Shown here: piece after piece, positions 1 through 64,000 of the stretch | Layout: each line of letters opens with the position of its first letter | Position numbering within the stretch: the stretch's first letter is position 1 | Virus record (IMG/VR): IMGVR_UViG_2844225640_000006 | Span: 1-64,000 of that record | From: a virus | Lineage: Duplodnaviria > Caudoviricetes | Length of the DNA: 64,000 nucleotides | Direction: 5' to 3' (one strand) | Position numbers and translations under genes: made by a program | The notes under the pieces: model-generated | What the model saw: only the letters and a program-made list of their open reading frames with translations | Databases searched by the model: none | What the model was told of the DNA's origin: nothing

Positions 1-1146
1 ATGCAGAACACACCGCTTGACGGTTTGAAGGTGGTTGAACTGGCCCGTATTCTGGCAGGCCCGTGGGTCGGTCAGACGCTTTCCGATCTGGGAGCGGACG
101 TTATCAAGGTCGAAAGCCCGGAAGGCGACGATACGCGCAAATGGGGGCCTCCCTTCATTGAAGTCGAAGGCGAGAAGTCGGCTGCCTATTTCCATGCCTG
201 CAATCGCGGCAAACGCTCGATTACAGCGGATTTCCGCTCGGAAGAAGGGCAGGAGCTGGTGCGCCGCCTCGCGGCCGATGCAGATATTGTCATTGAGAAT
301 TTCAAACTCGGCGGCCTCGATAAATATGGACTTGATTATGAGAGCCTCAAGGCCGTCAATCCGCGCCTTATCTACTGCTCCATCACCGGTTTCGGCCATG
401 ATGGCCCTTATGCCGAAAGGGCAGGTTATGACTTCATGATCCAGGGCATGGGCGGGATCATGGATCTGACTGGCGAGCCGGACCGTGAACCGCAGAAGAT
501 CGGCGTGGCTTTTGCAGACATTTTCACCGGCCTTTATAGCGTGATTGCCATCCAGTCGGCGCTGATCATGCGCCAGCGCACGGGCAAGGGGCAGCACATC
601 GATATGGCGCTGTTCGACTGCATGTCAGCAGTTCTCGCCAATCAGGCCATGAACTATCTGGCTTCCGGCGTATCCCCGAAGCGCATGGGCAACGCACATC
701 CCAATATCGCGCCATATCAGACGCTGCCGGTTTCCGACGGCTATTTCATCATCGCTTGCGGCAATGACGGCCAGTTTGGCCGGCTGGTCGGCCTGTTGGA
801 GCTTGCTGAGCTTGCGAGCGACGAACGTTTTGCCACCAATGCTGCCCGTGTCGCGAACCGGACGGCACTGACAGAACGGCTGGAAGAGCGCACGCGGCGA
901 TGGAAGCGCGACGACCTTCTGGCGCGTCTGGAAAAGATCGGCGTTCCGGCCGGGCCAATCAACTCGGTTGCCGATGTCTTTGCCGATCCGCAATTCATCG
1001 CACGTGGGATGAAGATCGATCCGCAGGGCGTACCGGGGTTGCGTACGCCGATCCGCTTCTCGGATGCCGAACTGAAAACCGACCATCGCTCACCCAATCT
1101 GGGCGAACATAGCGAAATGATCCGATCTGAACTGGATCGCAAATGA
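1..1146 (+). CDS. CaiB/BaiF family (class III) CoA-transferase, host gene
   Basis: 381 aa with family motifs LDGLKVVEL..AGP, LGADVIKVESP.GDD.R, NRGKRSI, D.VIENF and GYD..IQ. Confidence 0.93.
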   Translation: MQNTPLDGLKVVELARILAGPWVGQTLSDLGADVIKVESPEGDDTRKWGPPFIEVEGEKSAAYFHACNRGKRSITADFRSEEGQELVRRLAADADIVIENFKLGGLDKYGLDYESLKAVNPRLIYCSITGFGHDGPYAERAGYDFMIQGMGGIMDLTGEPDREPQKIGVAFADIFTGLYSVIAIQSALIMRQRTGKGQHIDMALFDCMSAVLANQAMNYLASGVSPKRMGNAHPNIAPYQTLPVSDGYFIIACGNDGQFGRLVGLLELAELASDERFATNAARVANRTALTERLEERTRRWKRDDLLARLEKIGVPAGPINSVADVFADPQFIARGMKIDPQGVPGLRTPIRFSDAELKTDHRSPNLGEHSEMIRSELDRK

Positions 1147-1153
1147 AGTGATC

Positions 1154-1179
1154 AACCCCGCTCCGGCGGGGTTTTCTTT
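1154..1179 (+). terminator. Intrinsic terminator of the CoA-transferase gene
   Basis: AACCCCGC-TCCG-GCGGGGTT followed by TTCTTT. Confidence 0.8.
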
Positions 1180-1207
1180 GCGCTGGAGAAGCACTTTCTT
1201 AAGCCGG

Positions 1208-1234
1208 AAAACAAAAACGCCCGAAAGGGCGTTT
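1208..1234 (-). terminator. Terminator downstream of the tRNA 3' remnant
   Basis: AAACGCCC-GAAA-GGGCGTTT preceded by A-runs (U-tract on minus strand). Confidence 0.65.
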
Positions 1235-1272
1235 GCTTAAAATCTAACGATTTCAATTCTCTATAAAGAGAA

Positions 1273-1295
1273 TGGTGCGGTCGAGAAGATTTGAA
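1273..1295 (-). other. Prophage attachment site: duplicated 3' end of a tRNA-Leu
   Basis: Minus strand reads TTCAAATCTTCTCGACCGCACCA (T-arm half, acceptor strand, CCA). It resembles the rhizobial tRNA-Leu 3' end as recalled, has no 5' half, and sits at the host/phage boundary. Confidence 0.8.
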
Positions 1296-1328
1296 AAGTC
1301 GCCGCATAACCCGGAAAAGGTGGGTTTA

Positions 1329-1393
1329 GGTGTCCCACGTGTAATTAATTTCACGCAATACGTTTCAATAAGATAGCATCACGGTGTCCCACG
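1329..1393. repeat. 11-bp direct repeat beside att (possible integrase arm sites)
   Basis: GGTGTCCCACG at 1329-1339 and 1383-1393. Confidence 0.5.
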
Positions 1394-1460
1394 GACGGTT
1401 GGTATTATCCACGGGTTTCTTCGGCTGTGGAAAAGCCAGAAAAGCAGACCGGTAAAACGC

Positions 1461-1491
1461 AAAAAATCCCCGCCACCTTTCGGCAGCGGGG
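1461..1491 (-). terminator. Terminator at end of late operon
   Basis: CCCCGC..GCGGGG stem with A6 on the left (U6 on minus strand). Confidence 0.65.
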
Positions 1492-1527
1492 CATATCCTT
1501 GGGAGGATTAATAGGCTTCAGATATTT

Positions 1528-1737
1528 CTACGGAGGGGAGTGGCGAGCGTAGCAGGCGTAGCTTGCGGCAGTGGACCACCCGTTCGGAGAGAGCTGGATT
1601 ATAATCTCGTCTCGGGGTGCCATACTTTCGATCAGCTGAAACACCGGCCGGTGAACAAGGAATGCGAGGAAGGCGAATAGCACCACCCACCCAAACATCC
1701 GATCGCCAATGCATGAAGATTCCGTAGGTCGTGTCAT
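1528..1737 (-). CDS. Small membrane protein
   Basis: ATG overlaps upstream stop (ATGA); one hydrophobic segment FGWVVLFAFLAFLV. Confidence 0.4.
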   Translation of the reverse strand: MTRPTESSCIGDRMFGWVVLFAFLAFLVHRPVFQLIESMAPRDEIIIQLSPNGWSTAASYACYARHSPP

Positions 1738-2039
1738 TTTCCACCTCTGAGTGCGCGAACGAAATCGAGCAGTGTCTTCCCATCGATGTTCGCGGTGAAC
1801 CGTGTGAGCGCATAGCCCATCATGGCAAACAGACCGGCCACACCATTTCGGTAAGTGCCCGGTTCCAACTGCATGAAGTCGATGAAGGGGTCCGCCAAGA
1901 CGGTGGCGCAAAACAAACCAGCTGCGACACGGGTCACAGCCACGAGGAACGAATGCCGCTCCGATGACAATACCGAGACAATCAACCCTCCGGCCGTCGC
2001 CAGCATAAAGCCCATATGCTCTTTAAAAAGATCGTTCAT
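1734..2039 (-). CDS. Holin-like membrane protein
   Basis: 101 aa, about 3 hydrophobic segments, basic C-terminus, within lysis cluster. Confidence 0.55.
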   Translation of the reverse strand: MNDLFKEHMGFMLATAGGLIVSVLSSERHSFLVAVTRVAAGLFCATVLADPFIDFMQLEPGTYRNGVAGLFAMMGYALTRFTANIDGKTLLDFVRALRGGK

Positions 2040-2269
2040 TATTCCCGCGCCCTTCTTGCGCCTTCATCGAGCCGCTCCCATTCAGTCGCCAGCACATCGA
2101 GATCCTTGGAGGGCGCGGCCTGTTCAAGGTAATCGAGTATTGCCTGCTGTCTGGATGCCGGCGTCGGGGCAGGGCACGCCCGCCCCAATGCCAAGTCAGT
2201 CTGCTGCCCCGATGCGGTCACGCAGCCTGCGAGCGACATCAGAAGCAGTACCCCTATCGGCCATGTCAT
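2039..2269 (-). CDS. Outer-membrane spanin (Rz1-like lipoprotein)
   Basis: Signal peptide with lipobox LAG-C; overlaps 3' end of upstream gene. Confidence 0.65.
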   Translation of the reverse strand: MTWPIGVLLLMSLAGCVTASGQQTDLALGRACPAPTPASRQQAILDYLEQAAPSKDLDVLATEWERLDEGARRARE

Positions 2270-2444
2270 TTTCACGTTGCACATCGGCTTTGCCCTGCAG
2301 CTGCTTCGATATCTCGCTCACGGCATCGGCTGCACCGAGATCCTTCAAGGTGCGCTCATAGCGCCAGTCCTTAACCAGATCCCGGATTAGCGAGGCCAGC
2401 GCTCCTGCCAGTACGGATAGGAGAGCTTCAAGCACTGCCGCCAC
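2196..2444 (-). CDS. Inner-membrane spanin (Rz-like); start uncertain
   Basis: N-terminal hydrophobic anchor then helical segment; overlaps the lipoprotein gene. Confidence 0.55.
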   Translation of the reverse strand: MAAVLEALLSVLAGALASLIRDLVKDWRYERTLKDLGAADAVSEISKQLQGKADVQRENDMADRGTASDVARRLRDRIGAAD

Positions 2445-2955
2445 CTTTGCCCTTCGGCTTCTCGTCGTAAGGCACGAGCTCGGAAACGGCTGGATAAACA
2501 TTCAGCTTTGCTTCGAGGAGATCGCCCAGGCGCTCAGGAGTCAGGCCGAAGAATTTCACTGCGTCCGGTGCAGACTTGAAAACGTAGTCGATAGCGGCGG
2601 CGAGCACTGCGCTCTTCACATTGATCGAAGCCTTATTGGCTTTGTCTTCGAGACGGTTGAGCCCGAAGTTGACTGCGTTCTGCAGCGTGGTCTGCAAGGC
2701 GTCTCGATGACTGGCTTCGATGTTCAAGCCCGTAAGCTTTGACCATTTCACGAGGAGCCAACCTACTGCCGCAGCGACAAGAGCGAATGCCGCTTCCTGA
2801 ATGTACGGCATGAAGACGTCGAAGATTGTCGAGGCCTTCACCGATGTCGCTGCGTCCTGCGCCAGAGCACCGGCAACCGCACCGATGAGGATGAAGGCTG
2901 CGCCAACCAGCGCGAGGACGACATACGCGGAAAGCGCTTTGATGGAATAGTTCAT
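2428..2955 (-). CDS. Holin-like membrane protein
   Basis: 175 aa, two hydrophobic segments, directly after endolysin. Confidence 0.55.
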   Translation of the reverse strand: MNYSIKALSAYVVLALVGAAFILIGAVAGALAQDAATSVKASTIFDVFMPYIQEAAFALVAAAVGWLLVKWSKLTGLNIEASHRDALQTTLQNAVNFGLNRLEDKANKASINVKSAVLAAAIDYVFKSAPDAVKFFGLTPERLGDLLEAKLNVYPAVSELVPYDEKPKGKGGGSA

Positions 2956-2995
2956 GGGGATTACTCCTTAAAGGACCGCCTGGGCGGCTGATTGG

Positions 2996-3835
2996 TCAGG
3001 CGAGGTCAGCTTCGAGACTGTCGAGCAGCCTGCGGATCTCTGCGATTTTCTGACGCTTCGGGTTCGGCTTGGTGTCTGTCTCGACTGCCGGGCCGTCGAC
3101 CACATCGAAGTCGCTGCGGTCAGCCCATACGAGATAGCCAGCCGGAGTCTCGATCTGGATGAGCATCCCATCGACCGCGACCACTTCAACAGTCGTGCCT
3201 GCGGGGATACTTCCGGTGTCCGGGCCACCCTTCTGCGTTCGGGTTTTGGCGAGGGTGACGGCTTGGGCCATGCCGCCGACGGGCATAGGCTCGAGAGCGA
3301 CCGTAGAGCCGCCCTTCATGCGCGCGGAAACCTCCGAACGCATGCGGTTGCCAATGTGGGTCGCGCCGGTAATGCTACCGTCGAATGGCAAGCGGGTAAC
3401 GTCCCACTTGTTTTTCTGCTTGATACCAAGGTTCGTCTGGACCTCGGCGTGAAACAGGATCGTCTTCGGCGTGACCTCGATCCCGTAGGTGGCAGCCAGC
3501 TCGGCCACGGCTTCTACCAGAGCATCCCATTGCACTTTCGTGATCGGATACTTGCCGGCATTGAACGGCGACTCCACAGCCCCGGCCATACCGCACATCG
3601 AGATCCCGATAGAATCCGTATTGCAATTGAGCGTGTGCGCCGCATAGCTATCGGTCAGCTTGCCGGAGTTCGCCGCAATGGAAGCGATCCCTCGGACAGT
3701 CGACCCGTCACCCTGCACGAGGATGTGATAAGCCTTCTTGTCGACGTCGTTGGCAGTGTTCGTGCCAGCCGTCCAATGGCAGATGATCCGCTTCATAGGG
3801 ACGTGCGGCATCCATTGCGCCGGAATGCGCGACAT
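2996..3835 (-). CDS. Endolysin: N-acetylmuramoyl-L-alanine amidase with SH3-like C-terminal domain
   Basis: IICHWTAG, YHILV, AHT..N.DSIGIS and ILFHAE amidase_2 motifs. Confidence 0.85.
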   Translation of the reverse strand: MSRIPAQWMPHVPMKRIICHWTAGTNTANDVDKKAYHILVQGDGSTVRGIASIAANSGKLTDSYAAHTLNCNTDSIGISMCGMAGAVESPFNAGKYPITKVQWDALVEAVAELAATYGIEVTPKTILFHAEVQTNLGIKQKNKWDVTRLPFDGSITGATHIGNRMRSEVSARMKGGSTVALEPMPVGGMAQAVTLAKTRTQKGGPDTGSIPAGTTVEVVAVDGMLIQIETPAGYLVWADRSDFDVVDGPAVETDTKPNPKRQKIAEIRRLLDSLEADLA

Positions 3836-3924
3836 GATGATTCTCCTGAATGATGTTCGGTGTGCCCGCCCGCTCCGGGTGGAAGGGGAAGCAGGCGGGC
3901 TACGTCATCCCGCGAGGGAGACGA

Positions 3925-4167
3925 TCAATCCCACAGGGTCTTGAACGACTGAGCCTGTTCTTCCTGCGAGATGGTGGGGAGGACGACCCTCAGCCCGGCC
4001 GGGAGCACCGGGCCATAAGCGAAAAGATCTGGGTTGGCTTCCAGCAAAGCCTCGGTGTTCTTGCCGTGCTTGCCGTAATATTTGTAGGCAATGGCGTCGA
4101 CCACGTCGCCGTCGATGGTGATGTAGACCTTCTGGCCGGTGATGCTCGTCACAATGCGGTTCAGCAT
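3925..4167 (-). CDS. Tail protein X (P2 GpX, LysM-like)
   Basis: GD.VDAIAYKYYG..LLEANP.L...GPVLPAGL.V.LP. Confidence 0.88.
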   Translation of the reverse strand: MLNRIVTSITGQKVYITIDGDVVDAIAYKYYGKHGKNTEALLEANPDLFAYGPVLPAGLRVVLPTISQEEQAQSFKTLWD

Positions 4168-4176
4168 TGCCGCCTC

Positions 4177-5322
4177 CTATCCGATATTGGAACCGGGATC
4201 GCCGGTCAGGCTTGGTGCACCAGCTTCGAGACCGGATCTCGGTACTGCGCCAGCAGGGTTTGTTTTCGTAGACGACGAAGCAGACGAGGAGGAAGACTTG
4301 CCGGAGCCGGAGCCTGGGCCAGAACCGCTATTGTCATTCGGCTTCGTGCAGGACAGCGACGTTGTGTATGCGCCGCTGGCCGAGAAGTTGTGAGTGACAG
4401 ATCGGATTGACCAGATTCCGTCCACATTCGAGCGGCACCCGCTGACGACAGCGTTGGCTTCCGCCTGGGCGAAAGGCTCACCGTTAATCTCGAACGTCGC
4501 ATCACCAGTATCGCGGTTGAGCTTCTTCGCTTGCGCCTTGGCAGCACGTTGCGCTTCATCCTTGTCCTGATGAGGGGTGCGTATCGTGAACCGAGGCCCA
4601 TCCAAACCCGTCTTCTCCTCGACCGTTTCCTTCTTGTTTTTCTTCCGGTCGTAGTAGGACGCCTCAACAGTCGAGTGTCGCGGCTCGTCCTTCTCCGTGA
4701 CGGAGTATTTCAAAAGATTGGAACCGCGCGCCACCAGAACGTCAGGGAGTCCCGTCCCGCTTGCGCTGAGACTATCGCCACGAGAAACGACAACAAGACG
4801 GCCGGACTTAACAGTGATCGATGCATTCAGCTTGTCGCCTATGCGGGTCAGGAACTCGAGGGAGTTCTCTTCGGTCTGCGCTTCGTAAACGTTGACCGTA
4901 GCCTTGATGTCATTCGAAATCGTGAGCGTAAGACCTATCCGTCCCGCGACGTCACTGAAAATGTCGCCGTAGGTTGCGAAGTCTTTCTTCGGATACGCCT
5001 TCGGATCTCGCTGCTTGGCAAGGGACTTAGCCGCAACCGACTTCGCCTGAATCGTGATCTGCTGAGGCCAGCCAGAGAAGACGACGGAGTCCACAGAGAA
5101 CTGGCCGAAGTCCCTCATCCGGCCTTCATAACCACCGACTGGATTCAGGATCGCTCCCGTCTTCGGGGCGGCGACAGATCCGTCGACGTCTGAAATCACA
5201 ATAGACAGCGTGTCCGACTTGGAGCCGACGCCGTCCGTAATCGTCATGGTCACGCCAGATCCAGCGATCCGACCTGTGATGTCCACGCCGTTGGCGCTGA
5301 TCGAGAATTTAGGAACCGGCAT
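4177..5322 (-). CDS. Late control protein D / baseplate hub (P2 GpD-like)
   Basis: TITD..G..SDTL, Q..E....FLTR, and position in U-D-X order. Confidence 0.85.
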   Translation of the reverse strand: MPVPKFSISANGVDITGRIAGSGVTMTITDGVGSKSDTLSIVISDVDGSVAAPKTGAILNPVGGYEGRMRDFGQFSVDSVVFSGWPQQITIQAKSVAAKSLAKQRDPKAYPKKDFATYGDIFSDVAGRIGLTLTISNDIKATVNVYEAQTEENSLEFLTRIGDKLNASITVKSGRLVVVSRGDSLSASGTGLPDVLVARGSNLLKYSVTEKDEPRHSTVEASYYDRKKNKKETVEEKTGLDGPRFTIRTPHQDKDEAQRAAKAQAKKLNRDTGDATFEINGEPFAQAEANAVVSGCRSNVDGIWSIRSVTHNFSASGAYTTSLSCTKPNDNSGSGPGSGSGKSSSSSASSSTKTNPAGAVPRSGLEAGAPSLTGDPGSNIG

Positions 5323-5819
5323 TAGAACCCAAGCCTCAGAGATGCGCTGAACGAACCGCTCGACCCGACGCCGAGGCTGAGCGAGATCCCGCCAGCCGAC
5401 AGAGACAGCGCCGCCATGCGCGCTGCTGACTGATCGTATCTCTTCAGCTTCAAGCTGACGGTCACGGTCTGCGGCGTGCCTGCGTTGTCGAACGTCGTCT
5501 CTTCATTGCTGATCGACGTCGCCAGCCACATGCCGAAAATGTTCTGTCCAGCTCCGTTGACATGAACGAGGTGAAGAGGGAGCTGTGCGTTGACAGCTTC
5601 TCTTACACCCGCGAGCTGACTCAGCCCCCGACCATTGAAATGCCGGGGGTGAAAGGTTGAGCTGAGAGTTATCTCCTCAGCGCCGGGACCAAGGCGATGC
5701 ATAAGAGGAGCTGCACCAATGATAGGCTGCTCCTCCATGCGCGGCGACAGGGACCGGCTGATCGTCTCGACCGAGTAGTTCGGTACTGTGAACCGGAACG
5801 GTCCCCATGCCATGAGCAT
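5322..5819 (-). CDS. Tail protein GpU-like
   Basis: MLMAWGPFRF, LGPG.E.ITLS, G.W...SI; follows tape measure gene. Confidence 0.85.
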   Translation of the reverse strand: MLMAWGPFRFTVPNYSVETISRSLSPRMEEQPIIGAAPLMHRLGPGAEEITLSSTFHPRHFNGRGLSQLAGVREAVNAQLPLHLVHVNGAGQNIFGMWLATSISNEETTFDNAGTPQTVTVSLKLKRYDQSAARMAALSLSAGGISLSLGVGSSGSFSASLRLGF

Positions 5820-8641
5820 TATCCATCTCCGTATGAAAGATTGCCGAAGTAGGTCTGCACCGAGCGAGAGAGCTTGCCCTCAAGCTGAGCAAGCGCCTGC
5901 TCAACGCCTTGCTGGACTGCGGCCTTAACACTGGCAGCATCTGCACCAGCGCCGACGGTGATACCGCCGAGGTTGATCGGAGCATGAACAGTGACGCCCC
6001 CGCCACCGATCTTGTGGTTCGGGATGATCGTCCCGTCCGCACCAGGCGCGAAGAGTTCCTGTCCCTTCTCGTTGATCTGGTATAGGCCGCCAGCCTTCAC
6101 AGGACCGCCGCCAGCGCGCTTGCCGTCAAGCTTTGGATCAAGTGACCCGCCCGACGGAGAAACCGCTGCAGAGCCGCCGCGTGCCACCGTGGCGAACTGA
6201 CGGGCCAGACCGAGGGCTCTTTCAAGCTGGCTCGTGTCTATCGTCAGGGCACCGTTGACCGTCAGCGCCTCCTTGATTTGCTCACCCGTGGCCTGAGCTT
6301 TCGCTTCGGCCTCGGCACCTCCCGTCATCAGCACGCCGATGTATTCCCGGATTCCTTGCTGAGCAGCAATCGGCCACTGCGCGGTCTGCTGCGAGATGTC
6401 GACCTCGAGAGCTTCCTTCGGTGTGCGCTTGCGACCAAGCTGAACGTTCGACGGGTTGATGCCTGTGTGCTTTTCCACCCATGCGTCAATGCCGCTCGTC
6501 AGCCCCCACAGGTTTCCCTCTGGGTCGGTCTGGTTAAGAGCCGTAGCCGTAAGAGCGCCGGCACCAAGCGGACTGGCTATTGCCCGCCCGCCAAGTCTGA
6601 GGGCTCCTCTCAGGAGTCCACCGCCAGCAGCTCCAGCAGCCGCGCCACCAGCTGCACCACCTGCCGCACCTGCTCCACCGCCAAGGATTCGAGCGAGTAA
6701 CCCTCGGCCCGCACTCATGGCAGCGTAGCCACCGGCAGCAAGGGCGAGGGCACCCAGAGCTTCAATAACTCGGCGAGTGGTGGTGCTTAACTGAGTGAAC
6801 TCAGAAGCAAGCCAATCGACCGACTTGAGAACGCTGCTGATCGGCTTTTCCCAATCGCTCACGATCTTGATGAGCGCCGTTTCCACGGCACCCGTCGCGC
6901 GCGTGTAATCACCGTAGAGACCTTCGTTCGCCTTCACGCCGATCTTATTGGTAATACCTTCCGGCGTGTTCTGCATGAGCCCGATGGTCTGCTGAAACTC
7001 GGGGAACCGGTCAGACAGAACGCCAGCACGTGCACCCTGCCTCTGCGTAAAGAACGCATTGAGCTGAGCAATCGTCGGGTCTGACTTCAGGATGTCCATG
7101 AGCAGGCGTTCGGAGTCGACGCTCTCGGCACTGAACTTGTGGAAATCGCCAAGCTTCTTGGCAACGTCCTTCTTGTCCTTTGCCGACATCTTTCCGAACA
7201 ACGGTTCCAGGATGTCCATAATGCCGGAGGTAAACATGCCGCGGTCGCTGCCGACTGGCATCTCTTCACCGAGATCTTCATTGAGGAACGTGCCCTCATC
7301 GATGTACTTGGTGATCGCATCCTGCATTTCTTTGTTGACCCGGACACCGAAGTTTTCCTGGATCATCTTTGCAATGCCGCCCACCTTGAAGGCTTCCGGC
7401 TGCGTCACGTAGTCATCGAAATTAAGGCCCATACTCTGGAGAGCGACACGGCCGGGGTTGGTTGGTGCGCCGAGCTTCGCCGCTGCGGTACGCGAGAACA
7501 CACCAGCTTCATCACCCTTGTAACCTGCGCGGCGGAGAACAACGCCCATTGCGTTGGCAACAGGATCCGACAATCCGATGCTCTTCATGGCGCCGCCGCC
7601 ATAACGCACATATTGCCGGACGTCGCTGTCGTCCATGCCGCCGTTCTTCGCCATCCATACGAGGTTGTCCACGTACTTCTGCACGGCCTTCAGGTCGTTC
7701 ATCGGGATCTGACGAATCTGCGTCGAGCTTCGGATGGTTTCCGTAGCTTCTTCCAGAGTGACGTTCATCGCCAGCGCATAGTCAGTGATCGGGCCGAGCA
7801 AATTCATGATGGTATTCGCATCACGGATACCGCCCTGCAGCACACCTACCTGAGATTGAACGACGTCGGCATTCGTGAAGCGGGTTTCGTAACCGATCTT
7901 CTCGGCCTGCGCATTCATCTTTGCCTTGTCCGTGGCACTGAATATGTCGTAGCCAAGAGCGTCACGGTAGGCTGTCGCCTGATCGTAGGACACTGTGTCC
8001 ATGAATGCATTGCGTGCCACACCGCCAGCACGGACAGCAGCATAACCACCAGCTGCGCCAGCGATCGTGCCGCCTACAGAGGAGCCAGAGCGACCCGGTC
8101 GTGGCGGCTTTGCCGGAGGCTGCTTGCGGTTTTCCCGCTCCATCTCACGCATCTTGCGGATGGTCTGGGCCAGCTGATCGCGGATAGCGCGCTGAGACTG
8201 ACCAATGCCGTTTTTGCTATTGATGCTAAATGATCTCAGCGATTGCTCTGCCGAACGTGCGGCGGCTCGCTGTTCCTGGAAAGCTGTCGTCGCTGCCTTG
8301 AGTGCAGAACGTGCCGACCGCATGTCAGCATTCAGCTTCGCCGTGGGCTTGGTCACCGACGCGAGCGCGGCTTCCAACTCCTTAACGCGGGTGCGAGCTG
8401 TCCGAAATTCACCGAACGCTGCCGCTGTACCGCGCCGCAGATCCTTGAAGTCGCCGACTGCTGCAGCCTTCCGGCGCAAGTAGTCGAGCTGGCTGCCGAG
8501 GTTCTTGGCCCCGGCAACACCGTTCTTCCCAAGCTTGGCAATCGAGGACTCGAGACCCTTGAGGGCTTCCGTGGATTTCTTGGATGGGCCGCTGACGGAA
8601 TCGATCAGCTGAAGACGAAGAGTGGCTACCCGAGATGCCAT
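5819..8641 (-). CDS. Tail tape measure protein
   Basis: 940 aa, Ala/Gly-rich helical, LQLIDSVSGP N-terminus, RAGGGPV..G..Y..NEKGQELF.P C-terminal motif. Confidence 0.9.
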   Translation of the reverse strand: MASRVATLRLQLIDSVSGPSKKSTEALKGLESSIAKLGKNGVAGAKNLGSQLDYLRRKAAAVGDFKDLRRGTAAAFGEFRTARTRVKELEAALASVTKPTAKLNADMRSARSALKAATTAFQEQRAAARSAEQSLRSFSINSKNGIGQSQRAIRDQLAQTIRKMREMERENRKQPPAKPPRPGRSGSSVGGTIAGAAGGYAAVRAGGVARNAFMDTVSYDQATAYRDALGYDIFSATDKAKMNAQAEKIGYETRFTNADVVQSQVGVLQGGIRDANTIMNLLGPITDYALAMNVTLEEATETIRSSTQIRQIPMNDLKAVQKYVDNLVWMAKNGGMDDSDVRQYVRYGGGAMKSIGLSDPVANAMGVVLRRAGYKGDEAGVFSRTAAAKLGAPTNPGRVALQSMGLNFDDYVTQPEAFKVGGIAKMIQENFGVRVNKEMQDAITKYIDEGTFLNEDLGEEMPVGSDRGMFTSGIMDILEPLFGKMSAKDKKDVAKKLGDFHKFSAESVDSERLLMDILKSDPTIAQLNAFFTQRQGARAGVLSDRFPEFQQTIGLMQNTPEGITNKIGVKANEGLYGDYTRATGAVETALIKIVSDWEKPISSVLKSVDWLASEFTQLSTTTRRVIEALGALALAAGGYAAMSAGRGLLARILGGGAGAAGGAAGGAAAGAAGGGLLRGALRLGGRAIASPLGAGALTATALNQTDPEGNLWGLTSGIDAWVEKHTGINPSNVQLGRKRTPKEALEVDISQQTAQWPIAAQQGIREYIGVLMTGGAEAEAKAQATGEQIKEALTVNGALTIDTSQLERALGLARQFATVARGGSAAVSPSGGSLDPKLDGKRAGGGPVKAGGLYQINEKGQELFAPGADGTIIPNHKIGGGGVTVHAPINLGGITVGAGADAASVKAAVQQGVEQALAQLEGKLSRSVQTYFGNLSYGDG

Positions 8642-8651
8642 GACTATCCAC

Positions 8652-8843
8652 CTACATTATCTGGATAGCCTCTTCCCAAAGCCCGACAAGCTGAGGAAAC
8701 GTCATTTCCAGAATGGATTCAAACGTTACCCCGCCGCTGGTTTCACGCATCACCTTGAAGGAGATAGCCAGCCAAGCGTCTATTCTTGCGGGGATGGGGT
8801 CTCCGTAGCCCCCTCTCGGGGCAACGTTGACTGTGCGAAAAAA
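8652..8843 (-). CDS. Frameshift extension of tail assembly chaperone (E'-like)
   Basis: Reached by -1 shift at TTTTTTC (8843-8837); ends ILEMTFPQLVGLWEEA, similar to GpE'. Confidence 0.65.
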   Translation of the reverse strand, partial: FFRTVNVAPRGGYGDPIPARIDAWLAISFKVMRETSGGVTFESILEMTFPQLVGLWEEAIQIM

Positions 8844-9223
8844 CCTTCTTGCGCCGCCTCCACGCGGGATGCGTCGACAAAGTCGAGGCTCTCGAGGACA
8901 ACGGCCGGCGCGCTCACCCACGGCATGTCGACCTTTTCGTCGGCCCCCTTGCCATGTTGCTTAACCGCCTCGGCGCATTCCTGAAGGTAGTCTCGCCACT
9001 CCCGCATGATCGGGCGGCGGACGGTAATTTCGCTGTAGACGACGCCGTCGTACTCGACAGGGAAGTCGAGAGACACGACCATCTCCCGTCGTCCGCCGTC
9101 GCCAACAAAACGAGGAGGTTGCTTTGCAACGGCCTCCTGCAACGTCTTGGCTTCTGCATTGCGAGCTTCCACCCTCGCGAGTTCCTCTCGGCTGAGAGAC
9201 TTCGTGACCTGGTTCATGACCAC
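8780..9223 (-). CDS. Tail assembly chaperone (GpE-like)
   Basis: L.FPVEYDG..Y.EITVRRP, LESLDFVD; between tube and tape measure genes. Confidence 0.8.
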   Translation of the reverse strand: MVMNQVTKSLSREELARVEARNAEAKTLQEAVAKQPPRFVGDGGRREMVVSLDFPVEYDGVVYSEITVRRPIMREWRDYLQECAEAVKQHGKGADEKVDMPWVSAPAVVLESLDFVDASRVEAAQEGFFAQSTLPREGATETPSPQE

Positions 9224-9247
9224 TCTCCTGAAATGAAAACGCCCGGC

Positions 9248-9757
9248 TTAGTAGCCGAGCGCCTGATTGAGTTCGGCGAGCTGGTTCACGCCGTTGATGA
9301 TGCGTTTCGGAGGCCACGCCTGAAGCTCGTGGACGACGTCGATGCCGGTCTCGTAACGCATGTACTTGATGCTGTTCATCACGAACTCGACGCCGCCCTT
9401 TTCGCCACGCTGCCAGCGATCACGGGAGCTGCCGTTGATCTGGCCTTCGACGATGCAGACGTGCGCGTCGATCCCGCCGTCCAGCTCACGGAGCACACCG
9501 CCACGGAACGTGACGCGAGTGGTCAGACCCGGACGGAGCGCCATGCGCTTCATGATGTCGGGATTGTGGCCCGCCATCTTCACGGTGACTTCGAGTGCTT
9601 CGATGGCCGACATCGCCTGAGAGACGCCAAGATCCATACCGCCGCCGCGATAGTCCTGAGTCATCGGACGGGGAAGGGGCAGGTCCACCTCTTCCGTGTC
9701 GATACCGAAGTCGAGGCCATCCAGGAACATGGTGAAGCCTTGCAAAATATGCCGCAT
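9248..9757 (-). CDS. Tail tube protein (P2 FII-like)
   Basis: F.MFLDG, LP, YRGGGM, W..GEK, IING.NQL....ALG. Confidence 0.9.
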   Translation of the reverse strand: MRHILQGFTMFLDGLDFGIDTEEVDLPLPRPMTQDYRGGGMDLGVSQAMSAIEALEVTVKMAGHNPDIMKRMALRPGLTTRVTFRGGVLRELDGGIDAHVCIVEGQINGSSRDRWQRGEKGGVEFVMNSIKYMRYETGIDVVHELQAWPPKRIINGVNQLAELNQALGY

Positions 9758-9789
9758 TGGAATTTCTCCTTATCGCGCGGGAGGTTGTG

Positions 9790-11259
9790 TTACGCCGTCT
9801 GAAGGGCAGTGCCAGCCAGACGGGCGATTTCACGAGCGGCATTCTCGGCAAGGACCGTGTAGTAGCCGGTGTTGCGCGAGAACATGAACGTGATGTGCTC
9901 GATCGGAGCAGGGGCTTCAGCGTCGTAGCTGATGTAGAGGTGACCGGAGGCCCAGGTTTCCTTGGTGTTCAGGCTGGAATCCAACCACACACGACCGCCG
10001 AGCGTTGCGCCCATAGCTGCCCAACGACGCAGTGCCGAGTTCACGGTCTCCGCAATGTCGGTCAGGTTCTGGAGGCTGAACGGCTTGTCGATAAAGGCTT
10101 CCGAAGCGATCTCGACCGAGTCGATGATCGTGTCGTGTGCACGGCGCACCGACCAGAAGTTCTTCAACGAGTCCGACGATGGCACCCGGCTGCCCCACAG
10201 CTTGAAGCCACCGCTCGGTGCACGCACGATTGCGGCAATGGCGTTCTTATTGAGGAGCTGCGATTCAGCCGCAGGGTCCGTGATCGAATGGTCGATCGGG
10301 CGGGAGATGCCGACGATGCCTTCCACAACGTGGTTCGACGGGGAAACCCAGAAGCCTTCGCTGTAGTCAACGCGGGCTTGCAGGCCAGCCACACGGGCCG
10401 AAGCAGGCTCGTTTACAGCTGCAGCATCTTTGAACACCTTGACCATCGGTTCGACGATCAGAAGGCGGTCGGTGTCGTAATCCAGGCGATCCTGAATGGC
10501 GGCCGAGGTATTGGTCGCCGTGGAGTCCTTGATAACGCCAGCGCGGAAGCGGTTCGCCAGAGTCAGCAGCTCGACCGTTACAGGGTTTGCCACCGTGCCA
10601 ACCGTAGCCGTTGCAGTTGCGGCTTCCGTTGCTCCGCCACCGGTCAGGGTGATGGTAGGTGCGGCCGTGTAACCGAAGCCCGGCTTGGTGATGACGATCT
10701 CGTCGACAACGCCCGTCGTCGAATTGATGGTTGCGACGGCCTCAGCGCCAGAGCCAGCGCCACCGGTGATCGTCACAGTCGGGGCCGAGGTATAGCCCGT
10801 GCCTCCTTCCGTAACCGAGATGGTCGCGATACCATCGGTCGGACGGGACGAGGTGAAGCCCGGTGCAATCAGCAGCTTCGGTTTCAGGCCGTGCTCACTC
10901 TGCGCAGTGCGCAGTGCGTGCATGCCCTTGTAAGTCGTCGAGTTGCCGATGATGTTCGACATGGTCTCGTTGATGTTCGCGCCGGGTTCAACGCGGACAA
11001 CAAGGATCGTCTGCGAAACACGAGACGCCTGATCGAAGATGCCGTCGATGGCATCCTTCAGCGTACCGGCAGCGCCGAGGCCCTCGACTTCGCCATTTGC
11101 GCCGTAGATCGGGACGACTGTGTCAAGCGGCCAGAGATCATCGGAGGCGTCAGGCGCCGTGCCAATCAGGCCGATGATACCGGTGTCGATGGTTTCAACC
11201 GGGCGAGGGCCGTTGTTCTGCTCGACCGTTTCGACGCCGTGAAGATAGATGTCTGCCAT
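9790..11259 (-). CDS. Tail sheath protein (P2 FI-like) with an inserted Thr/Gly-rich duplicated segment
   Basis: YLHGVETVE, IGLIGTAP, PKLLIAPGF, GFWVSPSN, GFKLWGSR. Confidence 0.92.
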   Translation of the reverse strand: MADIYLHGVETVEQNNGPRPVETIDTGIIGLIGTAPDASDDLWPLDTVVPIYGANGEVEGLGAAGTLKDAIDGIFDQASRVSQTILVVRVEPGANINETMSNIIGNSTTYKGMHALRTAQSEHGLKPKLLIAPGFTSSRPTDGIATISVTEGGTGYTSAPTVTITGGAGSGAEAVATINSTTGVVDEIVITKPGFGYTAAPTITLTGGGATEAATATATVGTVANPVTVELLTLANRFRAGVIKDSTATNTSAAIQDRLDYDTDRLLIVEPMVKVFKDAAAVNEPASARVAGLQARVDYSEGFWVSPSNHVVEGIVGISRPIDHSITDPAAESQLLNKNAIAAIVRAPSGGFKLWGSRVPSSDSLKNFWSVRRAHDTIIDSVEIASEAFIDKPFSLQNLTDIAETVNSALRRWAAMGATLGGRVWLDSSLNTKETWASGHLYISYDAEAPAPIEHITFMFSRNTGYYTVLAENAAREIARLAGTALQTA

Positions 11260-11414
11260 TGGATCAGCTCCGTGGAAATGACAAAGCCCGGCGCGATGGC
11301 CGGGCTAGATGAGACAAAGAAAAACCCGCACGAGGCGGGCAATGATGTGGTTATCGATGCAGGGGTCGCGATATCTCGAAGCGATGTATGCCTCGTCGAT
11401 CTGAATTTGTTAGA

Positions 11415-12413
11415 CTAAAGCTCCGCGTCTAATCCATACACCCTGCCAATTATAAAGGCGTCCCCTGCCGCTGCTGACGTGATTGTTATGCGACCACCAT
11501 AAGGACTGGGGTTATCAAGGACGTTATTATTTATGTTTGACGTACTGCCTGCACTAATCAAGGTAGCGGTCGGAGTTGCCTGCATCTCGGGCCAGTTCAA
11601 CGAATTATGGGCAAACTGTCCTGATGCTGTCGAAATGAAGCGGACGTTTGCTTGTACCCTTTGATAATACCGCTGACACAATGCCAACTCCTGCTGGATG
11701 TGGCGCGGCGAAAATGGGTCATCTTCGGCAGTGACGTCCCCTTCGACAAGAGACACCCGGGCAATCTCGATTGTGCCAGATTGCACCCCGACCCCTTCGG
11801 TCAAAGCGTCATAAGATGAACCACCCGAGAAGATGAAATTAAGCTGTAGGCTGTTATCGTAATTGGTGCCGAGGATCAGATCATCGATTGCCGGCACGTC
11901 GACCACATGGGTGAACTTCTGCCATGTCCTGGCCATCGTGTGTTTTTTGCCTGCGAAAGATGCCGAGGGGGACGGAGTTCCGCCCGTCCCAGGAACTCGA
12001 TAAAATGCTGAAGCCATCTTCAGCCCGGACAACGAGGCACGAGCCCAAAACGAAAGCGTAAAGCGCCGACCCGCATAAGCCCGAAGCCCCTCCACCCTCT
12101 GATATGCGGTGACAACATCGCCAGACACGGCACCGCCTGCAAAGGTCACCGAAACATAGCCAAGCCCGCCGAGAGGCTTCCCCTCGTGAGGATCGCTGCC
12201 GCCGGGTAGGAACTTCCCCTGCAAAACCGTCATGGTGCTGCCGGATATTATAAACCCCCACCGATCAACCGAGTGGTAGCCGTCCAAGGTCTGCGATGAT
12301 CCGCGCTGCCATATATCAAAGTCGCCATTGATGATCTTGTTGCGATACGCTCCAAGGTCCGCCGTTATCCCACGCCCTCGGCCCGCCTGCGAAAGATCGA
12401 AAGCTTTACTCAT
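11415..12413 (-). CDS. Short tail-fibre/receptor-binding protein, paralogue of the C-terminal part of 12971-15136
   Basis: RNKIINGDFDIWQRG, FTLSFWA, ELALCQRYY carbohydrate-binding-like tail module. Confidence 0.75.
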   Translation of the reverse strand: MSKAFDLSQAGRGRGITADLGAYRNKIINGDFDIWQRGSSQTLDGYHSVDRWGFIISGSTMTVLQGKFLPGGSDPHEGKPLGGLGYVSVTFAGGAVSGDVVTAYQRVEGLRAYAGRRFTLSFWARASLSGLKMASAFYRVPGTGGTPSPSASFAGKKHTMARTWQKFTHVVDVPAIDDLILGTNYDNSLQLNFIFSGGSSYDALTEGVGVQSGTIEIARVSLVEGDVTAEDDPFSPRHIQQELALCQRYYQRVQANVRFISTASGQFAHNSLNWPEMQATPTATLISAGSTSNINNNVLDNPSPYGGRITITSAAAGDAFIIGRVYGLDAEL

Positions 12414-13909
12414 TTGAAAGTCTCTCCTCTCGCGCAGGCTATGCGGTGACCGCAGGCCAATACTGGTTGTCGGTATAATCGACAGGGATTTCAGGCATGT
12501 CTTTCAAGACGCGAGCCGCAAAGATATGGGCCTGCTTATGGGCCAAGGCAGCCTGACCGAATGCGATCATCATTTGGGCGTCCATTGGTGCAGTCGAGTT
12601 GTCTGCTGCAATCCAAAGGAAATCGCTGTCGCCTCCGTCCCATCGGTAGTCGCCAGCCTGCGCCCCATTGATGACGGCCGTGAGCGCAGCGGAGTAAGCG
12701 CCGAGGATGTTTTCGCGGTCCTCCGGTCGCGTCTGGTACATGGCGCCGCCAAAAGAAAAACCGCCGTCAATGCGACGATCTCTTTCCCGGTCAACGTCCG
12801 CCGAAGATGGCGGCGGCGCTTCATACGGCTCAATCGAATTCCCGTCCGCTTCCCATTCCGCAAGCATGACGCGGTGTCGGTTTCCCATGTCGTCAGGGAC
12901 GGACATTTCCACGCCGTCGATGACTGTGACGATGGAGCCATGTTCGGTGTATTTTGCATGTGTGATCATGTTAAAGCTCCGCATCAAACGTAATTCTAGC
13001 GTTACCGTACTCGTTAGCTGTCAAAAGCGCCCCGCTAGTATCTCCCATGTCCGAGCCAATTGCTGCGCGTAGTGTCGGGCGGGTTGTGCTACCTACGACA
13101 TTATAAATTGCTGTAAGTGTCGTATTCCCGTTGCTTTTACCTGTGATGAGGCAGAAACCCGACAACGGATTTATGTTGAAGGAAGGCTGAACGCGCATTG
13201 GTTGTGGAAGATTTACCACAATGTCTACTTCTCTGAGTGATCGCCACGCTCCGACCCCTATAGCCGAATAAACGCCTTCACCCAAAGAAACAAAGTACCG
13301 CTGACACAACGCTAATTCTTGCTGGATGTGGCGCGGCGAAAATGGGTCATCTTCGGCAGTGACGTCCCCTTCGACAAGAGACACCCGGCCCAATGCGTAG
13401 TTGCCCGCATCACGAGGCATCACGGTAATGAACAATTCGAGGTAATCAGCATTTAGTGTGTCTGTCTTCGTGATGTTCGGAATATCTAGAAGAACTTGCT
13501 TCCGAACAATGCCGCCACCAGATGTGAACGTGGGGATGGTTACTTCATCGATGATACCATCATCCACTGATGATGATAGTCTTCGGGATACCCCGATCCT
13601 AACGTTTGCATTAAATGGTGCGATGAGATCCGCAGTGCAGGTTGCTATTCTCCCCGCAAGCGTTTTGGCACCTTCAATGCGCTGAATGAACGCAACCTCT
13701 CCTGACGTTGGCGCGACGCCGAAGTTGACTATCAGCATGGAGTTGCCCGGCTCATTATTTGGCAGAACGAACCGACTGACTGTGCACGGCTGGTTTGTAG
13801 TGTTGTAGACGATCCATCTGTCGGACGTGTAGGCTGATGACCCGGCTGGTACCGTGAAGCTTCCCCCGCGCTGCCATATATCAAAACTGCCATTGATGAT
13901 CTTGTTGCG
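11668..13909. repeat. Two pairs of direct repeats shared by the two tail-fibre genes
   Basis: 69 bp identical at 11692-11760 and 13320-13388; 41/44 identical at 12301-12344 and 13866-13909. Confidence 0.9.
12439..12969 (-). CDS. DUF4376-like tail-fibre-associated protein
   Basis: ERDRRI.GGF.F.G..YQ, WIAADNS..PMDA. Confidence 0.7.
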   Translation of the reverse strand: MITHAKYTEHGSIVTVIDGVEMSVPDDMGNRHRVMLAEWEADGNSIEPYEAPPPSSADVDRERDRRIDGGFSFGGAMYQTRPEDRENILGAYSAALTAVINGAQAGDYRWDGGDSDFLWIAADNSTAPMDAQMMIAFGQAALAHKQAHIFAARVLKDMPEIPVDYTDNQYWPAVTA

Positions 13910-15136
13910 GAAGCCTGCGAGAATACCGGCGTCGATGTTGGCGCGGGCTTGACCCCGCTCGGCTGGAGTGTGCGCTTGCGCAACATCAACACACACAGCT
14001 TTTTCAGTCAGCGCCTCATCGATCTTGTCGTTGACCTGTTCCTTCGTGTCGTAATCGGTCGAGTCAATCGCCTGATATGCCCACACGTAATAAAGGTCAG
14101 TGTCGGCATAGTCGCCATTGAGAACGACGTCGGGGCTGGTCGCTGTGTAATCGGTGCCTGCAACCTGCAGCACACCGTTAACAAACAGCATGAGCGAACT
14201 GAACCCACCGCCAACCGTAAAGGTTGCGTCGATGAGATCCCCGACAACGCCGGACTCAAAGCGCAAGCCGCCGATAGAAGCCGTAACCGTCGGCACGAAA
14301 GCCACACCGTCAAAGACGCGGACAACCGAACCGTCCCACCATAGCTGACCTTCAACCGGGGCAGCCGGGGGGACAAGAGGTTCGGCAATCATCATGCGGG
14401 CCTCGGCCAGCACACCCTGCGTTGCAGTGAGCGCGGACTCCGAACCTGCTTTTGCCGTGACAGACTGATCGCGAGCTTCTTCCGATTTAACTCGGGACGC
14501 CTGTGATGCCGCGGCGCTACTTGCCGAAGCACTCGCCGACCCTTCAGCCGCCGTCTTGGCGAGAAGGGTCTGCTCCAGATATGCCTTCTGGATCAATGTC
14601 GCGGCTGGCAGCGAAGTGATCACCCAATCCGTGTACGGACCACCGGCACCAGTCACTTGTTCGAGCGTGATCGACAGAGCGCCAGTCGAACGGTTGAACG
14701 AGTTGACCTTGGCGAGCGCCCAATTGGCCGTCGTCGATGCACGGGAAAGAGCCAGGTATGGCGTCGGTGCGAAGAACTCACGATCTTCCACCACAAGGGT
14801 CAGGTTGATCGTAGCTCCATTCGACAGGCTCGCCGAGGACGTGGACATCGCGATGACAGTCCCGCCGGTTACCTTCTGCTCGAACCGTTCGAGCTTGGCA
14901 GTGATTTCCGCCGTGCTCTCGCTGAGAATTTCATCGGCCTGCGCCACGATAGGCGCAAGCTCCTGCTCGATCACGGTGAGGCCGCGAGCGATAATTGCGT
15001 CGGTGACTTCCCGCTGAATGCCGAGATTTTCTTCGAGGGGCGCCAGTCTAGCCCCGATCGCCTCGATGAGGCCGTCCCAAAGTTGCGTGCTCCACGCTTT
15101 ATTCTGGGTTGAGAGGAAGCTAGACAGGTCAGACAT
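12971..15136 (-). CDS. Tail fibre protein
   Basis: 721 aa; Ala/Ser-rich stalk, QARANI.A, then RNKIING.FDIWQRG..ELALCQRY module. Confidence 0.8.
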   Translation of the reverse strand: MSDLSSFLSTQNKAWSTQLWDGLIEAIGARLAPLEENLGIQREVTDAIIARGLTVIEQELAPIVAQADEILSESTAEITAKLERFEQKVTGGTVIAMSTSSASLSNGATINLTLVVEDREFFAPTPYLALSRASTTANWALAKVNSFNRSTGALSITLEQVTGAGGPYTDWVITSLPAATLIQKAYLEQTLLAKTAAEGSASASASSAAASQASRVKSEEARDQSVTAKAGSESALTATQGVLAEARMMIAEPLVPPAAPVEGQLWWDGSVVRVFDGVAFVPTVTASIGGLRFESGVVGDLIDATFTVGGGFSSLMLFVNGVLQVAGTDYTATSPDVVLNGDYADTDLYYVWAYQAIDSTDYDTKEQVNDKIDEALTEKAVCVDVAQAHTPAERGQARANIDAGILAGFRNKIINGSFDIWQRGGSFTVPAGSSAYTSDRWIVYNTTNQPCTVSRFVLPNNEPGNSMLIVNFGVAPTSGEVAFIQRIEGAKTLAGRIATCTADLIAPFNANVRIGVSRRLSSSVDDGIIDEVTIPTFTSGGGIVRKQVLLDIPNITKTDTLNADYLELFITVMPRDAGNYALGRVSLVEGDVTAEDDPFSPRHIQQELALCQRYFVSLGEGVYSAIGVGAWRSLREVDIVVNLPQPMRVQPSFNINPLSGFCLITGKSNGNTTLTAIYNVVGSTTRPTLRAAIGSDMGDTSGALLTANEYGNARITFDAEL

Positions 15137-15137
15137 A

Positions 15138-15311
15138 TTAAACCGCCTCGTAATTCTTTACTGCGTCTTTGTCCTGCTCGAGCAGGACGGCAAGTGCGTC
15201 ACCGCGGATGCGCGTACTGTTCGACGGGTTGATGATCAAACGGCCAATCTTCACGCTTTTCGCAAGGCTGACCTTGTAGAGCGTAGACGGATCGATCTGC
15301 GCTTTTGCCAT
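15138..15311 (-). CDS. Small tail-region protein (57 aa, below ORF-track cutoff)
   Basis: AGGAG SD, MAKAQIDPSTLYKV..NYEAV; fills the gap exactly. Confidence 0.6.
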   Translation of the reverse strand: MAKAQIDPSTLYKVSLAKSVKIGRLIINPSNSTRIRGDALAVLLEQDKDAVKNYEAV

Positions 15312-15378
15312 GTGGCTTTCTCCTAATTGAAAAGCCCGGCGCTAAGGCCGGGCTTGGTGAGGTTCGGTCAGTTAACGA

Positions 15379-17664
15379 TTACGGATACGACACACTCGTC
15401 GCCGCAGAGACGAGGAAGATCGCCAGCGGTGACGTGGTGCTGTAAGTCGTCTTGCGCTTCCACGACGTTACTGCCGTACCGAGCGTCCAGGTGAAGACTC
15501 GACGGATCGAGCCATCGGCCTGCACTTCGTCGGTGACAGCCGTGGCGGCGGTTTCAGTACCGTAGCCGGACCCGGTCAGGATCGAACAGGACAGGTCATG
15601 GTTGACCTCGTCGTAATGCTCGAGCACGAGGATCTCGATGATCTCCGTCACCGGCCCCGGCGCCACCCGTTCCTTCGTGATGTGCACGCCATTCGTCCGA
15701 GGACGAGATACCGTGACATTCGACTGTCCGAGGTTGATGCCCGGCATAAGCTCGGTGGTGCCAAGGAGGACCATGCGAGCGTTGATGTTGGCAGGAAGAT
15801 TGAACAGAGGCGAGGCACCGCTCGCAACCGCTTCAATAGTATGCCAGACCGAACCAACCTGAACTTCGTACGAGATCTCGCAGCCATCCGGCACGACCTG
15901 CTTGGTGAGAAGGTCGATACCGCAGATGCCACCCGAGAGATTCCACGCCGTCAGGTTGACAGTCACACGAGGAGCGCTGAACTGTGCGACGAGGATCTCG
16001 AAGCAAGCGTCCAGAGAAATGCTACCCTGCGACCAGAGGCCGTCCGTCGATACGAAGAACGATCCCTGCGCGTACTTGTTGTTTTCCGCCACCGCCAGCC
16101 AGTGGTTGCCGGAGGTGATGACGAACCAGCCGTAACGCTTGCCGCCTTCAAGGAAGACCGGTTCGATTGCGAACTTGGTTGCAATCGGGTGTATCTTCAG
16201 GTCAGCCGCAGCGACTGTTGTAACAGCGAGACAGCTTGCGTAGTTCGGTGCGCCGTTCTCAAACAGCTCGCAGAGAGCCATGCGCACGTCACCGCCGCCA
16301 GCGTCAACGCGGCTGAAGTAAAGGTTCACACCCGTCACCCAACCGGAGCGAGGCATCATGAAGGTGTTGCCTGCCACCTGTCCGGTGTAGGACGCCTGCA
16401 CGATTGTTGCCGCCCAATACGGCTCTTCGTAGGTGTCGTAGAAGATCTGGCGAGCGCGCATGATGTAATGCGCAGGGCCACCGGCATCCTGAGTGAACTC
16501 GACGTTATAGGCCGTGCCGTCATTCTGATAGAAGATGCCCTTCGTCTGGTCGTACCGCCCGGTGCCCCACCAAGCTGCGTTGGTGCAGACGAGAAACGGG
16601 TCGCCATAGCGGATGCGAGTCTTCGAGATCGTCTTCAGCGTGTACTCGATGGTCTGAGAACCACCGTTTGCAAGGGCGTGTTCCGTCGACTTCGACGTGA
16701 TCGTGATCAGGTTATTCTCGGTATAGCGTGGCAGAACCATGCCGCCCGTCGATACCTGAATGCTGGTGTCGGACGGTGTGAGAAGGCCGAGGGTGATCTG
16801 CGCCGAGTTATCGTCAGCAAAGCGGATACCTTCTTCCACCTTCGTCACTGACTGCAGGTGTTCGAGATCGCTATCCGTTTCGTCGAGGAAGTAATCCGAC
16901 TTCGAGTAGGACTTACCTTCCGGCATCCCGGTCATTTCCACCACGCGAGCGAGCTGCTCGAGGAGGTAGATCTGCATCTGGCGTGACAGCTTATCAGAGT
17001 TGGATGCGACCAGCTTGGACACGTCGGTCTTGAGACCTTCGACGACCGGCTGCGTTTCATCCATCCAGCCTTCTAGCACCTGCACGCGGGAGTCCAGCGA
17101 CCGCATCGTGGTGATGCGATTGTCCGTGCTCTGCTCGACCAGTACGATTTCCGTCGAGGAGAGTGTCACCCAGGCGATGACCGTATTGGCACTATCGACC
17201 ACCGGCTTCGACGGGGAGGGTGCCTGATCGCCGAGCTGGATTGCCACGTTGACCTTGCGCCATTCAACGGTCGCTGTCGGCTGCGGGTCCACTTGAGGCG
17301 GGTAGACCGAACCATTGACCACGAAATCGCGAGGCTCGGTCCCGTCATTCGCCGTCTGTGCCTGAAGCAGGATCGCAACAATGCGGCGGTTGCCGGAGGT
17401 CGGCATGTGCGCCAGGAGATTGAGAACCGTCGCGTTGTCGCCGCCCGTGAAGAGCTTCCCGTCCTTGAAAAGGATGACAGGTGTTTCAACCGTGACCTGC
17501 GTCGTTGCCGTCTTGGCGACCGTTGCGCCTGAGTAGCAAGCATCGAGTGCGCCGCTGACTGCTGCCGAGATCAAGGTATCCATGGCATCGCGAGGGAACT
17601 CAGCGAGGTTCTCAAAATCGCTGAGGGTCGCGTTCTGGTTGGCGGTAAAGCGGGCAATCTTCAT
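15379..17664 (-). CDS. Large baseplate/tail-associated structural protein
   Basis: 761 aa, beta-rich, translationally coupled after tail protein I. Confidence 0.6.
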   Translation of the reverse strand: MKIARFTANQNATLSDFENLAEFPRDAMDTLISAAVSGALDACYSGATVAKTATTQVTVETPVILFKDGKLFTGGDNATVLNLLAHMPTSGNRRIVAILLQAQTANDGTEPRDFVVNGSVYPPQVDPQPTATVEWRKVNVAIQLGDQAPSPSKPVVDSANTVIAWVTLSSTEIVLVEQSTDNRITTMRSLDSRVQVLEGWMDETQPVVEGLKTDVSKLVASNSDKLSRQMQIYLLEQLARVVEMTGMPEGKSYSKSDYFLDETDSDLEHLQSVTKVEEGIRFADDNSAQITLGLLTPSDTSIQVSTGGMVLPRYTENNLITITSKSTEHALANGGSQTIEYTLKTISKTRIRYGDPFLVCTNAAWWGTGRYDQTKGIFYQNDGTAYNVEFTQDAGGPAHYIMRARQIFYDTYEEPYWAATIVQASYTGQVAGNTFMMPRSGWVTGVNLYFSRVDAGGGDVRMALCELFENGAPNYASCLAVTTVAAADLKIHPIATKFAIEPVFLEGGKRYGWFVITSGNHWLAVAENNKYAQGSFFVSTDGLWSQGSISLDACFEILVAQFSAPRVTVNLTAWNLSGGICGIDLLTKQVVPDGCEISYEVQVGSVWHTIEAVASGASPLFNLPANINARMVLLGTTELMPGINLGQSNVTVSRPRTNGVHITKERVAPGPVTEIIEILVLEHYDEVNHDLSCSILTGSGYGTETAATAVTDEVQADGSIRRVFTWTLGTAVTSWKRKTTYSTTSPLAIFLVSAATSVSYP

Positions 17665-18944
17665 AGTGAAGTCCTCTCAATGGGAACCATGCCGTCCCAT
17701 TTCTGGTCGGCTGTGAAACTTAGATCGGCTATGCGCATGGGGCGGTAGGTCGCCGTGGTGAACCAGATCTGGTCACGCAGAGAACGCGACTTGTAGATCG
17801 CTTCCCCGACGTCCTTGACGCGCTCGGTCGCTAGACCGATATGGCAATTGCCGACGAAAGCGTGACCGACGTAGCTCCACATTCCCTCTCTGCGGTAGGT
17901 AGCCTTGACCCTGAGCAGAGCGGTGTATGAAGTGAGGCCGATGTAGCTGTAGTTGATGAACGGCGAGAACAGGCCAGCCGCCTGTCCGATCCGCGCCTTG
18001 GTATCATCCAGCAACCGCCAGCGGTCGTAGATGTGGAGCGCAGACGCATCCGAATAGACATGCGTGTAGTTGACGCCGGTCTTGCTTCCCGTCGCCAGAA
18101 AGGCTTCGAGGTAGCGCGCGCTATGCCGTTCGTAGACTCGCTCTGGCGCGATACTCAGCGGAGTCACGCTCTCGACGCCGTGCGGGATCTGCCCAGAGCC
18201 GAAGGTTCCGTCCTGACCGATGGTGATCAGCCGGCCACGGTTCTTGTCGGCGACGTAGGAAAGCCCCACGTAGCAATTGTCCACGACGGTATCGATCGGG
18301 TTGTAGTCTGCTGGTATGGCAAACGTTGTGACGTCGACCGCCGCATCGCTGCCCCATGTGCCGATCTGGTCGAATGACCGGATCTCGGTCTCCACCTCAT
18401 CCTCGACGATAGTGGCCCGACGCCCGTAGTACCGTGCAGCCTCGTTCTCCATAACGAAGAATCCGCCAACGTAACCCGGCACTGTGCGCAGTCCATCTCC
18501 GACAGCGAAGGCCGGGCGCTCACCCGGTATGCTGTAAGGATAGAGCCGAAGCTCGGCGAACTGTTCTCGCCATTTGTCGAGCGCCTCAGCCGAATAGTCC
18601 GTCAGGTACATGCCGACAGGCGGGATGACCGCGTCGTAAATGCTAGCGTCCATATAGGACAGATATTTATTGATCCCCGGCAGCGTGCCCTTCAGGCCCT
18701 TCATGCCGTAGATCTCAGCCGTTATCCGGCGTTTCTTCCACTCCGGCCAGTTGTCTCTCCAGAGATCAACGCCGCGTCCCCATGCAAGGAATGGAAGGTG
18801 CGAGACCGAAGTGAGATACGGGTCGCGCATTCTCTTGACGAGATCGACATCCACCCGATTGACGGAGAAGGCAGCGAGTCCTTCAAGCGCCTTCTCAAAA
18901 TCAGTCGCGTTCAGTGGGAGCAAAGACTCTCCGCTATCCATCAC
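17661..18944 (-). CDS. Tail protein I (P2 GpI domain) with extension
   Basis: SLLP.NAT.FEKAL, LPFLAW..GVD.W...WPE..KR, KGT. Confidence 0.85.
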   Translation of the reverse strand: MMDSGESLLPLNATDFEKALEGLAAFSVNRVDVDLVKRMRDPYLTSVSHLPFLAWGRGVDLWRDNWPEWKKRRITAEIYGMKGLKGTLPGINKYLSYMDASIYDAVIPPVGMYLTDYSAEALDKWREQFAELRLYPYSIPGERPAFAVGDGLRTVPGYVGGFFVMENEAARYYGRRATIVEDEVETEIRSFDQIGTWGSDAAVDVTTFAIPADYNPIDTVVDNCYVGLSYVADKNRGRLITIGQDGTFGSGQIPHGVESVTPLSIAPERVYERHSARYLEAFLATGSKTGVNYTHVYSDASALHIYDRWRLLDDTKARIGQAAGLFSPFINYSYIGLTSYTALLRVKATYRREGMWSYVGHAFVGNCHIGLATERVKDVGEAIYKSRSLRDQIWFTTATYRPMRIADLSFTADQKWDGMVPIERTSL

Positions 18945-19834
18945 GCCACCTCGACGATTACCTCTGGTACATAGACCGTTCCGTACTTGCCCGGATCGAC
19001 ATCAGTTGCTGGCTCGATGACCACCACGCTCTCCAGCGCATTGCCGTTATGAGCGGCGGCAATAATCCCGTCTGCGCGCAGCACCGTGCCGATTGCAGAC
19101 CGCGAGCTGGCATAATCCTGAATCGAAGCCTTTGCCTTGGCGACGGTCGTGGATACGTCTGGCCCCGTCTGCGCCGTGACCTTCACCCGGATAACCTGGC
19201 TCACAATCGTGGCCGAGCGCACATAGACATTGTCGGTCAGCGGTCGCCGGGCCTTCGGAGACAGCGCGTCGTAGACCTTCGTGACCACGTCCTGGCTGAC
19301 AGTGCCGTCGCCTTCACGCCCGAGGAGGATGACGTCGCACCGATTGTTTTCGCCCTTTATAGCCTCGACCTGCTTGATGCTGCCGTCAGCTGACCATGCG
19401 AAAAATCGGTATGCATCTTCCGGCCCGGCTGCAGCGTATCCGTCCGGCGCGAGGTTGCGGCGCTGCCGGAACTCCTCATCACTTTCGTAGACGGGGTTAC
19501 CTTCATCGTCGTAACGAATGATCCGGCGCGTCATGCCGAAGTCAGCTGCGAAGTTATCGAGATCCGTCCCGGTCGCCGTCGCCAGCATCACAGCGCGAGC
19601 CACCTGATTAGCACGTGCGCGCCAGAGGAGTTCTCGGTATGCGAATGCTTCGATGACGATCTTGACCGGGTCCGTCTCGAGCATCTCGACGTTGTACGCC
19701 GGGAGCTCTGGTTTGGTTTCCCGCACCTTGGCCCACCGCTCTTTGAAGTCGGCGACCATCTCATTCAGGATGGTTTCGTAATCGAGAGTTTCGATAACGT
19801 CCGGCAGCGGGACAAGTGTCAGGTCGATAGCCAC
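18941..19834 (-). CDS. Baseplate protein J
   Basis: P.VIETLDYE, AYRE, ATG.DLD, AGP..AY, RPLTD.V.V. Confidence 0.92.
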   Translation of the reverse strand: MAIDLTLVPLPDVIETLDYETILNEMVADFKERWAKVRETKPELPAYNVEMLETDPVKIVIEAFAYRELLWRARANQVARAVMLATATGTDLDNFAADFGMTRRIIRYDDEGNPVYESDEEFRQRRNLAPDGYAAAGPEDAYRFFAWSADGSIKQVEAIKGENNRCDVILLGREGDGTVSQDVVTKVYDALSPKARRPLTDNVYVRSATIVSQVIRVKVTAQTGPDVSTTVAKAKASIQDYASSRSAIGTVLRADGIIAAAHNGNALESVVVIEPATDVDPGKYGTVYVPEVIVEVA

Positions 19835-19861
19835 GTTCTAATCCTCTCGAAGGGGAAGGCG

Positions 19862-20284
19862 TCAGACCGTACCGACCAGAAGCTTCCCTTCGGATTCCGT
19901 AAGGGAGAGATAGGCCGCACGTTCGACAGGGTTGGAATAGTCACCGAGATGGCCGTTCTCGAAGAACACGCCGCTCACCTGGAGCCTAACAATGCCGGGG
20001 GTTTCAACATCGAGATTGGCGCGCAGAAGAACGAAGCCAGGTTCCCCGAGCTGCCTGCCTTCCTCGACACGGGCTTCAAGCGCCTGTGCCGTTGCGACAT
20101 ACAGATCGACGATAGTGTCGACGTTCTGCGGCCTGTCAATGATGCTCGGGAGATCCGAGCCAAACCCGCGCAGCTGAACTCGTTCGCCGAGTTCCGTTGT
20201 CAGAATGGTGACTATGCTCTGCAGGCAGTGGTCCCATCCGAAGAGGCATCGACCGGTTTTAGCGTCAATGCCGACCCGAGCCAT
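19862..20284 (-). CDS. Baseplate wedge protein W (GPW/gp25)
   Basis: GID..TG, H..QSI..ILTT..GERV..R.FGS. Confidence 0.88.
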   Translation of the reverse strand: MARVGIDAKTGRCLFGWDHCLQSIVTILTTELGERVQLRGFGSDLPSIIDRPQNVDTIVDLYVATAQALEARVEEGRQLGEPGFVLLRANLDVETPGIVRLQVSGVFFENGHLGDYSNPVERAAYLSLTESEGKLLVGTV

Positions 20285-20484
20285 TAGCGCGTCTTCTTAT
20301 CCAGAACGACCGGGGATGGCTCAGTCTTCGGAGATTCAGCCTTGACGCTGGCCTCGCCAACCAAGCCCGAGAGGACAAGGTACTTCGCTTCCCGGTCGGT
20401 CAGCTGGATGCGTGCGCCCTTGGCGCGGTGTGCACCTGCGATGAATCCTTCGGCATTCACGACGTAGGTTTTCTTGCTGCTCAT
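20284..20484 (-). CDS. Small hypothetical structural protein
   Basis: 66 aa, SD AAGGAG, coupled to W gene. Confidence 0.55.
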   Translation of the reverse strand: MSSKKTYVVNAEGFIAGAHRAKGARIQLTDREAKYLVLSGLVGEASVKAESPKTEPSPVVLDKKTR

Positions 20485-20495
20485 TGATCTGCTCC

Positions 20496-21038
20496 TTAAT
20501 TGGACGGAACGTCGGTATTGGCGCCGCCTGGAACGACCCCGCCATGGATGTGTGAGCTGCCGACATTCTTGCCGTCATGCTCCTGCTTCCCACCGGTCTG
20601 GGTGAATCCCTTGCCAGTGAACTGATAGGACGTGCCGTCGACCTCGATGAAGAGACCTTCGGCTGTATGGGTGATGGTGGCCCCGCCGATCACGACGCGC
20701 TTCTCTGCGCCCTTGTTGTGCGGCTGTGGCGTGTCGTCGGTGAAGCCGCCCTTGATGATGAAGGACTTGCTTAGCTCACCGTCCGGCGAGACCAGCATGA
20801 CGCGCTGACCAACCGATGGCGGTGTCCATTCATTGATGTCGCCCGCCTGTTCCGACCATGACGTTGGCGGGGAGTCGATGCCGTGAGCCGTCACGATGAC
20901 CGTGCCATTCTCGTAGTCGACTTCCTTCACGACGCCTTCACGGAACATATTGTTCTGTCGGACAGACATGCGCCGGACGACGTTCTCCATGGACTCGAGA
21001 CGCTCGATCAGCTTGTCGAAGAAAGTGAAAGGGGTCAT
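20496..21038 (-). CDS. Baseplate spike protein V
   Basis: W..PSVGQ.V...SPDG and C-terminal H.HGGV.PG...T..P. Confidence 0.88.
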   Translation of the reverse strand: MTPFTFFDKLIERLESMENVVRRMSVRQNNMFREGVVKEVDYENGTVIVTAHGIDSPPTSWSEQAGDINEWTPPSVGQRVMLVSPDGELSKSFIIKGGFTDDTPQPHNKGAEKRVVIGGATITHTAEGLFIEVDGTSYQFTGKGFTQTGGKQEHDGKNVGSSHIHGGVVPGGANTDVPSN

Positions 21039-21802
21039 GTCGGAATCCCTTGATGCTGCCAAACGATAGGCGTCGTCAGGAGAGGTTGCGTGCCCGTCGG
21101 AGAGCCGATTTTCTCTGCAAGGTCGCGGGTATATCCGAGCATCTTCATCGCCCGGTCATTCGGCGAGTCCGCTGCATTGGCCGTGAGCATGGCGACGATG
21201 TCGTCAACCCGGTCGCTGTAATCAGGGAAGGCCTGAAGCCTATCGAGAAAACGCTGGATGTCACCGGGAACAACGCCTGCGGCATTCTCCCGGATCGCCT
21301 TCATTTCCACCGTGACCTGTCGTGCTGCGAGACGCAGACCGCCTTCAACGGATGCGCCACGGCGGCTCACCACAGTCTGATAAGACGGGCAGAGGTAGTT
21401 GAAAACGTCGCTGGCGACAGTGCCCTTGGTCAGCGCGCGGAACATCTGAAGCTCGAGAGCATCCAGCGTCGTTTCAATCTCGCTATCCGTGGACGGGCAT
21501 TCGAGGCTGTATGGCTCAGTGGCGCCGTCCTCGTCCTTCTTCACTGTCTGCACCACCAGCATTTCAAAGGTGAGCGACATGAGACGGTCCTCGTGGACGC
21601 GCCCGGCCTTCGGCCATGGGTCTTTATCGTAGTCGGTGTAAACGACGACACAGGGGAAAACCCTGTCGATCTTCATGTCTTCAACCGGCTCGATCTTGGA
21701 ATCGAAAATGTAAGGGCCAGCCAACGTAGGCCACGGCTCTTCCAGATAATTGTTGAGCGCGCATACAGCGGCCATGCGGGCGAGGCTGCGATAAACACTC
21801 AT
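21035..21802 (-). CDS. Putative tail completion/terminator protein
   Basis: P.VVVYTD motif; position between head closure gene and V. Confidence 0.5.
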   Translation of the reverse strand: MSVYRSLARMAAVCALNNYLEEPWPTLAGPYIFDSKIEPVEDMKIDRVFPCVVVYTDYDKDPWPKAGRVHEDRLMSLTFEMLVVQTVKKDEDGATEPYSLECPSTDSEIETTLDALELQMFRALTKGTVASDVFNYLCPSYQTVVSRRGASVEGGLRLAARQVTVEMKAIRENAAGVVPGDIQRFLDRLQAFPDYSDRVDDIVAMLTANAADSPNDRAMKMLGYTRDLAEKIGSPTGTQPLLTTPIVWQHQGIPT

Positions 21803-22221
21803 GCCTGACCTCCGAGTTGCACAAGCATCAGGACAACGCGGGATAGACCGTCACGCTGCGAGGAGATGACTTGGAAGTCCGGCAGCTCTGGCCGGGTAGG
21901 GAACGACACTAGGTCGCCCTGTTTCGGCTCCTCGGCGCCAGCCGGGAAATATCGCCGGTCAATCGACAGCTGCGGATCTCTGCCCGATTGGAGCGAACGC
22001 AGATCGTTCGCCTCACGGTAGGATCGACGCACGCCGAGCTGCACGCCGTATTCGACTGAGATGTAGTCGAAGATGCCTTTGCCGTTGACGACCTTGCGGG
22101 CCGTGTCAGGGCCAGGCCTCCCGTTCGGAGTCGACGCTTGCGGCGTAAACACGAACGGGATCGCATTGACCCGGTCGACCGTCTTGCTGATCACTCTGTC
22201 CATACGGTCGAACGCTGCCAT
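21799..22221 (-). CDS. Putative head-tail joining/closure protein
   Basis: P.QGD.V...F.V....DG motif and synteny. Confidence 0.55.
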   Translation of the reverse strand: MAAFDRMDRVISKTVDRVNAIPFVFTPQASTPNGRPGPDTARKVVNGKGIFDYISVEYGVQLGVRRSYREANDLRSLQSGRDPQLSIDRRYFPAGAEEPKQGDLVSFPTRPELPDFQVISSQRDGLSRVVLMLVQLGGQA

Positions 22222-22233
22222 GGCGGGGAATCC

Positions 22234-22446
22234 TTATTTGTCAGCCTTCTTGGCTGGAGCCTTGGGTTCAGCCTTTTCTTCGGCTTTGGCGTCATCGGCT
22301 TCATTCTTGACTTCCGCGATCAATCCGGCCGCCTTGTAGCCCTTGGCATCTTCATCGGAGAGGGAGATGATGTCCTTCTCGAAAACCGGGCGACCTTGAA
22401 TGATAGTGTCAAGCTTGACGTGGTACTGCTTCATTGGTCTCTCCAT
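22234..22446 (-). CDS. Small hypothetical head-region protein
   Basis: 70 aa, Lys/Ala-rich tail. Confidence 0.5.
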   Translation of the reverse strand: MERPMKQYHVKLDTIIQGRPVFEKDIISLSDEDAKGYKAAGLIAEVKNEADDAKAEEKAEPKAPAKKADK

Positions 22447-22487
22447 GCGGAGAGCGGCGGCCTGTTACCAAGCCACCGCGCGCCGGA

Positions 22488-22814
22488 TTAGAAGTTGTCG
22501 TTCAGACGAACGCGGCCAACACCGGAAGGATTGGCAGCATCTTCGATAGCAACGCCGATCTTCGTGTTGCCGGTGGAGACAGTCGTGGCGATGCCGTCAG
22601 TGTCAGCGTAAATCTCTGCGCCGACGGTCCAAGCCTGAGCCGAGGTTTTCGGCAGTTCGTACACACCGCCGAGGGCGAGTTCGAACTCTTCACCGATTGC
22701 TGCTGAGGTGGCTGCGATGCCGAAGATCTTGCCGGCGACGACAAGCGAACCGGAGGAGACGGCGGCTGCCGCGACAATGGTGATAACCTTGCCGGGCTGA
22801 ATGAAATTGCGCAT
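22488..22814 (-). CDS. DUF2190-family capsid decoration protein
   Basis: MRNFIQPG..I, GV.ELPK, IGVA...A.....V.RVRLN. Confidence 0.85.
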   Translation of the reverse strand: MRNFIQPGKVITIVAAAAVSSGSLVVAGKIFGIAATSAAIGEEFELALGGVYELPKTSAQAWTVGAEIYADTDGIATTVSTGNTKIGVAIEDAANPSGVGRVRLNDNF

Positions 22815-22895
22815 GGGGATACTCCCTTGTTTCGCACAAAAAGAAAAAGGCGCTGAGGGTTAGTCAGCGCCCTTTGGTGAGGTGACCGGAGCCAA

Positions 22896-25082
22896 TTACT
22901 TGGCGGTGCCTGCGTTCTTGTACGCGAAGCGATAATCGGTCAGGCCAACACCGAAGTCGTGAGCCAGCGTGTACTCGACGCCTTCAACGTCGAAGCCGAG
23001 ACGCTCGTTCGTACGCGGGGTTTCCGAACCGAGCAGGTGCAGGTAGTGGATACCGCGCCCCATGGTCGACGCCGCATCAGCAAACAGGAACCACGCCTTG
23101 GTGTTCAGAGCATCAATGCGATGCTCATAGACCGGCTGGATCGAGCGGATTGCCTGCGGGACAACTTCCGCCGTGGTGGTCGGAACGGTAATACCGGTGA
23201 TCAGCTTCTGAGCAACGGTTTCGTTGTCAGCGCCGACGAAGAGGTACTTCGGCGTAACATTGATGGATTCGCCGTCGATGTTCTTCTGCTTGCGGAATTC
23301 CAGGCGAGCCGCTTCAAGGGAAGCCTGATCGATCGCGCTGCCGGTAGAGGCAAGGTTCTTATGGTCCGTGTGGAACAATGCCTTGCCGTCCTTCAGCTTC
23401 AGGACGTTATCGAGGATCGCGCCCCATACAATATCGCCTTCGAGCTTGGCTGCCTTCATGCCCCAATTGGCGACGAGCTGCATGAATGCGTTCAGCTGGT
23501 CGTTGATCAGCATTTCACGGGTGAACCCGATCTTGCGACCGTACGACTGGAGCTTCATGCCTTCTTCGGATTCTTTCACCGTGCCGGACTTGAACTCGCC
23601 GTGCTCGTTCTTCGGCAGCAGGTCAGGAGCGGAGCCGATGTCGAGCACCTTCGTTTCACGGAAGTCGGAGAGGACCGTCCGGGTTGCGAAGAGCTGGAAG
23701 GTGTTTTCATACAGGCCGTACGCATTGAGAAGCGTCTGCGTCGTGATGTCCTGCAGAATGATCGGGAAGTCCGACGTGCTGTGCAGAGCGCGCTGAGCGA
23801 CGTCGTGCATCGAACCACGGGTGGACTCACCGCGAGCACGCAGCAGTTCCTTGGCGATGTCCATAGTCGACATGGCACGCCATTCACGAGCGCCGTCTTC
23901 GAGTTTCGTGACGACGTTGTTGCGATGCAAGATCGCGTTTGCCACCATGCGGCGCATGGTTTCCTGAGCATCCTGCATTCCGCGGGTCTCCACGACAGGG
24001 AAGGTTGGAGCCTGGTTCTGGCGCTCGACCATCTTGTCGAACAGCGCGTTGCGGAAAGCTTCCACATCCGTGCCGCCGTCAACAGCCGTGCGAACCATCT
24101 CGTCATTGACTTCGAAGCCTGCCGTGCGGGCAAGGTCATTGATGTCCTTGACGCGCTTGCGCTCAGCGGCAACGGCAGCGCGGGACTGCTCGGCTACTTC
24201 ACTCTGACTGACACCGGCCGGCTGCGTTACCGGAGCTGGCTGCTGTGCAGTGCGGGTCTGGACGGCCTCGGCTGCAGCGCGGGCGGCCGCATCGTCAGCT
24301 TCCTTGCGCTGCTTGTCTTCCTCGTCGTATGCGGCGATGAGGCGAGCGCGCAGTGCGTCGTCGGTTTCGCCTTCGTTGCGGGAAAGACCAGCGCCGAGGG
24401 CCAGAGCGTCGAGCTTATCGCCGTTAAAGGACTTAGCTGCATCGCGCTTATTCATGGGTGTTTTCTCCGTGAGAGGTGCGGCCTCGGCCGCGTCATGATT
24501 TTCCTGGCGAACCAGAACTTTTTCGACGTCCTTGCCAGTCGGCTCGGATCGAGAGATGGCCTCGGCATCCGCCGGTACGGGGACGATGGACAGCTCCATC
24601 GGTTCCCAATCGATGGCCCGGAGGATAGGCAACTGCCCGTCCGAACCTTCGGTCTTTTCGTAGCGGTGGATCTTGTAGCCCACCGAGATCGAGAGCGGAT
24701 GTCCGTCCCGCAGATCCTGGAGGATCGCCTCGGCCTTTGCATTGCGTGAGAGCTTGATCAGGGCGTAGCCGCGACCATTCTCGATCCTCACGCTGCTCGG
24801 AATGACCGTGCCGAGACGTGAGTCCATGGACCACTGTTCGTGGGTATCGAGCAGGGACATGGCGTTGAAGCGGTCCATACGGATCGCCTTCTTGTCCACG
24901 GCCAGCTCTTCCATGTAGTAGCCTTCATCCCAGGAATACCGCTTGACCTTGGCGCCGGTTGTCCAGCAAACCTCGACCGTGCGGTCTTCCTCGTTGAAGG
25001 AATCCGAGCGCACCTCACACGCCGCGAAGGGCTTGGGGATGCGGATCTCTTTCTCAAGAGCATCTCTAAGGGCTTTTGGCAT
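22896..25082 (-). CDS. Prohead protease-scaffold-major capsid fusion
   Basis: LLDTH, SISVGY, DWEP.E.S.VPVPAD protease motifs; HSTSDFP.IL, E.GE, YGR....TR...INDQ capsid motifs; GGAGG SD before ATG 25082. Confidence 0.9.
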   Translation of the reverse strand: MPKALRDALEKEIRIPKPFAACEVRSDSFNEEDRTVEVCWTTGAKVKRYSWDEGYYMEELAVDKKAIRMDRFNAMSLLDTHEQWSMDSRLGTVIPSSVRIENGRGYALIKLSRNAKAEAILQDLRDGHPLSISVGYKIHRYEKTEGSDGQLPILRAIDWEPMELSIVPVPADAEAISRSEPTGKDVEKVLVRQENHDAAEAAPLTEKTPMNKRDAAKSFNGDKLDALALGAGLSRNEGETDDALRARLIAAYDEEDKQRKEADDAAARAAAEAVQTRTAQQPAPVTQPAGVSQSEVAEQSRAAVAAERKRVKDINDLARTAGFEVNDEMVRTAVDGGTDVEAFRNALFDKMVERQNQAPTFPVVETRGMQDAQETMRRMVANAILHRNNVVTKLEDGAREWRAMSTMDIAKELLRARGESTRGSMHDVAQRALHSTSDFPIILQDITTQTLLNAYGLYENTFQLFATRTVLSDFRETKVLDIGSAPDLLPKNEHGEFKSGTVKESEEGMKLQSYGRKIGFTREMLINDQLNAFMQLVANWGMKAAKLEGDIVWGAILDNVLKLKDGKALFHTDHKNLASTGSAIDQASLEAARLEFRKQKNIDGESINVTPKYLFVGADNETVAQKLITGITVPTTTAEVVPQAIRSIQPVYEHRIDALNTKAWFLFADAASTMGRGIHYLHLLGSETPRTNERLGFDVEGVEYTLAHDFGVGLTDYRFAYKNAGTAK

Positions 25083-26628
25083 TGCTGCCTCCGGTGTTGG
25101 AATCGCCTTCCTGGACCCACTGAGACTGGCCTTGCGACGTGACCTTGCGCGGGTCACTGTCGAGCACGACCTTACTCTTCGTCTTATCGACGCTCTGGTT
25201 CCATTGATCGATTTCATTAAGGACTTGCTGCGGATCGCGACCGGTTGCAGCGATGACATCCTGCATGGAACGCTTGCCCATACGGACCTCGGCTAGATCA
25301 GCGCGGGCATCATCAAGGCGAGTGATGCTCGCCACTTCTGGCGGAACCCACTCGACCTCTTCATTCCACGTTTTCGGGATGGACCCGTCCAGAATTGCAG
25401 CCTGGATAAACCAGTTCCAGATCTTCTGAAGCACCATCGGAATGATGAAGTGCCACTGAACGATCTCCACGAAATTCTGGTATGCCAGTAGGCCAAGCTT
25501 GCCAGAGGCGAAGTTGGCCTGACTGAAATCGCCGGTCATGATTTCGTACGGCATGCGAACGCCAGCTGCGATACTGCGCTGACGTGTGCGGATATAAGCT
25601 TCAACGCCTGCCGAGATGGCCGGGCTATTGAACTTGATGTCCTTGCCGCCACGCAGCACACCGAACATTCCCGGCTCCATTCTTTCAAATGGGAAGCCGT
25701 AGATGTCCGTGACGCCGACGGGGTCCGCCTTACCCGCTGTCTCGTCGAGGCCGATATTCGGATCGCTTTCGTCGACATCCTCGTCGCCGGGGATCACCAT
25801 GCCGACCATGCAGGACTCGACCTTCTTGCGGATGTTCTCTGCAAGCTCGTAATCCTTCAGGTCGCGGATCTCATTCATCACCGAGTGCAGCCAAGGCACA
25901 CCGTGCACCTGATTGTTCTGCGGCTCGTACAGGTGAGCGATCTCGTTTTCTGGAATGAACTTGCTCACCACGCTGTCGAGCCCGCCGGCCAAATATGACA
26001 GGCCCGATTTCGGGTGATCGTTGAACATCCAGTAGCCGCGGCGGTTGCCGACAGCATCGAACTCGACGCCCTGAATAATCCGGTTGCCGGGGTTGCCCGG
26101 CGGGACGCCCTGTTTGGTCCAGTCGCAATACTCAGATTCCAGGATCTGGAGCTGAAGAGGGACGGGGAACCCGTCTCCACGACTGCGGACACGACGGCGA
26201 ACGTAGACCTCGCCGTCCTGAACCATCATCCGGGCCATCAGGTAAACGCCGCCGTCGAAGTCCAGACCGGTGCCGGAGAAGCAAACCTTCTTCCACTTAT
26301 TGAACAGCGACATCACCTTCTCGTCTTTGACGCGAGGGGTAATGCCGAAGCCAACGAAGTTGTCGGCGTGCTTTCCTACGATCGTTGTCGCGAGCGGATT
26401 ATTGCGGACAAGCTCTCTCGATCGATCCCGGAGGGTCTGACCTGCTTTTCGGATTTCAGCATCCGCTGTGCCCGATACAACGTTGATGCCTTTAGCAAGG
26501 CGTCCGGTTGACGCCCCCTCGTATGAACGAGCACCATCCAGGATCTCCATCCGTCGTCTGTGAGCAGCGCGCGCCGCTCCAGCCCTCGGGTTGAAATACC
26601 CGATGGCCTTATCCAGAAGGTTCGCCAT
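25066..26628 (-). CDS. Portal protein, lambda family
   Basis: LRDRSRELVRNN, DGE, LQLQ.LE, GVEFD..G...GYW, YE..TGD.S..NFAS. Confidence 0.92.
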   Translation of the reverse strand: MANLLDKAIGYFNPRAGAARAAHRRRMEILDGARSYEGASTGRLAKGINVVSGTADAEIRKAGQTLRDRSRELVRNNPLATTIVGKHADNFVGFGITPRVKDEKVMSLFNKWKKVCFSGTGLDFDGGVYLMARMMVQDGEVYVRRRVRSRGDGFPVPLQLQILESEYCDWTKQGVPPGNPGNRIIQGVEFDAVGNRRGYWMFNDHPKSGLSYLAGGLDSVVSKFIPENEIAHLYEPQNNQVHGVPWLHSVMNEIRDLKDYELAENIRKKVESCMVGMVIPGDEDVDESDPNIGLDETAGKADPVGVTDIYGFPFERMEPGMFGVLRGGKDIKFNSPAISAGVEAYIRTRQRSIAAGVRMPYEIMTGDFSQANFASGKLGLLAYQNFVEIVQWHFIIPMVLQKIWNWFIQAAILDGSIPKTWNEEVEWVPPEVASITRLDDARADLAEVRMGKRSMQDVIAATGRDPQQVLNEIDQWNQSVDKTKSKVVLDSDPRKVTSQGQSQWVQEGDSNTGGSNAKSP

Positions 26629-26871
26629 TTAGTACCCCCTGCTGAACGTTGTCAGGATCGTGTGCTTCCTGCGCCGCTGCGGGGTTGCTTCGGCTTCGAG
26701 CTCATCGATGATGGCCTTCATGTCCGCACGACTGCGGTAGGAAACGTCACGTTCCCGGAACTTCACACGGGTGGCGCCGAGGTAATACGCTTCCTTTAGA
26801 TCCCGGAGAAAAGCGAGCTTCTCTTCCGGCGTAAACGACAGGGCGTCGTTTTCAGGTTCTTCGGCCATCAC
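26629..26871 (-). CDS. Head-to-tail joining protein (gpW-like)
   Basis: GATRV.F..R.V.YRS..DM; between terminase and portal genes. Confidence 0.75.
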   Translation of the reverse strand: MMAEEPENDALSFTPEEKLAFLRDLKEAYYLGATRVKFRERDVSYRSRADMKAIIDELEAEATPQRRRKHTILTTFSRGY

Positions 26872-28937
26872 CAGATGCTCCCTCTGCTACCCCAAACGCT
26901 CGATGGCCGCGCAGGCCGGTTAGGGGCTGGACGGGTCGGTGTTTCTGGCGGCTCGGTAGGTTGAACTTCACGAACGACACGCCTCGAAGGGTTCACGTCG
27001 TCTCGCAGTTTGGACAGGTTCAGGATCATTGCGCAGGCGCCCTGCATGGATTCACAGTCGAGGAAGTGGTTTTCCTTTGACCGTTGAACCCACTTCACCT
27101 TGCCGCCGGGAGCGCGCATGCGGCTCTCGGAAACGATCTGGCGGGCATAGTCCTCGCTGATGTCCTCGGGCAGATACCACGCCCCTGGCGCATCATCGGC
27201 CCAACGGATCTTCTGCTGCACCCACGACTTGAAGTAGTCGGTGTCCAGCCGGAGCAGATCCAACCCCTTTTTGATTTCCTTGCCGCCGATCTGGATGTCG
27301 ATCTTGTTAGCCAAGAGCGGCTTGCGCATCGGGTTAGACGATCCCTTCGTCGCCCGCACAAGATGTGGGAATCGACGAGCGAAGGCGTAAACCCGGTGCT
27401 CGGGAACAAGGAACTTCTTGCCGGGCCGATAGCCGGAGTCGACCAGAGCGAGCCTGATAGGCAGACCGTCATAGGTATCCGTTAGCACATTGGCGAACGT
27501 GTCCCAGACCTCCTCGCCTTCAGTCATGCCGTACAGCTCTCGGGCTTCGACCAGCCATGACGTGCCGCCAGCGCCCCACCCACGGATGACGTAGATAAGG
27601 CGGTCCAGCTGCACGTCGCAGGTTAGCGTCAGAACCTTGACGGCCCCAGGTACTTCCCCCATGACGTAGTCGTCGGTGCATTCCATGACCTCGCTCCACT
27701 CGGGAGCTGCGCCACCACCCGGCGAATAAAGCTCGCCGAAGCCTTGGTTCTTAACCGACTGAACCGCCCGAGGATTACCGGAGCGCACAGCTTCGACATA
27801 CGCTGCAGCACGTTCTCCCCACGATTTGAATGGAGAACAGAGGCCGGACACCCAATAGCTAAGCGTCCATGCATCCGGCGGCATTCCGATAACGTTGCCT
27901 TCTAAGTCAACAGACTGACCGGGCGCGACGTAGACGCCGCGATCATTCATCCACTCTTTCGTGGTGATGTCCGCATTGTCCGGTGCCGGGTCGTTATCAA
28001 AGATGAGGCAGCCATTCTTCGGGCACATAAGATGCGCCGTCCGCTGCGCCAATGCAGGAGTCGACGGCAGTTCTCGACCAGCCTCAGACATCGGCTTGTC
28101 CCACGCAAGGCAGGCAAACCGGGGAATGAAATACTCGCCACAGTGAGGGCAGGGCCATGCCCAATGGTATCGAGTCCCCGTCAGCCACAAGCGCCAGACC
28201 GTGGACTTGATCTCATCCGGGTCAACCTCAGACCAGAACTCAAGGCCGCTTTCAGGGTCGGTTTCCACTTCGGCCACCCCCTCGCTTGGCGTTGACGTGA
28301 TGGCGTGAACGAAGGCCGGATAGGTATCACCGCGCGCATCGATCAGGCCGACCGGGTCGCCTTGACCGTTGAGGTTACCCGCCAGCTCGTCCACTTCGTC
28401 CGTGAGCGCCAGACCAAACGGGTCCGACTTCATCGCCGTGGATGACCCACCATGCGCCAGTCTCAGCGGAACACCGTTGATCAGCTTCTTGGTTTTCTTC
28501 TGCTTGGACTTGGCCGCGACGACATCCTTGAGGCAGGTGCTGCGCATAAGTTCATCAATGCGCGGTTCCCACTGGTTGATGATGAAGTCCTTCGACGGGC
28601 CGACATACAAGGTCGGAACCGGATGAGTGTCGAGGCGCTCCCCGATCAGATCGAGAAACGTCTCCGACTTGCCAGACTGAGCAGACACCACCATGACCAC
28701 GCGCTTGTGCGTCCGGCCGTGAACAGCCATCGCGAAAGGGATCATGTACGGAGTCTTGTGCGGATTGCGTGGGCCCGGATGACCCGCCGTGTCGGGATAT
28801 TCGCGGTTGTCTTTCGCCCATTGGACAGGGTCAGTCCTCGGCCTCGGCGTCAGAAGTTTCCTCACCCGACCGTAGATCCGCGATTTTTTTGGCAAGACGA
28901 TCTGCCAATCGGAGCCTTCCCTTGTCGATGATGTCAT
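26868..28937 (-). CDS. Terminase large subunit (lambda GpA family)
   Basis: TPY, AQSGKSE, DEVD, TSTP, CPHCG, DVQ, VDSG, NH.LDC. Confidence 0.93.
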   Translation of the reverse strand: MTSSTREGSDWQIVLPKKSRIYGRVRKLLTPRPRTDPVQWAKDNREYPDTAGHPGPRNPHKTPYMIPFAMAVHGRTHKRVVMVVSAQSGKSETFLDLIGERLDTHPVPTLYVGPSKDFIINQWEPRIDELMRSTCLKDVVAAKSKQKKTKKLINGVPLRLAHGGSSTAMKSDPFGLALTDEVDELAGNLNGQGDPVGLIDARGDTYPAFVHAITSTPSEGVAEVETDPESGLEFWSEVDPDEIKSTVWRLWLTGTRYHWAWPCPHCGEYFIPRFACLAWDKPMSEAGRELPSTPALAQRTAHLMCPKNGCLIFDNDPAPDNADITTKEWMNDRGVYVAPGQSVDLEGNVIGMPPDAWTLSYWVSGLCSPFKSWGERAAAYVEAVRSGNPRAVQSVKNQGFGELYSPGGGAAPEWSEVMECTDDYVMGEVPGAVKVLTLTCDVQLDRLIYVIRGWGAGGTSWLVEARELYGMTEGEEVWDTFANVLTDTYDGLPIRLALVDSGYRPGKKFLVPEHRVYAFARRFPHLVRATKGSSNPMRKPLLANKIDIQIGGKEIKKGLDLLRLDTDYFKSWVQQKIRWADDAPGAWYLPEDISEDYARQIVSESRMRAPGGKVKWVQRSKENHFLDCESMQGACAMILNLSKLRDDVNPSRRVVREVQPTEPPETPTRPAPNRPARPSSVWGSRGSIW

Positions 28938-29400
28938 TCAATCTCTGCCGCTCTCGCGGCGCTCCCGTGATCTCGGCTGGCAGGCCGTTGAGGTAGGAAA
29001 GGAATAGACCAGCCAGCTCGTCCGCTACGGACAAGGCTTCATCGAGCGTGATCAGCTCGCGGTCTTTCCTCATACGGTTCATGCGGAGGTCGAGCGCCTT
29101 TTCTTCCCGGACCTTGTCCAGGCTTTCGCTCCCGGTCTTCTTGACCGCGCCATCCTTGAGATGATCGGCATATGCCCGGACGGTATCGCCTATGGCGTAG
29201 CCAACACCCGTCTTCGACAGCACACCATCCGTCGTCATGATGCGAAGGAACCGGTCGCTCACCCGAAGAATCCGGGACATCTCCTGCTGGTTCACCACCT
29301 GATCGGCGATGTACGACTTCGGAGTTGGTGCCACCGCAACCTTCTTCGGCGCTGCCGCTTTCTTTGCCGCAGGTTTCTTTTTTGCTGCCGTCGCCATCAT
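28831..29400 (-). CDS. Terminase small subunit (Nu1-like)
   Basis: N-terminal winged-HTH-like segment then coiled coil; directly upstream of large subunit. Confidence 0.7.
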   Translation of the reverse strand: MMATAAKKKPAAKKAAAPKKVAVAPTPKSYIADQVVNQQEMSRILRVSDRFLRIMTTDGVLSKTGVGYAIGDTVRAYADHLKDGAVKKTGSESLDKVREEKALDLRMNRMRKDRELITLDEALSVADELAGLFLSYLNGLPAEITGAPRERQRLNDIIDKGRLRLADRLAKKIADLRSGEETSDAEAED

Positions 29401-29545
29401 CTCACCCTTGCAAGTTTCTTATCTCGCCGCCGTGCTCGGCGGTTTCCCTGTTCCATCCATGGGGCAGGGGCCGTCGGTACATCGGGAGATATGCGTTGCT
29501 CGCCAGACACGACGAGCAACATCAATGCGGCGACCGCGATCAGCA

Positions 29546-30232
29546 TTAGAACCTCATGAGTTTTTCGATGCGCTTGCCTACGTGCAGCTCAAGCTGCTGC
29601 GGGCCGACCACCAAGAACGTGTTCAAGGACTCGTCCTCTGGGATTTCCTTCATCAGTGCGGGGCCGAACAGCCGGCGGATCTTGCCGTACTTCACCCCCG
29701 AGGAGGCGAACTTGCCGCCTGCGCCTCGTGGCTGATTAGGCTTCCGGCCAAAGGTCCAAAGCGCTTTCGGTGCGCGACTTGACGTCCCGGCGCTCGGTGG
29801 CAGCATCGCGTAGAAATTTCCGTCCGCAACAAACGAGCGTTTGAAGATGCGCGGATTGTTCCACACTCCAGACCGGACGGTTCCCCGATCCAGTCCCTTG
29901 CGGCCAACATTCAATCGGCTGGATGATTTCACCGATCGAAGTCCCCGATACTTCTCAATGTCCGTGCCGCCCTTCACACCGAAGATGTCGAAGGCGAGAA
30001 TTGCTTTGCGAGAGACGCCCCTCGTACCGGCCACGACGTAGCCCTGATAGTTGCCGGGCTTCAGGTTCATCTGTTTGGTGACTGCCTTCTGCACCTTCAC
30101 TTTGGTGCGACGGCCAGCGTCAACAACGCCACGATGAAGCTCATCTTTGAAGGTGCCTTTAGCCAGGCGCTCCGACAATCGAGTGAAGCTCTTCAGCGAA
30201 TTGATGTTTGAAGTGCCGAGCTTGATCTGCAT
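29546..30232 (-). CDS. Basic morphogenesis protein (minor tail Z-like)
   Basis: Arg/Lys-rich, C-terminal IRRLFGP motif, GGAGG SD before ATG 30232. Confidence 0.5.
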   Translation of the reverse strand: MQIKLGTSNINSLKSFTRLSERLAKGTFKDELHRGVVDAGRRTKVKVQKAVTKQMNLKPGNYQGYVVAGTRGVSRKAILAFDIFGVKGGTDIEKYRGLRSVKSSSRLNVGRKGLDRGTVRSGVWNNPRIFKRSFVADGNFYAMLPPSAGTSSRAPKALWTFGRKPNQPRGAGGKFASSGVKYGKIRRLFGPALMKEIPEDESLNTFLVVGPQQLELHVGKRIEKLMRF

Positions 30233-30966
30233 TTCAGCCTCCAAACGATAGCTTTGTTCTAACGATGCCCCGGTGTTTCCGTGGTCGTACGCAAAATTAT
30301 TTCTATCGGAGCTAGTCACCCCGTAGAATTTTTTTCTCGAAACTGAGTGCCAAGATCACCCGGACCAAGAGGCCGACCGTCACGGAATCGGAACGGTAGA
30401 AACAAAATCTTCAAAACCGCTCGAATACTGCGCTGCGCCCGACCCGCGGTGCCCCGCCCCCTGCCAGAAGAACCTAACCGGCCACGGGGTCTAACCCATT
30501 GATATGTAATGACATTTGGCGGCGTCTCACGTGGGCGCGCATGAGGCGGGCACGTGGGCGCATGGGTAGGCGCGTGGGTGGCGTGCACGTGGGTGCGGGC
30601 ATAGCGCGCCATGAGCGGGCAGGCATGGGCAGGCGCTGGCATGGCGTAGGGTAGGGCAGACGCCTTCCGGCTTCGCCTTCGCTTCGCTCTGCTAGTCCTG
30701 TTAGCGTATGTGGAATGTGGCTATGTGCACCATGCGCGGCGTCCGGCGTCTGGGCCGTACCTTATCGCCGCTGGCAATAATGGCTTATGGGCATTTGTTT
30801 GACTCGCCGATTTGAGTCCACGCAAGGGGAAAAGTGAAAAGCCTATCCGCTTTGCACCATAGCCAGCGCCCGCCACCTATCGGCCGCATGTGCGGTTGAC
30901 AGCCTATGACGCGGCCTTCCTGCCACCATGGCCCGGCCTGTTTTTTGGGAGATTTGGCGGAAATGT

Positions 30967-31071
30967 AATTCGTTTCGTATAAAATTGTTTTGTTTGTTTT
31001 CAATACGTTAGATACAAAACGTATAATTTATTAAAAATAGCGCTTGCGTTTAATACGATCTGAATTATTCT
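30967..31071 (+). promoter_or_regulatory. Early promoter with three operator-like sites
   Basis: TTGCGT (31044-49), 16 nt, TATTCT (31066-71), AT-rich upstream; AATACG-N3-CGTATT-like sites at 30967, 31011 and 31052. Confidence 0.65.
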
Positions 31072-31079
31072 ATGTGTAT

Positions 31080-31612
31080 CGAAGCAACGGCAACGGGGCA
31101 ACGATACGCCGAACCGGCAACGGTCTAGCGGGATCTTTGAAAATAAGTCGACGGCTTTTTGCCTTTGCCCTGTTAGGTGGACGTAATGCGAGACTGATTC
31201 GTCGGTGCGGCATAGCGGGATTGACCAGAGATAAAGGACTCACGAAAAGCGCGGTCGCGAATCGGTGATTGATACGTGTGAAGCCTTACAAGCTTTGCCA
31301 GTCAATCGGGGCCTATGTTCCGGCCTGACTTAACAATAGGACATTTGCAAATATGCGCCGCTGGAAACAGGACGGGCGATAAAGCAAAGCACAATAGGCA
31401 ATATGCGGTTCGGTTGGGATAGTCCGATGTGAAGCTCTGAAAAAGCGCCGCTCTATAAGGCTAGTCCCCGGCAAGCGCCGGATGTTTCGAGATAAACCAT
31501 TCAAAGAATTTTCAATGTGAAAAGGCCGGAATTGCTGAAAAAGCTTTCCGGCTTTTTCCGTTGCAATGGCTTGGCAGATAAGGCCGGGCTTTTTCAACGG
31601 AAAGGCAAGGCA
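31080..31612 (+). ncRNA. Candidate long structured leader RNA with boxB/boxA-like element
   Basis: No credible ORF; ACCG-GCAA-CGGT hairpin 31113-24 then GATCTTTGAAAAT 31132-44; further inverted repeats. Confidence 0.45.
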
Positions 31613-31804
31613 ATGGATTTTGAAACTGCTATGGAAAGTAACGTCTCAATCAATGCAGCAATAGCCGAATTGGCACGGCACGGACACAAGGCAATCGACT
31701 TTGACGATTGCGAGCTATTCGATTGTGTATCGGGCGAAACAATCGCCGTTATCAACGGCGGATGCATTGCAGGCAATGCCGTTCTGGCATGGCTTGGCTA
31801 CTGA
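31613..31804 (+). CDS. Hypothetical early protein
   Basis: MDFETAME..WLGY, purine-rich RBS. Confidence 0.6.
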   Translation: MDFETAMESNVSINAAIAELARHGHKAIDFDDCELFDCVSGETIAVINGGCIAGNAVLAWLGY

Positions 31805-31898
31805 ATTGCAGCATAAAGGGCAGGGAAAGCCTGCCTTTTGTGAAGCTATTCGGCTTCGATCCCCGCAATTATGCGACAAATGGAAAAGGAAATTCATC

Positions 31899-32465
31899 AT
31901 GGCAAATTTCAAGGTTCTCAAAGGTAACGCGCTCGGTAAAGCTATCGAAGGCCGTGGCGAAGCCATTGCCACGTTCACGGAAAAAGAGCACCAGCTTGCC
32001 TATTCGGCTATCGCTCATTTGGAAGAACACAACGATGCAAAGTATGTGAACGCGCTTTATGCCGTCACGCCGGTTAACTACCGTGCCGGATTGCGTGCAT
32101 GGGTAGGCGCTTTTGCAAAGGCGAAGTTTGAAAAGGAATCGCAGACGTTCGTCTATGCGAAGGGCAAGGAATCGAACCTTGAAAAGGCGCTGGAAATTGC
32201 TCCGGCGAACTATGCCAAGGAATCCAACGCCGGCGCGGGCAAGGCGGCTAAGTCGCTTATGGAACGTGTGGAGTCCGCGGCGAAAAAGGTCATCGAAAAT
32301 GAAGCTGCAAGCCGTGACGACAAGGCTTTCGCTCGCGCCTTGAATAACTTCCTTGCCATGCACAAGCGTGCCCTGACGCAGCCAAAGGCGGAAAAGCCTG
32401 CGAAGCCTGCCCCACGCCTTATCAAGGCGAAGCCGGAAGCAACGGCGGAAGCGAAGGCCGCTTAA
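31899..32465 (+). CDS. Hypothetical early protein, Lys/Ala-rich
   Basis: AAGGA SD, 188 aa, followed by GGGCCGGG..CCCGGC-TTTT hairpin. Confidence 0.75.
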   Translation: MANFKVLKGNALGKAIEGRGEAIATFTEKEHQLAYSAIAHLEEHNDAKYVNALYAVTPVNYRAGLRAWVGAFAKAKFEKESQTFVYAKGKESNLEKALEIAPANYAKESNAGAGKAAKSLMERVESAAKKVIENEAASRDDKAFARALNNFLAMHKRALTQPKAEKPAKPAPRLIKAKPEATAEAKAA

Positions 32466-32779
32466 TCTGAAAAATCGACAGGGCCGGGTCCGAATAGGGC
32501 CCGGCTTTTCCGTGAACCCCTGCAAGGGCGCTTTCGCGCGCCTTTTCACGGCTTCACGCCGAATGCAGACGCCTAGCAGTCTATGTGCCGCCCGTCATTC
32601 GCCGGAAAGGTTCGACCTCCGATATGGTGCAATCCTCTTTTGCACGGGTATGTCACGGAATGCATAGGCGCGATGATATGAGCGGAAAACAGATAGGCCA
32701 TAGAGCCGATGGCACCGCAAAAAGATCTAGCCGCTAGGCGTCTGCGCCCACGCAATCATGCGCTCATGGAGAAATTGTC

Positions 32780-32965
32780 ATGCTTTCACGCCCGGAATCC
32801 GTCCGGCGGCAGGCTGATTATGCGCCTTTCCGCCACCCACATTTTGAGACTGCCAAGGCCGCACAACGTGCCGCTTTCCTGCGCGAGCTCGAAGAGTCGG
32901 TCAAGCGGTCTGACGCCATGCGCGCACGCCTTTCAACCGCTCGCGTCTTGGAGTCACTGCAATGA
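32780..32965 (+). CDS. Hypothetical early protein
   Basis: GGAG SD and ANYA hairpin upstream; coupled to next ORF. Confidence 0.6.
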   Translation: MLSRPESVRRQADYAPFRHPHFETAKAAQRAAFLRELEESVKRSDAMRARLSTARVLESLQ

Positions 32966-33324
32966 AAACCATTCTCGCCGCACTCGCCTTCCTGCCTGTT
33001 TCGCTCCCGCATGATACGGCGCCTATTCCGCGCCCCGACATGCCTGCGCAATATGTCGTGGTCGCGTTCGACAAGGGCTTCACAAAGGCAACTGTCATCG
33101 AAGAATTTCGCGACATTGACGACCTCGAAGCATGTGTCGACGTCGCGCAGTCGTCCGGTGAAGGCCAGTGGACTTCATGCGTTCCCGTAACAGGTGAGGC
33201 TGAAGCGTATGCGCTCGCCGAACCAACGGACTCCATCGCCTGCCTTTTGGCCGCAATCCAGCCCACTGACGCGAACCTTGAAGCGTGCACGGGCATTCCG
33301 GTAGCGGAGTCGATCCATGAATAG
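32962..33324 (+). CDS. Hypothetical, possibly exported acidic protein
   Basis: MKTILAALAFLP signal-like N-terminus, 4 Cys. Confidence 0.6.
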   Translation: MKTILAALAFLPVSLPHDTAPIPRPDMPAQYVVVAFDKGFTKATVIEEFRDIDDLEACVDVAQSSGEGQWTSCVPVTGEAEAYALAEPTDSIACLLAAIQPTDANLEACTGIPVAESIHE

Positions 33325-33514
33325 CGTTTCGACCTGTCATCTCCCACTCGCCGCGCCGGGACTTATCAGCTTCCGGTGCCGCTCGCCTTTTGGCTGGATC
33401 ATGATCGGCGCGCACGATCCCGACGACGCCATGTCTCAAGCCCGACGTTCCAGCGAGTCCGCAAGCCGTGACACGCTGCAAATATGGAACGGCTCGCGCT
33501 ATGTGCCGGTGTAA
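33317..33514 (+). CDS. Hypothetical early protein
   Basis: GGAG SD; FRCRSPFGWIMIGA.D..DAM..A.RS. Confidence 0.65.
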   Translation: MNSVSTCHLPLAAPGLISFRCRSPFGWIMIGAHDPDDAMSQARRSSESASRDTLQIWNGSRYVPV

Positions 33515-33518
33515 CGCC

Positions 33519-33710
33519 ATGCCGCGCCATTGGGAAACACACCTATACACCTACGCCGTCGCCTACCAGCAAGGCGACAAGATCAAGCCTGAAAACCTTG
33601 CCGGTATGCGCCGCAAGGCGCTTTTGCACGGCCATACAGAAGGCCAATGCCTGCGAGTCGAGCAAGATCCCGGCCTTTACATTCGCACCGGACGCCTAAG
33701 CCCGGTCTAA
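33519..33710 (+). CDS. Hypothetical early protein
   Basis: 63 aa ORF filling the gap in the operon. Confidence 0.45.
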   Translation: MPRHWETHLYTYAVAYQQGDKIKPENLAGMRRKALLHGHTEGQCLRVEQDPGLYIRTGRLSPV

Positions 33711-33754
33711 CCCGCACCCCGCACCCTGCAACTATGCACGAAAGGAAACGCGCC

Positions 33755-34009
33755 ATGAGCAACCCCGCTCAAGCCGCCCTGTCACGCGCCGTCAACCGCG
33801 CAATCGCCAATGGCTCGCCTGTTGTCGTGAACGTCCCGCCGCGTATTGCGCCTGGATACCGCGCCTTTACCGGCCATGTTTTCACGGCAACGCAAGCGGC
33901 GGCTTACAACGCCGCGCTTGACCGATTCGAGCGGTCGCCGAATGAGGCGAACCAGAATGGCGCGCACAATCTTTTCTATTCCATCGCCTTGACCGGAAAG
34001 GAAGCATGA
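33755..34009 (+). CDS. Hypothetical early protein
   Basis: ANYA hairpin and AAGGA SD upstream. Confidence 0.65.
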   Translation: MSNPAQAALSRAVNRAIANGSPVVVNVPPRIAPGYRAFTGHVFTATQAAAYNAALDRFERSPNEANQNGAHNLFYSIALTGKEA

Positions 34010-34179
34010 CCGTGCGCAAACTGAAAGCATTTCTGCTTGGGATGCGGGAGTTCCGCCTGTCCATTACATGGGCTGACCCCGCTCGCACCGACGACTGCGA
34101 CTATACCGGGCTTGACGAATCCTACGACAGAGGCCGGGAATTTGCGCACCGTCTGACCCTGCGCGCCTTCGACGGCTGA
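34006..34179 (+). CDS. Hypothetical early protein (57 aa)
   Basis: ATGA overlap, AAGGA SD; FLLGMREFR..YDRGREFAHRLT. Confidence 0.6.
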   Translation: MTVRKLKAFLLGMREFRLSITWADPARTDDCDYTGLDESYDRGREFAHRLTLRAFDG

Positions 34180-34227
34180 CTACACCTTTCACCACCCGCA
34201 AACATGCGAAAAGAGGAGATCCGCGCC

Positions 34228-34419
34228 ATGAAAGCGCCCGTTGCATACACATACGTCATATTGAACGAACGTCGCCGCTCGACGGCCCGCTGGTCGCTGG
34301 CAATCCAGTTCCCGAACGGAATCCTTGAGCGCCTCACGACATACAAAAGTCGTTACCGCGCCGTGTCCGCCGCAAAGACTCTCGCCGTCGGCTCCTGCCG
34401 CATAGAGGTGCGCGCGTGA
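34228..34419 (+). CDS. Hypothetical early protein
   Basis: ANYA hairpin and GAGGAG SD upstream. Confidence 0.6.
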   Translation: MKAPVAYTYVILNERRRSTARWSLAIQFPNGILERLTTYKSRYRAVSAAKTLAVGSCRIEVRA

Positions 34420-34825
34420 AAGATGCACTCCGCGAACTGGCTGACTTCCTTTGTTACGACGTCATGCCTGCCGTGGTCGTTACGGCCTTCATGCTTGTTT
34501 TCTGGGCTGTCGCGATAGCGATCCTGCCACAATAGTTTGGCCTCTGCCCCCGAGGCTGACTTCCGATCCCTCAAAACCGGAGGTGTCCCATGCGCCGGGC
34601 TTTTAAAGCCGGCTGACCCAACTCGGCGGGAAATCCGCGTGACCGCCCGCCCTCGTAACCGGCGCGCACCCCCTCGCAATCATGCAACAGAGAAAATTAT
34701 GTCTTTTGAGACCGTCTTTATCGCCATCGGCTTAATTCATATCGCCGCTTCGCTCGTCGCCTACCGCCTTTTGTTGCGGAGCAGGTAACGCTTTCACCCG
34801 CAACCATGCATATGAGGAGATCAAC

Positions 34826-35611
34826 ATGAATGCCGCCCTGCCGCTCATTGTGAGCCTGAATTGCGGGTGTTTCTTCCGTGGTCGGTTCCTGATCGAGACG
34901 CCCGAATGCGAAGAGCATCGCAAGCTCGACAGCCTCGACGACGAACCGACCGAGTTCAAGTTCGACCAGCTGTCCGACCGAGCGAAAGAACGCGCTCGCG
35001 AGAAATTCCGCGACGGCTATCTCAACTATGATTGGTGGGATTCTGTCTATGACGCCGCCGTTACCATCGCCGAAATGATGGGCATAGAGATAGATGGCAC
35101 CGCGCGGCAACCATCAATACAGTTCTCCGGCTTCTGGTCGCAAGGTGACGGCGCGTCGTTTTCAGGGCGCTGGACCCCATTGGCCGATCCGCTCGCCTCG
35201 CTCAACAAGGTGATGGAATACGCGCCACTGGACAAGGAACTGCATTCACTCGCCTTCGATCTGGCGTTGCTTTCCGAAGGATGCCGCGATCTCATTCCCA
35301 ATGCCTATGTCCGCGTCACCAACTCTGGATATTATTCACACTCCGGCAGCACGCATTTCGACATTGACCTGCCGCTCCCCGACAACATCGACGAGGACAA
35401 CGAACTGCAAGTCATGGTCTATGAAGCCTTGCTCAAGGCTCGCGATCTGGACTTCGACTCATTCGAGGACCGCATCAAGGCAAGCCTGCGCGGCTTCATG
35501 GACTGGATATATGACCAGCTTGAGACCGAGCATGACTGGCTCATGTCCGATGAAAACATTGACGAGGCGCTCGCCGATTACAACTTCGATGAAGAAGGAG
35601 AGTTGCTTTGA
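34826..35611 (+). CDS. Conserved acidic phage protein
   Basis: F.F.QLSD.AKE.AR, I.FSGFWSQGDGASF, WIY.QLE.E.DW motifs. Confidence 0.75.
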   Translation: MNAALPLIVSLNCGCFFRGRFLIETPECEEHRKLDSLDDEPTEFKFDQLSDRAKERAREKFRDGYLNYDWWDSVYDAAVTIAEMMGIEIDGTARQPSIQFSGFWSQGDGASFSGRWTPLADPLASLNKVMEYAPLDKELHSLAFDLALLSEGCRDLIPNAYVRVTNSGYYSHSGSTHFDIDLPLPDNIDEDNELQVMVYEALLKARDLDFDSFEDRIKASLRGFMDWIYDQLETEHDWLMSDENIDEALADYNFDEEGELL

Positions 35612-35820
35612 TAGCCGAGTTCTCAACCTATCTGCGCATCTTTGACGTGACCACGTTTGTCTCCGCCGCACAAGAACGAGCCAGAAACGAAGGCGTCGAC
35701 GAGAATGACGTCAAAGAAATGTACAACGAGTCCAACTTGGACAATTGCCTCATCATGTTGCTCGATCCATCCACGCTTCCCGGTTGCGAAATCCTCGAAA
35801 GTAACGCCGAGATTGCCTGA
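35608..35820 (+). CDS. Hypothetical acidic protein
   Basis: AAGGAG SD, TTG start overlapping upstream stop. Confidence 0.55.
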   Translation: MIAEFSTYLRIFDVTTFVSAAQERARNEGVDENDVKEMYNESNLDNCLIMLLDPSTLPGCEILESNAEIA

Positions 35821-35856
35821 CACCCCGCCAACTATGGCACCACAACGGAGACTCCC

Positions 35857-36762
35857 GTGAATATCATGACCAATCCTCAATCCGTTTCCTCGGTCCTCGC
35901 CAGCCGCGCGATGATTGTTTCCCTGTCCATCTCGCAATGGTCAGGCCGTCGCCTTGACCGGCAGATCACCGACGAGGTCAACCAGAACCACGGCGCTGCC
36001 GCCGACGCTGGCCGCTACAACAAATTGCTCCTCCCGAAGGAAGCATTGGCGGAAATCGTATCCATCGTCGGCGAAACCCGCTCGGACTTCCTCAAACGCA
36101 CCTTGCCTTGGATGGACAACGGTAGCCGCATCATGGCAAGCGATGCATATTTGCAGCATATGTCATGGGTGCGCGGTCAGGTCGCCAAGTTCGACCGGGC
36201 TGTCGACAAATTCCTCGCTGACTACCCGCAATATGTGGCCGATGCCCGTGTCCGCCTGAACGGCATGTTCAAGGACGACGACTACCCCGACGCTCAAATC
36301 TTGCGCAGCAAGTTCGGCGTTGCCTGCAAGGTTCTTCCGGTCCCCACCTCGGAAGACTTCCGCGTGGACATGAGCCAGGCACAAGCTGACCGCATCCGCG
36401 AGGAGATCGAACAGCAAGTCTCCGACGCCACCACGGAAGCGGTGCGTGATGTTTACCGCCGCGTGGCAGACGTCACAGGACGAATGGTCGAAAGGCTCAA
36501 CGCCTACAAGCCAGCCGGTCGTCCGGGTGACAAGACGGAAGGCGTGTTTCGCGACAGCCTTGTCGAGAATGTGCGCGATCTGATTAGCGTCTTGCCCGCG
36601 CTCAACATCATTGGCGACCGCGAGCTTTCCGCCATGGTCGAACGGCTCAAGCCATTGGCCGAGCACAATGCGTCGACCCTGCGCGATAGGCCGGAGATCC
36701 GCCGCGACGTAGCCGATGAGGCTCAGAAAATCCTCGACAGCGTCTCCGGCTTCTTGGCCTGA
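35857..36762 (+). CDS. DUF3150-like protein
   Basis: SISQWSGRRLD, K.LLP, TLPW...G.R, F...DYP, FRDSLVEN, LPALN; usual neighbour of MoxR/vWA genes. Confidence 0.7.
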   Translation: MNIMTNPQSVSSVLASRAMIVSLSISQWSGRRLDRQITDEVNQNHGAAADAGRYNKLLLPKEALAEIVSIVGETRSDFLKRTLPWMDNGSRIMASDAYLQHMSWVRGQVAKFDRAVDKFLADYPQYVADARVRLNGMFKDDDYPDAQILRSKFGVACKVLPVPTSEDFRVDMSQAQADRIREEIEQQVSDATTEAVRDVYRRVADVTGRMVERLNAYKPAGRPGDKTEGVFRDSLVENVRDLISVLPALNIIGDRELSAMVERLKPLAEHNASTLRDRPEIRRDVADEAQKILDSVSGFLA

Positions 36763-36774
36763 GACAAATAGAAT

Positions 36775-36988
36775 TGCAGGAGCGAGGCGCCCGCTCCTGC
36801 ATTTGGCGTGGCATGGCTTGGTAGGGCGCGGCGGGGCAGCGCATGGCAGGCATGGCATGGCGCGGCGTGGTATGGCTCGGCTTGGCGCGGCAGGCTAGGC
36901 GCGGCTAGGCGAGGCGCGGCGAGGCAAGGCGCGGCGAGGCCGGGCAGGCTCCCACCCAAAAGCCGCCGCTCTCTGAAAAGGGAGCGGC
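36775..36988 (+). ncRNA. GGY-NN pentamer array 1 (candidate guide RNA): 8+8+10 pentamers separated by GGCA
   Basis: Array 36805-36949; 10-bp hairpin 36775-36801 before and 9-bp hairpin 36965-36988 after. Confidence 0.8.
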
Positions 36989-37081
36989 ACCTCAAAGTTC
37001 TCCTCTTCACCGGGGAGCCTTTTGAGGTGTCAGAACGGCACTACGAACCCAATGCAATCATGCATCCAAGGAAACATGTTC

Positions 37082-37759
37082 ATGGCAAAAGCAGCAACCA
37101 AAGTCGAAACCGGAATCACTCTTCCGAAGCTCAACATCCAGCTCATGGAAGTGGTGGTCATCGGCGACTCCCCGCTCATCGTCCACGCTTGGTCTGAAAA
37201 GGCCAAGAAGGAAATGCTGGACAAGCAGTTGAAGGTAGCGAAGGGCGCTCGTGAAGCGAAAGACCCTGTCGCAGACTTCCAGAACACTATGTATCGCTTC
37301 GAAGACGGCGGTCACGGCTTCCCGTCCATCGCCTTCAAGGCGGCAGCTGTCACCGCTGGCACATCCGTTGCGGGACTCACCAAGATCGCAGCGAGACAGG
37401 CGTTTCATATGCTCGGCGAGAACGCCGACATTGCCGGTGCTTTTGATGGGGCGCAGTCCCGCACGAACCTCGTGCGAATCCTCGGCTCCGAACCCCAGAT
37501 GCGTGAAGACATGGTCAGGGTCGGAATGGGCACGGCAGACATCCGCTACCGTGCGGAATACCCGGATTGGCACGCAAAACTGCTCGTTCGCTACAATGCA
37601 AACGTGCTGTCCGAAGCACAGATTCTCAACCTCATCAACGTGGCAGGCTTTGCTGTCGGCGTCGGCGAATGGCGCCCCGAAAAGGACGGCAATTACGGCA
37701 TGTACCATGTCGCCACCGAGAAGGAACTGAAGGCGCTTGGTGTGCAATCACCGGGCTGA
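37082..37759 (+). CDS. Stand-alone Cas7/RAMP-like protein (candidate Vipr-type RNA-guided effector)
   Basis: 225 aa; VVIGDSPLIVH first strand, FPSIAFKAA helix motif, C-terminal Gly loop GVGEWRPEKDGNYGMY. Confidence 0.75.
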   Translation: MAKAATKVETGITLPKLNIQLMEVVVIGDSPLIVHAWSEKAKKEMLDKQLKVAKGAREAKDPVADFQNTMYRFEDGGHGFPSIAFKAAAVTAGTSVAGLTKIAARQAFHMLGENADIAGAFDGAQSRTNLVRILGSEPQMREDMVRVGMGTADIRYRAEYPDWHAKLLVRYNANVLSEAQILNLINVAGFAVGVGEWRPEKDGNYGMYHVATEKELKALGVQSPG

Positions 37760-37765
37760 AACAAT

Positions 37766-37916
37766 ACAGGGTCGCGTTGCCATCGTGGCCCTGTTTAGGC
37801 GAGGTATGGCAGGCAAGGCAGGGCTTGGCTGTGCGAGGCAGGGCGCGGCGGGGCAAGGCCGGGCAGGCTCACCCACCAGCGGCCAAGGGGCAGCATTCAA
37901 CCGCCCCATTTCTTTT
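37766..37916 (+). ncRNA. GGY-NN pentamer array 2: 2+10 pentamers
   Basis: Array 37798-37868; 11-bp hairpin 37766-37794 before; GGGGC..GCCCC and T-tract after. Confidence 0.75.
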
Positions 37917-37942
37917 CAACAACCAACAGAGGAGTAGCTGCA

Positions 37943-38488
37943 ATGGTAAAGATTGCATCTTACGGCTTCGCAGAGGGTTCCCGTTTCCAGAAAGGCGCGA
38001 ATACTTCCGCCCCCGAACTGGTCGGTGAACACCTTGAGACTATCCGCAAGGCGAAAGACGGTAAGCTCACACCCGACGACGTGGTGGCCGACGCTCGTAA
38101 TCCCAACTCTCCGCTGCATTCGTTCTTTGAGTGGGACGATTCAGCAGCAGCTCATGAGCACCGGCTTCGGCAGGCTCGCCAGCTGATCCGCACGATCGTT
38201 GTGCGCTATCAGGAAGTCGAGTCCAAGGAACCGATACGGGCCTATGTTAATGTCCGCTCACCCAACAGTGACAATGGGAATGAACCGGACAGCGATGAAC
38301 CACGTCAGTATTACACCGACACGATCGAAGCGCTCTCTGCCCCTGACATGCGAAGGGCCGTGCTTCTCCGGGCAAAGTCCGAGCTTGACGCTTGGCGCAA
38401 GCGATATGCCGACCTCGAAGAATTGTCCATCGTCGTGCGGACCATCACCAAGATGTCCGAAAAAGTCGGCGAACTGGCTGATGCTTGA
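37943..38488 (+). CDS. Conserved phage protein, candidate accessory of the RAMP/array system
   Basis: G.LTP..VV..AR.P.SPLH..FEWDD..AA...RL.QARQLI; GAGGAG SD; lies between arrays 2 and 3. Confidence 0.7.
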   Translation: MVKIASYGFAEGSRFQKGANTSAPELVGEHLETIRKAKDGKLTPDDVVADARNPNSPLHSFFEWDDSAAAHEHRLRQARQLIRTIVVRYQEVESKEPIRAYVNVRSPNSDNGNEPDSDEPRQYYTDTIEALSAPDMRRAVLLRAKSELDAWRKRYADLEELSIVVRTITKMSEKVGELADA

Positions 38489-38504
38489 ACCCAAACAAAT
38501 AATT

Positions 38505-38612
38505 GGCGTGGTGGGGCAGGCAGGGCTTGGCATGGCAGGGCTTGGCTTGGCCCGGTGCGTCTCGTTTCGGCAGGCAAACACGGGGATTCGTTCGCGGCTC
38601 CCCTTTTCTTTT
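38505..38612 (+). ncRNA. GGY-NN pentamer array 3: 2+10 pentamers
   Basis: Array 38505-38575; GGGGA..TCCCC and TTTTCTTTT after. Confidence 0.75.
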
Positions 38613-38641
38613 CAGCAATCATGCAAACTAAGGAGACGAGC

Positions 38642-39055
38642 ATGAGTGTGCGCAATCTTCCATCGCCTGTTCGATTCCTCCTCATCCCGGTACTCGGCGA
38701 CATCAAAGAGGAACGGTTTACGGTTGCGCCCGCCACGGTGGTTCCCCGTGCCAAACTATTGGAGCATGTGCGGACGTTCTTCGACGAACCAATCGAGCGC
38801 GTGAACGTGCTCTATCGGGGCGAGTACCGCGATATGTTCGTCGGCGAGACGTCGGCCATCAACGGTCGCCACATCCGCAATATCCGGGCGACCGAAGTCT
38901 ACCGGGCAAATGCGCTGGAAAATCACTGGCGTCTCAATTCACCCGACCCGACAAAGGCGAAGCCTATCGATTTGTCGTGGACACTCGACCCTGAAATTCT
39001 ACCGGCCATCTCTGGTCCGGCGGTTCTGTTCCCAGATTATCAAGTGTGGGAATAA
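38642..39055 (+). CDS. Hypothetical protein
   Basis: TAAGGAG SD; ERV.VLY.G...DMFV.E, N.RAT..YR.N, I.GPAVLF. Confidence 0.7.
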   Translation: MSVRNLPSPVRFLLIPVLGDIKEERFTVAPATVVPRAKLLEHVRTFFDEPIERVNVLYRGEYRDMFVGETSAINGRHIRNIRATEVYRANALENHWRLNSPDPTKAKPIDLSWTLDPEILPAISGPAVLFPDYQVWE

Positions 39056-39072
39056 CCCCGAAAGGAAACCCC

Positions 39073-39252
39073 ATGTTCATCGTAGCGTGGTCCGTCAATC
39101 ACGGCGGCAACAACATCGAAGATCATTGGATCGTCGCTGAGACACAGAAACAGGCAGACGCCGAAGCTGCAAAGCTGCAAAAGATCGACAACCTGCACTG
39201 TTGGGCCGTCTCTGAAATCAAAGCAGGCTCCGAGCCTCACTGGCTCTCGTAA
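39073..39252 (+). CDS. Hypothetical protein
   Basis: AAGGA SD, 59 aa. Confidence 0.6.
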   Translation: MFIVAWSVNHGGNNIEDHWIVAETQKQADAEAAKLQKIDNLHCWAVSEIKAGSEPHWLS

Positions 39253-39294
39253 CTCTCAACATCCCGCCAAGCATGGCAAACACGGAGAACTTCT

Positions 39295-40296
39295 ATGAAC
39301 CTCAAGTCCGCAACGACTCTGCTCAACCACTTCATTGACGCCGACATTCCGGCATTCATGTGGGGCCCTCCCGGCGTCGGCAAGTCCGCTTCGCTGCATC
39401 AGATTGTGACCGAGCGTAAATGGGGAATGGTGGACTTCCGCGCTTCGACCCGTGACTCGGTGGCGTTGATGGGCCTGCCTGATATTTCCGGCGAGACCAC
39501 CCGCTGGAAAGTGCCGGACGAATTTCCGCAGGCCGAACGTGACGGCGAGGAAGGCATCCTGTTTCTCGACGAACTGAACGCCGCGCCACCTTCGATGATG
39601 GCGGCAATGTTTGGCCTGGTCCTTGACCGCAAGGTCGGCGACTACGTGCTGCCCAAGGGCTGGCGCGTAGTTGCGGCTGGCAATCGTCAGGCTGACCGTG
39701 CTGCGGCACAGCGTATGCCTACCGCTCTCGCTAACCGCTTCGCTCACATCGACGTCGATGCAGATACGAGCGCCGGACATGACAATGTCCACGTCGAATA
39801 CTTCAATCAGATCGGCGTTGATCCGCAGCTCATTGCCTTCCTTCGGTTCCGTCCGGCACTGATCCATTCGATGCCGAAGAATGATGAGCGTGCGTTCCCA
39901 ACGCCCCGTTCGTGGGAACAGGCGGCGAAGATCCTGAATCTTCCGACGGCACTCCGCCTGCAGGGTGTATCCGCTATCGTCGGTGAAGGCGCTGCGGCTG
40001 AACTGGAAGGATTCCTTCGTGTTTACCAGAACTTGCCTTCGCTAGATCTGGTACTCGCCAATCCGAACAGCGCGCCTATCCCGGAAGACCCGGCGGCTCG
40101 CTTTGCAATCTCCGCTGGCCTTGCCCGTAAGGTTGATGAGCGGTCTTTCGACAACGGCATGGCTTACATGCAGCGCTTGCCTCGTGAGTTCGAGATTATG
40201 ATGTGCGTCGATGCGGTGCGTCGTGAACCGAAGCTCAGCCATACGCAGACGTTCACTTCGTGGGCCATGAGAAACCAAGACGTCACTCTAGGCTGA
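39295..40296 (+). CDS. MoxR-like AAA+ ATPase
   Basis: GPPGVGKS, ILFLDELN, VAAGN, ALANRF, FPTPRSWE. Confidence 0.9.
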   Translation: MNLKSATTLLNHFIDADIPAFMWGPPGVGKSASLHQIVTERKWGMVDFRASTRDSVALMGLPDISGETTRWKVPDEFPQAERDGEEGILFLDELNAAPPSMMAAMFGLVLDRKVGDYVLPKGWRVVAAGNRQADRAAAQRMPTALANRFAHIDVDADTSAGHDNVHVEYFNQIGVDPQLIAFLRFRPALIHSMPKNDERAFPTPRSWEQAAKILNLPTALRLQGVSAIVGEGAAAELEGFLRVYQNLPSLDLVLANPNSAPIPEDPAARFAISAGLARKVDERSFDNGMAYMQRLPREFEIMMCVDAVRREPKLSHTQTFTSWAMRNQDVTLG

Positions 40297-40300
40297 TGCC

Positions 40301-40633
40301 ATGGCAGAAATCCGCGCCATCTTCGGCCCTTACAAGACGGAAGAACAGACCTCGCGCATCACTTGGTTCTTCTCCGGCGTCCGAGCGGACGGGGAGTTCA
40401 CGGCGTGGTCTCTCCGTTTTCAATTCGATACGCGGCGCTATACGTGCCGCGTCATCAAGAACAAGCAGGCAGCAAAGTATGCCGCGTCCATAAGTCATAA
40501 AGACTTGTTCAGCCTCCCCGAAGCAGCGCGGTCGGAAGTCAGTTGTGGCCGCGTGACGGACATGCTCAAGGCCAAGCTTTCACCAGAGCAAATCGCTCGG
40601 GCTACGGCGCTGGCTATACAATACAGGAGGTGA
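40301..40633 (+). CDS. Hypothetical protein, paralogue of next gene
   Basis: IRAIFGPY .. LKAKLSPEQIARATAL. Confidence 0.6.
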   Translation: MAEIRAIFGPYKTEEQTSRITWFFSGVRADGEFTAWSLRFQFDTRRYTCRVIKNKQAAKYAASISHKDLFSLPEAARSEVSCGRVTDMLKAKLSPEQIARATALAIQYRR

Positions 40634-41013
40634 TGATGGCCATCATTCGCAGGGTCTTCGGTCCCTTCCACCCTGAACACATCCATCCGGGCACGCAGGC
40701 TGAGGAGCTGCGATGGCATTTCATCGGCATCAAGGACGACAAGACGACAGCACACTGGACATTGGTCTTTGACCCTCGCAAGCGAACTTATCGGGTCAAC
40801 AACAATACCAGCAGCGGCGGCTTGATTGGCCGCAGCCGAAAGGCATTGATCGCCCAAAAGATAGATCCGGGTGTCAATTGTGAGACTGCTCACCCCGACG
40901 CCTGGCTCGACGACTCTCCAGTCATGGAGGGCACCATCACCAGCATCCTGAAATCGAAACTCTCACCAGAGGATATTGCCAGGGCGACCGCGCTGGTAAT
41001 CGCAAGGAGATGA
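40633..41013 (+). CDS. Hypothetical protein, paralogue of previous gene
   Basis: IRRVFGPF .. LKSKLSPEDIARATAL; AGGAGG SD. Confidence 0.65.
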   Translation: MMAIIRRVFGPFHPEHIHPGTQAEELRWHFIGIKDDKTTAHWTLVFDPRKRTYRVNNNTSSGGLIGRSRKALIAQKIDPGVNCETAHPDAWLDDSPVMEGTITSILKSKLSPEDIARATALVIARR

Positions 41014-41016
41014 ATC

Positions 41017-41310
41017 GTGCTGACTACCGACGTCATCATGAACAACTTCAGGAAGAGCGACCACGCTGACAATCGCTGGAGCTTTGCTCCGCTTCCCGAA
41101 ACCGTTCTCAACACGCACCTTTACTACCTTTCGTTCATCAAGCAGGAGCGGCGGTTCATGCTGTCTCGAAAGCAGATCGTGCCCTTCATCCCGATCGAAG
41201 ATGACGAACTCCTGCAGGCGTTCAAGGCGACACTGCATGCAGACGAAGTGGCTGCGTGCATGAGATCCACTCTCGATCAGGGCGTCGACCCGGATGACAT
41301 TCCATTCTGA
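41017..41310 (+). CDS. Hypothetical protein
   Basis: AAGGAG SD, GTG start; ends DDIPF, like an SSB acidic tail. Confidence 0.55.
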   Translation: MLTTDVIMNNFRKSDHADNRWSFAPLPETVLNTHLYYLSFIKQERRFMLSRKQIVPFIPIEDDELLQAFKATLHADEVAACMRSTLDQGVDPDDIPF

Positions 41311-41325
41311 TACACGGAGGCCAAC

Positions 41326-42483
41326 ATGAAAACCGAAGACAAGATCCTCGCCGCACAGACGTCGCTACTTTGGGACCAGCCATTCTTTGGCGTCCTCATG
41401 CTCCAGCTTAAAAAGGTGCGGGTGGATGACCCGAAGAAGGTCGATACGATGGCGACAGACGGCCGTCATCTCTTCTACCACCCGCCCTTCGTCGATGAGC
41501 TGAAGAAGGACGAGCTGGTTTTCGTGCTGGCCCATGAGGTCATGCACAACGCCCTGGAGCATCACATCCGACGCCAGTCCCGTAAGCCCGGCCGCTGGAA
41601 CGATGCCTGCGACTACGCCATTAACGGCGAGCTGGTCGAATGCAAGGTCGGCAAGATGCCAGAGCGCGGCCTGCTCGAGGCGCGCTTCACCGGTCTTTCA
41701 GCCGAGGAGATCTACCGTATCCTCGACGACGAGAACAACGGCGACGACTCCGCTGAAGGGCAGGGCGATACCGGTGGTTGCGGTGGAACGATGGATGGCT
41801 GCGCACAGCACGACGAGGCAGCCAAGGCCGAGCTGCGTGCCGAGATGCAAACGCAGATCAGGCAGGCTGCCATGACCGCCAAGGCTGCGCAGGCTGGTAA
41901 ACTTCCGGCTGGCGTGCAGCGTATCATCGACGAGCTGCTCATGCCGAAGGTCGACTGGCGGGCTGTTCTCCGCCGCTTCATCGACGAGTCCAGCACCCGT
42001 GATTTCTCATGGTCGAGGCCGAACCGTCGCCTGCTTCCGCTTGGTCTGGTTACTCCGGGCACAGTTTCGGATGGCGTCAGCCATATCGTGATCGCGGTTG
42101 ACACATCTGGCTCGATCGACGAGCCCACGCTCAATGCCTTTGCTGCCGAGGTGCGGGGAGCATTCGAGGAAGGCTCTGTCGACAAGATCGACGTGGTCTA
42201 CTGCGATGCAGCCATCAACCACACAGAGCAATTCGAAATGGGCGACGAGCTGTTCATCCGTGCGGTAGGCGGGGGCGGCACTCGCTTCTCGCCTGTCTTC
42301 GAATGGGTGACCGAGAAAGCAGCCGACACCAAGCTGGTGATCTACCTAACAGACTTGCTCTGCAATGACTTCGGCGACGAGCCGCACTGCCCGGTTATCT
42401 GGGCGCACTATGGAACGAAGAGCCAATTTCAGCAGCTCAGCCCCAACGTTCCGTGGGGTGAGTGCGTACACATCGAGCCTTAG
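41326..42483 (+). CDS. DUF2201-type metallopeptidase-vWA protein
   Basis: TMATDG, HEVMH (HExxH), WN.ACDYAIN, VDTSGS, GGGGT.F.PVF, YLTD. Confidence 0.9.
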   Translation: MKTEDKILAAQTSLLWDQPFFGVLMLQLKKVRVDDPKKVDTMATDGRHLFYHPPFVDELKKDELVFVLAHEVMHNALEHHIRRQSRKPGRWNDACDYAINGELVECKVGKMPERGLLEARFTGLSAEEIYRILDDENNGDDSAEGQGDTGGCGGTMDGCAQHDEAAKAELRAEMQTQIRQAAMTAKAAQAGKLPAGVQRIIDELLMPKVDWRAVLRRFIDESSTRDFSWSRPNRRLLPLGLVTPGTVSDGVSHIVIAVDTSGSIDEPTLNAFAAEVRGAFEEGSVDKIDVVYCDAAINHTEQFEMGDELFIRAVGGGGTRFSPVFEWVTEKAADTKLVIYLTDLLCNDFGDEPHCPVIWAHYGTKSQFQQLSPNVPWGECVHIEP

Positions 42484-42492
42484 GAGGAATAA

Positions 42493-43128
42493 TTGCCCAT
42501 CTTACTCGACCTGACTGGCCAGCAGTTTGGCCGGTTGATTGCTATAGCCAGAGATCCAACCGCACGCCCTACACGCTGGTCATGCAGATGTGAGTGCGGC
42601 AACACGAAAGTCGCTGCCACGAACGACCTCAGGCAGGGGAAAACGAAATCCTGCGGCTGCTTGAGAGTTGAAGTGACCGGGGGAAAGAACCGCACCCACG
42701 GTCTGCGACAGCACCCCCTCTACGATGTATGGCAAAGCATTAAAGACAGGTGCCTAAATCCTAACAATCCTCAGTTCAAAGATTATGGCGGGAGAGGAAT
42801 AAAAATCTGCGATGAATGGGCGCACGATGGCGCTGCGTTCATCGCATGGGCAGAAGCCAACGGCTACCGCGCCGGCCTCATCATCGATCGCGAGAATAAC
42901 AATTGGGGATACAGCCCCGAGAATTGCCGGTTCGTTACGCGGAAGACCAGCAACCGCAACAAGCGGAACACCAACTACATCGACACTCACCTCGGTCGCA
43001 TGATGCTGGCTGAAGCGGTCGAGATCTCCGGCTTGGGCAGGGACACCATCCGACGCCGCTTAAAGTTGGGATGGCCCGCATCAAAGATCCTTCAGCCCGC
43101 CCGAGCGATGAAGAAGAGCAGCAAATAA
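42493..43128 (+). CDS. HNH-like (homing) endonuclease
   Basis: DLTG..FGRL, W.C.CECG, SCGC, RC.NP....YGGRGI..C..W, IDR.NN...Y.P.NCR. Confidence 0.8.
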   Translation: MPILLDLTGQQFGRLIAIARDPTARPTRWSCRCECGNTKVAATNDLRQGKTKSCGCLRVEVTGGKNRTHGLRQHPLYDVWQSIKDRCLNPNNPQFKDYGGRGIKICDEWAHDGAAFIAWAEANGYRAGLIIDRENNNWGYSPENCRFVTRKTSNRNKRNTNYIDTHLGRMMLAEAVEISGLGRDTIRRRLKLGWPASKILQPARAMKKSSK

Positions 43129-43157
43129 CCCACCACCCGGCATGAAAGGATAATTCC

Positions 43158-43469
43158 GTGCCCCACACACAAGGACCGTGGGCGGTCGACGACTGCCCGC
43201 TCGACATCGAACATGCCTGCACCATGCTCAAGGTCGATGCCAATACGCCACGAGAATGGGTGGGTATCTGCACCCCTCGCGATGCGGACGGCAACTACGA
43301 GCACGTTGCTTACTGCCACATATCGAATGCTCCGGTGATCGCAGCCTCCACAGTGATGCTGGATCTCCTGCGCCGCAATCTCAATGCGTGGGAAGACGAA
43401 GAGGATTCCGTGCAGGAAGAGCACGAGGAACTGATCGTCGATCTGCGCCAGTTTCTGAAGGACAAGTGA
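43158..43469 (+). CDS. Hypothetical protein
   Basis: HT.GPW..NA..IAA..ML..L phage motif. Confidence 0.65.
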   Translation: MPHTQGPWAVDDCPLDIEHACTMLKVDANTPREWVGICTPRDADGNYEHVAYCHISNAPVIAASTVMLDLLRRNLNAWEDEEDSVQEEHEELIVDLRQFLKDK

Positions 43470-43470
43470 C

Positions 43471-43683
43471 ATGCCTAGCTATCTCGTCACATGGGAGATC
43501 GACATCGATGCCGAGACCGCACATGACGCGGCTCGGCAGGCACATGAGATCGTCCGCCGGCCGGATACATCGGCCAATGTCTACAAGGTCATCGAACATG
43601 ACAGTAGCAGCGAGACGGTAACGGTTGATCTTGAAGAGGACGCGCCTCCACCGCCTCCAGATTGGAACGTGCGTCATGGTTAG
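43471..43683 (+). CDS. Hypothetical protein
   Basis: YLVTWEIDIDAE...AAR.A. Confidence 0.65.
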   Translation: MPSYLVTWEIDIDAETAHDAARQAHEIVRRPDTSANVYKVIEHDSSSETVTVDLEEDAPPPPPDWNVRHG

Positions 43684-43730
43684 CCAGCACCTTCGAAACA
43701 CCACTCGCAATCATGCGAAAGGAAGAGAAC

Positions 43731-44315
43731 ATGACGACCAAGTTCCGCGATCAACAAAGCTTCAACCACCTCCAGATGGAGGCAGCTCTCTGTGCCTGGG
43801 AATGGATGCTGGAGAACAACACGCACGAGATATTCAACGGTATGTTCGATAGCCATGGCTACGGCGCGATGCGCCATTGCGCCATGCAGGCCGGCGACAT
43901 TGCCAACCTGGTTTACAAGCATATGGAAGTGCGGGGTTACGAGTTCGTCGACGCCTACGATTGGGAGTTCGTGCCGGGCGTGCTGCTCCGACTGGATTGG
44001 GAGAAGCTCTTCATGGACAACCAGTACAACGAAGAGCCTTACCAGCCTGACATTCACGCCATCTTCTGCGCCATGGTCTCCGCCGACTTGGCAGCTCACA
44101 CCGACCCGCAGCGCCGCAGCTTCCAGAAGAAAGAAGACACTGCAATCTGGATCACCAAGGCCCGTGCTGAAGCCGAGAAGCAATGGGGCTACAGCGATCT
44201 CGTCTCCGATCACCCGGAGAAGGTGACGGCTGCCATGGAGCGCGACGAAGATCCGGCCGAGTTCATCAAGTGGCTCGGCGAGAAATACAATCTCACTCCG
44301 GCGCCGGGGTTGTGA
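43731..44315 (+). CDS. Hypothetical protein
   Basis: ANYA hairpin and AAGGA SD upstream; 194 aa. Confidence 0.7.
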   Translation: MTTKFRDQQSFNHLQMEAALCAWEWMLENNTHEIFNGMFDSHGYGAMRHCAMQAGDIANLVYKHMEVRGYEFVDAYDWEFVPGVLLRLDWEKLFMDNQYNEEPYQPDIHAIFCAMVSADLAAHTDPQRRSFQKKEDTAIWITKARAEAEKQWGYSDLVSDHPEKVTAAMERDEDPAEFIKWLGEKYNLTPAPGL

Positions 44316-44318
44316 CGC

Positions 44319-44504
44319 ATGCAAGACTTCGTCGTCACAATGACCCTCGAACTCGTCGTTGAAGCCGACAACCCCGGCTCGGCTGTGTCCGATACGGTCA
44401 TCCGCCTGCAGAAATTGCTTGAAACTCACGACCCGCTGCTGTTGAGTTCTATGCTACGGGAGGCGGTTGCTTATACAGCTGCCAAATCTCCCTGTAGGAT
44501 TTAG
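44319..44504 (+). CDS. Hypothetical protein
   Basis: 61 aa ORF in the operon. Confidence 0.4.
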   Translation: MQDFVVTMTLELVVEADNPGSAVSDTVIRLQKLLETHDPLLLSSMLREAVAYTAAKSPCRI

Positions 44505-44522
44505 CGGGCAAGGGAGGCTCAA

Positions 44523-44729
44523 ATGGAAGAAGGCTTTTTCCATTCACCATTCAACATCATCGCTATTGGAATCATTCTCTTCTTCTATTTCATGCCGACG
44601 ATCTTTGCATTTCGCCACGGACGACCCGACTCGTGGGCTATATTGATTATCAATACAGCTTTCGGGTGGACGCTTATCGGTTGGATTGGCTCGATGTTCT
44701 GGTCGATGGCTCCTGTCCAACGGCAGTAA
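44523..44729 (+). CDS. Superinfection immunity protein (T4 Imm-like)
   Basis: YF.PT..A..........I..IN...GWT.IGW....WS; GGAGG SD. Confidence 0.88.
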   Translation: MEEGFFHSPFNIIAIGIILFFYFMPTIFAFRHGRPDSWAILIINTAFGWTLIGWIGSMFWSMAPVQRQ

Positions 44730-44824
44730 TGCACTCCTCATAAACACACCAAAGGCCGGGTCATTCGCCCGGCCTTTTCTTTTCTACCCCCTCGCAATCA
44801 TGCGACCCCACGGAGATCTATACC

Positions 44825-45985
44825 ATGAGCAATATCGACAACGTCACCGCCACTGTTTCGACTGCTTCTCTCAACTACTCGGTTTTCAGGAAGGCTATTG
44901 AGAACGCCTGCAAGATCGTCGAACGTCGCAACATCATCCCCGTTCTCGATACCGTCCTCATCAAGGCGACGACGAATGGCGTCTATGTTCTCGGCACTGA
45001 CCTCGACATCTGCACCACGACCTTTGTGCCGGGCAATGTATCCAAGGACTTCACCGCTCTGGTCGATGCTCACAAGCTCAAGGCCACAATGGATAAGGTG
45101 AAGGATGCTCCGGCCATCAACTTCGCCATGTCGCAGAAGAAGCTCACTGCCAACATCGGGAAGCTGAACCTGACATTGAAGCAGGATATTCCAGCCGAAG
45201 ATTTCCCTGAAAGCCACGCCTTCCGGGACCGGTTGAGTGAGTCAAACCATACGTTCACGCTGCCGTCAGCCACGCTGCTCAAAATCCTCAACAAGGTCCA
45301 GTTCGCTATCTCCACGGAAGAGACGCGGTACTATCTCAACGGCGTGTATATGCACGTCATCGAGAACTCGCACCACATCACCTTCGTCGCCACGGACGGC
45401 CACCGGCTGGCTCGATATGAGATGCCTGCGCCAGAAGGCGCAAACGGTATCCCCGCTGTCATCATCCCTCGCAAGACAATTGTTGAACTGATGCGGCTCC
45501 TCAAGCGCAAGGGCTGCCCGGAAGAAACGATGATCACGGTTTGCAAGACCGGCGTTCGGTTCACTGTCGGCGAGGACGAGACCGTGGACAGCAAGGTCAT
45601 CGACGGACAATTCCCGGATTACACCCGCGTCATCCCTATGAACAACGATCACCACGCCACGATCTATCCGGCTTCCTTCATTGACGGCGTCAAGCAGGCC
45701 AGCGCGGTTCTCCCTTCAAAGGGCGGCTCGGTCTCGGTCAACTTCCTGCGGGGGATAGCCTCTCTCACGTGTCGTGATGTCGACTTCGGTGAAGCATCCG
45801 TCGATGTCTCGATTGAGAACGAGCGGTCGCTGGAGATCGGATTCAACGCCCAATACCTGATCGACATCCTTTCGCACGTCGATGGTGAAGCGAAGTTCAT
45901 GCTCATGGGCGCTGGAGATCCGGTCGTCATCCGCAACTCGGACGATGATTACCTGACCTTCGTTCAGATGCCGACGCGCATCTAA
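44825..45985 (+). CDS. dnaN: Phage-encoded DNA polymerase III beta sliding clamp
   Basis: RNIIPVL, TDLD, FAISTEETRYYLNGVY, VATDGHRLA, SK.IDG.FPDY.RVIP, IGFNA.YL.D, MP.R. Confidence 0.9.
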   Translation: MSNIDNVTATVSTASLNYSVFRKAIENACKIVERRNIIPVLDTVLIKATTNGVYVLGTDLDICTTTFVPGNVSKDFTALVDAHKLKATMDKVKDAPAINFAMSQKKLTANIGKLNLTLKQDIPAEDFPESHAFRDRLSESNHTFTLPSATLLKILNKVQFAISTEETRYYLNGVYMHVIENSHHITFVATDGHRLARYEMPAPEGANGIPAVIIPRKTIVELMRLLKRKGCPEETMITVCKTGVRFTVGEDETVDSKVIDGQFPDYTRVIPMNNDHHATIYPASFIDGVKQASAVLPSKGGSVSVNFLRGIASLTCRDVDFGEASVDVSIENERSLEIGFNAQYLIDILSHVDGEAKFMLMGAGDPVVIRNSDDDYLTFVQMPTRI

Positions 45986-46077
45986 CCACCCTCCGTCACA
46001 CCTCAACACCCACTGCGATGGCGCTCCTCTCGGGGCGCCATATCGGGGCGTGTTGCCCTTTTTCAACGGAGAACAAT

Positions 46078-47043
46078 ATGAAAAAGTTTAGCATCATCTT
46101 CATCGCATCCCTCGCTCTTTCGACCTCGTCTGCCCTTGCTTCCGATGGCTGCACCGGCAGTGCCACGCTTATGAAGTGGCTTCAGGGTTGCCGCGATCTT
46201 CCGAGCAGCGTGCGGGTTATCGACCACTCCGGTGGCGACCGCACCCCAGGCGCTAAGAGCTCCTCGGGTGGTAACGGTGCAGCCAGTGGCGGAGAGTCCA
46301 GCGCCAATGCTGGCGGCAATTCCGGCGGAACCAGCGGCACTACCAACAACGGCAACTCCGGCGGCTCCAGCAATGCTGGCAACTCTGGCGGCGGCAGCAA
46401 CGGCGGTTCGAACTCCGGCAGCACTGGCGGCGGCAGCAACGGCGGTTCGAACTCCGGCAGCACTGGCGGCTCCACGGGTGGAAACACTGGCGGCTCCGGC
46501 AATTCCGGTGGCGATACTGGTGGTAACTCCGGCGGTGATACCGGTGGGAACAACGGTGGAAACACTGGCGGGGATACCGGCGGTAACACCGGAGGCGGCA
46601 GCGACAACGGCGGCGGCGACACCGGTGGCAATACCGGCGGAGGTGACAACGGCGGTGGCGGTGACACTGGCGGGAACAACGGCGGTGATAATGGCGGTGG
46701 CGACACTGGCGGCGGTGACACTGGCGGGAACAACGGTGGCGACAACGGAGGGGATAATGGTGGCGACACCGGCTCCGGCGGTAACAACGGCGGCCACAAT
46801 GGCGGAGACCACACCGGCAACGGCCCAGGTAATGGCAATGGCAACGGCGGCAACCACGGCAATGGTGGCGGAAACAACAACGGCTCCGGTCCAGGTTCGG
46901 GTAACGGCGGCCACAACAACGGCAATGGCAACGGTAACGGTAACGGCCATGGCAACAGTGGTGGCAATGGTCACGGCAATGGCGGTGGCGGCAATGGAAA
47001 CGGAGGCGGTAATGGCGGTGGCGGAAAGGGTGGCCGCCACTAA
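46078..47043 (+). CDS. Exported Gly/Asn-rich low-complexity protein
   Basis: Signal peptide MKKFSIIFIASLALSTSSALA, two Cys, then a long G/N/S/T/D repeat tract; 39-bp tandem duplication 46385-46462. Confidence 0.7.
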   Translation: MKKFSIIFIASLALSTSSALASDGCTGSATLMKWLQGCRDLPSSVRVIDHSGGDRTPGAKSSSGGNGAASGGESSANAGGNSGGTSGTTNNGNSGGSSNAGNSGGGSNGGSNSGSTGGGSNGGSNSGSTGGSTGGNTGGSGNSGGDTGGNSGGDTGGNNGGNTGGDTGGNTGGGSDNGGGDTGGNTGGGDNGGGGDTGGNNGGDNGGGDTGGGDTGGNNGGDNGGDNGGDTGSGGNNGGHNGGDHTGNGPGNGNGNGGNHGNGGGNNNGSGPGSGNGGHNNGNGNGNGNGHGNSGGNGHGNGGGGNGNGGGNGGGGKGGRH

Positions 47044-47124
47044 CCCATAATCCACACACAACAAGCGGGGCACTTCGGTGCCCCGTCCATCATCCCGCCA
47101 AACATGGCAACCACGGAGATTGAA

Positions 47125-48702
47125 GTGAGCACACTCGTACCCACTGCAACGATCGAACAACTCTGCGCTTATCGCGATGAAGCAATTCGTTTGTACGAAG
47201 AAGCATTTGAGAAAATAGCCGAAGCATCGACCGCCGTCACGAAGGCAGGCTTGATGTGGGAGGCCGCTTCTCCCGGTAAGCCGAGCCGCCATTACGACGG
47301 CGCCGAGGAAGTCAAGGAGTTCTTCCGGGCCGTCAACCTGCCTGACCGTGACCGCTATCTGCGCACCGCGCGCCGTCTCATCGACGTTACCGTATGGACC
47401 CACGTCATCGACATCGCTGGCATCGAACAGCTCATGGACATGCAGGCCAAGAACGAGCTGCGCGACCAGATGAAGTATGTCCCGGAGCGCACCGGCCGCA
47501 ATGGTGAGATCATCAATCAGGATGAGATCGACCGCATGCTGCCGCCCGTCACCCCGGAGAACATCTACGCCACGCTCGAGCGATTCCAAGGTGATGCCGA
47601 GATGATCTTTCGGCGCGGCATCGTCAATGTCTTCACGAAGTTGGACCGTCGCTTCCGTTCGCACGACGGATTCAAGGTCGGCTCGCGCATGATCATCGAT
47701 TACCTGCTGCGCAGCAGCACGCATCTGTATGGTGATCGCGCAGATATGCTGACCGATGTAGAGCGAACGTTCCTCGTGCTCGACGGCAAGTCAGCGAAGG
47801 CCAGCTATGCGGGCATCGTCGAAAAGATCAACCGCGAGAACCCAGGGAAATGGAATCAAGCAGTGCAGTTTGAGGTGGTTTCCGAATACTTCAAGGTCCG
47901 TATCTTCAAGAACGGCAACGCCCATCTCTGGTTCAGCCGCAAGGATCTGGTGAAGAAGGTCAATGAGATCCTGGCCGACCACTACGGCGAGGTGATCGGC
48001 GACGGGATGACGAAGGAGGAAGATCCTCTCAAGAACATCAAGACCACACCGGCTCGCTACTTCGGATTCTACCCCACGTCAGACGCGACTGCCGAAAAGG
48101 TTATCAGCCATGTACGCCTGCTCCAGCGAAAGGACGAGCCCCAGATACGCATCCTTGAGCCGTCGGCCGGGACCGGCAACCTTGCCCGACGCTGCCTTAG
48201 CACCCCGGCTGCCCTCGATAAATGGTCCGGCGGCCGCGACCGCTACATAGATCAGTACCGCATGGACAATGTGGTCGACTGTGTAGAGGTGCAGCCGCAC
48301 CTAGCTCACCAACTCGAGGCACAGGGCGTCTACGGCCGCGTAGTCTGCGCCGATTTCCTGTCGCTCCGGCCGGATTCGTCTCGCCTCTATGACAGAGTAG
48401 TCATGAACCCGCCCTTCGACCGGGAACGGGACATCGACCACGTCGTGCATGCCATCCAGTTCCTCAAGCCGGACGGGCAGCTCGTCGCCATCATGTCGGC
48501 CGGGACTGAGTTCCGGCAGACCGCCAAGTCCATAGCCTTCCGCAAGATGATGGAAGACATGGGCGCAGAATGGACTGATCTACCGCCCAATTCCTTCTCG
48601 GACGTGGGCACAAACGTGAACACCGGGTTCATCTCGGTCTGGAAGAACGGACGTAAGAAAACCGGCCGCTACGACAGACCGACTTGGCCGAAGGTGGGAT
48701 AA
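47125..48702 (+). CDS. DUF4942-like domain plus SAM-dependent (amino) DNA methyltransferase
   Basis: FKNGNAHL.F, FYPT, ILEPSAGTG, VMNPPF, LKP.G.LVAI; GGAG SD favours GTG 47125. Confidence 0.85.
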   Translation: MSTLVPTATIEQLCAYRDEAIRLYEEAFEKIAEASTAVTKAGLMWEAASPGKPSRHYDGAEEVKEFFRAVNLPDRDRYLRTARRLIDVTVWTHVIDIAGIEQLMDMQAKNELRDQMKYVPERTGRNGEIINQDEIDRMLPPVTPENIYATLERFQGDAEMIFRRGIVNVFTKLDRRFRSHDGFKVGSRMIIDYLLRSSTHLYGDRADMLTDVERTFLVLDGKSAKASYAGIVEKINRENPGKWNQAVQFEVVSEYFKVRIFKNGNAHLWFSRKDLVKKVNEILADHYGEVIGDGMTKEEDPLKNIKTTPARYFGFYPTSDATAEKVISHVRLLQRKDEPQIRILEPSAGTGNLARRCLSTPAALDKWSGGRDRYIDQYRMDNVVDCVEVQPHLAHQLEAQGVYGRVVCADFLSLRPDSSRLYDRVVMNPPFDRERDIDHVVHAIQFLKPDGQLVAIMSAGTEFRQTAKSIAFRKMMEDMGAEWTDLPPNSFSDVGTNVNTGFISVWKNGRKKTGRYDRPTWPKVG

Positions 48703-48739
48703 GAGGGTAAGTGTGAGTCAGTAACAACGAGGGATTCCC

Positions 48740-49192
48740 ATGTCGCAGAAACCATCATCGAAGCTTATCGCCAAGGCGCTACCCAAGGGTGACCGCTTCA
48801 CCGGACAATTTTCATTACCCGGACTGATCCCCGATCTCGTGCGGGGTAGGGATGGCAACATCCAATTCTTCGACACGGAACAGCAAGCGTACGTTGCAGC
48901 AATGGAAGCGGTGATCCGTCTCTATGACAGCCGGACCATCGATACCCGCAAGGCTGGCGGCTACCGTCGCCTTACTGGAGCCGAGCTTGCTGTATTGCTC
49001 GATGAGGTTGACATCACGCCTACCTACTTCGCTGAGATCGTTGGCGTTCCTCAGCACCGGGTCATGAAATGGCTGGACGGAGAGCAGGACATCCCGCACT
49101 CCGCCCATGTACTGGTCAAGCTTATGAAATTGAACGACGACAACTTCCGTGTCGCAGAAGAAATCACAGAAGAATATCGAGAGAGCTCATGA
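48740..49192 (+). CDS. Protein with C-terminal HTH
   Basis: LT.AEL..LL......FAEIVGV....V.KWLDG...IP. Confidence 0.65.
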   Translation: MSQKPSSKLIAKALPKGDRFTGQFSLPGLIPDLVRGRDGNIQFFDTEQQAYVAAMEAVIRLYDSRTIDTRKAGGYRRLTGAELAVLLDEVDITPTYFAEIVGVPQHRVMKWLDGEQDIPHSAHVLVKLMKLNDDNFRVAEEITEEYRESS

Positions 49193-49449
49193 AAACGGCA
49201 ATCAATCACTTCCGAGTCTGGGTCATTCGTATGGGCTTCAATCAGAAGCAGATAACCGCAGCAGCCAACACGATTGGCATCCAGAACTCGGTCACGGCGA
49301 GCCTTACTTTCAATGGTAAGCGCGAGCTCACCTTGACCGAGCGCCTTGCGATGTCAGCAAGGCGAGCTGGTTTGCAGCCCTGGACTCCCGACTACGACGC
49401 CGAACTGACGGAGGCATCTCCGGTACGTCACGATGCCAGCGCTGTTTGA
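49189..49449 (+). CDS. Small HTH-like protein
   Basis: F..W..RMGF......AA..IG, RLAMSA..AGL.PW; ATGA overlap. Confidence 0.6.
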   Translation: MKTAINHFRVWVIRMGFNQKQITAAANTIGIQNSVTASLTFNGKRELTLTERLAMSARRAGLQPWTPDYDAELTEASPVRHDASAV

Positions 49450-50140
49450 AAGCAGCGTTGTTCATATAGCCGAGCTGCTTCCCTACCTTATCCAGACCGT
49501 AATGCAGGGCGAGAATCGTCTTCAGTCTCTGCTTCCGCTTGGTCCCTCGCTTGTCTGCCTTCCGGCTTTCCGGCCATAGATCAAGCCATTCATCCATAAC
49601 GACAACCGCCTCGAGCATCTGGTAAACCCACTCGTCACCGATGGCACTCTTCAGTCGTTGCAGGATCTTGCGACAGTCCACCTGATAACTGACGATGTCC
49701 GTCGGGCCGAAGCCTCCGCCGCCTGTTCCTTCAAGGTTGGCTGACTTCAGCACCTTGACCTGCGCTCCCTGAACGAGATCCCTAAAGCGAATGGCGGTGT
49801 GAAACCGCACACCGCCCATTCCATCTTCGTCCGGTCCCAATTCCATTTCCCCATTCGATACCAGAAATTCGATGGGGCTGGCCTGCGCATTAAGAATCGT
49901 AACGGCGTCTCTTACATCGAGGAATGACCGGCGCTCCGGCATAGTGGCGACGACGTCATCTCCTAGCGTGTCGGATGCCATCACCCTGCCAATCATTTCA
50001 TACATCCGCGAGCGCTGCTCATCGAGCTCCTCGCCTCGACCATAGAAGGCGACCAGTGGAAGGACACCTGGCTTGAGCGTTTCGCTCGCTTGTTCCTTCG
50101 CTGCCTTCAGCCGGCCCATCAGTCTCTTGCTGGCAGTCAT
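49328..50140 (-). CDS. Hypothetical protein (position typical of a late transcription regulator)
   Basis: 270 aa, AAGGAG SD, last gene of leftward operon. Confidence 0.55.
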   Translation of the reverse strand: MTASKRLMGRLKAAKEQASETLKPGVLPLVAFYGRGEELDEQRSRMYEMIGRVMASDTLGDDVVATMPERRSFLDVRDAVTILNAQASPIEFLVSNGEMELGPDEDGMGGVRFHTAIRFRDLVQGAQVKVLKSANLEGTGGGGFGPTDIVSYQVDCRKILQRLKSAIGDEWVYQMLEAVVVMDEWLDLWPESRKADKRGTKRKQRLKTILALHYGLDKVGKQLGYMNNAAFKQRWHRDVPEMPPSVRRRSRESRAANQLALLTSQGARSR

Positions 50141-50469
50141 GTCCGACTCCTTGCGCCCTTCCTCTGCGAACCACGCAGCGGGATAATCTTCATTGGTATC
50201 CGGTCGAGAAGCCCGCCATCGGTAAGCGTTCCGTCGTCTTGCTCCCGGATCTCCAGCAACTCGCTCAGTGCTTTGCTTCGCTCTGAATCTGTCATGGCTG
50301 AGCGGTTGGCGTAAGGGGAGCGGGTGACCAATCCAGATATTTGTTTCGGCCTTTTCATCAGGACGGTGGCTATGCTCCGCTCCGACATTCCGATGACCCA
50401 CAGCACCCACGCCACATAAACATCGCGATCGGAGTGCTTGATAATCTTCAAGGTTTCTTCTTTGCGCAT
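50137..50469 (-). CDS. Hypothetical HTH-like protein
   Basis: LW..GMSER.IA..L......I. Confidence 0.55.
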   Translation of the reverse strand: MRKEETLKIIKHSDRDVYVAWVLWVIGMSERSIATVLMKRPKQISGLVTRSPYANRSAMTDSERSKALSELLEIREQDDGTLTDGGLLDRIPMKIIPLRGSQRKGARSRT

Positions 50470-50780
50470 CGCTTTGCCCGTCCTTTGTAGGTTACTGAAA
50501 TCGTGCGGGTCTTGCCCTTCTGCCTCACCGATTCCTTGAACGCGCCTTCCGCTTTAGCCATCTCGGCTCCGGCTATTTCACCGAACCGGTGGAGATGGCC
50601 GTTGACGTAGCGGACAAGGTGCTTGTTCAATGCTTCGAGTGCGCTCTCCCTTGTCGGGAAGATCTGCGGCTTGCCTCCGACCCCGAGAATGGGCTTGGCT
50701 TCGCCGTCCATTGATGTCCGCAGGAAGGCTTTGAACCCGCCGCTGAACTGCTTCTGCGTGTACGTTTCAAACTGGTTCAT
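50448..50780 (-). CDS. Hypothetical protein
   Basis: GAGG SD; 110 aa between helicase and next gene. Confidence 0.55.
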   Translation of the reverse strand: MNQFETYTQKQFSGGFKAFLRTSMDGEAKPILGVGGKPQIFPTRESALEALNKHLVRYVNGHLHRFGEIAGAEMAKAEGAFKESVRQKGKTRTISVTYKGRAKRCAKKKP

Positions 50781-50788
50781 GACTGACC

Positions 50789-52183
50789 TCACATCCCTGC
50801 CGTGTCTTCCCACAAGGTGGTCTGTGTGACCTGATCCTTGAACAGGGTAAGCTTCCCATCCCAATCGAAGATGTGCCTGTCGCGCGGCGTCCCAAAGCGG
50901 TCCTTCAGTTTGTAGATTTCAATCTTCCCTCTCGAAACCTCGAGGTCTGAGTCCCACTTCTCCCGGCCTTTTCCGTTGGAAGAGGGTGGGTTTTTCTTCA
51001 GCCAGTCGTATCGGTTGAAGTTGGCGAGCATGATGTCCGCGTGTTCTTCGAGCGACCCACCGTAGAAGTCTTCCATCTCAGGCTCCGGGTGCTCCTTCTG
51101 ACGAGCTGCCTTGGTGAACTGGCAGAGGCCGATCACAACGCAGTTAAGATCCTTCGCCAATGCCTTGAGATCACGAGCGTTTTCATATGCGCGTTCGACC
51201 GGGTCCATGCGGTTCTTCGTTACACGATCGACCAGCTTCAAGTGATCGACGCAGAGAAGATCAAGGCCGAACTTACGCTTGTGAGCGAAGGCTCGGCTGC
51301 GGATCTGCTGGATGGTCATCTTCGACGGCGACACAATGGTCAGCTTGCGGTCTTGGAAAAACTTCTCCGCCTGCATGAGAGATTCCATCTGCTTCTCGTC
51401 GATGCCGCGCAGGATGTCGCGCATGGAGACGCCGGTCTGCCCGGCCACCGAGCGCGCGACCAGCGCCATGTTGTCCATCTCCAGCTCGAAGAGAGACGTT
51501 GGGTGGGAGACGGAAGAGAACAGCATTTGCTGCATCGCCGCTGCCGTCTTGCCCGAGCCGGGGTTACCGCCCCACAAAACCAGCGATCCCTGTGGGAAGA
51601 GCCCGACCATCTGTTCCAGCCCCTTGAGGCAAGGGCGCAATGCCATGCCGCTTCCGTGCTGTGTCGCAGATGTATAGATCTGTCGGATCGTGCTCGACAC
51701 GCTGGCTTCATGCTCAATGGCGGCGTTGCGCGACATATCCGCAAGGCGTTCGGATGCGCGGTCGATGATCTGATCAGGGTCGAGGTTGATGTCGTTGGCC
51801 GACTTCAGGATTCCTTCGGCCAGTGCCTTGATCTTGCGGCGGCTGGCTGTCTTGCGCAGCTCATAGGCATAGTCTGAAAGAGGCAGCTCTTCTTCACGGC
51901 TGGCAACGTGCAGGAGCATGGACAGATAGGCGTCCGGGTCTTGATCGTTGCTCAGCGAGCCGAGACGGCCTGCCACGATGGGAACGCGCACGGCTCGACC
52001 ATCACTTGCCAGCTCATAGATCACAGCGAAGATCTTCTGATGATCGTTCGATGCGAACATCTCCATGTTCATCAGCTCCTGGATGTTCCAGTAGTTGGCT
52101 TCGTCCAGGAGGATGGCGCCGAGGATAAGCTGCTCGATCTTGATGTTGCTATAGGTATTGGACGTTACGGATTCGTTGCTCAT
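50789..52183 (-). CDS. dnaB: Replicative DnaB-like helicase
   Basis: EQ.ILGAIL, GGNPGSGKT, FELEM, VDHL, LK.LAK.LN..VI.L.Q, SLEEHAD, K.R.G. Confidence 0.9.
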   Translation of the reverse strand: MSNESVTSNTYSNIKIEQLILGAILLDEANYWNIQELMNMEMFASNDHQKIFAVIYELASDGRAVRVPIVAGRLGSLSNDQDPDAYLSMLLHVASREEELPLSDYAYELRKTASRRKIKALAEGILKSANDINLDPDQIIDRASERLADMSRNAAIEHEASVSSTIRQIYTSATQHGSGMALRPCLKGLEQMVGLFPQGSLVLWGGNPGSGKTAAAMQQMLFSSVSHPTSLFELEMDNMALVARSVAGQTGVSMRDILRGIDEKQMESLMQAEKFFQDRKLTIVSPSKMTIQQIRSRAFAHKRKFGLDLLCVDHLKLVDRVTKNRMDPVERAYENARDLKALAKDLNCVVIGLCQFTKAARQKEHPEPEMEDFYGGSLEEHADIMLANFNRYDWLKKNPPSSNGKGREKWDSDLEVSRGKIEIYKLKDRFGTPRDRHIFDWDGKLTLFKDQVTQTTLWEDTAGM

Positions 52184-53270
52184 CGTTCTTCCTCAAGGTC
52201 CACACGTCGAGCCAGTCATCAGGCTCCGGGGACGCATAAATCACTGCTTCGAGGCCAGCCTCTCTGGCCCTCTTCTGAAGTTTCTTGGCCGCGGCTATGC
52301 CGGGTGGATCCACGATCTCTCCGGTCCTCTGGTGCAGGCGATGCCTGTCTCCATCCGCGTAGATCTCAAGGCGCTTGACGCCTTCTGGGATCTCCAACCC
52401 CATCATTCCCGAGGTGGACAACGCGGCCCACACAGAAGCTGGCTTGCTGGACAGGAGCGCTACCCCGAGACCTGTCTCGATGCCTTCCGTCAGCCGCAGC
52501 GTCTCCGTTACCGGCCCCAACCGCACGGCCCCGCCATTTGCAGGACCGAGACCGAGCTTCACCTTCCGGCCGTCCTCATTCACGAGGGCCTTGCCATTCG
52601 GCTGAAGGAAGATTCGCCAGATGGCGATCAGCTTGCGGTCCTTGTTCTGCACGCCGCCAATCAGGGCAGGGTGCTTTGCTCCTTGAAGCGAAAGCCCCGG
52701 ATGAAACCGGAGGCTTGGCATCCACTCTGTCCCTTCCGGGAAGTCTGCCAGCTCGATCGAACGAGACCGGAGGTATTCCTCAGCCAGTGTGCCGACTATC
52801 GGCTTTGCTTCTGCCCAGATGGAGCGAACCGTTTCCGTCTTCCTCTCCATGTCTTTCTGATCTTGTCGGGCGCGCTGCTCGTCGCGCCTTTTGCGGTCTT
52901 GTTCACGCTGGAATCGCTCGCGGCGTTCCTTCTCGGTCTCTTCCCTGCCGGGGAGATTAACCCCGGCGAGAGAGGCCACCATTTCCACCGCCCGAGGGAA
53001 TGAAACGCCGTCCAATTCCATGAGGAACTTGAAATGGTTGCCGGTAACGCCGCAGCCGAAGCAATGGTAGCGGCCCTTGCGATCCTCACAGTGGAACGAT
53101 GGGCGGTTTTCACCGTGGAAGGGGCAGCAGAACCAATAATCTCCACGGTTCGGCTTGCTCTTCTTGTTGTCGACGCTGGCGCGGGTCCGAATGACTTCCG
53201 ATATTGGGATGCGTTCTCGCAGATCTTCGAGGAAGCTGTCGGTAAACCGGCCGCTACCTCTCTCACGCAT
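52149..53270 (-). CDS. DNA primase (CHC2 zinc finger plus TOPRIM)
   Basis: CPFHGE.RPSF, HCFGCG, EGIETGL, ADGD, DWLD. Confidence 0.9.
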   Translation of the reverse strand: MRERGSGRFTDSFLEDLRERIPISEVIRTRASVDNKKSKPNRGDYWFCCPFHGENRPSFHCEDRKGRYHCFGCGVTGNHFKFLMELDGVSFPRAVEMVASLAGVNLPGREETEKERRERFQREQDRKRRDEQRARQDQKDMERKTETVRSIWAEAKPIVGTLAEEYLRSRSIELADFPEGTEWMPSLRFHPGLSLQGAKHPALIGGVQNKDRKLIAIWRIFLQPNGKALVNEDGRKVKLGLGPANGGAVRLGPVTETLRLTEGIETGLGVALLSSKPASVWAALSTSGMMGLEIPEGVKRLEIYADGDRHRLHQRTGEIVDPPGIAAAKKLQKRAREAGLEAVIYASPEPDDWLDVWTLRKNDEQRIRNVQYL

Positions 53271-53607
53271 TACCCTGTGCCCCCGCCATATACAGATCGA
53301 GATTGGCAAATATCGCTGCCACCGCAGTGGAACGACGAGCATCGGCTTCCGAGCGCACGTCCTTGCTGAGCGTGTCGTCGTACATATCGGCGAGAGCGCG
53401 GAAGTAATCCACCGCAGCAGTCGCATTAACTTCGGACAGCTCCTCGAGGAACGTGCTGACGCCGACCAGAACGAAAACCATCCCAGAGATGCCGGTCTCC
53501 GCGCAGGCGCGGTTCGTGGCGTGGACCAGATGTCGGTGAACCGCATCGCGGATCGCCTGTTCCTGCTCTGGAGTGACGCGCACCACCGGCTTGATTGGAT
53601 TGCTCAT
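53263..53607 (-). CDS. Hypothetical protein
   Basis: AGGAG SD, coupled to both neighbours. Confidence 0.6.
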   Translation of the reverse strand: MSNPIKPVVRVTPEQEQAIRDAVHRHLVHATNRACAETGISGMVFVLVGVSTFLEELSEVNATAAVDYFRALADMYDDTLSKDVRSEADARRSTAVAAIFANLDLYMAGAQGNA

Positions 53608-54194
53608 AGGAAATTCTCCTGCTGGAAAGACCGTCCGCGATCAAAGGCGTGGTCCGGTTCATTCATGATGCGGAGGGCGTCGAGCATGCACAGCGCTTCC
53701 GCCTCATCCTCAGTCGAGTAAGACCAGCCGTTCTTGTCGCAGTACGTTTTCGCCTGCAGCTTGAACCACTTGGATCTTTCGGCCTGCTTGGCCTTCTTCA
53801 TGGCGTCAGGCACACGGAGCTTGCCGTGTGTCTTCGAGCGCCATGTCGAGATCGCTATGAACTGCGGATCCCGCAGCCCCATCGTGTGACACAGAGTCTG
53901 TGCATGGGTAGGCCAGCCCGACGAGAAGATGACCTGCTGCGCATCGATGGCTGACTTGCCACCGGGGGTGCCGTGATCGACGATGGTCATCAGCTCTATG
54001 CCAACGAGCGGGTCGGGCAGGGCGCTCAGCGTGCGCTTCAGGTACTGAACGAAGGTGGCATATGCCTCTCCCGCGCTCTTCTGATTGAACTTCCAGGTGC
54101 CGTGGCGGATGTTCTCTCCACCGGCCAGACAATAAGCAAAGCCCATTGACCGGCCCGGATCGATAACAAGGTAGCTTCCGGGTGAATCGCTCAT
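53604..54194 (-). CDS. RuvC-like Holliday junction resolvase
   Basis: LVIDPG..MGFA, IE, .TWR, DEAEAL..L. Confidence 0.75.
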   Translation of the reverse strand: MSDSPGSYLVIDPGRSMGFAYCLAGGENIRHGTWKFNQKSAGEAYATFVQYLKRTLSALPDPLVGIELMTIVDHGTPGGKSAIDAQQVIFSSGWPTHAQTLCHTMGLRDPQFIAISTWRSKTHGKLRVPDAMKKAKQAERSKWFKLQAKTYCDKNGWSYSTEDEAEALCMLDALRIMNEPDHAFDRGRSFQQENFL

Positions 54195-54757
54195 GCCGGT
54201 CGCTCCGCATAGAGAAGACGGGCCGGGGCAGGGAACAGAGGTTTCGGCCCCCAGACGTACCAAGCATGGTCTTCGGTCCCTGTCTGGCCGTTGCCTTCCC
54301 AGCTAATGCGATCGACGAGAACGATCTTTGCGAGGAAGCGTGGGTTGTCAGCGAACAAATGTTTGCGGGTCTTGCCGCTGTCGAACTTCGCTGTCAGGAG
54401 CAGCGCCACATTGCCAGCGCAACGCGCCAGCGCCTTCTCTGCAAACTTGACCGCAGTACGGTTCTGCTTGCCGTAAGGTGGGTTGGTGACGATGGAGTCG
54501 TAGACCTCGTAATCATCCCGGTCAGACAGGAAGTCGAAGATCTCGTCGTGTTCGCGGTAGTAAGTCTCGATGTCAGAGGTGTAGACCTCCGCCCCGTTGG
54601 CCCTCAGCACGTCAGCCATCTTGTGATTTCCGGCCGCTGATTCCCAAACGTTGTATCCGCGCACGGGAAAGTATTTGAGCAGGGCTTCTGTCGCCCACGC
54701 CTCTGTTTCGTAAAGCTCGTTCTTCTTCAGGTCATATCCAGATGCGGTGACGGTCAT
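54191..54757 (-). CDS. Small DNA adenine methyltransferase
   Basis: YET..W, VWESAAG, SDI, IVTNPPY, HAWYVW. Confidence 0.85.
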   Translation of the reverse strand: MTVTASGYDLKKNELYETEAWATEALLKYFPVRGYNVWESAAGNHKMADVLRANGAEVYTSDIETYYREHDEIFDFLSDRDDYEVYDSIVTNPPYGKQNRTAVKFAEKALARCAGNVALLLTAKFDSGKTRKHLFADNPRFLAKIVLVDRISWEGNGQTGTEDHAWYVWGPKPLFPAPARLLYAERPA

Positions 54758-55137
54758 TCTTTCCTCCCGACGGCGCGCATCACGCGCTTTTCCATCAGTG
54801 CTATTCGTTTGTTGAGCTGTCTGGAGAACCAGACGAGGCGGTACTTGATGGGTTCGCCGGACCTCGGCTCGCTGATGAGCCGCATGAATTTTCCGTATGG
54901 CGTTGAACCCTTGAGGCGGTTGCAGGGAGCACACGCTGCCGCGATGTTGTCCTTGCTATCGAGACCTCCGGCCGACCGCGGCTTGATGTGCTCGCGGGTT
55001 ACCTGTTTGACTGTCAGCGGATCGAGACAGTAGATGCACTTGCCGCCCTGCTTCTTCAGCGCCGACTCCCTGTCGGCTCGGGCAAATGCTGCGTCCAGTT
55101 TGGACTGCTGGAACTTCGAAAGACGCCCCTTAGCCAT
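54754..55137 (-). CDS. HNH endonuclease
   Basis: C.YC, T.EHI.P.S.GG....N...AC..CN..KG. Confidence 0.88.
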   Translation of the reverse strand: MAKGRLSKFQQSKLDAAFARADRESALKKQGGKCIYCLDPLTVKQVTREHIKPRSAGGLDSKDNIAAACAPCNRLKGSTPYGKFMRLISEPRSGEPIKYRLVWFSRQLNKRIALMEKRVMRAVGRKE

Positions 55138-55295
55138 GGTCTCACCATGGAATCCGAGGTCGTCCGCGTGGTGACGAAACCATCGCGAGAACCTTTCAGT
55201 ATGATTGGGTGAGGTATCCGGTCTTACCGGTGAGCCGCGGCGCCGTAGCGCCGGGCTTATCTCTCAGATGGCATAAGTGCCGGGTTACACTGGCC

Positions 55296-55556
55296 TTAAC
55301 GGACAGGCGCGGGGATGTCGCATCCAGGCGTCGAGCCGTTATCGATAACGATCTGAGCCGCCTCAGTGACATGATCGAGGCGCTGATCGTCAAACCAGCA
55401 GCCCTCGGGCTTTTTCGTGGTGTCTTCGCTAACTGGCTGAAGAAGGGTTTGAGCGCACCCGGTGATGTATTCGCAATGGCCGGTAGCCACACCTTTGAAG
55501 CCAGTGATCTTGTCTGTGTAAGTATTTCCAAGGATGATGTTCATCTCAATCTCCAT
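55296..55556 (-). CDS. Conserved small phage protein
   Basis: LG...DKITGF.GV.TG...YITGC.Q..L.P, WFD..RL. Confidence 0.7.
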   Translation of the reverse strand: MEIEMNIILGNTYTDKITGFKGVATGHCEYITGCAQTLLQPVSEDTTKKPEGCWFDDQRLDHVTEAAQIVIDNGSTPGCDIPAPVR

Positions 55557-55598
55557 ATGTCTGGCATTATTGCCGGGGTGAATGCTGTAGGCTTTAGG

Positions 55599-56159
55599 TC
55601 AGATGGTCTTTTGGAAGTATTCTGCGCAGTCTTCGGCGTATGCCTGTCCAGTGTTGCGCCCGTTGAGTGCTGCTCGCCCCTTCGCCAAGATAGTCTGTAT
55701 GTCTTCGTTGCGTTTGATGGCGGCGGCCGTCTTACCTGCCTTTAAATTGCCTACCGACGCCCATTCCATATCCGTAGCGCCGACCTTCGCTACATAAACG
55801 CACATCCTCTTTTTCCTAGCGACGGTGATGAGAGTCCCGAAGGTTCTCCAGAGGGATTCGATGTCATTGGCGCCGTGAACCGCTGCCTCCTGTGCCATCT
55901 GGCCGAGCTGGCTTGAGGCGTAGCGCCGCTTCCCCTTCGGGGTGTGCAGTTCAACCATTTTCCGATCAAGGGTTCGACCCGCGCCATCGAACGCAGCTAT
56001 CATGGCGTCTATAATCTCAACGCCCACATCAATATTCATTTGGCGGCTGCCAACGCCGAGAATGTGGCGGTTCTTTTTCTGTGAGAAATCGCAGACAGTT
56101 TCAGCGTGCCTGCGGAAGTCGTCGCGAAATTCCTTCTCGCTCACAATGCGATTAGTCAT
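55599..56159 (-). CDS. Hypothetical protein
   Basis: 186 aa, AAGGA SD, overlaps upstream stop. Confidence 0.6.
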   Translation of the reverse strand: MTNRIVSEKEFRDDFRRHAETVCDFSQKKNRHILGVGSRQMNIDVGVEIIDAMIAAFDGAGRTLDRKMVELHTPKGKRRYASSQLGQMAQEAAVHGANDIESLWRTFGTLITVARKKRMCVYVAKVGATDMEWASVGNLKAGKTAAAIKRNEDIQTILAKGRAALNGRNTGQAYAEDCAEYFQKTI

Positions 56160-57111
56160 GGTGATAATCCTTTATGGTTGTCAGGAGCGCGAGTGAATAG
56201 TCGACCATGGACATATACTCGTCGACGGTCACTCGCGAATGGGAAGCGATGTGCTGGTAGACTGCCACGGGAGAGGCTTTCACCGTGGCGATGTTGCGGA
56301 TCGCACCGAATACAGAGATAGCGCGGTCCTTATCGGACGCGGTTTCGATAAAATCCGCGTCCTGATATTCATCATGCTCGGCATCGATCTCTGCTTTCTC
56401 TTCGTCAGTAAGATCGCGAGCGAAAGGAACTATTTCGGCCGTGTGGCCTTCGACAATGGCGACAGGCTTAGGCTTGCGAAGCTCCGCGTTCTCCAGCTGG
56501 AGGCGGCGGATCTCATCTTTAAACCCGGCTTCGATCTTTTGAGCCGCCTCGGTGACCGCAATGGAAACCCGCTCGTCCATCTCCTTTTCGACGGCGGAAG
56601 CCTTGCTCTCTGCCTCCTCAGCATCCTTCACCGCGAGATCTTTACCCCTTTCGAGCGCATTAGATTGCTTCTCGAGGTCTGATATGCGGGTCCGAAGCTC
56701 CTTTACTTGAGCAGCCGTAAAGACTTCACCGGCAGAAACACGTTCTGCGATAATGGCCTGAATGTCAGGTCCGGCTTTGGCTACTTCAGAGAGGGTAGAT
56801 GTTTTCATGTTTATCAATTTGATAAACATTTCAGGCTGTATTCCATTCGCGATCTCTATCATGCGATAGGCGCTTGCTTGCGGGATATGCGGGAGGCGAC
56901 GCGCCAACCACTTAACAAACCCCTCATCGCCACCTTTATACCTGTGTAGTTCTTGCGATTTTGCCAGCTCGCGTCCGATGTCTATTATGGCATCACGCTG
57001 AATACGATCGACGTTCTGTGCATGCTGCTCGATCCGCTGATTAACATCATTAGCGTCAATTGCCGTGCCCGTGAATTCCTCAAGGTCTGTTTGATGTGGC
57101 ATGGCGTTCAT
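56152..57111 (-). CDS. DUF3102-like DNA-binding protein with coiled coil
   Basis: I.IG.EL, G.F..WL, AYRM..IA. Confidence 0.6.
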   Translation of the reverse strand: MNAMPHQTDLEEFTGTAIDANDVNQRIEQHAQNVDRIQRDAIIDIGRELAKSQELHRYKGGDEGFVKWLARRLPHIPQASAYRMIEIANGIQPEMFIKLINMKTSTLSEVAKAGPDIQAIIAERVSAGEVFTAAQVKELRTRISDLEKQSNALERGKDLAVKDAEEAESKASAVEKEMDERVSIAVTEAAQKIEAGFKDEIRRLQLENAELRKPKPVAIVEGHTAEIVPFARDLTDEEKAEIDAEHDEYQDADFIETASDKDRAISVFGAIRNIATVKASPVAVYQHIASHSRVTVDEYMSMVDYSLALLTTIKDYHHD

Positions 57112-57596
57112 TCCGGCGCCTCCTCGCTCATTGATGCAGAGAGATCCTTGTTGGCAAGCTCGGTGCCGTCATTGAAACCCTTCTGCCAGTTCTGGAACTC
57201 CTGCGAGCCCGGCTGGTACGGGTTGGTCGCGCTCTTGCGACGGCGCCCGGCTGCGAAGCCTTCGTCGTAGGCCCGGTCTTCCTGCGGTGTCCGATCCTTG
57301 TCGAGGATGTCGAGCTGGCGGCCGAGCTGGTGACCGAACATGCGGGCGATACGGAGCTTGCGTTCGAAGTCGGCAATAACCTGACCGACGTCCTTGTCCT
57401 CGAGGGACTTGGCAAAATCGTAGTCCTTCTTGGACCAGCCGAGATCCTTCAGCCGCTTGTATTCGGCGTTCATGTCGCCCTTGGTGCCGGCCATATCCGA
57501 CTCCATGCTCTTCAGGTTTGCGAAGCCTTCGAGGAACTTCTGCTCTTCGTAGAGCTCCTGTTCAGTCTTGGTGTTGTGGTCTCTGGTCATCATCAT
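57108..57596 (-). CDS. Phage protein with GapR-like N-terminal and RMF-like C-terminal segments
   Basis: DMNAEYKRLKDLGWSKK; AYDEGFAAG....NPY.PGS...QNWQKGF.DG. Confidence 0.55.
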   Translation of the reverse strand: MMMTRDHNTKTEQELYEEQKFLEGFANLKSMESDMAGTKGDMNAEYKRLKDLGWSKKDYDFAKSLEDKDVGQVIADFERKLRIARMFGHQLGRQLDILDKDRTPQEDRAYDEGFAAGRRRKSATNPYQPGSQEFQNWQKGFNDGTELANKDLSASMSEEAPE

Positions 57597-57602
57597 GCAC
57601 CT

Positions 57603-57935
57603 CTATTTAGGTTGCTTCTTAATTCTGAGACGCTTTCGCGCCTCGTCTATCGAGACCCCTGATTTCAGGAGGTCGTAGTAAGCCGCCTCCTGATGAGGAG
57701 GTACGTAAAATCCCCTGCGGGATGTCTTGTAACTCTGGATATGAGGAGGAGCCTCGAATACTTTTTCGCCTGCATTATCAGCAGTTAGCTCAAGCTTCTT
57801 GATGCGTCGGATCACCTGTATCCGGTGCACACCAAGGAGGTTGGCGATAGTACGAGTAGGAGTATTTTTGCGTACGAGGGACCGCAGTTCTCGATCGAGT
57901 TCAGCGGTCCAAATCAGGTTGCCTGTGCCAACCAT
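57603..57935 (-). CDS. GcrA-like HTH protein
   Basis: WT.ELD..LR.L........IA..LG..R..VI.RI..L.L. Confidence 0.6.
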   Translation of the reverse strand: MVGTGNLIWTAELDRELRSLVRKNTPTRTIANLLGVHRIQVIRRIKKLELTADNAGEKVFEAPPHIQSYKTSRRGFYVPPHQEAAYYDLLKSGVSIDEARKRLRIKKQPK

Positions 57936-57941
57936 CGGGGC

Positions 57942-58241
57942 TCACTCCCCAACAGGATCACGCAAAGTCTCATCACTCGGAATGTCGAACCCGAGCTCCT
58001 CCGCTGCCGCAAGGCATGTGAGGACAATGAGACCCGTGCAAAGTTTTTCCTTTTTCTCTTCAGCTCTGAAGACGGAAACCTGCGTGCTTCCAATACGCTC
58101 GGCAAATGCCATCTGGCTTTCGCCGAGTTCATTGCGGACGAACTTTATCTGACGACCAGTCAGGGTAAGCTGCTCAACTTCCGCCATAACTTGTTTGTAT
58201 CGGGTCAGGATGTCGTGGAATTTGGTGGTGTTATCTCGCAT
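57942..58241 (-). CDS. Cro-like XRE HTH regulator
   Basis: IK.VR..LGESQ..FAERIG.TQ..V.R.E; divergent from CI. Confidence 0.8.
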   Translation of the reverse strand: MRDNTTKFHDILTRYKQVMAEVEQLTLTGRQIKFVRNELGESQMAFAERIGSTQVSVFRAEEKKEKLCTGLIVLTCLAAAEELGFDIPSDETLRDPVGE

Positions 58242-58267
58242 TGTTATTCACTCCGTGTTGAATATGT

Positions 58268-58309
58268 AATACAATGCGAATTGGCTATGGTAAATACGAA
58301 ACGTATTTA
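58268..58309. promoter_or_regulatory. Operator pair in the cro/cI intergenic region
   Basis: Perfect TAAATACG-AAA-CGTATTTA (58291-58309) and variant AATACA-ATG-CGAATT (58268-82). Confidence 0.75.
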
Positions 58310-58329
58310 ATTTGTCAGGAGACTTCGTT

Positions 58330-58992
58330 ATGCATCAAGAAGAGCCGTTCCATCGCCTCAAGGTGGCGCGAGTAAACGCTGGCTATAAGTCGGCAACGGA
58401 TGCCGCCCGTAGTATGGGCGTGAAGGTTGTCACATACACAGCGCATGAAAATGGCACACGCGGATTTGATAAGGACGCCCTCTTATACGCAAAGCATTAC
58501 GGCGTTGACCCTGCGTGGCTGCTATTCGGGACCGTCCCATTGGCCGATCCAGCCGATGACGAAGGGCAGGCCGCTCGTTTGAAGGCGAAATCCAACGCGG
58601 CAGAACTTATCAGATCCACAAACCTCGATGAGTTTTGGGATATGCCGAAGGACTTCCTTGAAGTCGGTCTTGATATTCACAATGACTGCGCGCGCGTCAT
58701 GGAGATCGTCGGCGACTATATGTACGATCCGTATAATCCGACTGCTCCTGGCTCACTCTTTCCGGGTGATAGCGTCATCATTGACATGAATGACACACGC
58801 CCCACTCCTCCCGGAGCATTCGCTGTGTATGATGGTGATGCCGTTTCGGTGAAGATGGTCGAAGTCCTTCCGTCTGAAGGCCCGCCGCTCGTTCGGATCA
58901 CCGGCAGGAATCCTCGATATGAAGGCTACGAACGGAGTGCCTCGGACGTGCCGATTGTCGGTCGAGTTAAGGCGAAGGTGACGATGCTGTGA
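58330..58992 (+). CDS. CI-like repressor (HTH plus S24-like domain)
   Basis: RLK.AR..AGY.SA.DAA...G....TY..HENG.R, V...WLL.G; GD.M, PGD.V.ID, VK. Confidence 0.88.
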   Translation: MHQEEPFHRLKVARVNAGYKSATDAARSMGVKVVTYTAHENGTRGFDKDALLYAKHYGVDPAWLLFGTVPLADPADDEGQAARLKAKSNAAELIRSTNLDEFWDMPKDFLEVGLDIHNDCARVMEIVGDYMYDPYNPTAPGSLFPGDSVIIDMNDTRPTPPGAFAVYDGDAVSVKMVEVLPSEGPPLVRITGRNPRYEGYERSASDVPIVGRVKAKVTML

Positions 58993-59536
58993 CGTGCCAA
59001 CTTTCGTTTTTCTTCGTTTCGCCGCGCATTTTTTTGGAATGAGATTTTAGCAATAATATTAAAGGCTTGAGCACTCCATAGGCTCATACCCAGAAACCAA
59101 TCTACTTTACGATTCTATATGGGTTCACCGTCTATGCTCGATTGAGAGATCGTCGTGACTCCCACAGACCAAGAACCCCGCCATGAATAACATGGAAGGG
59201 CTCCTGGAGTAGGAGGGGTAGTCCATGCCCGACCGAGCCGACCGCCGCTTATCCCACAGGTAACGGCGGGGTTGCTCGCCTTACCATCTTGGCCTCTTTT
59301 TCGTGAGCACTCACGCCGATCAGGGCAGACCACCAGCTTTCGCCGCCAGAAACCCTTTGAGCCAGATCGAATCCCGTTCCTTGCTCAATCATCTACTGCA
59401 CGGCCGAACCGGTTTCCGTCATACCTTGCAGCAGACTGGACGGCTCATTCATTTTGTCTTGAGGAAATACGTGACGTATGATATTCAATCGTCACTGGAT
59501 TTCCTCGTCGGCTAAACGAACAATCTCTCCAGTCGC

Positions 59537-59577
59537 GGCCCCGTGCATTTGCTAGATGCAGCGGGGCCTTTTCTTTT
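59537..59577 (+). terminator. Intrinsic terminator
   Basis: GGCCCCG..CGGGGCC long stem then TTTTCTTTT. Confidence 0.65.
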
Positions 59578-59602
59578 ATGCTCCTTTTTTTTGCGCTTCG
59601 TC

Positions 59603-59652
59603 AATACGTTTCGTATTTTATTTGTTGACACATACGATGCGAATAGTATTAT
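59603..59652 (+). promoter_or_regulatory. Promoter of recombination operon with two operators
   Basis: TTGACA (59625-30), 16 nt, TATTAT (59647-52); AATACG-TTT-CGTATT 59603-17; CATACG-ATG-CGAATA 59631-45. Confidence 0.75.
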
Positions 59653-59850
59653 GCAATTCATAGCGTAGATTTCGAGCCGACGAAATGAACACCAACATTC
59701 TGAATGCAGCACAACGTGCGTCTGACCGACGCGCGCAGATGGAAGTCGCTATTCGCGCCTGGCATCAGGGCCTCCCGCTCACGACAGAGCAGAAGGATCT
59801 GATCCACGAGGCAGGAGTGGTTTCTCTCGCCCACGACATGCGGCTTCCCG

Positions 59851-60057
59851 ATGAATGACGAGTGGGAAATTCAGGCTGGCTTCGAGCTCTACAAGCAGTT
59901 CATCCGCGGCGGTTACGGCTCCTGCATGGAGGTCACCGTCAAGGGGAAGAAGGTCCGGGAAACCCCGGAACAGGCGTGCGTCCGAAGATGGCGCCGACTC
60001 AGAGACACCGTCCGCGAAGGGTTCATCGCGGAAGGCCGGAAGCAGCAAGAAACTTGA
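59851..60057 (+). CDS. Hypothetical protein
   Basis: 68 aa ORF ahead of the ATPase in the same operon. Confidence 0.5.
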   Translation: MNDEWEIQAGFELYKQFIRGGYGSCMEVTVKGKKVRETPEQACVRRWRRLRDTVREGFIAEGRKQQET

Positions 60058-60067
60058 GGTTCATATA

Positions 60068-61345
60068 ATGAAAGTCATCTCTTTTCAGGCCGAGAACATA
60101 AAGAAGCTCGTTGCCGTTGAGATTAAGCCAGAGGGCAACCTCGTTGAAATCACCGGGAAGAACGGGCAGGGCAAGACTTCTATCCTTGATGCGATCTGGT
60201 GGGCCTTGGATGGCAACAAGGTCATCCAGTCCAAGCCAGTGCGTGATGGAGCTGAGGCTGGCTTCATTCGCCTCGACCTTGGCGACTATGTCGTCACCAA
60301 AAAGTTCAAGGTGAAGGCCGACGGCGATATAACGATCTCGCTCACCGTCGAAAACCGGGACGGAGCGAAGTTTGGCAGCCCGCAGGAACTGCTCAACCGC
60401 TTCCTCGGCGACCTTACCTTCGACCCGCTCTCTTTTTCCCGTATGCGAGCGCAGGATCAGGTCAAGGCGCTCCGGTCTCTGGTCAAGGACTACGACTTCG
60501 ATGCCGCTGACAAGGAATCCAAGGAGCTTTTCACCGAGCGCACGGACGTCAACCGTTCGATCCGCGACCTGAAGGCTCGTATCGAGTCCATCGTCATCCC
60601 TGAGTGCGGTGTCTCTGAAAAGGTCAGCGTTGAAGACCTCGTGCAGGATCTTCAGAAGGCCATGGATCACAACTCCGCCGTGACAGCCGCCGAAAGCAAG
60701 GCGCAGGCCATCAACGCTGACATCGAGCGCACCCGCAATTCGATCTCCACCAAGAAGCAAGCAATTAACGATCTCCAGCATGCGCTTAATCAAGAAGAGC
60801 TGCGGATCGAGGAGCTTAACGACGAGCTTGACGGCATCGAGATCGCAGACCGCATCGATACCAACCCGATCCGCGAGAAGATTTCGGAAGCGGATGAGAT
60901 CAATGGCGCTCTGACCCAAATCAAGGCCCGCGAAGAGCTCGTCGACCAGATGAAGGCTCTCCAGCAGAAGAGCGACGAGCTCACCAAGGGCATCGATGTC
61001 ATCAACCAGGCATCCGCGAACGCCGTCGTCGCAGCGAACCTGCCCATTGCCGGCCTTCAGCTCACGGACGAGGCTGTCATCCTTAACGGCCAGCCGTTTG
61101 ATCAGGCAAGCGACGCCGAGCAGCTCCGCGCATCTATCGCGGTGGCGGCTGCGATGAATCCGACGCTCCGGGTTATCCGTGTACGTGACGGCTCACTGCT
61201 CGACGCGGACTCGATGGCCTTGCTGACCGAGTTTGCACAGGAAAACGACACGCAGGTGTGGATCGAGACGGTTTCGTCCGGCCGCGAGACGGCTGTGGTG
61301 ATCGAAGACGGGCACGTCGCCTCTGGTTTGGAGGCAGCAGAATGA
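60068..61345 (+). CDS. AAA/SMC-like coiled-coil ATPase
   Basis: ENIK, ITGKNGQGKTSILDAI, long coiled coil, S.AEQL, DGSLLD, QVWIE. Confidence 0.85.
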   Translation: MKVISFQAENIKKLVAVEIKPEGNLVEITGKNGQGKTSILDAIWWALDGNKVIQSKPVRDGAEAGFIRLDLGDYVVTKKFKVKADGDITISLTVENRDGAKFGSPQELLNRFLGDLTFDPLSFSRMRAQDQVKALRSLVKDYDFDAADKESKELFTERTDVNRSIRDLKARIESIVIPECGVSEKVSVEDLVQDLQKAMDHNSAVTAAESKAQAINADIERTRNSISTKKQAINDLQHALNQEELRIEELNDELDGIEIADRIDTNPIREKISEADEINGALTQIKAREELVDQMKALQQKSDELTKGIDVINQASANAVVAANLPIAGLQLTDEAVILNGQPFDQASDAEQLRASIAVAAAMNPTLRVIRVRDGSLLDADSMALLTEFAQENDTQVWIETVSSGRETAVVIEDGHVASGLEAAE

Positions 61346-61572
61346 AAATCAAGATCATCGCTGGCGCAGAGCCTCACCGTGAAGGCGAGTATCCTTGGTC
61401 CTATATGGTCGGATGCGACGGGGTTACCGAGATCGTCGAGGAGGACCAAAACCTCGGCACGTACGGAATCACTTGGTTCGTCGTGAAGAGTGGCGATGCC
61501 GTTATCGCAAAGATGAACGCGCTCTACGTCGCTAATATCACGCTCTTTCCTGTGGAAGGCGGTGCGAAATGA
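61342..61572 (+). CDS. Hypothetical protein
   Basis: GGAGG SD, ATGA overlaps at both ends. Confidence 0.6.
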   Translation: MKIKIIAGAEPHREGEYPWSYMVGCDGVTEIVEEDQNLGTYGITWFVVKSGDAVIAKMNALYVANITLFPVEGGAK

Positions 61573-62699
61573 CCGACCTCAACTTCATCCCGAACGCGGA
61601 CGGAACTTACACGCTACCGCCCGGCATTTACTTTGATCTGCCAGAGGCGGTTTACCATGCTGACACTTCGCTCGGCTCGACGTCCATCAAGGATCTGGCG
61701 TCCAAGCCATGCAAGTGGCAGTACGACCGGCTCCGTCCTCGTCGCGAAGTCGAGCAGGAATACCTGATCTGGGGCAGCGCATGGCACTGCCGCGTTCTGG
61801 AAGGCAAGGAAGAGTTCGATAAGCGGTATGCGAAGCCGCCGCGACCGCATGACTACCCGGAAGCGTTGAACACGACCGACCAGATCAAGGACTTCCTTCG
61901 CATGCACGGCCAGAAGCTCACCGGCACCAAGCCTGAGCTGACTGCAAGGGCGCGCGAGCTTGATGAATGCCCGCCATTCTTCGACGAGATCCTTGCACGC
62001 TGGCAGGCCGAGCATCCGAACCATGTCGAGCTGACTGACCGGCAGGTGGTCGAGATCGAGGACGCCGTTGCGAACATGGAGCGTGATCCGATCCTCACTT
62101 CCGTCATGACGGCTGGCTCTCTGGTCGATGGTGCCGCTGAAATGTCCATCTTCTGGGTGGATGAGCGTGGAATCCGCCGCAAGTGCCGCCTCGACTACTC
62201 GCTTGCCCCCGCCGGTGAGCGCGTCAAATCTCTGATCGTCGACCTGAAATCGTTCAACTCGTTCAAGGGCGGCTCGGACGAAGAGGCGGCAGTGCTCAAG
62301 GTTCATGAGATGGCCTACGACGTGCAGGTCGCCGCGTATCTGGAAGGATATGTGGCCGCACGCAAGCTTCTCGAGCAGGGAATGATCTTCGGAACGCCTC
62401 CGCGAGGGGAATACCTGCATTCGTTCCTGCACTCGCAGGGGATCGATTGGGTATGGGTGATGATGCGCCGCGACAACGGCATGGTGCCGGTCACGCTGTC
62501 CGTCGACACCGAGGACAAGATGTTTGTCCACGCGAAGAACATCGTCGGGGACGCTCTCGATACCTACCGCTTCTATCTCGACCGCTACGGGCCGGACCAG
62601 CTGTGGACTCCGCCGCCGAAGGTTCCGCTGCGCCTGAACCACTCCGTCATGCCTACCTACAACCGAGGAATACAATATGAGCAACCTAATCACCGTTGA
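61569..62699 (+). CDS. RecE/exonuclease VIII-like PD-(D/E)XK nuclease
   Basis: YHA, G.A.H..VLE, E.SIFW, KCRLD, IVDLKS, Y..Q.A.Y. Confidence 0.85.
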   Translation: MTDLNFIPNADGTYTLPPGIYFDLPEAVYHADTSLGSTSIKDLASKPCKWQYDRLRPRREVEQEYLIWGSAWHCRVLEGKEEFDKRYAKPPRPHDYPEALNTTDQIKDFLRMHGQKLTGTKPELTARARELDECPPFFDEILARWQAEHPNHVELTDRQVVEIEDAVANMERDPILTSVMTAGSLVDGAAEMSIFWVDERGIRRKCRLDYSLAPAGERVKSLIVDLKSFNSFKGGSDEEAAVLKVHEMAYDVQVAAYLEGYVAARKLLEQGMIFGTPPRGEYLHSFLHSQGIDWVWVMMRRDNGMVPVTLSVDTEDKMFVHAKNIVGDALDTYRFYLDRYGPDQLWTPPPKVPLRLNHSVMPTYNRGIQYEQPNHR

Positions 62700-63924
62700 T
62701 TCAGTCGGCGGATTTCTTGACCAGATCCGGGGGGACATCGAGCCCCTCGTTATCGACAGCGGCAAGAGCTTCGACCGCCTCAAGTCGGTGTTTCTGATTG
62801 CCGTGCAGCAGAACCAGGACATCCTGAAGTGTTCGACGACGAGCATTAAGCGGGAGATCCTGAAGTGCGCTGCAGACGGTCTTGTCCCGGACAACAAGGA
62901 AGCCGCGATGATCCCCTACAAGGGGGAGCTTCAGTACCAGCCCATGGTGATGGGCATCATCAAGCGGGTGAAAGAGCTCGGCGGCGTCTTCTCCATCGTC
63001 TGTAAGCTGGTCCACGAGAATGACGAGTTCGTGCTCAACGAGGCCGACCCTGACTCCTTGCTCCACAAGTCAAACCCATTCGCCACGGCTAAGGACCGCG
63101 GCGCTGTAACTGGCGGCTATGCCGTTTTTCGCGATGACCAGAAGCGGGTGATGCACCTTGAAACGATGTCCATCGAAGACTTCGTGAAAGTGCGCAACGC
63201 GTCGAAGGCTCCAGACTCTCCAGCGTGGAAGAACTGGACGAACGAGATGTACCGCAAGGCAGTGCTTCGTCGCGGCTCCAAGTACGTCCCGATCAACAAC
63301 GACAAGATCCGTGCGCTGCTCGAACGTCAGGACGAAATGTTCGACCAGTTCAATACTGCGCGTCAGACCGAGCGGGTGAATCCATTCACTGGCGAAGTCA
63401 TCGAGCACGACCAGACCAAGATCGTCACCGACCAAAGCCAGACCGGCGTCAAGATGGACGCAGGAGCGTCTCAGGAGCGCGAGAAGGAACCAGCCAAGCA
63501 ATCGCAGCCAAAGTCGGAGCAACGCTCTGAGCAGGCCAGCCAGACCGGACAGGGCAGCAAGCCGAAGCAGGAAGCCAAAAAGGAGGAACCGTCTGGCCCT
63601 CCGTCCGCACCGGACGACATCATGATCCAGCGTGAGGACCACGACATCATCCTCGAAGGTTGCGAAAAGCTGCTCGGTATCGCGCTCGACATGGGTATCG
63701 ACGCACCAGACCGCCGAGGTGTGCTGAAGCAGGCGGCTCAACATTGGGCATCTGCAACGCCGGAGTACGCGAAGCCACTCATGAAGGCATGCATCGACAT
63801 GACCGATTGGGCAATCAAGCGAGACGCCGACAAGCTGGCATGGTCAGCCGAGCACGCGATGTTCGTCCACAAGGTGAAGAGCCTTCTCGGCGTCGAGAAG
63901 CTGAACGTCGGGAAATACCCGTGA
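62677..63924 (+). CDS. recT: RecT family single-strand annealing protein
   Basis: CA.DGL.PD..EA..IPY, V.END.F, SPAW.....EM..K.VLRR..K..P. Confidence 0.88.
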   Translation: MSNLITVDSVGGFLDQIRGDIEPLVIDSGKSFDRLKSVFLIAVQQNQDILKCSTTSIKREILKCAADGLVPDNKEAAMIPYKGELQYQPMVMGIIKRVKELGGVFSIVCKLVHENDEFVLNEADPDSLLHKSNPFATAKDRGAVTGGYAVFRDDQKRVMHLETMSIEDFVKVRNASKAPDSPAWKNWTNEMYRKAVLRRGSKYVPINNDKIRALLERQDEMFDQFNTARQTERVNPFTGEVIEHDQTKIVTDQSQTGVKMDAGASQEREKEPAKQSQPKSEQRSEQASQTGQGSKPKQEAKKEEPSGPPSAPDDIMIQREDHDIILEGCEKLLGIALDMGIDAPDRRGVLKQAAQHWASATPEYAKPLMKACIDMTDWAIKRDADKLAWSAEHAMFVHKVKSLLGVEKLNVGKYP

Positions 63925-64000
63925 CCGCATAGATCGTGGCGCCGACCTCTCGGCGTCACCCACCCTTCAAGCATGAAGTACGTAGTGAAATTGAGGAACA

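Follow-up and report, generated by a model that had tools for sequence, protein, structure and literature searches.

What are the tiny hairpins with A-N-Y-A loops that lie just ahead of early genes in this provirus, and are they read as DNA or as RNA? A preliminary description of the window, that is, the whole stretch of 64,000 nucleotides of viral DNA analysed here, placed thirteen of them on the coding strand, and all thirteen stem-loop-stem strings were found on the plus strand exactly where it had put them, with the A-N-Y-A loop in every one (13/13 by string check) and, as it had also reported, stems of three pairs at 34676, 34800 and 38615 (3/13). The pattern GCAANYATGC occurred 12 times in the window against 1.18 ± 1.16 expected, and CCAANYATGG four times against 0.67 ± 0.70 (100 dinucleotide shuffles each, none of which reached 12 or 4, respectively). 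When both strands of the window were counted, CAANYATG flanked by complementary nucleotides was present 17 times on the plus strand and twice on the minus strand, and four of the 17 (31347, 35022, 54260 and 63967) had gone unlisted. In 24-nt contexts the hairpin was the minimum-energy structure at all thirteen sites, with energies of -1.7 to -7.6 kcal/mol and z values of -0.63 to -6.05. The stems are very weak, which was counted against the reading developed below, that the hairpin is a tag in the sense RNA. The start-linked mini-hairpin is a real signal, in which base pairing has been kept by compensating mutations.

At the left of the series, CGCA-ATTA-TGCG (31864-31875) precedes the conserved gene of the first cassette (31899-32465, phrog_1448-like), and its orthologues in relatives include a change of pair type. 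There follow CGCA-ATCA-TGCG (32751-32762) before gene 32780, TGCA-ACTA-TGCA (33727-33738) before gene 33755, CGCA-AACA-TGCG (34197-34208) before gene 34228, the 3-bp hairpins GCA-ATCA-TGC (34676-34685) before a 29-aa ORF at 34699 and GCA-ACCA-TGC (34800-34809) before gene 34826, and GCCA-ACTA-TGGC (35827-35838) before a DUF3150-like gene at 35857. The 5-bp ATGCA-ATCA-TGCAT (37052-37065) precedes gene 37076/37097 (phrog_4652), which had been called a RAMP gene; this name found no support, as the gene (37076-37759) had no Cas/RAMP profile match and is missing from relatives that carry the motif. A third 3-bp hairpin, GCA-ATCA-TGC (38615-38624), lies directly 3' of a terminator-like hairpin and T-run (38582-38612), while GCCA-AGCA-TGGC (39266-39277) precedes a MoxR-type ATPase gene at 39295, the 5-bp TCGCA-ATCA-TGCGA (43705-43718) gene 43743, and GCCA-AACA-TGGC (47097-47108) a DUF4942/methyltransferase gene. 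The remaining plus-strand site of the thirteen, a 5-bp hairpin (44792-44805), precedes the beta-clamp gene at 44825, and an intrinsic terminator (44751-44785) lies 16 nt upstream of it. All thirteen were recovered by both the covariance model and folding.

The covariance model, a step that the preliminary description had suggested, returned 16 sites in the 72.5-kb provirus, all 16 in gene sense and none of them before structural genes. Those missed earlier were TTCA-AGCA-TGAA in the rightward recombination operon (63966-63977, plus strand, E 0.0016), GGCA-ATAA-TGCC with the loop ATAA (55563-55574, minus strand, E 0.00018), and one beyond the window, at record position 69773-69784. The second of these precedes a minus-strand gene, and the motif therefore tracks gene direction and not one DNA strand. 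Related prophages, whose hosts are soil and root bacteria of the Hyphomicrobiales, have 5-15 sites each, and across this family almost all early cassettes that are translated separately have the hairpin just before their ribosome-binding site.

The claim that the stems covary was upheld by compensatory changes at two stem positions, which were also seen within orthologous sites. Stem pair 18-27, the third pair, was Watson-Crick in 99/99 distinct sites (GC 63, CG 33, UA 3), and pair 17-28 was paired in 73/99, in three types. Overall, 93.4% of cells were paired in these 99 sites, against 11.6-41.2% with slid partners, and none of 500 shuffles matched the observed value; the alignment used (A2) had been fitted to the model structure, a point counted against the tag reading. 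A scan that did not require complementarity gave 60 complementary sites out of 67 anyway, and by eye five of the seven exceptions were inside genes. Pair types switched within 3 of 19 ortholog groups at pair 18-27 and within 4 of 19 at pair 17-28; they are mostly inherited within such groups, so that cells far outnumber independent events, and this too weighs against the tag. The same applies to the lack of any G.U pair at the two covarying positions (17-28 and 18-27), and to the commonest mismatch at pair 17-28, C.A (23/99), which pairs, as U.G, only on the opposite strand. In lineage L011, the closing A-U is replaced by G.U, pairable on the sense strand only. The full A-N-Y-A loop was present in 83/99 family sites, with A at loop position 4 in 98/99, Y at position 3 in 95/99 and A at position 1 in 88/99. 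That the loop is conserved although unpaired points to sequence-specific reading, and the element is, as had been proposed, asymmetric and oriented in the sense of the gene.

Placement was equally regular. Of 102 model matches, 101 led into a Shine-Dalgarno sequence and a start codon with an ORF of 25 aa or more; among 5000 random positions, 678 did so. In 89/101 sites, 3-8 nt separated the stem from the Shine-Dalgarno sequence, and the distance from the end of the stem to the start codon was 6-32 nt, mostly 13-20 nt. G made up 5.6% of both flanks, compared with 29.3% genome-wide, which fits a lone hairpin kept within unstructured RNA. The mini-hairpin is not an intrinsic terminator, since it has no U-run and its 3' flank is A/C-rich, with 11% T.

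The transcript in which such hairpins would lie appears to have its own control region. A candidate sigma-70-type promoter of the cassette operon (31043-31071, plus strand; CTTGCG, 17 nt, TATTCT) was read by eye and was not flagged by a consensus scan. Operator-like inverted repeats at 30970-31030 have 10-mers in common with the immunity promoter region at 59.6 kb. The leader RNA (31132-31257, plus strand) begins with a boxA-like 12-mer (31132-31143), which in relatives differs from the host rrn leader in one position and agrees in 11 of 12, and continues into an irregular hairpin of about 110 nt (31149-31257), in which 28 of 38 pairs covary and the sense-strand G.U pairs are invariant. A terminator-like hairpin with a T-run (31524-31558, plus strand) closes the conserved leader, a second (31819-31842, plus strand) lies just upstream of the first motif, and the operon contains internal terminators. 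Together, the repressor-type promoter, the boxA-like covarying leader and the internal terminators favour one long transcript, and the arrangement of these signals fits a single antiterminated polycistronic message that would carry the hairpins.

The motif is restricted to phage, and the host chromosomes lack it except within the prophage: of 30 pattern matches in five host genomes, 20 were on the contig that carries the prophage, and a control with the pattern reversed matched once. It also coincides with mosaic breakpoints. Four of ten homology-block starts relative to prophage L008 were within 24 nt of a motif, blocks beginning at 32751, 35825 and 39265, and contig joints were found at 32749, 35824 and 38640.

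Several known systems resemble parts of this picture. The operator of MS2/R17 has an A-N-Y-A tetraloop, a bulged, unpaired purine in the 5' strand at two pairs' distance below the loop, and a stem that holds the start codon. The analogy to MS2 drawn in the preliminary description stands for the loop consensus but fails for the bulged purine, the start codon in the stem and the coat-like protein: no bulge column was present in 99 aligned sites, where columns 17-20 pair contiguously with 25-28, and this dsDNA prophage had no levivirus-type coat protein match (Pfam/PHROG, ORFs scanned). In phage T4, gp43 and RegA bind RNA operators, and RegB cleaves at GGAG, in each case within the Shine-Dalgarno sequence or immediately 5' to it; RegA and RegB each control many early genes at once, and gp43 has one operator, which is autogenous. 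The mini-hairpin is likewise placed near the Shine-Dalgarno sequence of early messages, but RegA and RegB do not act through hairpin tags, and profile searches found no homologues of gp43, RegA or RegB. The nut sites of lambda, one or two per genome and near promoters, have boxA adjoining boxB and are not tied to start codons. The operon leader, with its boxA-like 12-mer followed by a covarying hairpin, is similar to these and to rrn antitermination leaders. The mini-hairpins themselves are not boxB, as there are 16 of them, linked to starts, and the boxA-like sequence was found only in the leader.

A closer parallel in arrangement is offered by the start-associated sequences (SAS and ESAS) of Cluster K mycobacteriophages, which are actinobacteriophages. 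In the portions of the two sources available, these elements occur about a dozen times or more in each genome, in the non-structural half, in one orientation, directly upstream of start codons (mostly ATG) of unrelated gene families, are absent from the host genome, and were functionally still untested as of 2025 (PMC3203893, PMC12699233). In the same portions, SAS is a 13-nt string that includes the Shine-Dalgarno core AGGAG, and ESAS consists of two 17-bp inverted repeats, in which the departures, according to the authors, do not support RNA pairing (PMC3203893, PMC12699233). As far as those excerpts describe them, the mini-hairpin shares the multiple asymmetric copies, the single orientation upstream of non-structural starts and the absence from the host; unlike them, it is separate from the Shine-Dalgarno sequence, has 3-5 bp with compensatory changes, and differs in sequence and host phylum. 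The PeSLs of T4-type phages, which are composite terminator/promoter cassettes, are presented in the excerpted source as short conserved regulatory sequences that border variable ORFs, where homology breaks and resumes, often with an adjoining terminator stem-loop, and their conserved part is a host-type early promoter (PMC4122927). Set beside that excerpt, the mini-hairpin is similar in marking homology breakpoints between related phages and in having a terminator upstream of some sites, but it lacks a promoter consensus, and its conserved part is a hairpin tied to a Shine-Dalgarno sequence.

A function at the RNA level, of whatever kind, appears probable: the compensatory pairing, the asymmetric placement in gene sense close to the Shine-Dalgarno sequence and the restriction to phage jointly fit an RNA signal common to a set of early cassettes. 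One such function would need no dedicated reader, with the structure alone providing a context-independent ribosome-binding leader, an insulator or standby site that holds the Shine-Dalgarno sequence open; protection of a processed 5' end is another possible role. The G-poor flanks, the narrow spacing to the Shine-Dalgarno sequence and the presence of the module at mosaic joints, where the upstream context changes, would suit such a leader, as would the search for a reader: none of the phage proteins was recognised as RNA-binding, as a nuclease or as coat-like (Pfam/PHROG profiles, ORFs scanned). That result counts against the tag, as does the lack of a fold match for the conserved first-cassette protein. 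The structural leader leaves unexplained the invariant C-G and A-U inner pairs and the conserved loop nucleotides A, Y and A, stems this weak would neither block nucleases nor insulate, and complementarity to 16S rRNA is at chance level (duplex energy -18.0, against -18.4 ± 2.0 for shuffles); we consider it unlikely. A compact signal in the DNA, such as a phage-specific promoter or a -10-like pause element that makes each cassette its own transcription unit, has been weakened and seems rather improbable. At 7 of 74 sites, an intrinsic, terminator-like hairpin with a T-run ends 7-16 nt upstream, as such a promoter would need, which counts against the tag, and the terminator ahead of the clamp gene is conserved in four genomes (G000, L012, L013 and L028) despite differing stem sequences. 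Aligned with the -10 hexamer, the invariant A21, A24 and T25 of the motif fall on positions -11, -8 and -7, and G18 on the G of the extended -10 consensus. The position at cassette borders is also reminiscent of PeSLs, as the excerpted source portrays them (PMC4122927). Yet mirror-image compensatory changes have no explanation if the motif is a duplex promoter, the would-be -11 A is missing in 11/99 sites, including conserved sites before the ATPase gene, and the would-be position -9 is Y in 95/99. Upstream of the motif, the -35 region showed no conservation in the aligned sites, and the only flag of a sigma-70 consensus scan of the plus strand (33079-33106) was inside a gene, with none at any motif. 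Furthermore, the phage proteins scanned yielded neither an RNA polymerase nor a sigma factor, the operon already has a conventional promoter and an antitermination-type leader, and the tight Shine-Dalgarno spacing would leave a leader of only a few nucleotides.

Two further readings at the level of DNA or the opposite strand fared worse. Stoperators of Cluster A mycobacteriophages occur in many copies, in one orientation relative to transcription, within short intergenic spaces and among non-structural genes, and the motif shares this pattern, so that a phage repressor bound to the duplex might block elongation through the early cassettes in the lysogen. These stoperators are mentioned in the available portion of PMC3203893. 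A different inverted repeat, AATACG..CGTATT, in the promoter regions at 31.0 and 59.6 kb, is a better candidate for the operator of the S24-type repressor, and compensatory pairing, G-poor flanks and fixed Shine-Dalgarno spacing are unexpected for a duplex operator, making this type of operator very improbable. Extrusion of the hairpin on the template DNA strand, in the style of phage N4 early promoters, or its formation in antisense RNA, is extremely improbable, even though pair 17-28 is paired in 68/70 on the opposite strand (C.A becoming U.G) against 48/70 in the sense, and the antisense folds better in 70 of 71 36-nt windows. The folding advantage is expected from composition alone, as structure forms more easily in a strand rich in G and U; pairs 5 and 6 are no better than slid controls on either strand; and the G.U closing pairs of L011 would become A.C. 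Against an N4-type hairpin promoter, no T7-like or virion-type RNA polymerase family match was found in the ORFs scanned.

The hairpin may instead be a tag in the sense RNA, an operator or a processing tag, read by a factor specific to this phage family; of the explanations compared, we favour this one, as a real but tentative possibility. A cis-acting hairpin would form in the sense RNA of the long early transcript, at the centre of a standard leader module that lies on the 5' border of each independently translated cassette. From 5' to 3', the module consists of a G-poor, C-rich tract, a stem of 3-5 bp with C-G and A-U as inner pairs, the A-N-Y-A loop, an A/C-rich spacer of 3-8 nt, GGAG and the start codon. 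Its reader would be either an endoribonuclease or a translational regulator that binds RNA. From a position 15-30 nt upstream of the start, the bound factor would lie within the landing zone of the 30S subunit, so that all tagged cassettes would be switched together. As a by-product, the shared module would serve as a joint for cassette exchange between phages.

In its most specific form, which is doubtful but worth stating, the hairpin would be an RNA address label of a post-transcriptional regulon of early genes. One family-specific factor would recognise the A-N-Y-A hairpin 3-8 nt ahead of the Shine-Dalgarno sequence and thereby switch on, shut off or cut out each tagged cassette of the antiterminated operon. 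Candidates for it are an RNA-binding repressor or an endonuclease that escaped recognition, or an adaptor docked on the ribosome. A conserved protein with an RMF/CrpP-like domain is encoded at 57108-57596 and is an example of a candidate adaptor. If the address label is real, any gene that recombines in behind it would join the regulon automatically, and the system would represent a hairpin-tagged counterpart of T4 RegA/RegB and a first mechanism for the start-associated repeats of phages.

The preliminary description had listed 13 mini-hairpins at 31864-47108, each a stem of 3-5 bp with an A-N-Y-A loop just 5' of a Shine-Dalgarno sequence, and all were present as written, with the loop consensus in 13/13. 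The 10-mers GCAANYATGC and CCAANYATGG occurred 12 and 4 times, against 1.18 +/- 1.16 and 0.67 +/- 0.70 in 100 shuffles, none of which reached the observed count. A strand count had been proposed as a check, and the form with complementary flanks was found 17 times on the plus strand and twice on the minus strand. Within 24-nt contexts the hairpin was the minimum-energy structure at 13/13 sites, with weak energies of -1.7 to -7.6 kcal/mol. A covariance model (R1) was built from a first alignment (A1) and run beside a looser scan; together they added three sites, at 63966-63977 (+), 55563-55574 (-) and record position 69773-69784 (+), the last of which lay outside the R1 training set and scored E 1e-5. 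The whole record holds 16 sites, all oriented in the sense of the downstream gene, with none in the structural region. The idea of an anti-motif RNA was discarded, as the looser scan and the covariance model found no reverse-complement copies in matching context. A GCA-AATA-TGC string in the leader region (31347-31356) is without a C-run, Shine-Dalgarno sequence or start codon, was unscored by the covariance model at E <= 10, and could be a chance occurrence or a decoy.

The whole record is 72,494 bp in length, of which bases 1-64000 form the window (G+C 57.7%), and is classed as a provirus. Its host flanks carry a CoA-transferase gene (1-1146) and, at the far end, a patatin-like gene, and the integrase gene is at record position 70013-71095. 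Structural, lysis and terminase genes, including P2-type tail families, occupy about 1.3-29 kb on the minus strand, and DnaB and primase genes 50.8-53.5 kb on the same strand. Between 31.9 and 49.2 kb every convincing gene is on the plus strand, and these specify a phrog_1448-like protein (31899-32465, the first cassette), a DUF3150-like protein (weak match), phrog_4652, a MoxR/AAA_5 ATPase, a DUF2201 metallopeptidase/VWA protein, an HNH protein, a superinfection-immunity protein, a beta sliding clamp and a fusion of DUF4942 with a methyltransferase. The phrog_4652 gene (37076-37759) had earlier been called a RAMP gene, an assignment that is unsupported: no such match was obtained in Pfam, PHROGs function, NCBIfam or PADLOC, and the gene is missing from relatives. 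The HNH endonuclease gene (42493-43128, +) had no match in nine loci searched (eight related ones and L015, a further compared record) and is probably a recent insertion between conserved genes. After its stop codon, at about 43129-43160, a C-run, the remnant GGCATG, a Shine-Dalgarno-like sequence and a GTG start follow one another, which looks like a decayed motif copy that has lost the loop and 5' arm. A 341-aa ORF at 46018-47043 (+), with a signal-like N-terminus and then a long Gly/Asn/Ser-rich low-complexity region, has neither an upstream Shine-Dalgarno sequence nor a motif, and its match in the closest relative, L008, is confined to the first ~97 residues.

Beyond these lie an S24-type repressor-like gene (58312-58992) and PDDEXK and RecT genes (61.6-63.9 kb). 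The latter two follow an AAA_23/SMC-like ATPase gene within 59855-63924 (+). This ATPase also matches the defence-system models LmuB, PtuA and AriA; recombination is nevertheless the likelier role of the module, ahead of defence. A 162-aa protein (57108-57596, -) matches the ribosome modulation factor family in its C-terminal part (Pfam PF04957, 28.8 bits against a cut-off of 27.9; the NCBIfam cut-off was not reached) and is kept in three related prophages at 65-75% identity; in one compared genome, G006, a motif copy lies directly 3' of the homologous gene. Proteins conserved across the family are specified at 31899-32465, 38657-39055, 40301-41013, 43743-44315, 48740-49192 and 57108-57596, and would be the first candidates for a hairpin-binding factor.

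The anatomy of the motif was taken from 103 model matches in 387 kb, representing 99 distinct rows and 102 distinct places. At 101 of the 102 places it was followed by a Shine-Dalgarno-like sequence, a start codon (ATG 85, GTG 10, TTG 6) and an ORF of at least 25 aa, an arrangement seen at 678 of 5000 random positions by the same test, and the gap from the stem end to the Shine-Dalgarno sequence was 3-8 nt in 89/101. The eight bases 5' of the stem were rich in C (58%) and poor in G (5.6%), and the spacer 3' of the stem consisted largely of A (49%) and C (34%), again with 5.6% G, compared with 29% G in the genomes. By our own gene calls, each larger intergenic gap in the plus-strand operon of the window carries a motif. 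None precedes a gene that overlaps or directly adjoins its upstream neighbour, and two gaps, of 32 and 37 nt, also have none. The conserved ATG of the motif was considered as an upstream start and rejected, being in frame with the real start at 32/101 places, which is the chance level (counted by hand), with no Shine-Dalgarno sequence before it.

Columns 19-26 of the alignment read C-A-(A-N-Y-A)-U-G, with C19, U25 and G26 invariant. The loop is conserved at A24 (98/99), Y23 (95/99) and A21 (88/99), and the base that closes it, A20, is present in 95/99, the other four having G. Pair 18-27 is Watson-Crick in 99/99 (GC 63, CG 33, UA 3), and pair 17-28 is paired in 73/99 (GC 33, CG 28, UA 12), the remainder being mostly C.A. 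Overall, 93.4% of cells were paired, against 11.6-41.2% with slid partners, and the observed covariation was reached by 0/500 shuffles, figures to be read with the caveat that A1 was chosen for complementarity at 18-27 and a second alignment, A2, was fitted to the covariance model. Because both alignments are thus biased toward pairing, CAANNATG was scanned for with the context filter alone (C-run, Shine-Dalgarno sequence, start codon); with no complementarity demanded, 60 of 67 sites were complementary. On reading the seven exceptions, five were inside genes and two were variants with the Shine-Dalgarno sequence overlapping the 3' arm. Cell counts are also inflated by shared ancestry, and the sites were regrouped by downstream protein, giving 19 groups of two or more; the Watson-Crick type switched at 18-27 within three of these (clamp, DUF3150-like and first-cassette genes) and at 17-28 within four. 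In an Ancylobacter-type lineage, the loop-closing pair is G.U in place of A-U at most sites. There was no support for pairs 5 and 6, which were paired in only 6/70 and 7/70, nor for base pairs between the C-run and the Shine-Dalgarno sequence, since outer pairs 5-11 were no better than slid controls.

A search with the ATPase protein recovered seven related viral records (71-98% identity) and named genomes of Brucella (formerly Ochrobactrum) pecoris and tritici, Pseudochrobactrum, Ensifer, Rhizobium and Ancylobacter. Extending the covariance model across relatives had been suggested, and five whole related records were found to carry 15, 14, 5, 13 and 14 sites (E <= 0.01). Pattern scans yielded further records with several sites apiece and the same conserved early genes in all, and also added Hoeflea, Peteryoungia and a second Ensifer contig. 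Outside the Alphaproteobacteria, 19-base pattern scans of collections returned only single matches; these, including the ones from unrelated phyla, are indistinguishable from chance. Across five host genomes (4.6-7.0 Mb), the prophage contig held 20 of 30 pattern matches and a reversed control pattern gave one match, so the signal is phage-specific and not a host regulon. Three covariance-model matches in an unrelated record of 35% G+C (L049, 3400-4000, -) sit in a coding tandem repeat and were set aside as false positives, which means that the model can err in repeats. In the search for close cultured relatives, Megablast against the phage collection found none, and the ATPase protein gave matches below 60% identity only.

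The start-linked hairpin is real, conserved and specific to this phage family; most probably it serves as an RNA tag within a leader of modular build. That the stem pairs in the sense RNA is indicated by compensatory changes in mirror image, by loop-closing G.U pairs, by flanks poor in G, by a constant distance to the Shine-Dalgarno sequence and, in three operons, by orientation with the genes; and because the unpaired loop bases are conserved and the inner pairs invariant, reading of specific sequence is preferred over structure alone. Some function at the RNA level is thus reasonably probable. That a family-specific factor reads the hairpin as an operator-like or processing tag is a more tentative proposal, of somewhat less than even probability, and is favoured because a bound factor would lie in the region covered by the 30S subunit. 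Against it stand the weak stems, the zero count of G.U at covarying positions, the C.A mismatches, which can pair only on the other strand, and profile searches of the phage proteins, in which no RNA-binding protein was recognised. Terminators immediately upstream of some sites (7/74 within 16 nt) also count against such a tag, and would be accounted for if the motif were instead a compact promoter. The promoter explanation is, however, weakened by the covariation, by a missing -35 element, by a would-be -11 position without A in 11/99 sites, and by the lack of a phage polymerase or sigma factor among the phage proteins. A different repeat is found at both promoter regions, which makes an operator read as duplex DNA improbable.

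Two further candidates were rejected. Pairing of the motif with 16S rRNA gave a duplex of -18.0 kcal/mol, compared with -18.4 +/- 2.0 kcal/mol for 200 shuffles. For the first-cassette protein as the motif reader, the ESM Atlas pointed, below threshold (0.79), to the phiC31 repressor c domain, which neither Pfam (E up to 10) nor a PDB sequence search confirmed; the protein's AlphaFold model (pLDDT 73.5) had no Foldseek match at E <= 0.001, the best being E 0.73. The earlier analogy with the MS2 operator extends to the loop consensus alone; three of the four defining features tested were absent.

The cassette operon is preceded by an A+T-rich region ~850 nt upstream of the first hairpin. Inverted repeats of the AATACG..CGTATT type are found within it (30970-31030) and at 59590-59660, and two 10-mers of the cassette-operon promoter region recur at the immunity-region promoter (TTGACA-16-TATTAT, 59625-59652); the repeats are candidate operators of the S24-type repressor (58312-58992). 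A promoter-like CTTGCG-17-TATTCT (31043-31071), read by eye and unflagged by a consensus scan, is conserved in three relatives. Downstream of this is a boxA-like 12-mer (31132-31143), the relatives' version of which matches, at 11/12 bases, a stretch that lies 245 nt 5' of the host 16S gene and that we take, from rrn leaders, to be boxA. An irregular hairpin of ~110 nt (31149-31257) showed strong covariation across eight phages, with 89.6% of cells paired against 36-53% with slid partners, double changes at 28/38 pairs, and two invariant G.U pairs that are possible on the sense strand only. The conserved non-coding leader spans about 31076-31560 and is closed by a terminator-like hairpin (31524-31558). 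Rfam gave no family at gathering score in the window, with chance-level matches only in 30900-31900, and a tRNA search found none. Judged by sequence, the operon may be headed by a promoter under repressor control and then by an antitermination leader of nut-like or rrn-like type, an arrangement that would allow one transcript, bearing all the mini-hairpins, to pass the intrinsic-terminator-like sites inside the operon (31819-31842, 38582-38612 and 44751-44785). Two motif copies have a strong stem-loop without a T-run 10-25 nt before them, at 36985-37030 and 47066-47085, which may act in processing or in stabilising 3' ends.

The closest described system is the SAS/ESAS of Cluster K mycobacteriophages (PMC3203893, PMC12699233). 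The motif agrees with these repeats in how many copies a genome holds, in orientation and position, and in being confined to non-structural genes and missing from the host, but differs in sequence and host. The function of SAS/ESAS is still unverified, and the decisive difference is that the authors found no RNA-pairing support for them, whereas here pairing is the best-supported feature. No description of the motif was found in the literature, a full-text 10-mer search giving, among the matches listed, only primers and unrelated sequences, and nothing relevant was found on Ochrobactrum temperate phages and intergenic repeats. For more than a decade, start-associated repeats have been recorded in the early regions of phages without a mechanism. 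What is new relative to the mycobacteriophage case is a base-paired core with compensatory changes, which makes clean mutational tests possible (stem, compensatory and loop mutants), and the antitermination-type leader is a second RNA element that can be tested separately.

Compared with L008, four of ten homology blocks start within 24 nt of a motif (32751, 35825, 38640, 39265), where we estimate ~3% by chance, and a related contig in a public run has joints at 32749, 35824 and 38640. The conserved module is therefore also a recombination joint, as PeSLs are in T4-type phages (PMC4122927). In prophages of Rhizobiaceae, Brucellaceae (former Ochrobactrum) and Xanthobacteraceae, the motif marks the places at which a hypervariable accessory region undergoes exchange. 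If one factor does read the hairpin, it would be a portable tag that ties any captured accessory gene to early-phase control, the genes tagged here including a methylase, a sliding clamp, a superinfection-immunity protein and unknown cassettes.

Follow-up and report, generated by a model that had tools for sequence, protein, structure and literature searches.

The window analyzed here, a stretch of 64,000 nucleotides of viral DNA, belongs to a record of 72,494 bases classed in IMG/VR as a provirus, the genomic location also described for VIPR (Viral Interference Programmable Repeat) systems. The host lineage is alphaproteobacterial, with relatives in records of Brucella pecoris, Brucella tritici, and Rhizobium. 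Between a DUF3150-like gene and the next gene of the phage backbone, positions 36763–38641 hold a VIPR cassette, an insert of ~1.9 kb with three GGCNN arrays and two genes, one for a Vipr RAMP protein and one for an accessory protein (Table 1). The insert is absent from the closest relatives: loci L009–L011 and the whole records G001–G003 lack the arrays, and in L009 the two backbone genes are joined directly, with nothing between them. As gene C abuts the DUF3150-like gene in this closest relative, the right edge of the insert can be placed at gene C. The hairpin at the left edge is listed as terminator-like on the minus strand only. Downstream of the target site described below, the AAA_5 ATPase gene is the next backbone gene of a co-directional cluster, which continues with DUF2201 and DNA polymerase III beta clamp genes.

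Table 1. Features of the cassette and its flanks, in positions of the window.
Feature	Position	Strand	Evidence and remarks
DUF3150-like gene	35857–36762	+	ORF; carrier's own copy of the family putatively targeted by U1 in relatives
U1 self near-target	36589–36611	+	GTC TTG CCC GCG CTC AAC ATC AT; 13/16; codons 245–252 (V-L-P-A-L-N-I-I)
Hairpin right after the DUF3150-like stop codon	36775–36801	+	−19.2 kcal/mol, z −3.8; left edge of the VIPR insert
vrRNA unit U1	36805–36849	+	8 variable pentamers (36805–36844) and constant GGCAG; last G shared with U2 (1-nt overlap)
vrRNA unit U2	36849–36893	+	8 GGCNN and GGCAG
vrRNA unit U3	36893–37030	+	10 GGCNN and GGCAG (36893–36947), then 3′ tail GCTCCCACCC... 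with two strong hairpins
vipr gene	37076–37759	+	227 aa; RAMP protein with glycine-rich loop GVGEWRP; profile, fold, phrog_4652
Array 2	37798–37915	+	Short leader GGCGA GGTAT GGCA, U4 (37812–37866, 10 GGCNN and GGCAG), tail
Accessory (vap-like) gene	37943–38488	+	181 aa; phrog_15946; conserved motif SPLH..FEWDD..AA..R..QAR.LI
Array 3	38505–38620	+	Short leader GGCGT GGTGG GGCA, U5 (38519–38573), hairpin, T-run
Backbone gene C	38642–39055	+	tblastn, residues 28–166 to L009
AAA_5 ATPase gene	39295–40296	+	Pfam AAA_5, E 8.4e-7; 98% identical in L009

Searches for the region in wider collections were negative. Blastn of 35800–38700 against phage and plasmid collections gave no match, and no public sequencing run contained as many as half of the words sampled from 36500–38700. 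No Rfam family, CRISPR repeats included, was found in this locus (L001, record positions 35393–38415) or in five related loci. The same Rfam search recovered tRNAs alone, in other loci.

The three arrays (36805–36949, 37798–37868, and 38505–38573) all lie on the plus strand in intergenic gaps flanking vipr, as tandem GGY/NN pentamers do in VIPR systems, and the GGCNN pattern has 34 matches against 0.93 expected. Five units can be delimited, with borders placed at GGCA/GGC junctions rather than at RNA ends; such junctions recur where the closest Vipr homologues are encoded. U1 and U2 have 8 variable repeats and the constant GGCAG, giving 9 per unit, while U3 to U5 have 10 and 1, the last three pentamers of U5 being degenerate. 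The tail of U3 folds at −46.9 kcal/mol (z −4.0), and that of array 2, GCTCACCCACC..., carries a hairpin and a T-run; the U3 and U4 tails share GGCCGGGCAGGCTC(A)CCCACC ahead of their hairpins. A tail of their own is missing from U1 and U2, in keeping with the "staggered" architecture of a recent preprint (bioRxiv 10.64898/2026.04.26.720920); its legend wording "staggered arrays ... 1 nt overlapping" also agrees with the GGCA/GGC junctions.

The product of vipr is the small RAMP homologue with a glycine-rich loop expected of such a cassette. A profile of its family (A1) gave E 3.7e-11 against the PDB chain 36pp_D, "SUSP1 Vipr protein"; for the single sequence, the match to SUSP1 Vipr had E 0.0014, with GVGEWRP aligned to GVGDWRP. 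Its AlphaFold model (pLDDT 88.6) retrieved Csm3/Cas7 chains in Foldseek at E 9e-6. Across 26 sequences, residues G191, G195, R200, and G208 are invariant, with conservation of ≥90% at G197 and P201. When loci were retrieved by the repeat pattern alone, Vipr homologues adjoined the arrays in 53 of 119, and a homologue of the accessory gene followed vipr in 25 of 119; among loci holding a Vipr homologue, the accessory gene lay downstream of vipr in 64 of 69. The model of the accessory protein (pLDDT 86.4) had no significant fold match in PDB, with a best E of 0.43. A DUF3150-like neighbor was absent from all Vipr-relative loci (5 genome and 64 viral loci), so these hold no independent replicate of the self-escape pattern described below.

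As described in the available text of the same preprint, VIPR is an RNA-guided silencing system that follows a one-base-skip rule, acts in nature against competing phages, and leaves unread the base at codon wobble positions; vrRNAs carry 9–16 repeats, targets are called at a cut-off of 80%, and no self matches of ≥80% are reported in the sets examined there (10.64898/2026.04.26.720920). From what is available of a second preprint, self-match scores fall below non-self scores, avoiding autoimmunity (bioRxiv 10.64898/2026.10.15.759431), and the accessible account of VIPR structures places one protomer on each RNA repeat unit (10.64898/2026.04.26.720927). In U1, positions 36805–36844 read GGCGT GGCAT GGCTT GGTAG GGCGC GGCGG GGCAG CGCAT. 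Reverse-complementing the variable dinucleotides and reversing their order decodes the unit to AT CT CC GC CT AA AT AC.

The earlier note had pointed to a near match of this decoded pattern in the adjacent DUF3150-like gene, which itself matches Pfam DUF3150 weakly (E 0.0013, below the curated cut-off) and has homologues in proviruses at 97% to 28% identity. Both the score of 13/16 and the codon phase hold on reading the letters: positions 36589–36612 are GTCTTGCCCGCGCTCAACATCATT, and, with 732 bases of the ORF ahead of the site, the skipped bases all fall on third codon positions. The three mismatches (target A>G, C>T, and C>T) would all leave rU:dG or rG:dT wobble pairs, as had also been proposed. 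Within the window, the one-base-skip pattern of U1 has this single 13/16 match, 2 at 12/16, and 20 at 11/16; a second 13/16 site lies at position 70757 of the full record. A match of 13/16 or better in the window was reached by 306 of 1,000 permutations of the U1 dinucleotides (mean 0.36 matches) and by 462 of 1,000 guides drawn from the dinucleotide pool of the locus (mean 0.69 matches), values that bracket the earlier estimate of about 0.5 chance matches. Taken alone, the self match is therefore at chance level. A lesser claim, that U4 contains the complement of TT.CC.GC.CT, is literally true but trivial, since in that register U4 scores 9/20 on self and 7–8/20 on relatives.

The same pattern in relatives gives a different result. 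A 16/16 match in a DUF3150 homologue had been set as the test of whether the guide is aimed at related phages, and U1 does match the homologous codons in phase, at 16/16 in L011/G003, L402, L424, L295, L290, L288, and L289/L291, and at 15/16 in L009 (identical to L401) and L010. The relatives' codons at this site encode I-L-P-A-L-N-I-T, and the wobble bases differ among targets, consistent with the proposal that the guide would tolerate synonymous change. The 16/16 loci L280, L288–L291, L295, and L424 came from a search with the pattern itself and form a biased sample, so the unbiased support comes from the close homologues found by protein search: all five with ≥70% identity score 15–16/16 at the homologous codons, while homologues of 30–60% identity in that search score just 9–14/16. 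In the genus, 2 of 44 genomes have the gene, and both carry the site at 15–16/16. The 16/16 matches in relatives cover all 8 variable dinucleotides and no more; extension to the ninth (AG) adds 0/2.

These comparisons bear on whether both sets of matches could be coincidence and the arrays not guides at all, for example a TRAP-like triplet platform for a ring protein. Bacillus TRAP RNA has about 9–11 triplets (GAG/UAG) spaced by 2 nt and wrapped by an oligomer, and the triplets spaced by two bases here resemble such sites. The chance-level self match also fits this explanation, as does the finding that 12 of 18 exact matches in the viral collection and 120 of 120 fetched genome matches lie outside homologues. 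Against it, in the three related whole records U1 scores 16, 15, and 15 with a skip of 1, and skips of 0, 2, and 3 reach only 11–13, so that one spacing alone works; none of 1,000 permuted guides reached 16 in relatives and 5 reached 15. Furthermore, the other 6 of the 18 exact viral matches fall on one homologous codon window, in homologues of 28–72% identity with varied wobble bases, and the neighboring protein is a Vipr/RAMP homologue. Pure coincidence is strongly disfavored, and we give it next to no weight. A TRAP-type attenuation RNA was rejected because the triplet is GGC rather than GAG/UAG and the conserved neighbor protein is a RAMP; in the locus, it is the variable dinucleotides that carry target-finding information, and the partner is not a TRAP ring. 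The ideas of a TRAP-like or sponge RNA platform, of G-quadruplexes, and of DNA iterons were dropped following the Vipr/RAMP homology and the perfect U1 targets.

A target match by the NN dinucleotides, with one skipped base at the codon wobble position, was found for U1 only. U2–U5 gave no convincing target in the related records, in viral_contigs, or in the genus scans. In the three related whole records they scored only 12–16 of 16–20, and exact 16-base scans of viral_contigs returned 43, 12, 16, and 34 matches, respectively, with no common gene family related to this phage. Some small clusters occur among these viral_contigs matches and include identical or near-identical contigs. U3 had one 20/20 match, in a reading frame interrupted by a stop codon, and one match of 19/20 in an unrelated 117-aa ORF, neither significant with about 0.6 such extensions expected among 12 exact matches. 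In the genus scans, U3 and U4 each matched in 2 of 44 genomes, compared with 1 and 25 matches of the reversed-pattern controls, and U2 and U5 had recurrent near-matches in conserved chromosomal genes.

We then compared the carrier's own copy with those of its relatives. Carrier bases G733, T736, and T755 of the gene differ from all three 97%-identical relatives and, at the same codons, from the 70–72% homologues; by this comparison, the three self mismatches are transitions derived in the lineage of the window (I>V, CTG>TTG, and T>I). The earlier proposal, in which the guide is directed against the homologue in related competing phages and self has diverged, is thus supported at the level of sequence comparison. 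These changes may protect the carrier's copy from its own guide. Self-immunity is nevertheless not assured, since the self site remains at 81% identity, at or above the 80% at which the preprint calls targets, the mismatches are of the least disruptive kind (G:U or G:T), and they lie toward the ends of the site, leaving 11 consecutive guide-read positions matched.

Alternatively, the three substitutions could reflect neutral history, that is, drift or a recombination patch, with U1 perhaps a relic that arrived with the cassette. A second window-specific cluster, of 4 changes at nucleotides 511–520 of the gene, lies outside any guide site, so such clusters do arise without a guide. Wobble positions around the target also differ locally, and a small recombination patch could thus have delivered the three changes together. 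The cassette is moreover mobile, with Vipr relatives in many unrelated contexts. Set against this are the position and nature of the changes: 3 of the 12 window-specific first- or second-position changes fall on the pre-specified 16 guide-read sites of 602 (Fisher p = 0.003), and the synonymous leucine change CTG>TTG alters only a guide-read base. An unprotected 16/16 self site would also sit within the carrier's own gene cluster. We regard neutral history as improbable.

The retained identity raises a further possibility, in line with the autoregulation offered as an alternative in the earlier note: the 13/16 self site would be a weakened but working operator, bound by the Vipr–U1 filament, which would thereby dampen read-through into the cassette and the downstream cluster. 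The site is upstream of the cassette on the same strand, its identity is just above the published cut-off, and all three mismatches are of wobble type. No sigma-70-like promoter was found in 36500–38800, which makes read-through from upstream plausible. On the other hand, a strong hairpin lies between the gene and array 1, and the derived changes lead away from a perfect match, which is the direction of escape rather than of operator building. The accessible preprint texts also run counter to it, in reporting no self matches of ≥80% and self scores below non-self. Autoregulation of this kind is in our view unlikely, if a little less so than neutral history, and it could coexist with the targeting of rivals.

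We therefore favor, with good though not full confidence, a VIPR cassette whose U1 most likely silences the DUF3150-like gene of related rivals, the self copy having diverged. By analogy with described VIPR systems, the arrays would be transcribed and one Vipr protomer would settle on each pentamer, hiding GGC and presenting the NN dinucleotides. The resulting filament would then pair with two of every three bases of double-stranded DNA, leaving the third unread, and block transcription. With 8 dinucleotides and 16 read bases, U1 would specify ATnCTnCCnGCnCTnAAnATnAC, the coding stretch for I-L-P-A-L-N-I-T with any wobble bases, and because these are the conserved codons of relatives, its natural role is most likely the silencing of that gene. 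Silencing would reach the co-directional genes behind the DUF3150-like gene, whether in a rival prophage or in a superinfecting phage, and the carrier copy, 200 bp upstream of the guide, would be spared by its three derived transitions. We infer expression, unit processing, binding, silencing, and self-immunity at this locus from the DNA and from the described systems.

More tentatively, the cassette and the adjacent resistant allele may form a linked pair of weapon and immunity that spreads in the manner of a toxin–antidote or drive element, in which the 13/16 self site may brake cassette expression. The guide would silence the ancestral I-L-P-A-L-N-I-T allele of all close relatives, and with linkage over 200 bp, a recombinant gaining the guide would also gain the escape allele, so that the pair could spread in the phage population. 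We consider this extension possible but clearly less probable than rival targeting as such.

Compared with known systems, the locus shares with VIPR a RAMP homologue of SUSP1 Vipr, GGY/NN arrays flanking vipr, an adjacent putative accessory gene, and a provirus location. Also shared are "staggered" arrays with a 1-nt overlap and a one-base-skip match to a protein-coding target that lies in related phages, the skipped base being the wobble base. It differs from described VIPR systems in its alphaproteobacterial host lineage, in the distance of its Vipr from SUSP1 Vipr (single-sequence E 0.0014), in having 8 variable repeats in U1 and U2 against the 9–16 described, and in a target that is an allele of the gene immediately adjoining the cassette. 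As with the solo and VIPR+ vrRNAs of SUSP1-family phages, in the portion of their description available (10.64898/2026.10.15.759431), relatives are matched better than the self copy. Those vrRNAs are described there as targeting vipr genes and vrRNA loci of Enterobacteriaceae phages, while the target here is a backbone protein-coding gene, and, unlike in those cases, the three self changes can be polarized as derived. The cassette also resembles the Class 1 CRISPR backbone (Cas7/Csm3 filaments on crRNA) in its RAMP fold, in the one protomer per RNA repeat unit described for VIPR (10.64898/2026.04.26.720927), and in periodic unpaired positions; it differs in a periodicity of 5 nt in RNA and 3 nt in DNA, against 6 and 6 in Class 1 CRISPR. 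Unlike Class 1 CRISPR, the insert has no CRISPR repeats, spacer array, other cas genes, or acquisition machinery; it consists of only two ORFs and pentamer arrays, and assignment to Class 1 CRISPR-Cas was rejected on these grounds and on the lack of an Rfam CRISPR repeat.

VIPR is an already known system, to which this locus adds another member, and the decoding rule and target had been recovered correctly in the earlier note, from raw sequence read without tools. With this locus, the "staggered array" form is seen in proviruses of Rhizobiales-type hosts as well. U1 decodes to one conserved peptide-coding motif in homologues that range from 28% to 97% identity, irrespective of their synonymous differences, and the pair of a 16/16 site and a 13/16 site with wobble mismatches makes the self/non-self threshold of gapped RNA-guided recognition measurable. 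Collectively, the locus offers a natural, polarized example of a VIPR carrier that would aim at a gene it also needs.

The locus is a VIPR system (Viral Interference Programmable Repeat), a member of a published kind in which a small RAMP protein, Vipr, acts with vrRNAs of 9–16 YNNGG repeats. According to the first preprint (bioRxiv 10.64898/2026.04.26.720920), base pairing of the NN dinucleotides to double-stranded DNA follows a one-base-skip rule, the skipped base is usually the codon wobble position, and natural targets lie in competing phages. Targets there are called at 80% NN match, a level that no self match reaches in the preprint's sets, and the legend of fig. S18 describes "staggered" arrays of vrRNAs with 1-nt overlap. 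A further preprint (10.64898/2026.10.15.759431) gives self-match scores below non-self scores, and the same logic for other targets.

A four-pentamer GGCNN pattern was matched 34 times in the window against 0.93 expected, on the + strand and in intergenic gaps only; Rfam held no family matching the repeats. GGCA/GGC junctions divide array 1 into units (U1 to U3) of 8, 8, and 10 variable pentamers, each closing with a constant GGCAG whose final G is the first base of the next unit. U1 (36805–36844) reads GGCGT GGCAT GGCTT GGTAG GGCGC GGCGG GGCAG CGCAT and decodes, with the variable dinucleotides reverse-complemented and their order reversed, to AT CT CC GC CT AA AT AC. Scanning the viral collection with a seven-pentamer pattern retrieved at least 119 loci, many with units of 8–13 pentamers separated by constant delimiters.

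Features of the VIPR cassette
Feature	Position	Strand	Description
Array 1	36805–36949	+	GGCNN pentamers, intergenic
vipr	37076–37759		227 aa, between arrays 1 and 2
Array 2	37798–37868	+	GGCNN pentamers, intergenic
Leader of array 2	37798–37811		GGCGA GGTAT GGCA
vap-like gene	37943–38488		181 aa, phrog_15946
Array 3	38505–38573	+	GGCNN pentamers, intergenic
Leader of array 3	38505–38518		GGCGT GGTGG GGCA

Array architecture varied. Arrays 2 and 3 open with a short leader (two pentamers and GGCA) ahead of the full unit, which may serve as a processing signal or represent a shortened unit; array 1 has none. Other viral contigs are built differently again: L026 (644–1197, - strand) has 11–13 variable GGCNN pentamers per unit with a conserved structured spacer of ~60 nt between units, L034 (1986–2351) has the unit delimiter GGCGTTCAG and a sigma-70-like -35/-10 directly upstream of its first unit, and L064 (5698–6028) has the delimiter GGCACCGCA. 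Elsewhere in the window, a long run of GGC/AAC codon-rich tandem repeats of 12–54 nt (46018–47050, TRF scores up to 172) lies within or overlaps ORFs at 46018–47043; it resembles the coding sequence of a repeat protein rich in glycine and asparagine and has no relation to the pentamer arrays.

Homologues of vipr directly adjoin arrays in 53 of the at least 119 loci retrieved by the pattern (E < 1e-5 in 43), and GGCA/GGC-staggered arrays are present also in the closest Vipr relatives. A profile of 26 array-adjacent Vipr-family proteins matched PDB 36pp_D, "SUSP1 Vipr protein," at E 3.7e-11; the single sequence did so at E 0.0014, its GVGEWRP falling opposite GVGDWRP. Structural matches of the AlphaFold model of Vipr (pLDDT 88.6) are Csm3/Cas7 chains from complexes of types III and VII (E 9e-6, TM about 0.4–0.5). 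The second gene, named vap-like by position alone, lies 3' of vipr at 64 of the 69 loci with a Vipr homologue and in 25 of the at least 119 pattern loci, and its protein model had no significant match in PDB. A record titled Rhizobium leucaenae USDA 9039 (L472, 3848–5260) carries a 78% identical vipr and a 50% identical vap-like gene in another gene context, where the sole array is a short, degenerate one downstream and there is no DUF3150-like neighbor.

The window belongs to a 72.5-kb record classed as a provirus. The DUF3150-like proteins of its three nearest relatives are 97%, 72%, and 72% identical to its own, and none of the three has arrays by this gene or elsewhere in the whole record. 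Because the DUF3150-like gene directly joins backbone gene C in the 97% relative, whereas gene C starts at 38642 here, the cassette is an insert at about 36763–38641.

The one-base-skip U1 pattern matches 36589–36611 (GTC TTG CCC GCG CTC AAC ATC AT) at 13/16, its sole match of that score in the window. This site begins 732 bases into ORF 35857–36762, the DUF3150-like gene, which puts every skipped base at the third position of a codon; all three mismatches are transitions and would form rU:dG or rG:dT pairs. The earlier note had described this gapped match, its wobble-position skip, and its G-U/G-T-type mismatches correctly, and was right to caution that 13/16 could be chance: at least 13/16 was reached in the window by 306 of 1,000 permuted U1 guides and by 462 of 1,000 guides drawn from the locus dinucleotide pool, and a second 13/16 site lies at 70757 of the full record. 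The self match alone is no evidence.

The regex search of DUF3150 homologues that the note proposed found 16/16 in L011 (whole record G003) and 15/16 in L010 (G002) and L009 (G001), the three relatives, all at codons homologous to 245–252. These scores arise with a skip of 1 only (11–13 with skips of 0, 2, or 3), and permuted guides reached 16 in 0 and 15 in 5 of 1,000 cases. Homologues retrieved by protein search alone (16 viral and 10 genome loci) scored 15–16/16 in five of five cases at ≥70% identity, among them L402 (record titled Brucella tritici; 16/16) and L401 (record titled Brucella pecoris, identical to L009; 15/16). The 60% homologue scored 10, and those of 30–40% scored 9–14, one lacking coverage of the site. 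The 16 matching positions coincide with the eight variable dinucleotides of U1, and its constant ninth dinucleotide adds 0/2 in every relative tested, an extent that supports the putative unit borders.

Exact U1 matches numbered 18 in the whole viral collection, 6 of them at the homologous site in homologues of 28–72% identity, where wobble bases vary (e.g., ATA/ATC, CCC/CCG, GCC/GCG/GCT, CTC/CTG). U1 matches rival alleles perfectly, in phase, and independently of wobble. The much larger genome collection gave at least 120 loci with no homologue among the matches listed, which shows the chance background. Among family genomes, 62 of 401 had a U1 match at ≤1 mismatch, mostly recurrent near-matches outside DUF3150-like homologues; 30 loci examined included two homologues (L413 and L424), both 16/16. 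Only 2 of 44 genus genomes have the DUF3150-like gene, both with the site at 15–16/16. Two near-matches (15/16) recur in many family genomes (L429, L433, L435, L436, etc.), encoding M-L-L-A-L-N-I-T and M-L-P-A-P-K-I-T each with sequence constant except at wobble bases; they lie in genes other than DUF3150-like homologues and are potential off-target sites.

At 12 first or second codon positions, the carrier differs from three 97%-identical relatives, which agree among themselves. The earlier note's proposal that self has diverged is borne out by three of these changes (A733G, C736T, and C755T), all transitions, one a synonymous Leu CTG>TTG altering only guide-read content. The carrier's states are derived, since the 70–72% homologues share the relatives' states at these codons, except for ATG at codon 246 in L010. 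Guide-read positions make up 16 of the 602 sites and take three of the 12 changes (one-sided Fisher p = 0.003), a value whose reading as selection is limited by a second cluster of four carrier-specific changes at nt 511–520, outside any guide site, by wobble differences also elevated around the target, and by the 81% identity that the self site retains, with wobble-type mismatches only. The cassette-free 97% relative (L009, 4733–4755; L401, 5733–5755) carries a lineage-specific synonymous change, CTC>TTG, in a different guide-read Leu codon, which brings its U1 site to 15/16, and L010 has Leu>Met (ATG) elsewhere among the guide-read positions. Drift may explain these differences, or rivals may have partly escaped.

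No convincing natural target was found for U2 to U5. U4 literally holds the complement of TT.CC.GC.CT, as had been noted, but this amounts to just 7–9 of 20. The ten dinucleotides of U5 (38519–38573) agree at 18/20, in codon phase, with region 1.1 (codons D-D-A-V-K-K-M-I-K-L) of the host's primary sigma factor gene (L454, 1501–1529; Pfam Sigma70_r1_1, r1_2, ner, r2). Among 44 genomes from the genus of the relatives, about 25 have this site, including both with the related provirus; reversed U5 gave 0 matches and reversed U4 about 25 in the same genomes, and the match may be a chance one to a conserved gene. U2 (36849–36888) matches, at 15/16 and in phase (codons A-N-D-T-T-A-M), a 517-codon chromosomal ORF (L460) that is conserved in this genus, with the match present in about 18 of 44 genomes, with ~0.1 such matches per genome expected by chance, multiplied by homology.

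The 2026 preprints already describe this kind of system, the rule by which it decodes targets, its aiming at rivals, and its weaker match to self. Particular to this locus are its alphaproteobacterial hosts, staggered arrays whose guides have 8 NN, a guide target that is an allele of the gene immediately adjoining the cassette, and three polarized transitions that mismatch the carrier's own copy. By analogy with the preprints, the arrays would be transcribed and each pentamer bound by one Vipr protomer presenting its NN (10.64898/2026.04.26.720920 and 10.64898/2026.04.26.720927); the filament would pair with two of every three bases of the target strand and block transcription. The carrier's three transitions would weaken binding to its own copy. 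In a rival with the I-L-P-A-L-N-I-T allele, transcription would stall in the DUF3150-like gene and the co-directional cluster behind it, which comprises gene C, an AAA_5 ATPase, a DUF2201 gene, and a beta-clamp gene.

Follow-up and report, generated by a model that had tools for sequence, protein, structure and literature searches.

The closest described systems belong to VIPR (Viral Interference Programmable Repeat), a class in print in four bioRxiv preprints of 2026 (e.g. 10.64898/2026.04.26.720920). VIPR is months old, and the functional work presented in the preprint texts mainly concerns type II, in the Escherichia coli phage SUSP1 and in a Pseudomonas prophage. The type II system of Escherichia phage SUSP1 consists of vipr, vap1 and four vrRNAs. 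According to the cryo-EM mechanism published for SUSP1 (10.64898/2026.04.26.720927), the constant GGY of each repeat is gripped by the protein and the two variable bases (NN) together form a non-contiguous guide; the same preprint refines this to one protomer per repeat, with each GGY held jointly by two adjacent protomers. In the SUSP1 account the guide reads double-stranded DNA with a 1-nt skip, which sets VIPR apart from class 1 CRISPR; the skip rule is established there for type II systems only. For comparisons with SUSP1 we used three preprints (10.64898/2026.04.26.720920, 10.64898/2026.04.26.720927 and 10.64898/2026.10.15.759431) and PDB entry 36pp.

We analyzed a 64-kb stretch of viral DNA (the window). 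Its genes include those for phage tail, baseplate, capsid-protease, terminase, helicase, primase and repressor proteins, and the context further comprises an integrase and host flanks. The element is a prophage of about 69 kb, probably in an Ochrobactrum-type host. The initial annotation had described three arrays alternating with two open reading frames on the + strand and had pointed to a resemblance to VIPR. A sequence check reproduced the order, coordinates and strand, and the resemblance is borne out: the class is in print, and the locus has both a homologous Vipr and GGY/NN arrays. The mechanism proposed in that annotation, with GGY gripped and NN serving as a non-contiguous guide, is also the one published for SUSP1. 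The features of the locus are as follows.

36775..36801, + strand: strong hairpin, then ATTT (fold of 36764-36810: -19.2 kcal/mol, z -2.55)
36805-36947, + strand: array 1, from the sequence and unit parse
36805..36849, + strand: putative vrRNA 1a, 9 units, NN = GT AT TT AG GC GG AG AT AG; unit 8 is a degenerate CGCAT
36849..36893, + strand: putative vrRNA 1b, 9 units, NN = AT AT GC GT AT TC TT GC AG
36893..36947, + strand: putative vrRNA 1c, 11 units, NN = TA GC TA GA GC GA AA GC GA CG AG
36948..37031, + strand: structured spacer from array 1 to vipr, GCTCCCACCC followed by hairpins at 36968-36985 and 36986-37030
37082..37759, + strand: vipr, a 225-aa RAMP protein (phrog_4652), from homology and predicted fold
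37766..37794, + strand: hairpin, then TTTA, 3' of the vipr stop codon and 3 nt ahead of array 2
37798-37866, + strand: array 2, from the sequence and unit parse
37798..37812, + strand: array 2 leader, 3 units (GGCGA GGTAT GGCA), ending at a GGCAG|GC junction
37812..37866, + strand: putative vrRNA 2b, 11 units, NN = AA AG TT TG GA AG GC GG AA CG AG; unit 5 is a degenerate TGCGA
37867..37917, + strand: array 2 3' end, GCTCACCCACC, a GGGGC/GCCCC hairpin at 37887-37907, then ATTTCTTTTC
37943..38488, + strand: vap-like accessory gene, 181 aa (phrog_15946), a conserved downstream gene
38505-38573, + strand: array 3, from the sequence and unit parse
38505..38519, + strand: array 3 leader, 3 units (GGCGT GGTGG GGCA), ending at a GGCAG|GC junction
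38519..38573, + strand: putative vrRNA 3b, 11 units, NN = AG TT AT AG TT TT CC GC TC TC AG; units 9 and 10 are degenerate (GTCTC, GTTTC)
38574..38613, + strand: array 3 3' end, GCAAACAC, a GGGGA/TCCCC hairpin at 38582-38603, then TTTTCTTTTC

The locus is a fresh example of the known VIPR class and not a new class. We are highly confident that it is the VIPR system of a temperate phage that has integrated into the chromosome of an Ochrobactrum-type (Brucella sensu lato) host. It shares with SUSP1 type II a two-gene core, GGYNN arrays that lie in the intergenic DNA upstream as well as downstream and share one strand, a phage as carrier, guides of 9 to 12 units and a homologous Vipr with the same predicted GGY-contacting residues.

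Judged from its sequence, the 225-aa protein is Vipr, a minimal Cas7-like RAMP in which the residues predicted to hold G, G and Y are kept. Its ATG (37082) is preceded at 7-8 nt by AAGGAAA. A profile of 72 homologues matched PDB 36pp_D, 'SUSP1 Vipr protein', with E 2.7e-13 over profile positions 20-197, and the single sequence matched the same chain with E 1.4e-3, its GVGEWRP aligned with GVGDWRP. Aligning the family with the SUSP1 ORF by hhalign gave a probability of 98.2% (E 3.1e-14, 167 columns); identity between the two Vipr proteins is about 23% over the aligned columns. The SUSP1 residues H17, R138, D177, W178 and R179 correspond to H35, R157, E196, W197 and R198 here. Among the 72 homologues, these positions hold 63 H, 72 R, 60 E plus 12 D, 51 W and 72 R, respectively; the change from D177 to E196 is conservative, and E is the clade consensus. 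Three motifs pointed out in the initial annotation are all present: GDSPLIVHAW (containing H35), FPSIAFKAA (containing K86) and the G-loop GVGEWRPEKDGNYG. K86 is invariant (72/72 aligned homologues), as are G189, G193, R198 and G206 of the G-loop.

The Cas7/RAMP-like fold that had been suggested was supported by structure prediction. The AF2 model (pLDDT 94.6, pTM 0.88) gave 54 Foldseek matches against PDB at E<=1e-3, and those listed are all CRISPR RAMP complexes or subunits (type III Csm/Cmr, type III-D, type VII and Cas7-11), at modest TM-scores of 0.36-0.48. The class 1 CRISPR RAMPs (Cas7, Csm3, Cmr4-6) belong to the same fold family. Csm3-type chains are the best structural matches, and the RRM core, G-loop and thumb-like beta hairpin predicted here are common to both, as, presumably, is the use of one subunit per fixed RNA period. 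The two differ in that period, which is 5 nt here and 6 in the CRISPR proteins, and there is no repeat-spacer array at this locus. Tandem Repeats Finder (TRF) detected no CRISPR-like repeats in the 64-kb window, in agreement with the earlier statement that no canonical CRISPR array is present. The six proteins of the locus had no Cas or defence-model match in PADLOC, and PHROGs assigned the 56 annotated window ORFs to phage genes or to no family, with none labelled Cas. The Vipr family itself is large: 3538 clusters at 50% identity (E<=1e-3) and at least 7825 at 90% identity.

Parsing the three arrays gives 57 units and not the 50 pentamers counted initially. The share of units starting with GGC or GGT is close to the earlier figure (53/57, or 93%, against 92%): 48 start with GGC and five with GGT, and the other four are CGCAT, TGCGA, GTCTC and GTTTC. 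The preference for GGC differs from SUSP1, where repeats are mostly GGT. The last two bases vary as had been described, with 13 of the 16 dinucleotides seen at NN positions; AG is commonest (n=9) because it is fixed at junctions. Putative vrRNA 1c has an internal 15-nt periodicity (TRF: period 15, 3.9 copies, 90% matches, 36884-36940).

Could the arrays be simple repeats that have no function, or segments of reading frames, beside genes that have nothing to do with them? Mechanical ORFs of 60-153 aa do cross the arrays (e.g. 36808-37197), and G+C-rich DNA is able to carry GGC-rich repeats. Still, we regard this explanation as hardly credible. The period is 5 and not 3, and the arrays are strand-specific: the window holds seven GGYNN chains, of up to 11 units, six of them inside the locus, and none on the minus strand. 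In 100 dinucleotide-preserving shuffles of the window, chains of at least four units occurred at a mean of 0.04 and never exceeded four units. TRF found period 5 only at the three arrays, so the earlier remark that the window has no other such array holds. The seventh chain, five units at 15346-15370, was considered as a solo vrRNA and rejected; it overlaps a terminator hairpin between tail genes.

The association with vipr extends well beyond this phage, which also counts against simple repeats. Searching IMG/VR with the single 225-aa protein as query returned 64 homologue loci, which are not independent because some are near-duplicates. The check for flanking GGY arrays proposed in the initial annotation was run on these loci, and same-strand arrays lie beside the gene (at most 600 nt upstream or 1500 nt downstream) in 55 of the 64, from Alphaproteobacteria to actinophage; they occur elsewhere in only two. 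One short minus-strand chain is common to six near-identical loci. The homologue search in genome contigs yielded three loci only, and none of the 43 genomes scored for the probable host genus matched the DNA of the locus.

The arrays have a further level of organization that distinguishes them from SUSP1. Four 4-nt GGCA units occur across the three arrays, each with a register shift of -1, and they separate guide units 9 to 11 repeats long, the junction reading GGCAG|GY. Adjacent guides overlap by 1 nt there: the final unit of putative vrRNA 1a is GGCAG, and its last G doubles as the first G of 1b. The arrays of the clade are staggered in the same way, in runs of about 9 to 12 units parted by 4-nt GGCA at GGCAG|GY. 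The junction GGCAGG[CT] accounts for 166 of the 181 phase shifts in the clade, a count that takes in the window and near-duplicate loci; such conservation of the junction motif is another point against simple repeats.

SUSP1 vrRNAs come with individual leaders and conserved pseudoknot tails, whereas here guides abut, the arrays finish in plain hairpins and the locus lacks the SUSP1 tail motif. The type II clade (SUSP1 and P. fulva) is marked by vap1 and by separate vrRNAs with structured tails, and the present locus has neither, its accessory gene being unrelated to vap1. SUSP1 is also described as obligately lytic, whereas the phage here is temperate and integrated.

The -1 phase shifts fit the 'staggered vrRNA arrays' of other VIPR types in the legend of fig. 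S18 of bioRxiv 10.64898/2026.04.26.720920, a comparison made on the legend text, and GGCAG|GY may be the junction depicted there. Following that legend, we read the junction as a probable vrRNA boundary. The text of the same preprint reports sRNA-seq confirmation for ribozyme-interspersed and single-vrRNA architectures only; the staggered form therefore appears experimentally unconfirmed as far as that text goes. Since the 4-nt unit breaks the 5-nt register, we infer that it marks the end of one filament or guide and the start of the next. Such punctuation by a break in register would stand in for the structured tail of SUSP1 vrRNAs.

Comparing closely related phages suggests how these guides change. 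Between loci L017 and L018, vipr and the downstream (vap-region) DNA are identical and the third guide differs; between L030 and L031, vipr is 99.3% identical and the third guide has been replaced. As these sequence pairs indicate, guide runs swap as cassettes between phages with 99 to 100% identical Vipr proteins. GGY is kept and NN changed between otherwise identical loci, a pattern that simple repeats do not account for.

The initial annotation had not recorded the 4-nt GGCA units and the staggered sub-structure of the arrays, nor that the locus lacks a SUSP1-type tail and has an accessory gene other than vap1.

Structured elements lie between arrays and genes. The hairpin at 36775..36801 is directly 3' of the stop codon of the upstream 301-aa gene and 4 nt ahead of array 1; its palindrome was entered on the minus strand in the terminator scan. 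The region from the end of array 1 to vipr (36943-37081) folds at -52.8 kcal/mol (z -4.0), and none of 200 shuffles was equally stable. Since its spacer, 36948..37031, lacks a T-run, array 1 and vipr may share a transcript. The fold of 37760-37800, after vipr, has -18.9 kcal/mol (z -3.9). The 3' ends of array 2 and array 3 both look like candidate intrinsic terminators; the simple terminator scan omitted the hairpin at the end of array 2 because its loop exceeds 8 nt. What the array ends share is limited to GCTC[CA]CCCACC in arrays 1 and 2, where GCTCACCCACC of the array 2 end is also seen after array 1, and to a hairpin with a run of T in arrays 2 and 3. Rfam had no match at E<=1 for 35800-39300, hammerheads included, and a sigma-70-type promoter scan gave 0 sites. 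Where public runs labelled as RNA contain pieces of the locus, these are metagenome contigs that probably derive from DNA; they cover short array-like stretches, mostly at 90-95% likeness.

The accessory gene belongs to a family in which the SPLH.FFEWDD motif is invariant. In its 181-aa product an alpha/beta domain at the N terminus is followed by a helical hairpin at the C terminus. A homologue of the gene comes shortly after that of vipr in the records of 33 phages, of which 27 are Mycobacterium phages, 5 Gordonia phages and 1 a cyanophage, with the adjacency confirmed by coordinates in four of the 33. The protein matched no family in Pfam, NCBIfam or PADLOC; SopD and zinc-protease matches fell far under the cut-offs and were rejected. 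Comparison with SUSP1 vap1 gave a BLASTP E-value of 0.59 and an hhalign probability of 0.06%. Foldseek against PDB returned nothing at E<=1e-3. In the VIA wide structure search only the C-terminal helical hairpin aligned, with Z of about 7, which is the noise level for helical proteins. ESM Atlas returned clusters of viral hypothetical proteins, together with winged-helix-type RepA/MarR matches at TM 0.33-0.39, below a usable level. Structure searches thus revealed no recognisable DNA-binding, nuclease or helicase fold, and any role given to the protein is therefore a guess.

These results bear on whether the system destroys its targets by means of a coupled nuclease, like the published types III to V. 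The preprint text describes vap genes of those types as predicted nucleases or helicases (10.64898/2026.04.26.720920), and two genes that PHROGs labels as HNH endonucleases lie 3-4 kb downstream of the locus (41326-43128). The adjacent accessory protein, however, has no nuclease or helicase family or fold match, and the nuclease types are reported in the same text as enriched in cellular defence islands, whereas the present locus is in a prophage. We consider target cutting very improbable. An accessory protein without a nuclease signature fits putative silencing in place of cutting.

By analogy with the SUSP1 work, the silencing system would operate as follows. The arrays would be transcribed, and cut or delimited at the junctions, to give five guide RNAs (1a, 1b, 1c, 2b and 3b). 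With one Vipr protomer on each repeat, a helical filament would arise in which GGY is buried and NN exposed. This filament would then bind double-stranded DNA that reads NNxNNx (a 1-nt skip) and would repress a competing mobile element at the level of transcription, presumably with some help from the accessory protein.

No convincing natural target for the five guides was found in the phage's own record, IMG/VR or genomes of the probable host genus. Exact scans of IMG/VR gave no match for guides 2b, 3b and 1b. Guide 1c had one match, in a reverse-transcriptase-like gene of a low-G+C phage, and guide 1a had one, in a giant ORF of an AT-rich phage; both were judged to be chance matches because host type and composition do not fit. 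The lack of a rival target in these searches is one reason to ask whether the system acts on the phage's own or host genes, in lysis-lysogeny control or host takeover, and not on rival mobile elements. Another is its setting: the phage is temperate and has a repressor, and the locus lies among its early or middle genes. We nevertheless find this improbable. In the phage's own 72.5-kb record, the best 1-nt-skip matches reach 13-16 of 18-22 informative bases, the same as the shuffled-guide null. Across 44 species-representative genomes of the probable host genus, with at most three mismatches, guides and reversed-pattern controls had 3 vs 0 sites for 1c, 1 vs 5 for 2b and 0 vs 3 for 3b. This is no excess over chance for the three guides, and the three 1c sites are unrelated. 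Published systems also have no self-targets, according to the preprint text (10.64898/2026.04.26.720920).

One match of guide 3b serves only as a lead. The guide matches 19 of 22 bases at positions 2139-2170 of locus L007, at the array end of a related phage. This score was reached by 8 of 1000 shuffles of unit order and by 0 of 1000 base shuffles, with no correction for the number of guides (five).

We also put forward a tentative extension, which we think possible though doubtful, in which the arrays of this clade, from Alphaproteobacteria prophages to Mycobacterium and Gordonia phages, are self-punctuating. The GGCA shift alone would end one Vipr filament and start the next, with no need of a tail, ribozyme or dedicated nuclease site, and the same junction would be the recombination breakpoint for whole guide cassettes. 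In this scheme phrog_15946 would be an accessory factor of a fold new to VIPR, and guide 3b may target the array end of rival VIPR loci.

The locus belongs to a very large, uncharacterised branch of VIPR that uses staggered arrays, and the junction motif, guide boundaries and natural cassette exchange together yield a concrete proposal on the parsing of such arrays. Annotators can label phrog_4652 as Vipr and phrog_15946 as the Vipr accessory gene. Cultured phages of Mycobacterium smegmatis and Gordonia with the same gene pair offer tractable models. One Mycobacterium phage, Brocalys, has the same staggered architecture upstream of its vipr homologue.

The 225-aa ORF at the centre of this region and the arrays around it form a genuine VIPR (Viral Interference Programmable Repeat) locus, a further member of an already published class. 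The VIPR preprints describe Vipr as a minimal RAMP (10.64898/2026.04.26.720920, 10.64898/2026.04.26.720927, 10.64898/2026.10.15.759431, 10.64898/2026.10.21.760802). Its guides (vrRNAs) have 9–16 YNNGG repeats, whose NN pairs with one skipped base recognise double-stranded DNA; the system represses competing phages and satellites, and comprises seven types with six families of accessory gene, vap (10.64898/2026.04.26.720920 and companions). The initial annotation had matched the locus to this class. It is indeed published, and homology, fold and arrays fit, which supports the interpretation. Within the class, the locus sits in a large branch whose arrays are staggered and whose accessory gene is not vap1, the accessory gene of phage SUSP1. 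The features have the order and shared strand originally described:

36805-36947, + strand, array 1
37082-37759, + strand, 225-aa ORF (vipr)
37798-37866, + strand, array 2
37943-38488, + strand, 181-aa ORF (accessory gene)
38505-38573, + strand, array 3

The arrays parse into 57 units, of which 53 start with GGC (48) or GGT (5); the other four are CGCAT, TGCGA, GTCTC and GTTTC. An earlier count of 46 GGY units in 50 had the proportion right but not the total. At the NN positions, 13 of the 16 dinucleotides are present. The window contains seven chains of at least four in-register GGY units, up to 11 units long, and six of them are in the VIPR locus; 100 dinucleotide-preserving shuffles of the window gave 0.04 such chains per shuffle, the longest of 4 units. 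The minus strand of the 64-kb window has no GGY-unit chain. Tandem Repeats Finder reports period 5 at the three arrays only. The initial annotation's statement that the window has no other such array holds. The seventh chain, five GGYNN units at 15346-15370 (+), was considered as a solo vrRNA and rejected; it falls on a GCCCGGC/GCCGGGC hairpin that separates two tail genes of the minus strand and is taken as a terminator.

The initial annotation overlooked a sub-structure within the arrays. Four 4-nt units (GGCA) interrupt them and create more than one register; because the unit is only 4 nt, the final G of GGCAG also opens the next GGY. Array 1 is made up of runs of 9, 9 and 11 units (putative guides 1a, 1b and 1c), and arrays 2 and 3 each consist of a leader of 3 units and a run of 11 (putative guides 2b and 3b). 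GGCAG terminates every run. In the window and 64 homologous IMG/VR loci, near-duplicates counted in, GGCAGG[CT] makes up 166 of 181 phase shifts. Run length between junctions in this set peaks at 10 units (14, 35, 19 and 12 runs of 9, 10, 11 and 12 units); the 2–4-unit runs that form a second group take in 5' leaders and parsing debris. The text of 10.64898/2026.04.26.720920 states sRNA-seq confirmation for ribozyme-interspersed and single-vrRNA variants, and has no such statement for the staggered form.

The vrRNAs of SUSP1 are built of mostly GGT repeats, and each comes with its own leader and a conserved tail. Here, in contrast, the guides directly adjoin one another and no structured tail is common to the array ends. 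The sequence GCTC[CA]CCCACC occurs at the ends of arrays 1 and 2. In arrays 2 and 3 the end is a G+C hairpin with a T-run behind it (ATTTCTTTTC and TTTTCTTTTC, respectively), resembling an intrinsic terminator. Downstream of array 1, a pair of strong hairpins (z -4.0) precedes the vipr ribosome-binding site; since these hairpins have no T-run, array 1 may be co-transcribed with vipr. A terminator-like hairpin of the preceding gene lies 3–4 nt before array 1 and likewise before array 2. Rfam has no match in 35800-39300, and a sigma-70 scan found no promoter. The gene just 5' of array 1 (35857-36762) resembles DUF3150 weakly (E 1.3e-3, under the Pfam cut-off); PHROGs gave no match for it.

The 225-aa protein matches no family in Pfam, NCBIfam or PADLOC and corresponds in PHROGs to phrog_4652, function unknown (E 6e-32). 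Its family is very large, with at least 7825 clusters at 90% identity and 3538 at 50% identity (E<=1e-3). A profile of 72 diverse members (A1) finds a single solved structure, "SUSP1 Vipr protein" (36pp chain D), over nearly its full length (E 2.7e-13). The single sequence reaches the same chain at E 1.4e-3 via the G-loop region, with GVGEWRP aligned to GVGDWRP. Against the 195-aa ORF of phage SUSP1 (NC_028808, organism confirmed), hhalign of A1 gives a probability of 98.2% (E 3.1e-14), with 23% identity across the 167 aligned columns. The AlphaFold2 model of Vipr (pLDDT 94.6, pTM 0.88) has 54 Foldseek matches in the PDB at E<=1e-3, with modest TM-scores of 0.36–0.48; all those among the matches listed are CRISPR RAMP complex or subunit entries (type III Csm and Cmr, type III-D, type VII, Cas7-11). 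These matches and the homology to 36pp bear out the earlier description of the ORF as RAMP-like.

In SUSP1 Vipr, the residues that hold the repeat are H17 and D177 (G1), R138 and W178 (G2), and R179 (Y3), according to 10.64898/2026.04.26.720927. By alignment their counterparts here are H35, E196, R157, W197 and R198. Across the 72 homologues, the first column is H in 63, the second E in 60 and D in 12, and W197 is W in 51; R157 and R198 are R in all 72. The window's Vipr also has a 13-residue insertion, DIAGAFDGAQSRT, at residues 116-128 (37427-37465). In the alignment of 72 homologues these positions are occupied in only 6 to 33 sequences; they map to a predicted beta-hairpin region of the model.

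An IMG/VR protein scan with Vipr retrieved 64 loci at 38–80% identity, including several near-duplicates. The adjacent 5-nt-periodic GGY arrays that the initial annotation proposed as a check are found in 55 of them, as chains of at least four GGYNN units on the gene's strand (<=600 nt upstream in 5, <=1500 nt downstream in 50); some of the nine array-negative loci end early downstream. Same-strand arrays occur in other places in only 2 of the 64 loci, and minus-strand chains in 6, near-identical to each other. Homologues of both genes are also present in cultured Mycobacterium smegmatis and Gordonia terrae phages (32 records) and one cyanophage, all annotated as hypothetical proteins. In Mycobacterium phage Brocalys (NC_031262) they are gp45 and gp46, also annotated as hypothetical, and the intergenic region upstream holds a staggered GGCNN array of ~230 nt with ATGGCAGGC junctions (locus L082, 32504-33957).

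Between phage contigs with identical or near-identical vipr, guides change while proteins do not. Loci L017 and L018 are 100% identical in vipr and the downstream vap-region DNA; their third runs are different and the second has one NN change. Loci L030 and L031 (vipr 99.3% identical) have two runs in common and differ in the third. Replacement of a whole run in both pairs suggests cassette-wise guide turnover.

The 181-aa accessory protein corresponds to phrog_15946 (E 6e-27, PHROGs) and has 196 relatives at E<=1e-5 in a word-indexed search. Its homologues occur in 33 records of the phage collection (27 Mycobacterium, 5 Gordonia, 1 cyanophage) and those of vipr in 34 (27, 5 and 1, plus one weak Pseudomonas match). 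The accessory gene is just 3' of vipr in all four records with coordinates compared. The family has 29 invariant columns, among them S56-P57-L58-H59, F62-E63-W64 and D66. In the model (pLDDT 86), an alpha/beta domain forms the N-terminal part and a helical hairpin the C-terminal part; structure searches with this model gave no informative match. The protein differs from SUSP1 vap1, to which it is unrelated: neither sequence nor profile comparison found similarity. According to 10.64898/2026.10.15.759431, vap1 is needed for protection in SUSP1, and by analogy the accessory protein is assumed to help silencing.

The full record has 72,494 bases, of which the window is the first 64,000. It carries tail, baseplate, capsid-protease, terminase, helicase, primase, methyltransferase and repressor genes, together with:

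1-1146, truncated CoA-transferase family III gene (host-type)
70013-71095 of the full record (G000), tyrosine integrase
71550-72494 of the full record, patatin-like phospholipase gene (host-type), after the integrase

Because host-type genes lie at both ends and an integrase is present, the element is taken to be a ~69-kb prophage with host flanks. The window has no tRNA gene. Sources of near-identical proteins are named as Ochrobactrum species, Brucella pecoris and Brucella tritici. Within a sample of the family, a 5.5-Mb genome (G363) matches the host flank at 89% identity; the unpublished genome G079, which came up in the same comparison, underlies none of the claims made here. Vipr homologues occur in 6 of 401 sampled genomes of the same family.

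Targets were sought with the published rule, NN pairs joined by one wildcard. In the phage's own record, the best guide matches equal the shuffled null. An exact scan of IMG/VR gave one match for guide 1c, one for 1a and none for 2b, 3b or 1b; both matches were judged chance because they lie in low-G+C phages of unrelated kind. In 44 species-representative genomes of the probable host genus, with up to 3 mismatches, there was no convincing excess over reversed-pattern controls. A search of 73 VIPR-bearing loci (415 kb) gave a match of guide 3b to the minus strand of L007:2139-2170, at 19 of 22 informative bases; this site comprises the last units and 3' flank of that phage's own array. Shuffling the unit order reached this score in 8 of 1000 trials and shuffling the bases in 0 of 1000 (five guides, no multiple-guide correction), and it was not attained with 0-, 2- or 3-nt skips. 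As 10.64898/2026.10.15.759431 reports guides directed at the repeat-tail junction in vrRNA loci of rivals, the match is counted as a lead, no more.

Several neighbouring genes are also of note. About 0.7 kb downstream of array 3 is a MoxR-type AAA ATPase (39295-40296; PF07728, phrog_1297), and after it a 385-aa protein (41326-42483; phrog_1314) labelled HNH endonuclease in PHROGs. Two adjacent small ORFs, 40301-40633 and 40543-41013, have a near-same end motif (KLSPEQIARATALAI and KLSPEDIARATALVI) and so have the look of a tandem duplicate; for the larger, PHROGs gave no match. A 553-aa ORF at 46063-47724 (-), also with no PHROG match, spans dense tandem repeats at ~46300-47020 (periods 12, 15, 24, 36, 39 and 54 nt) and probably encodes a Gly-rich repetitive protein.
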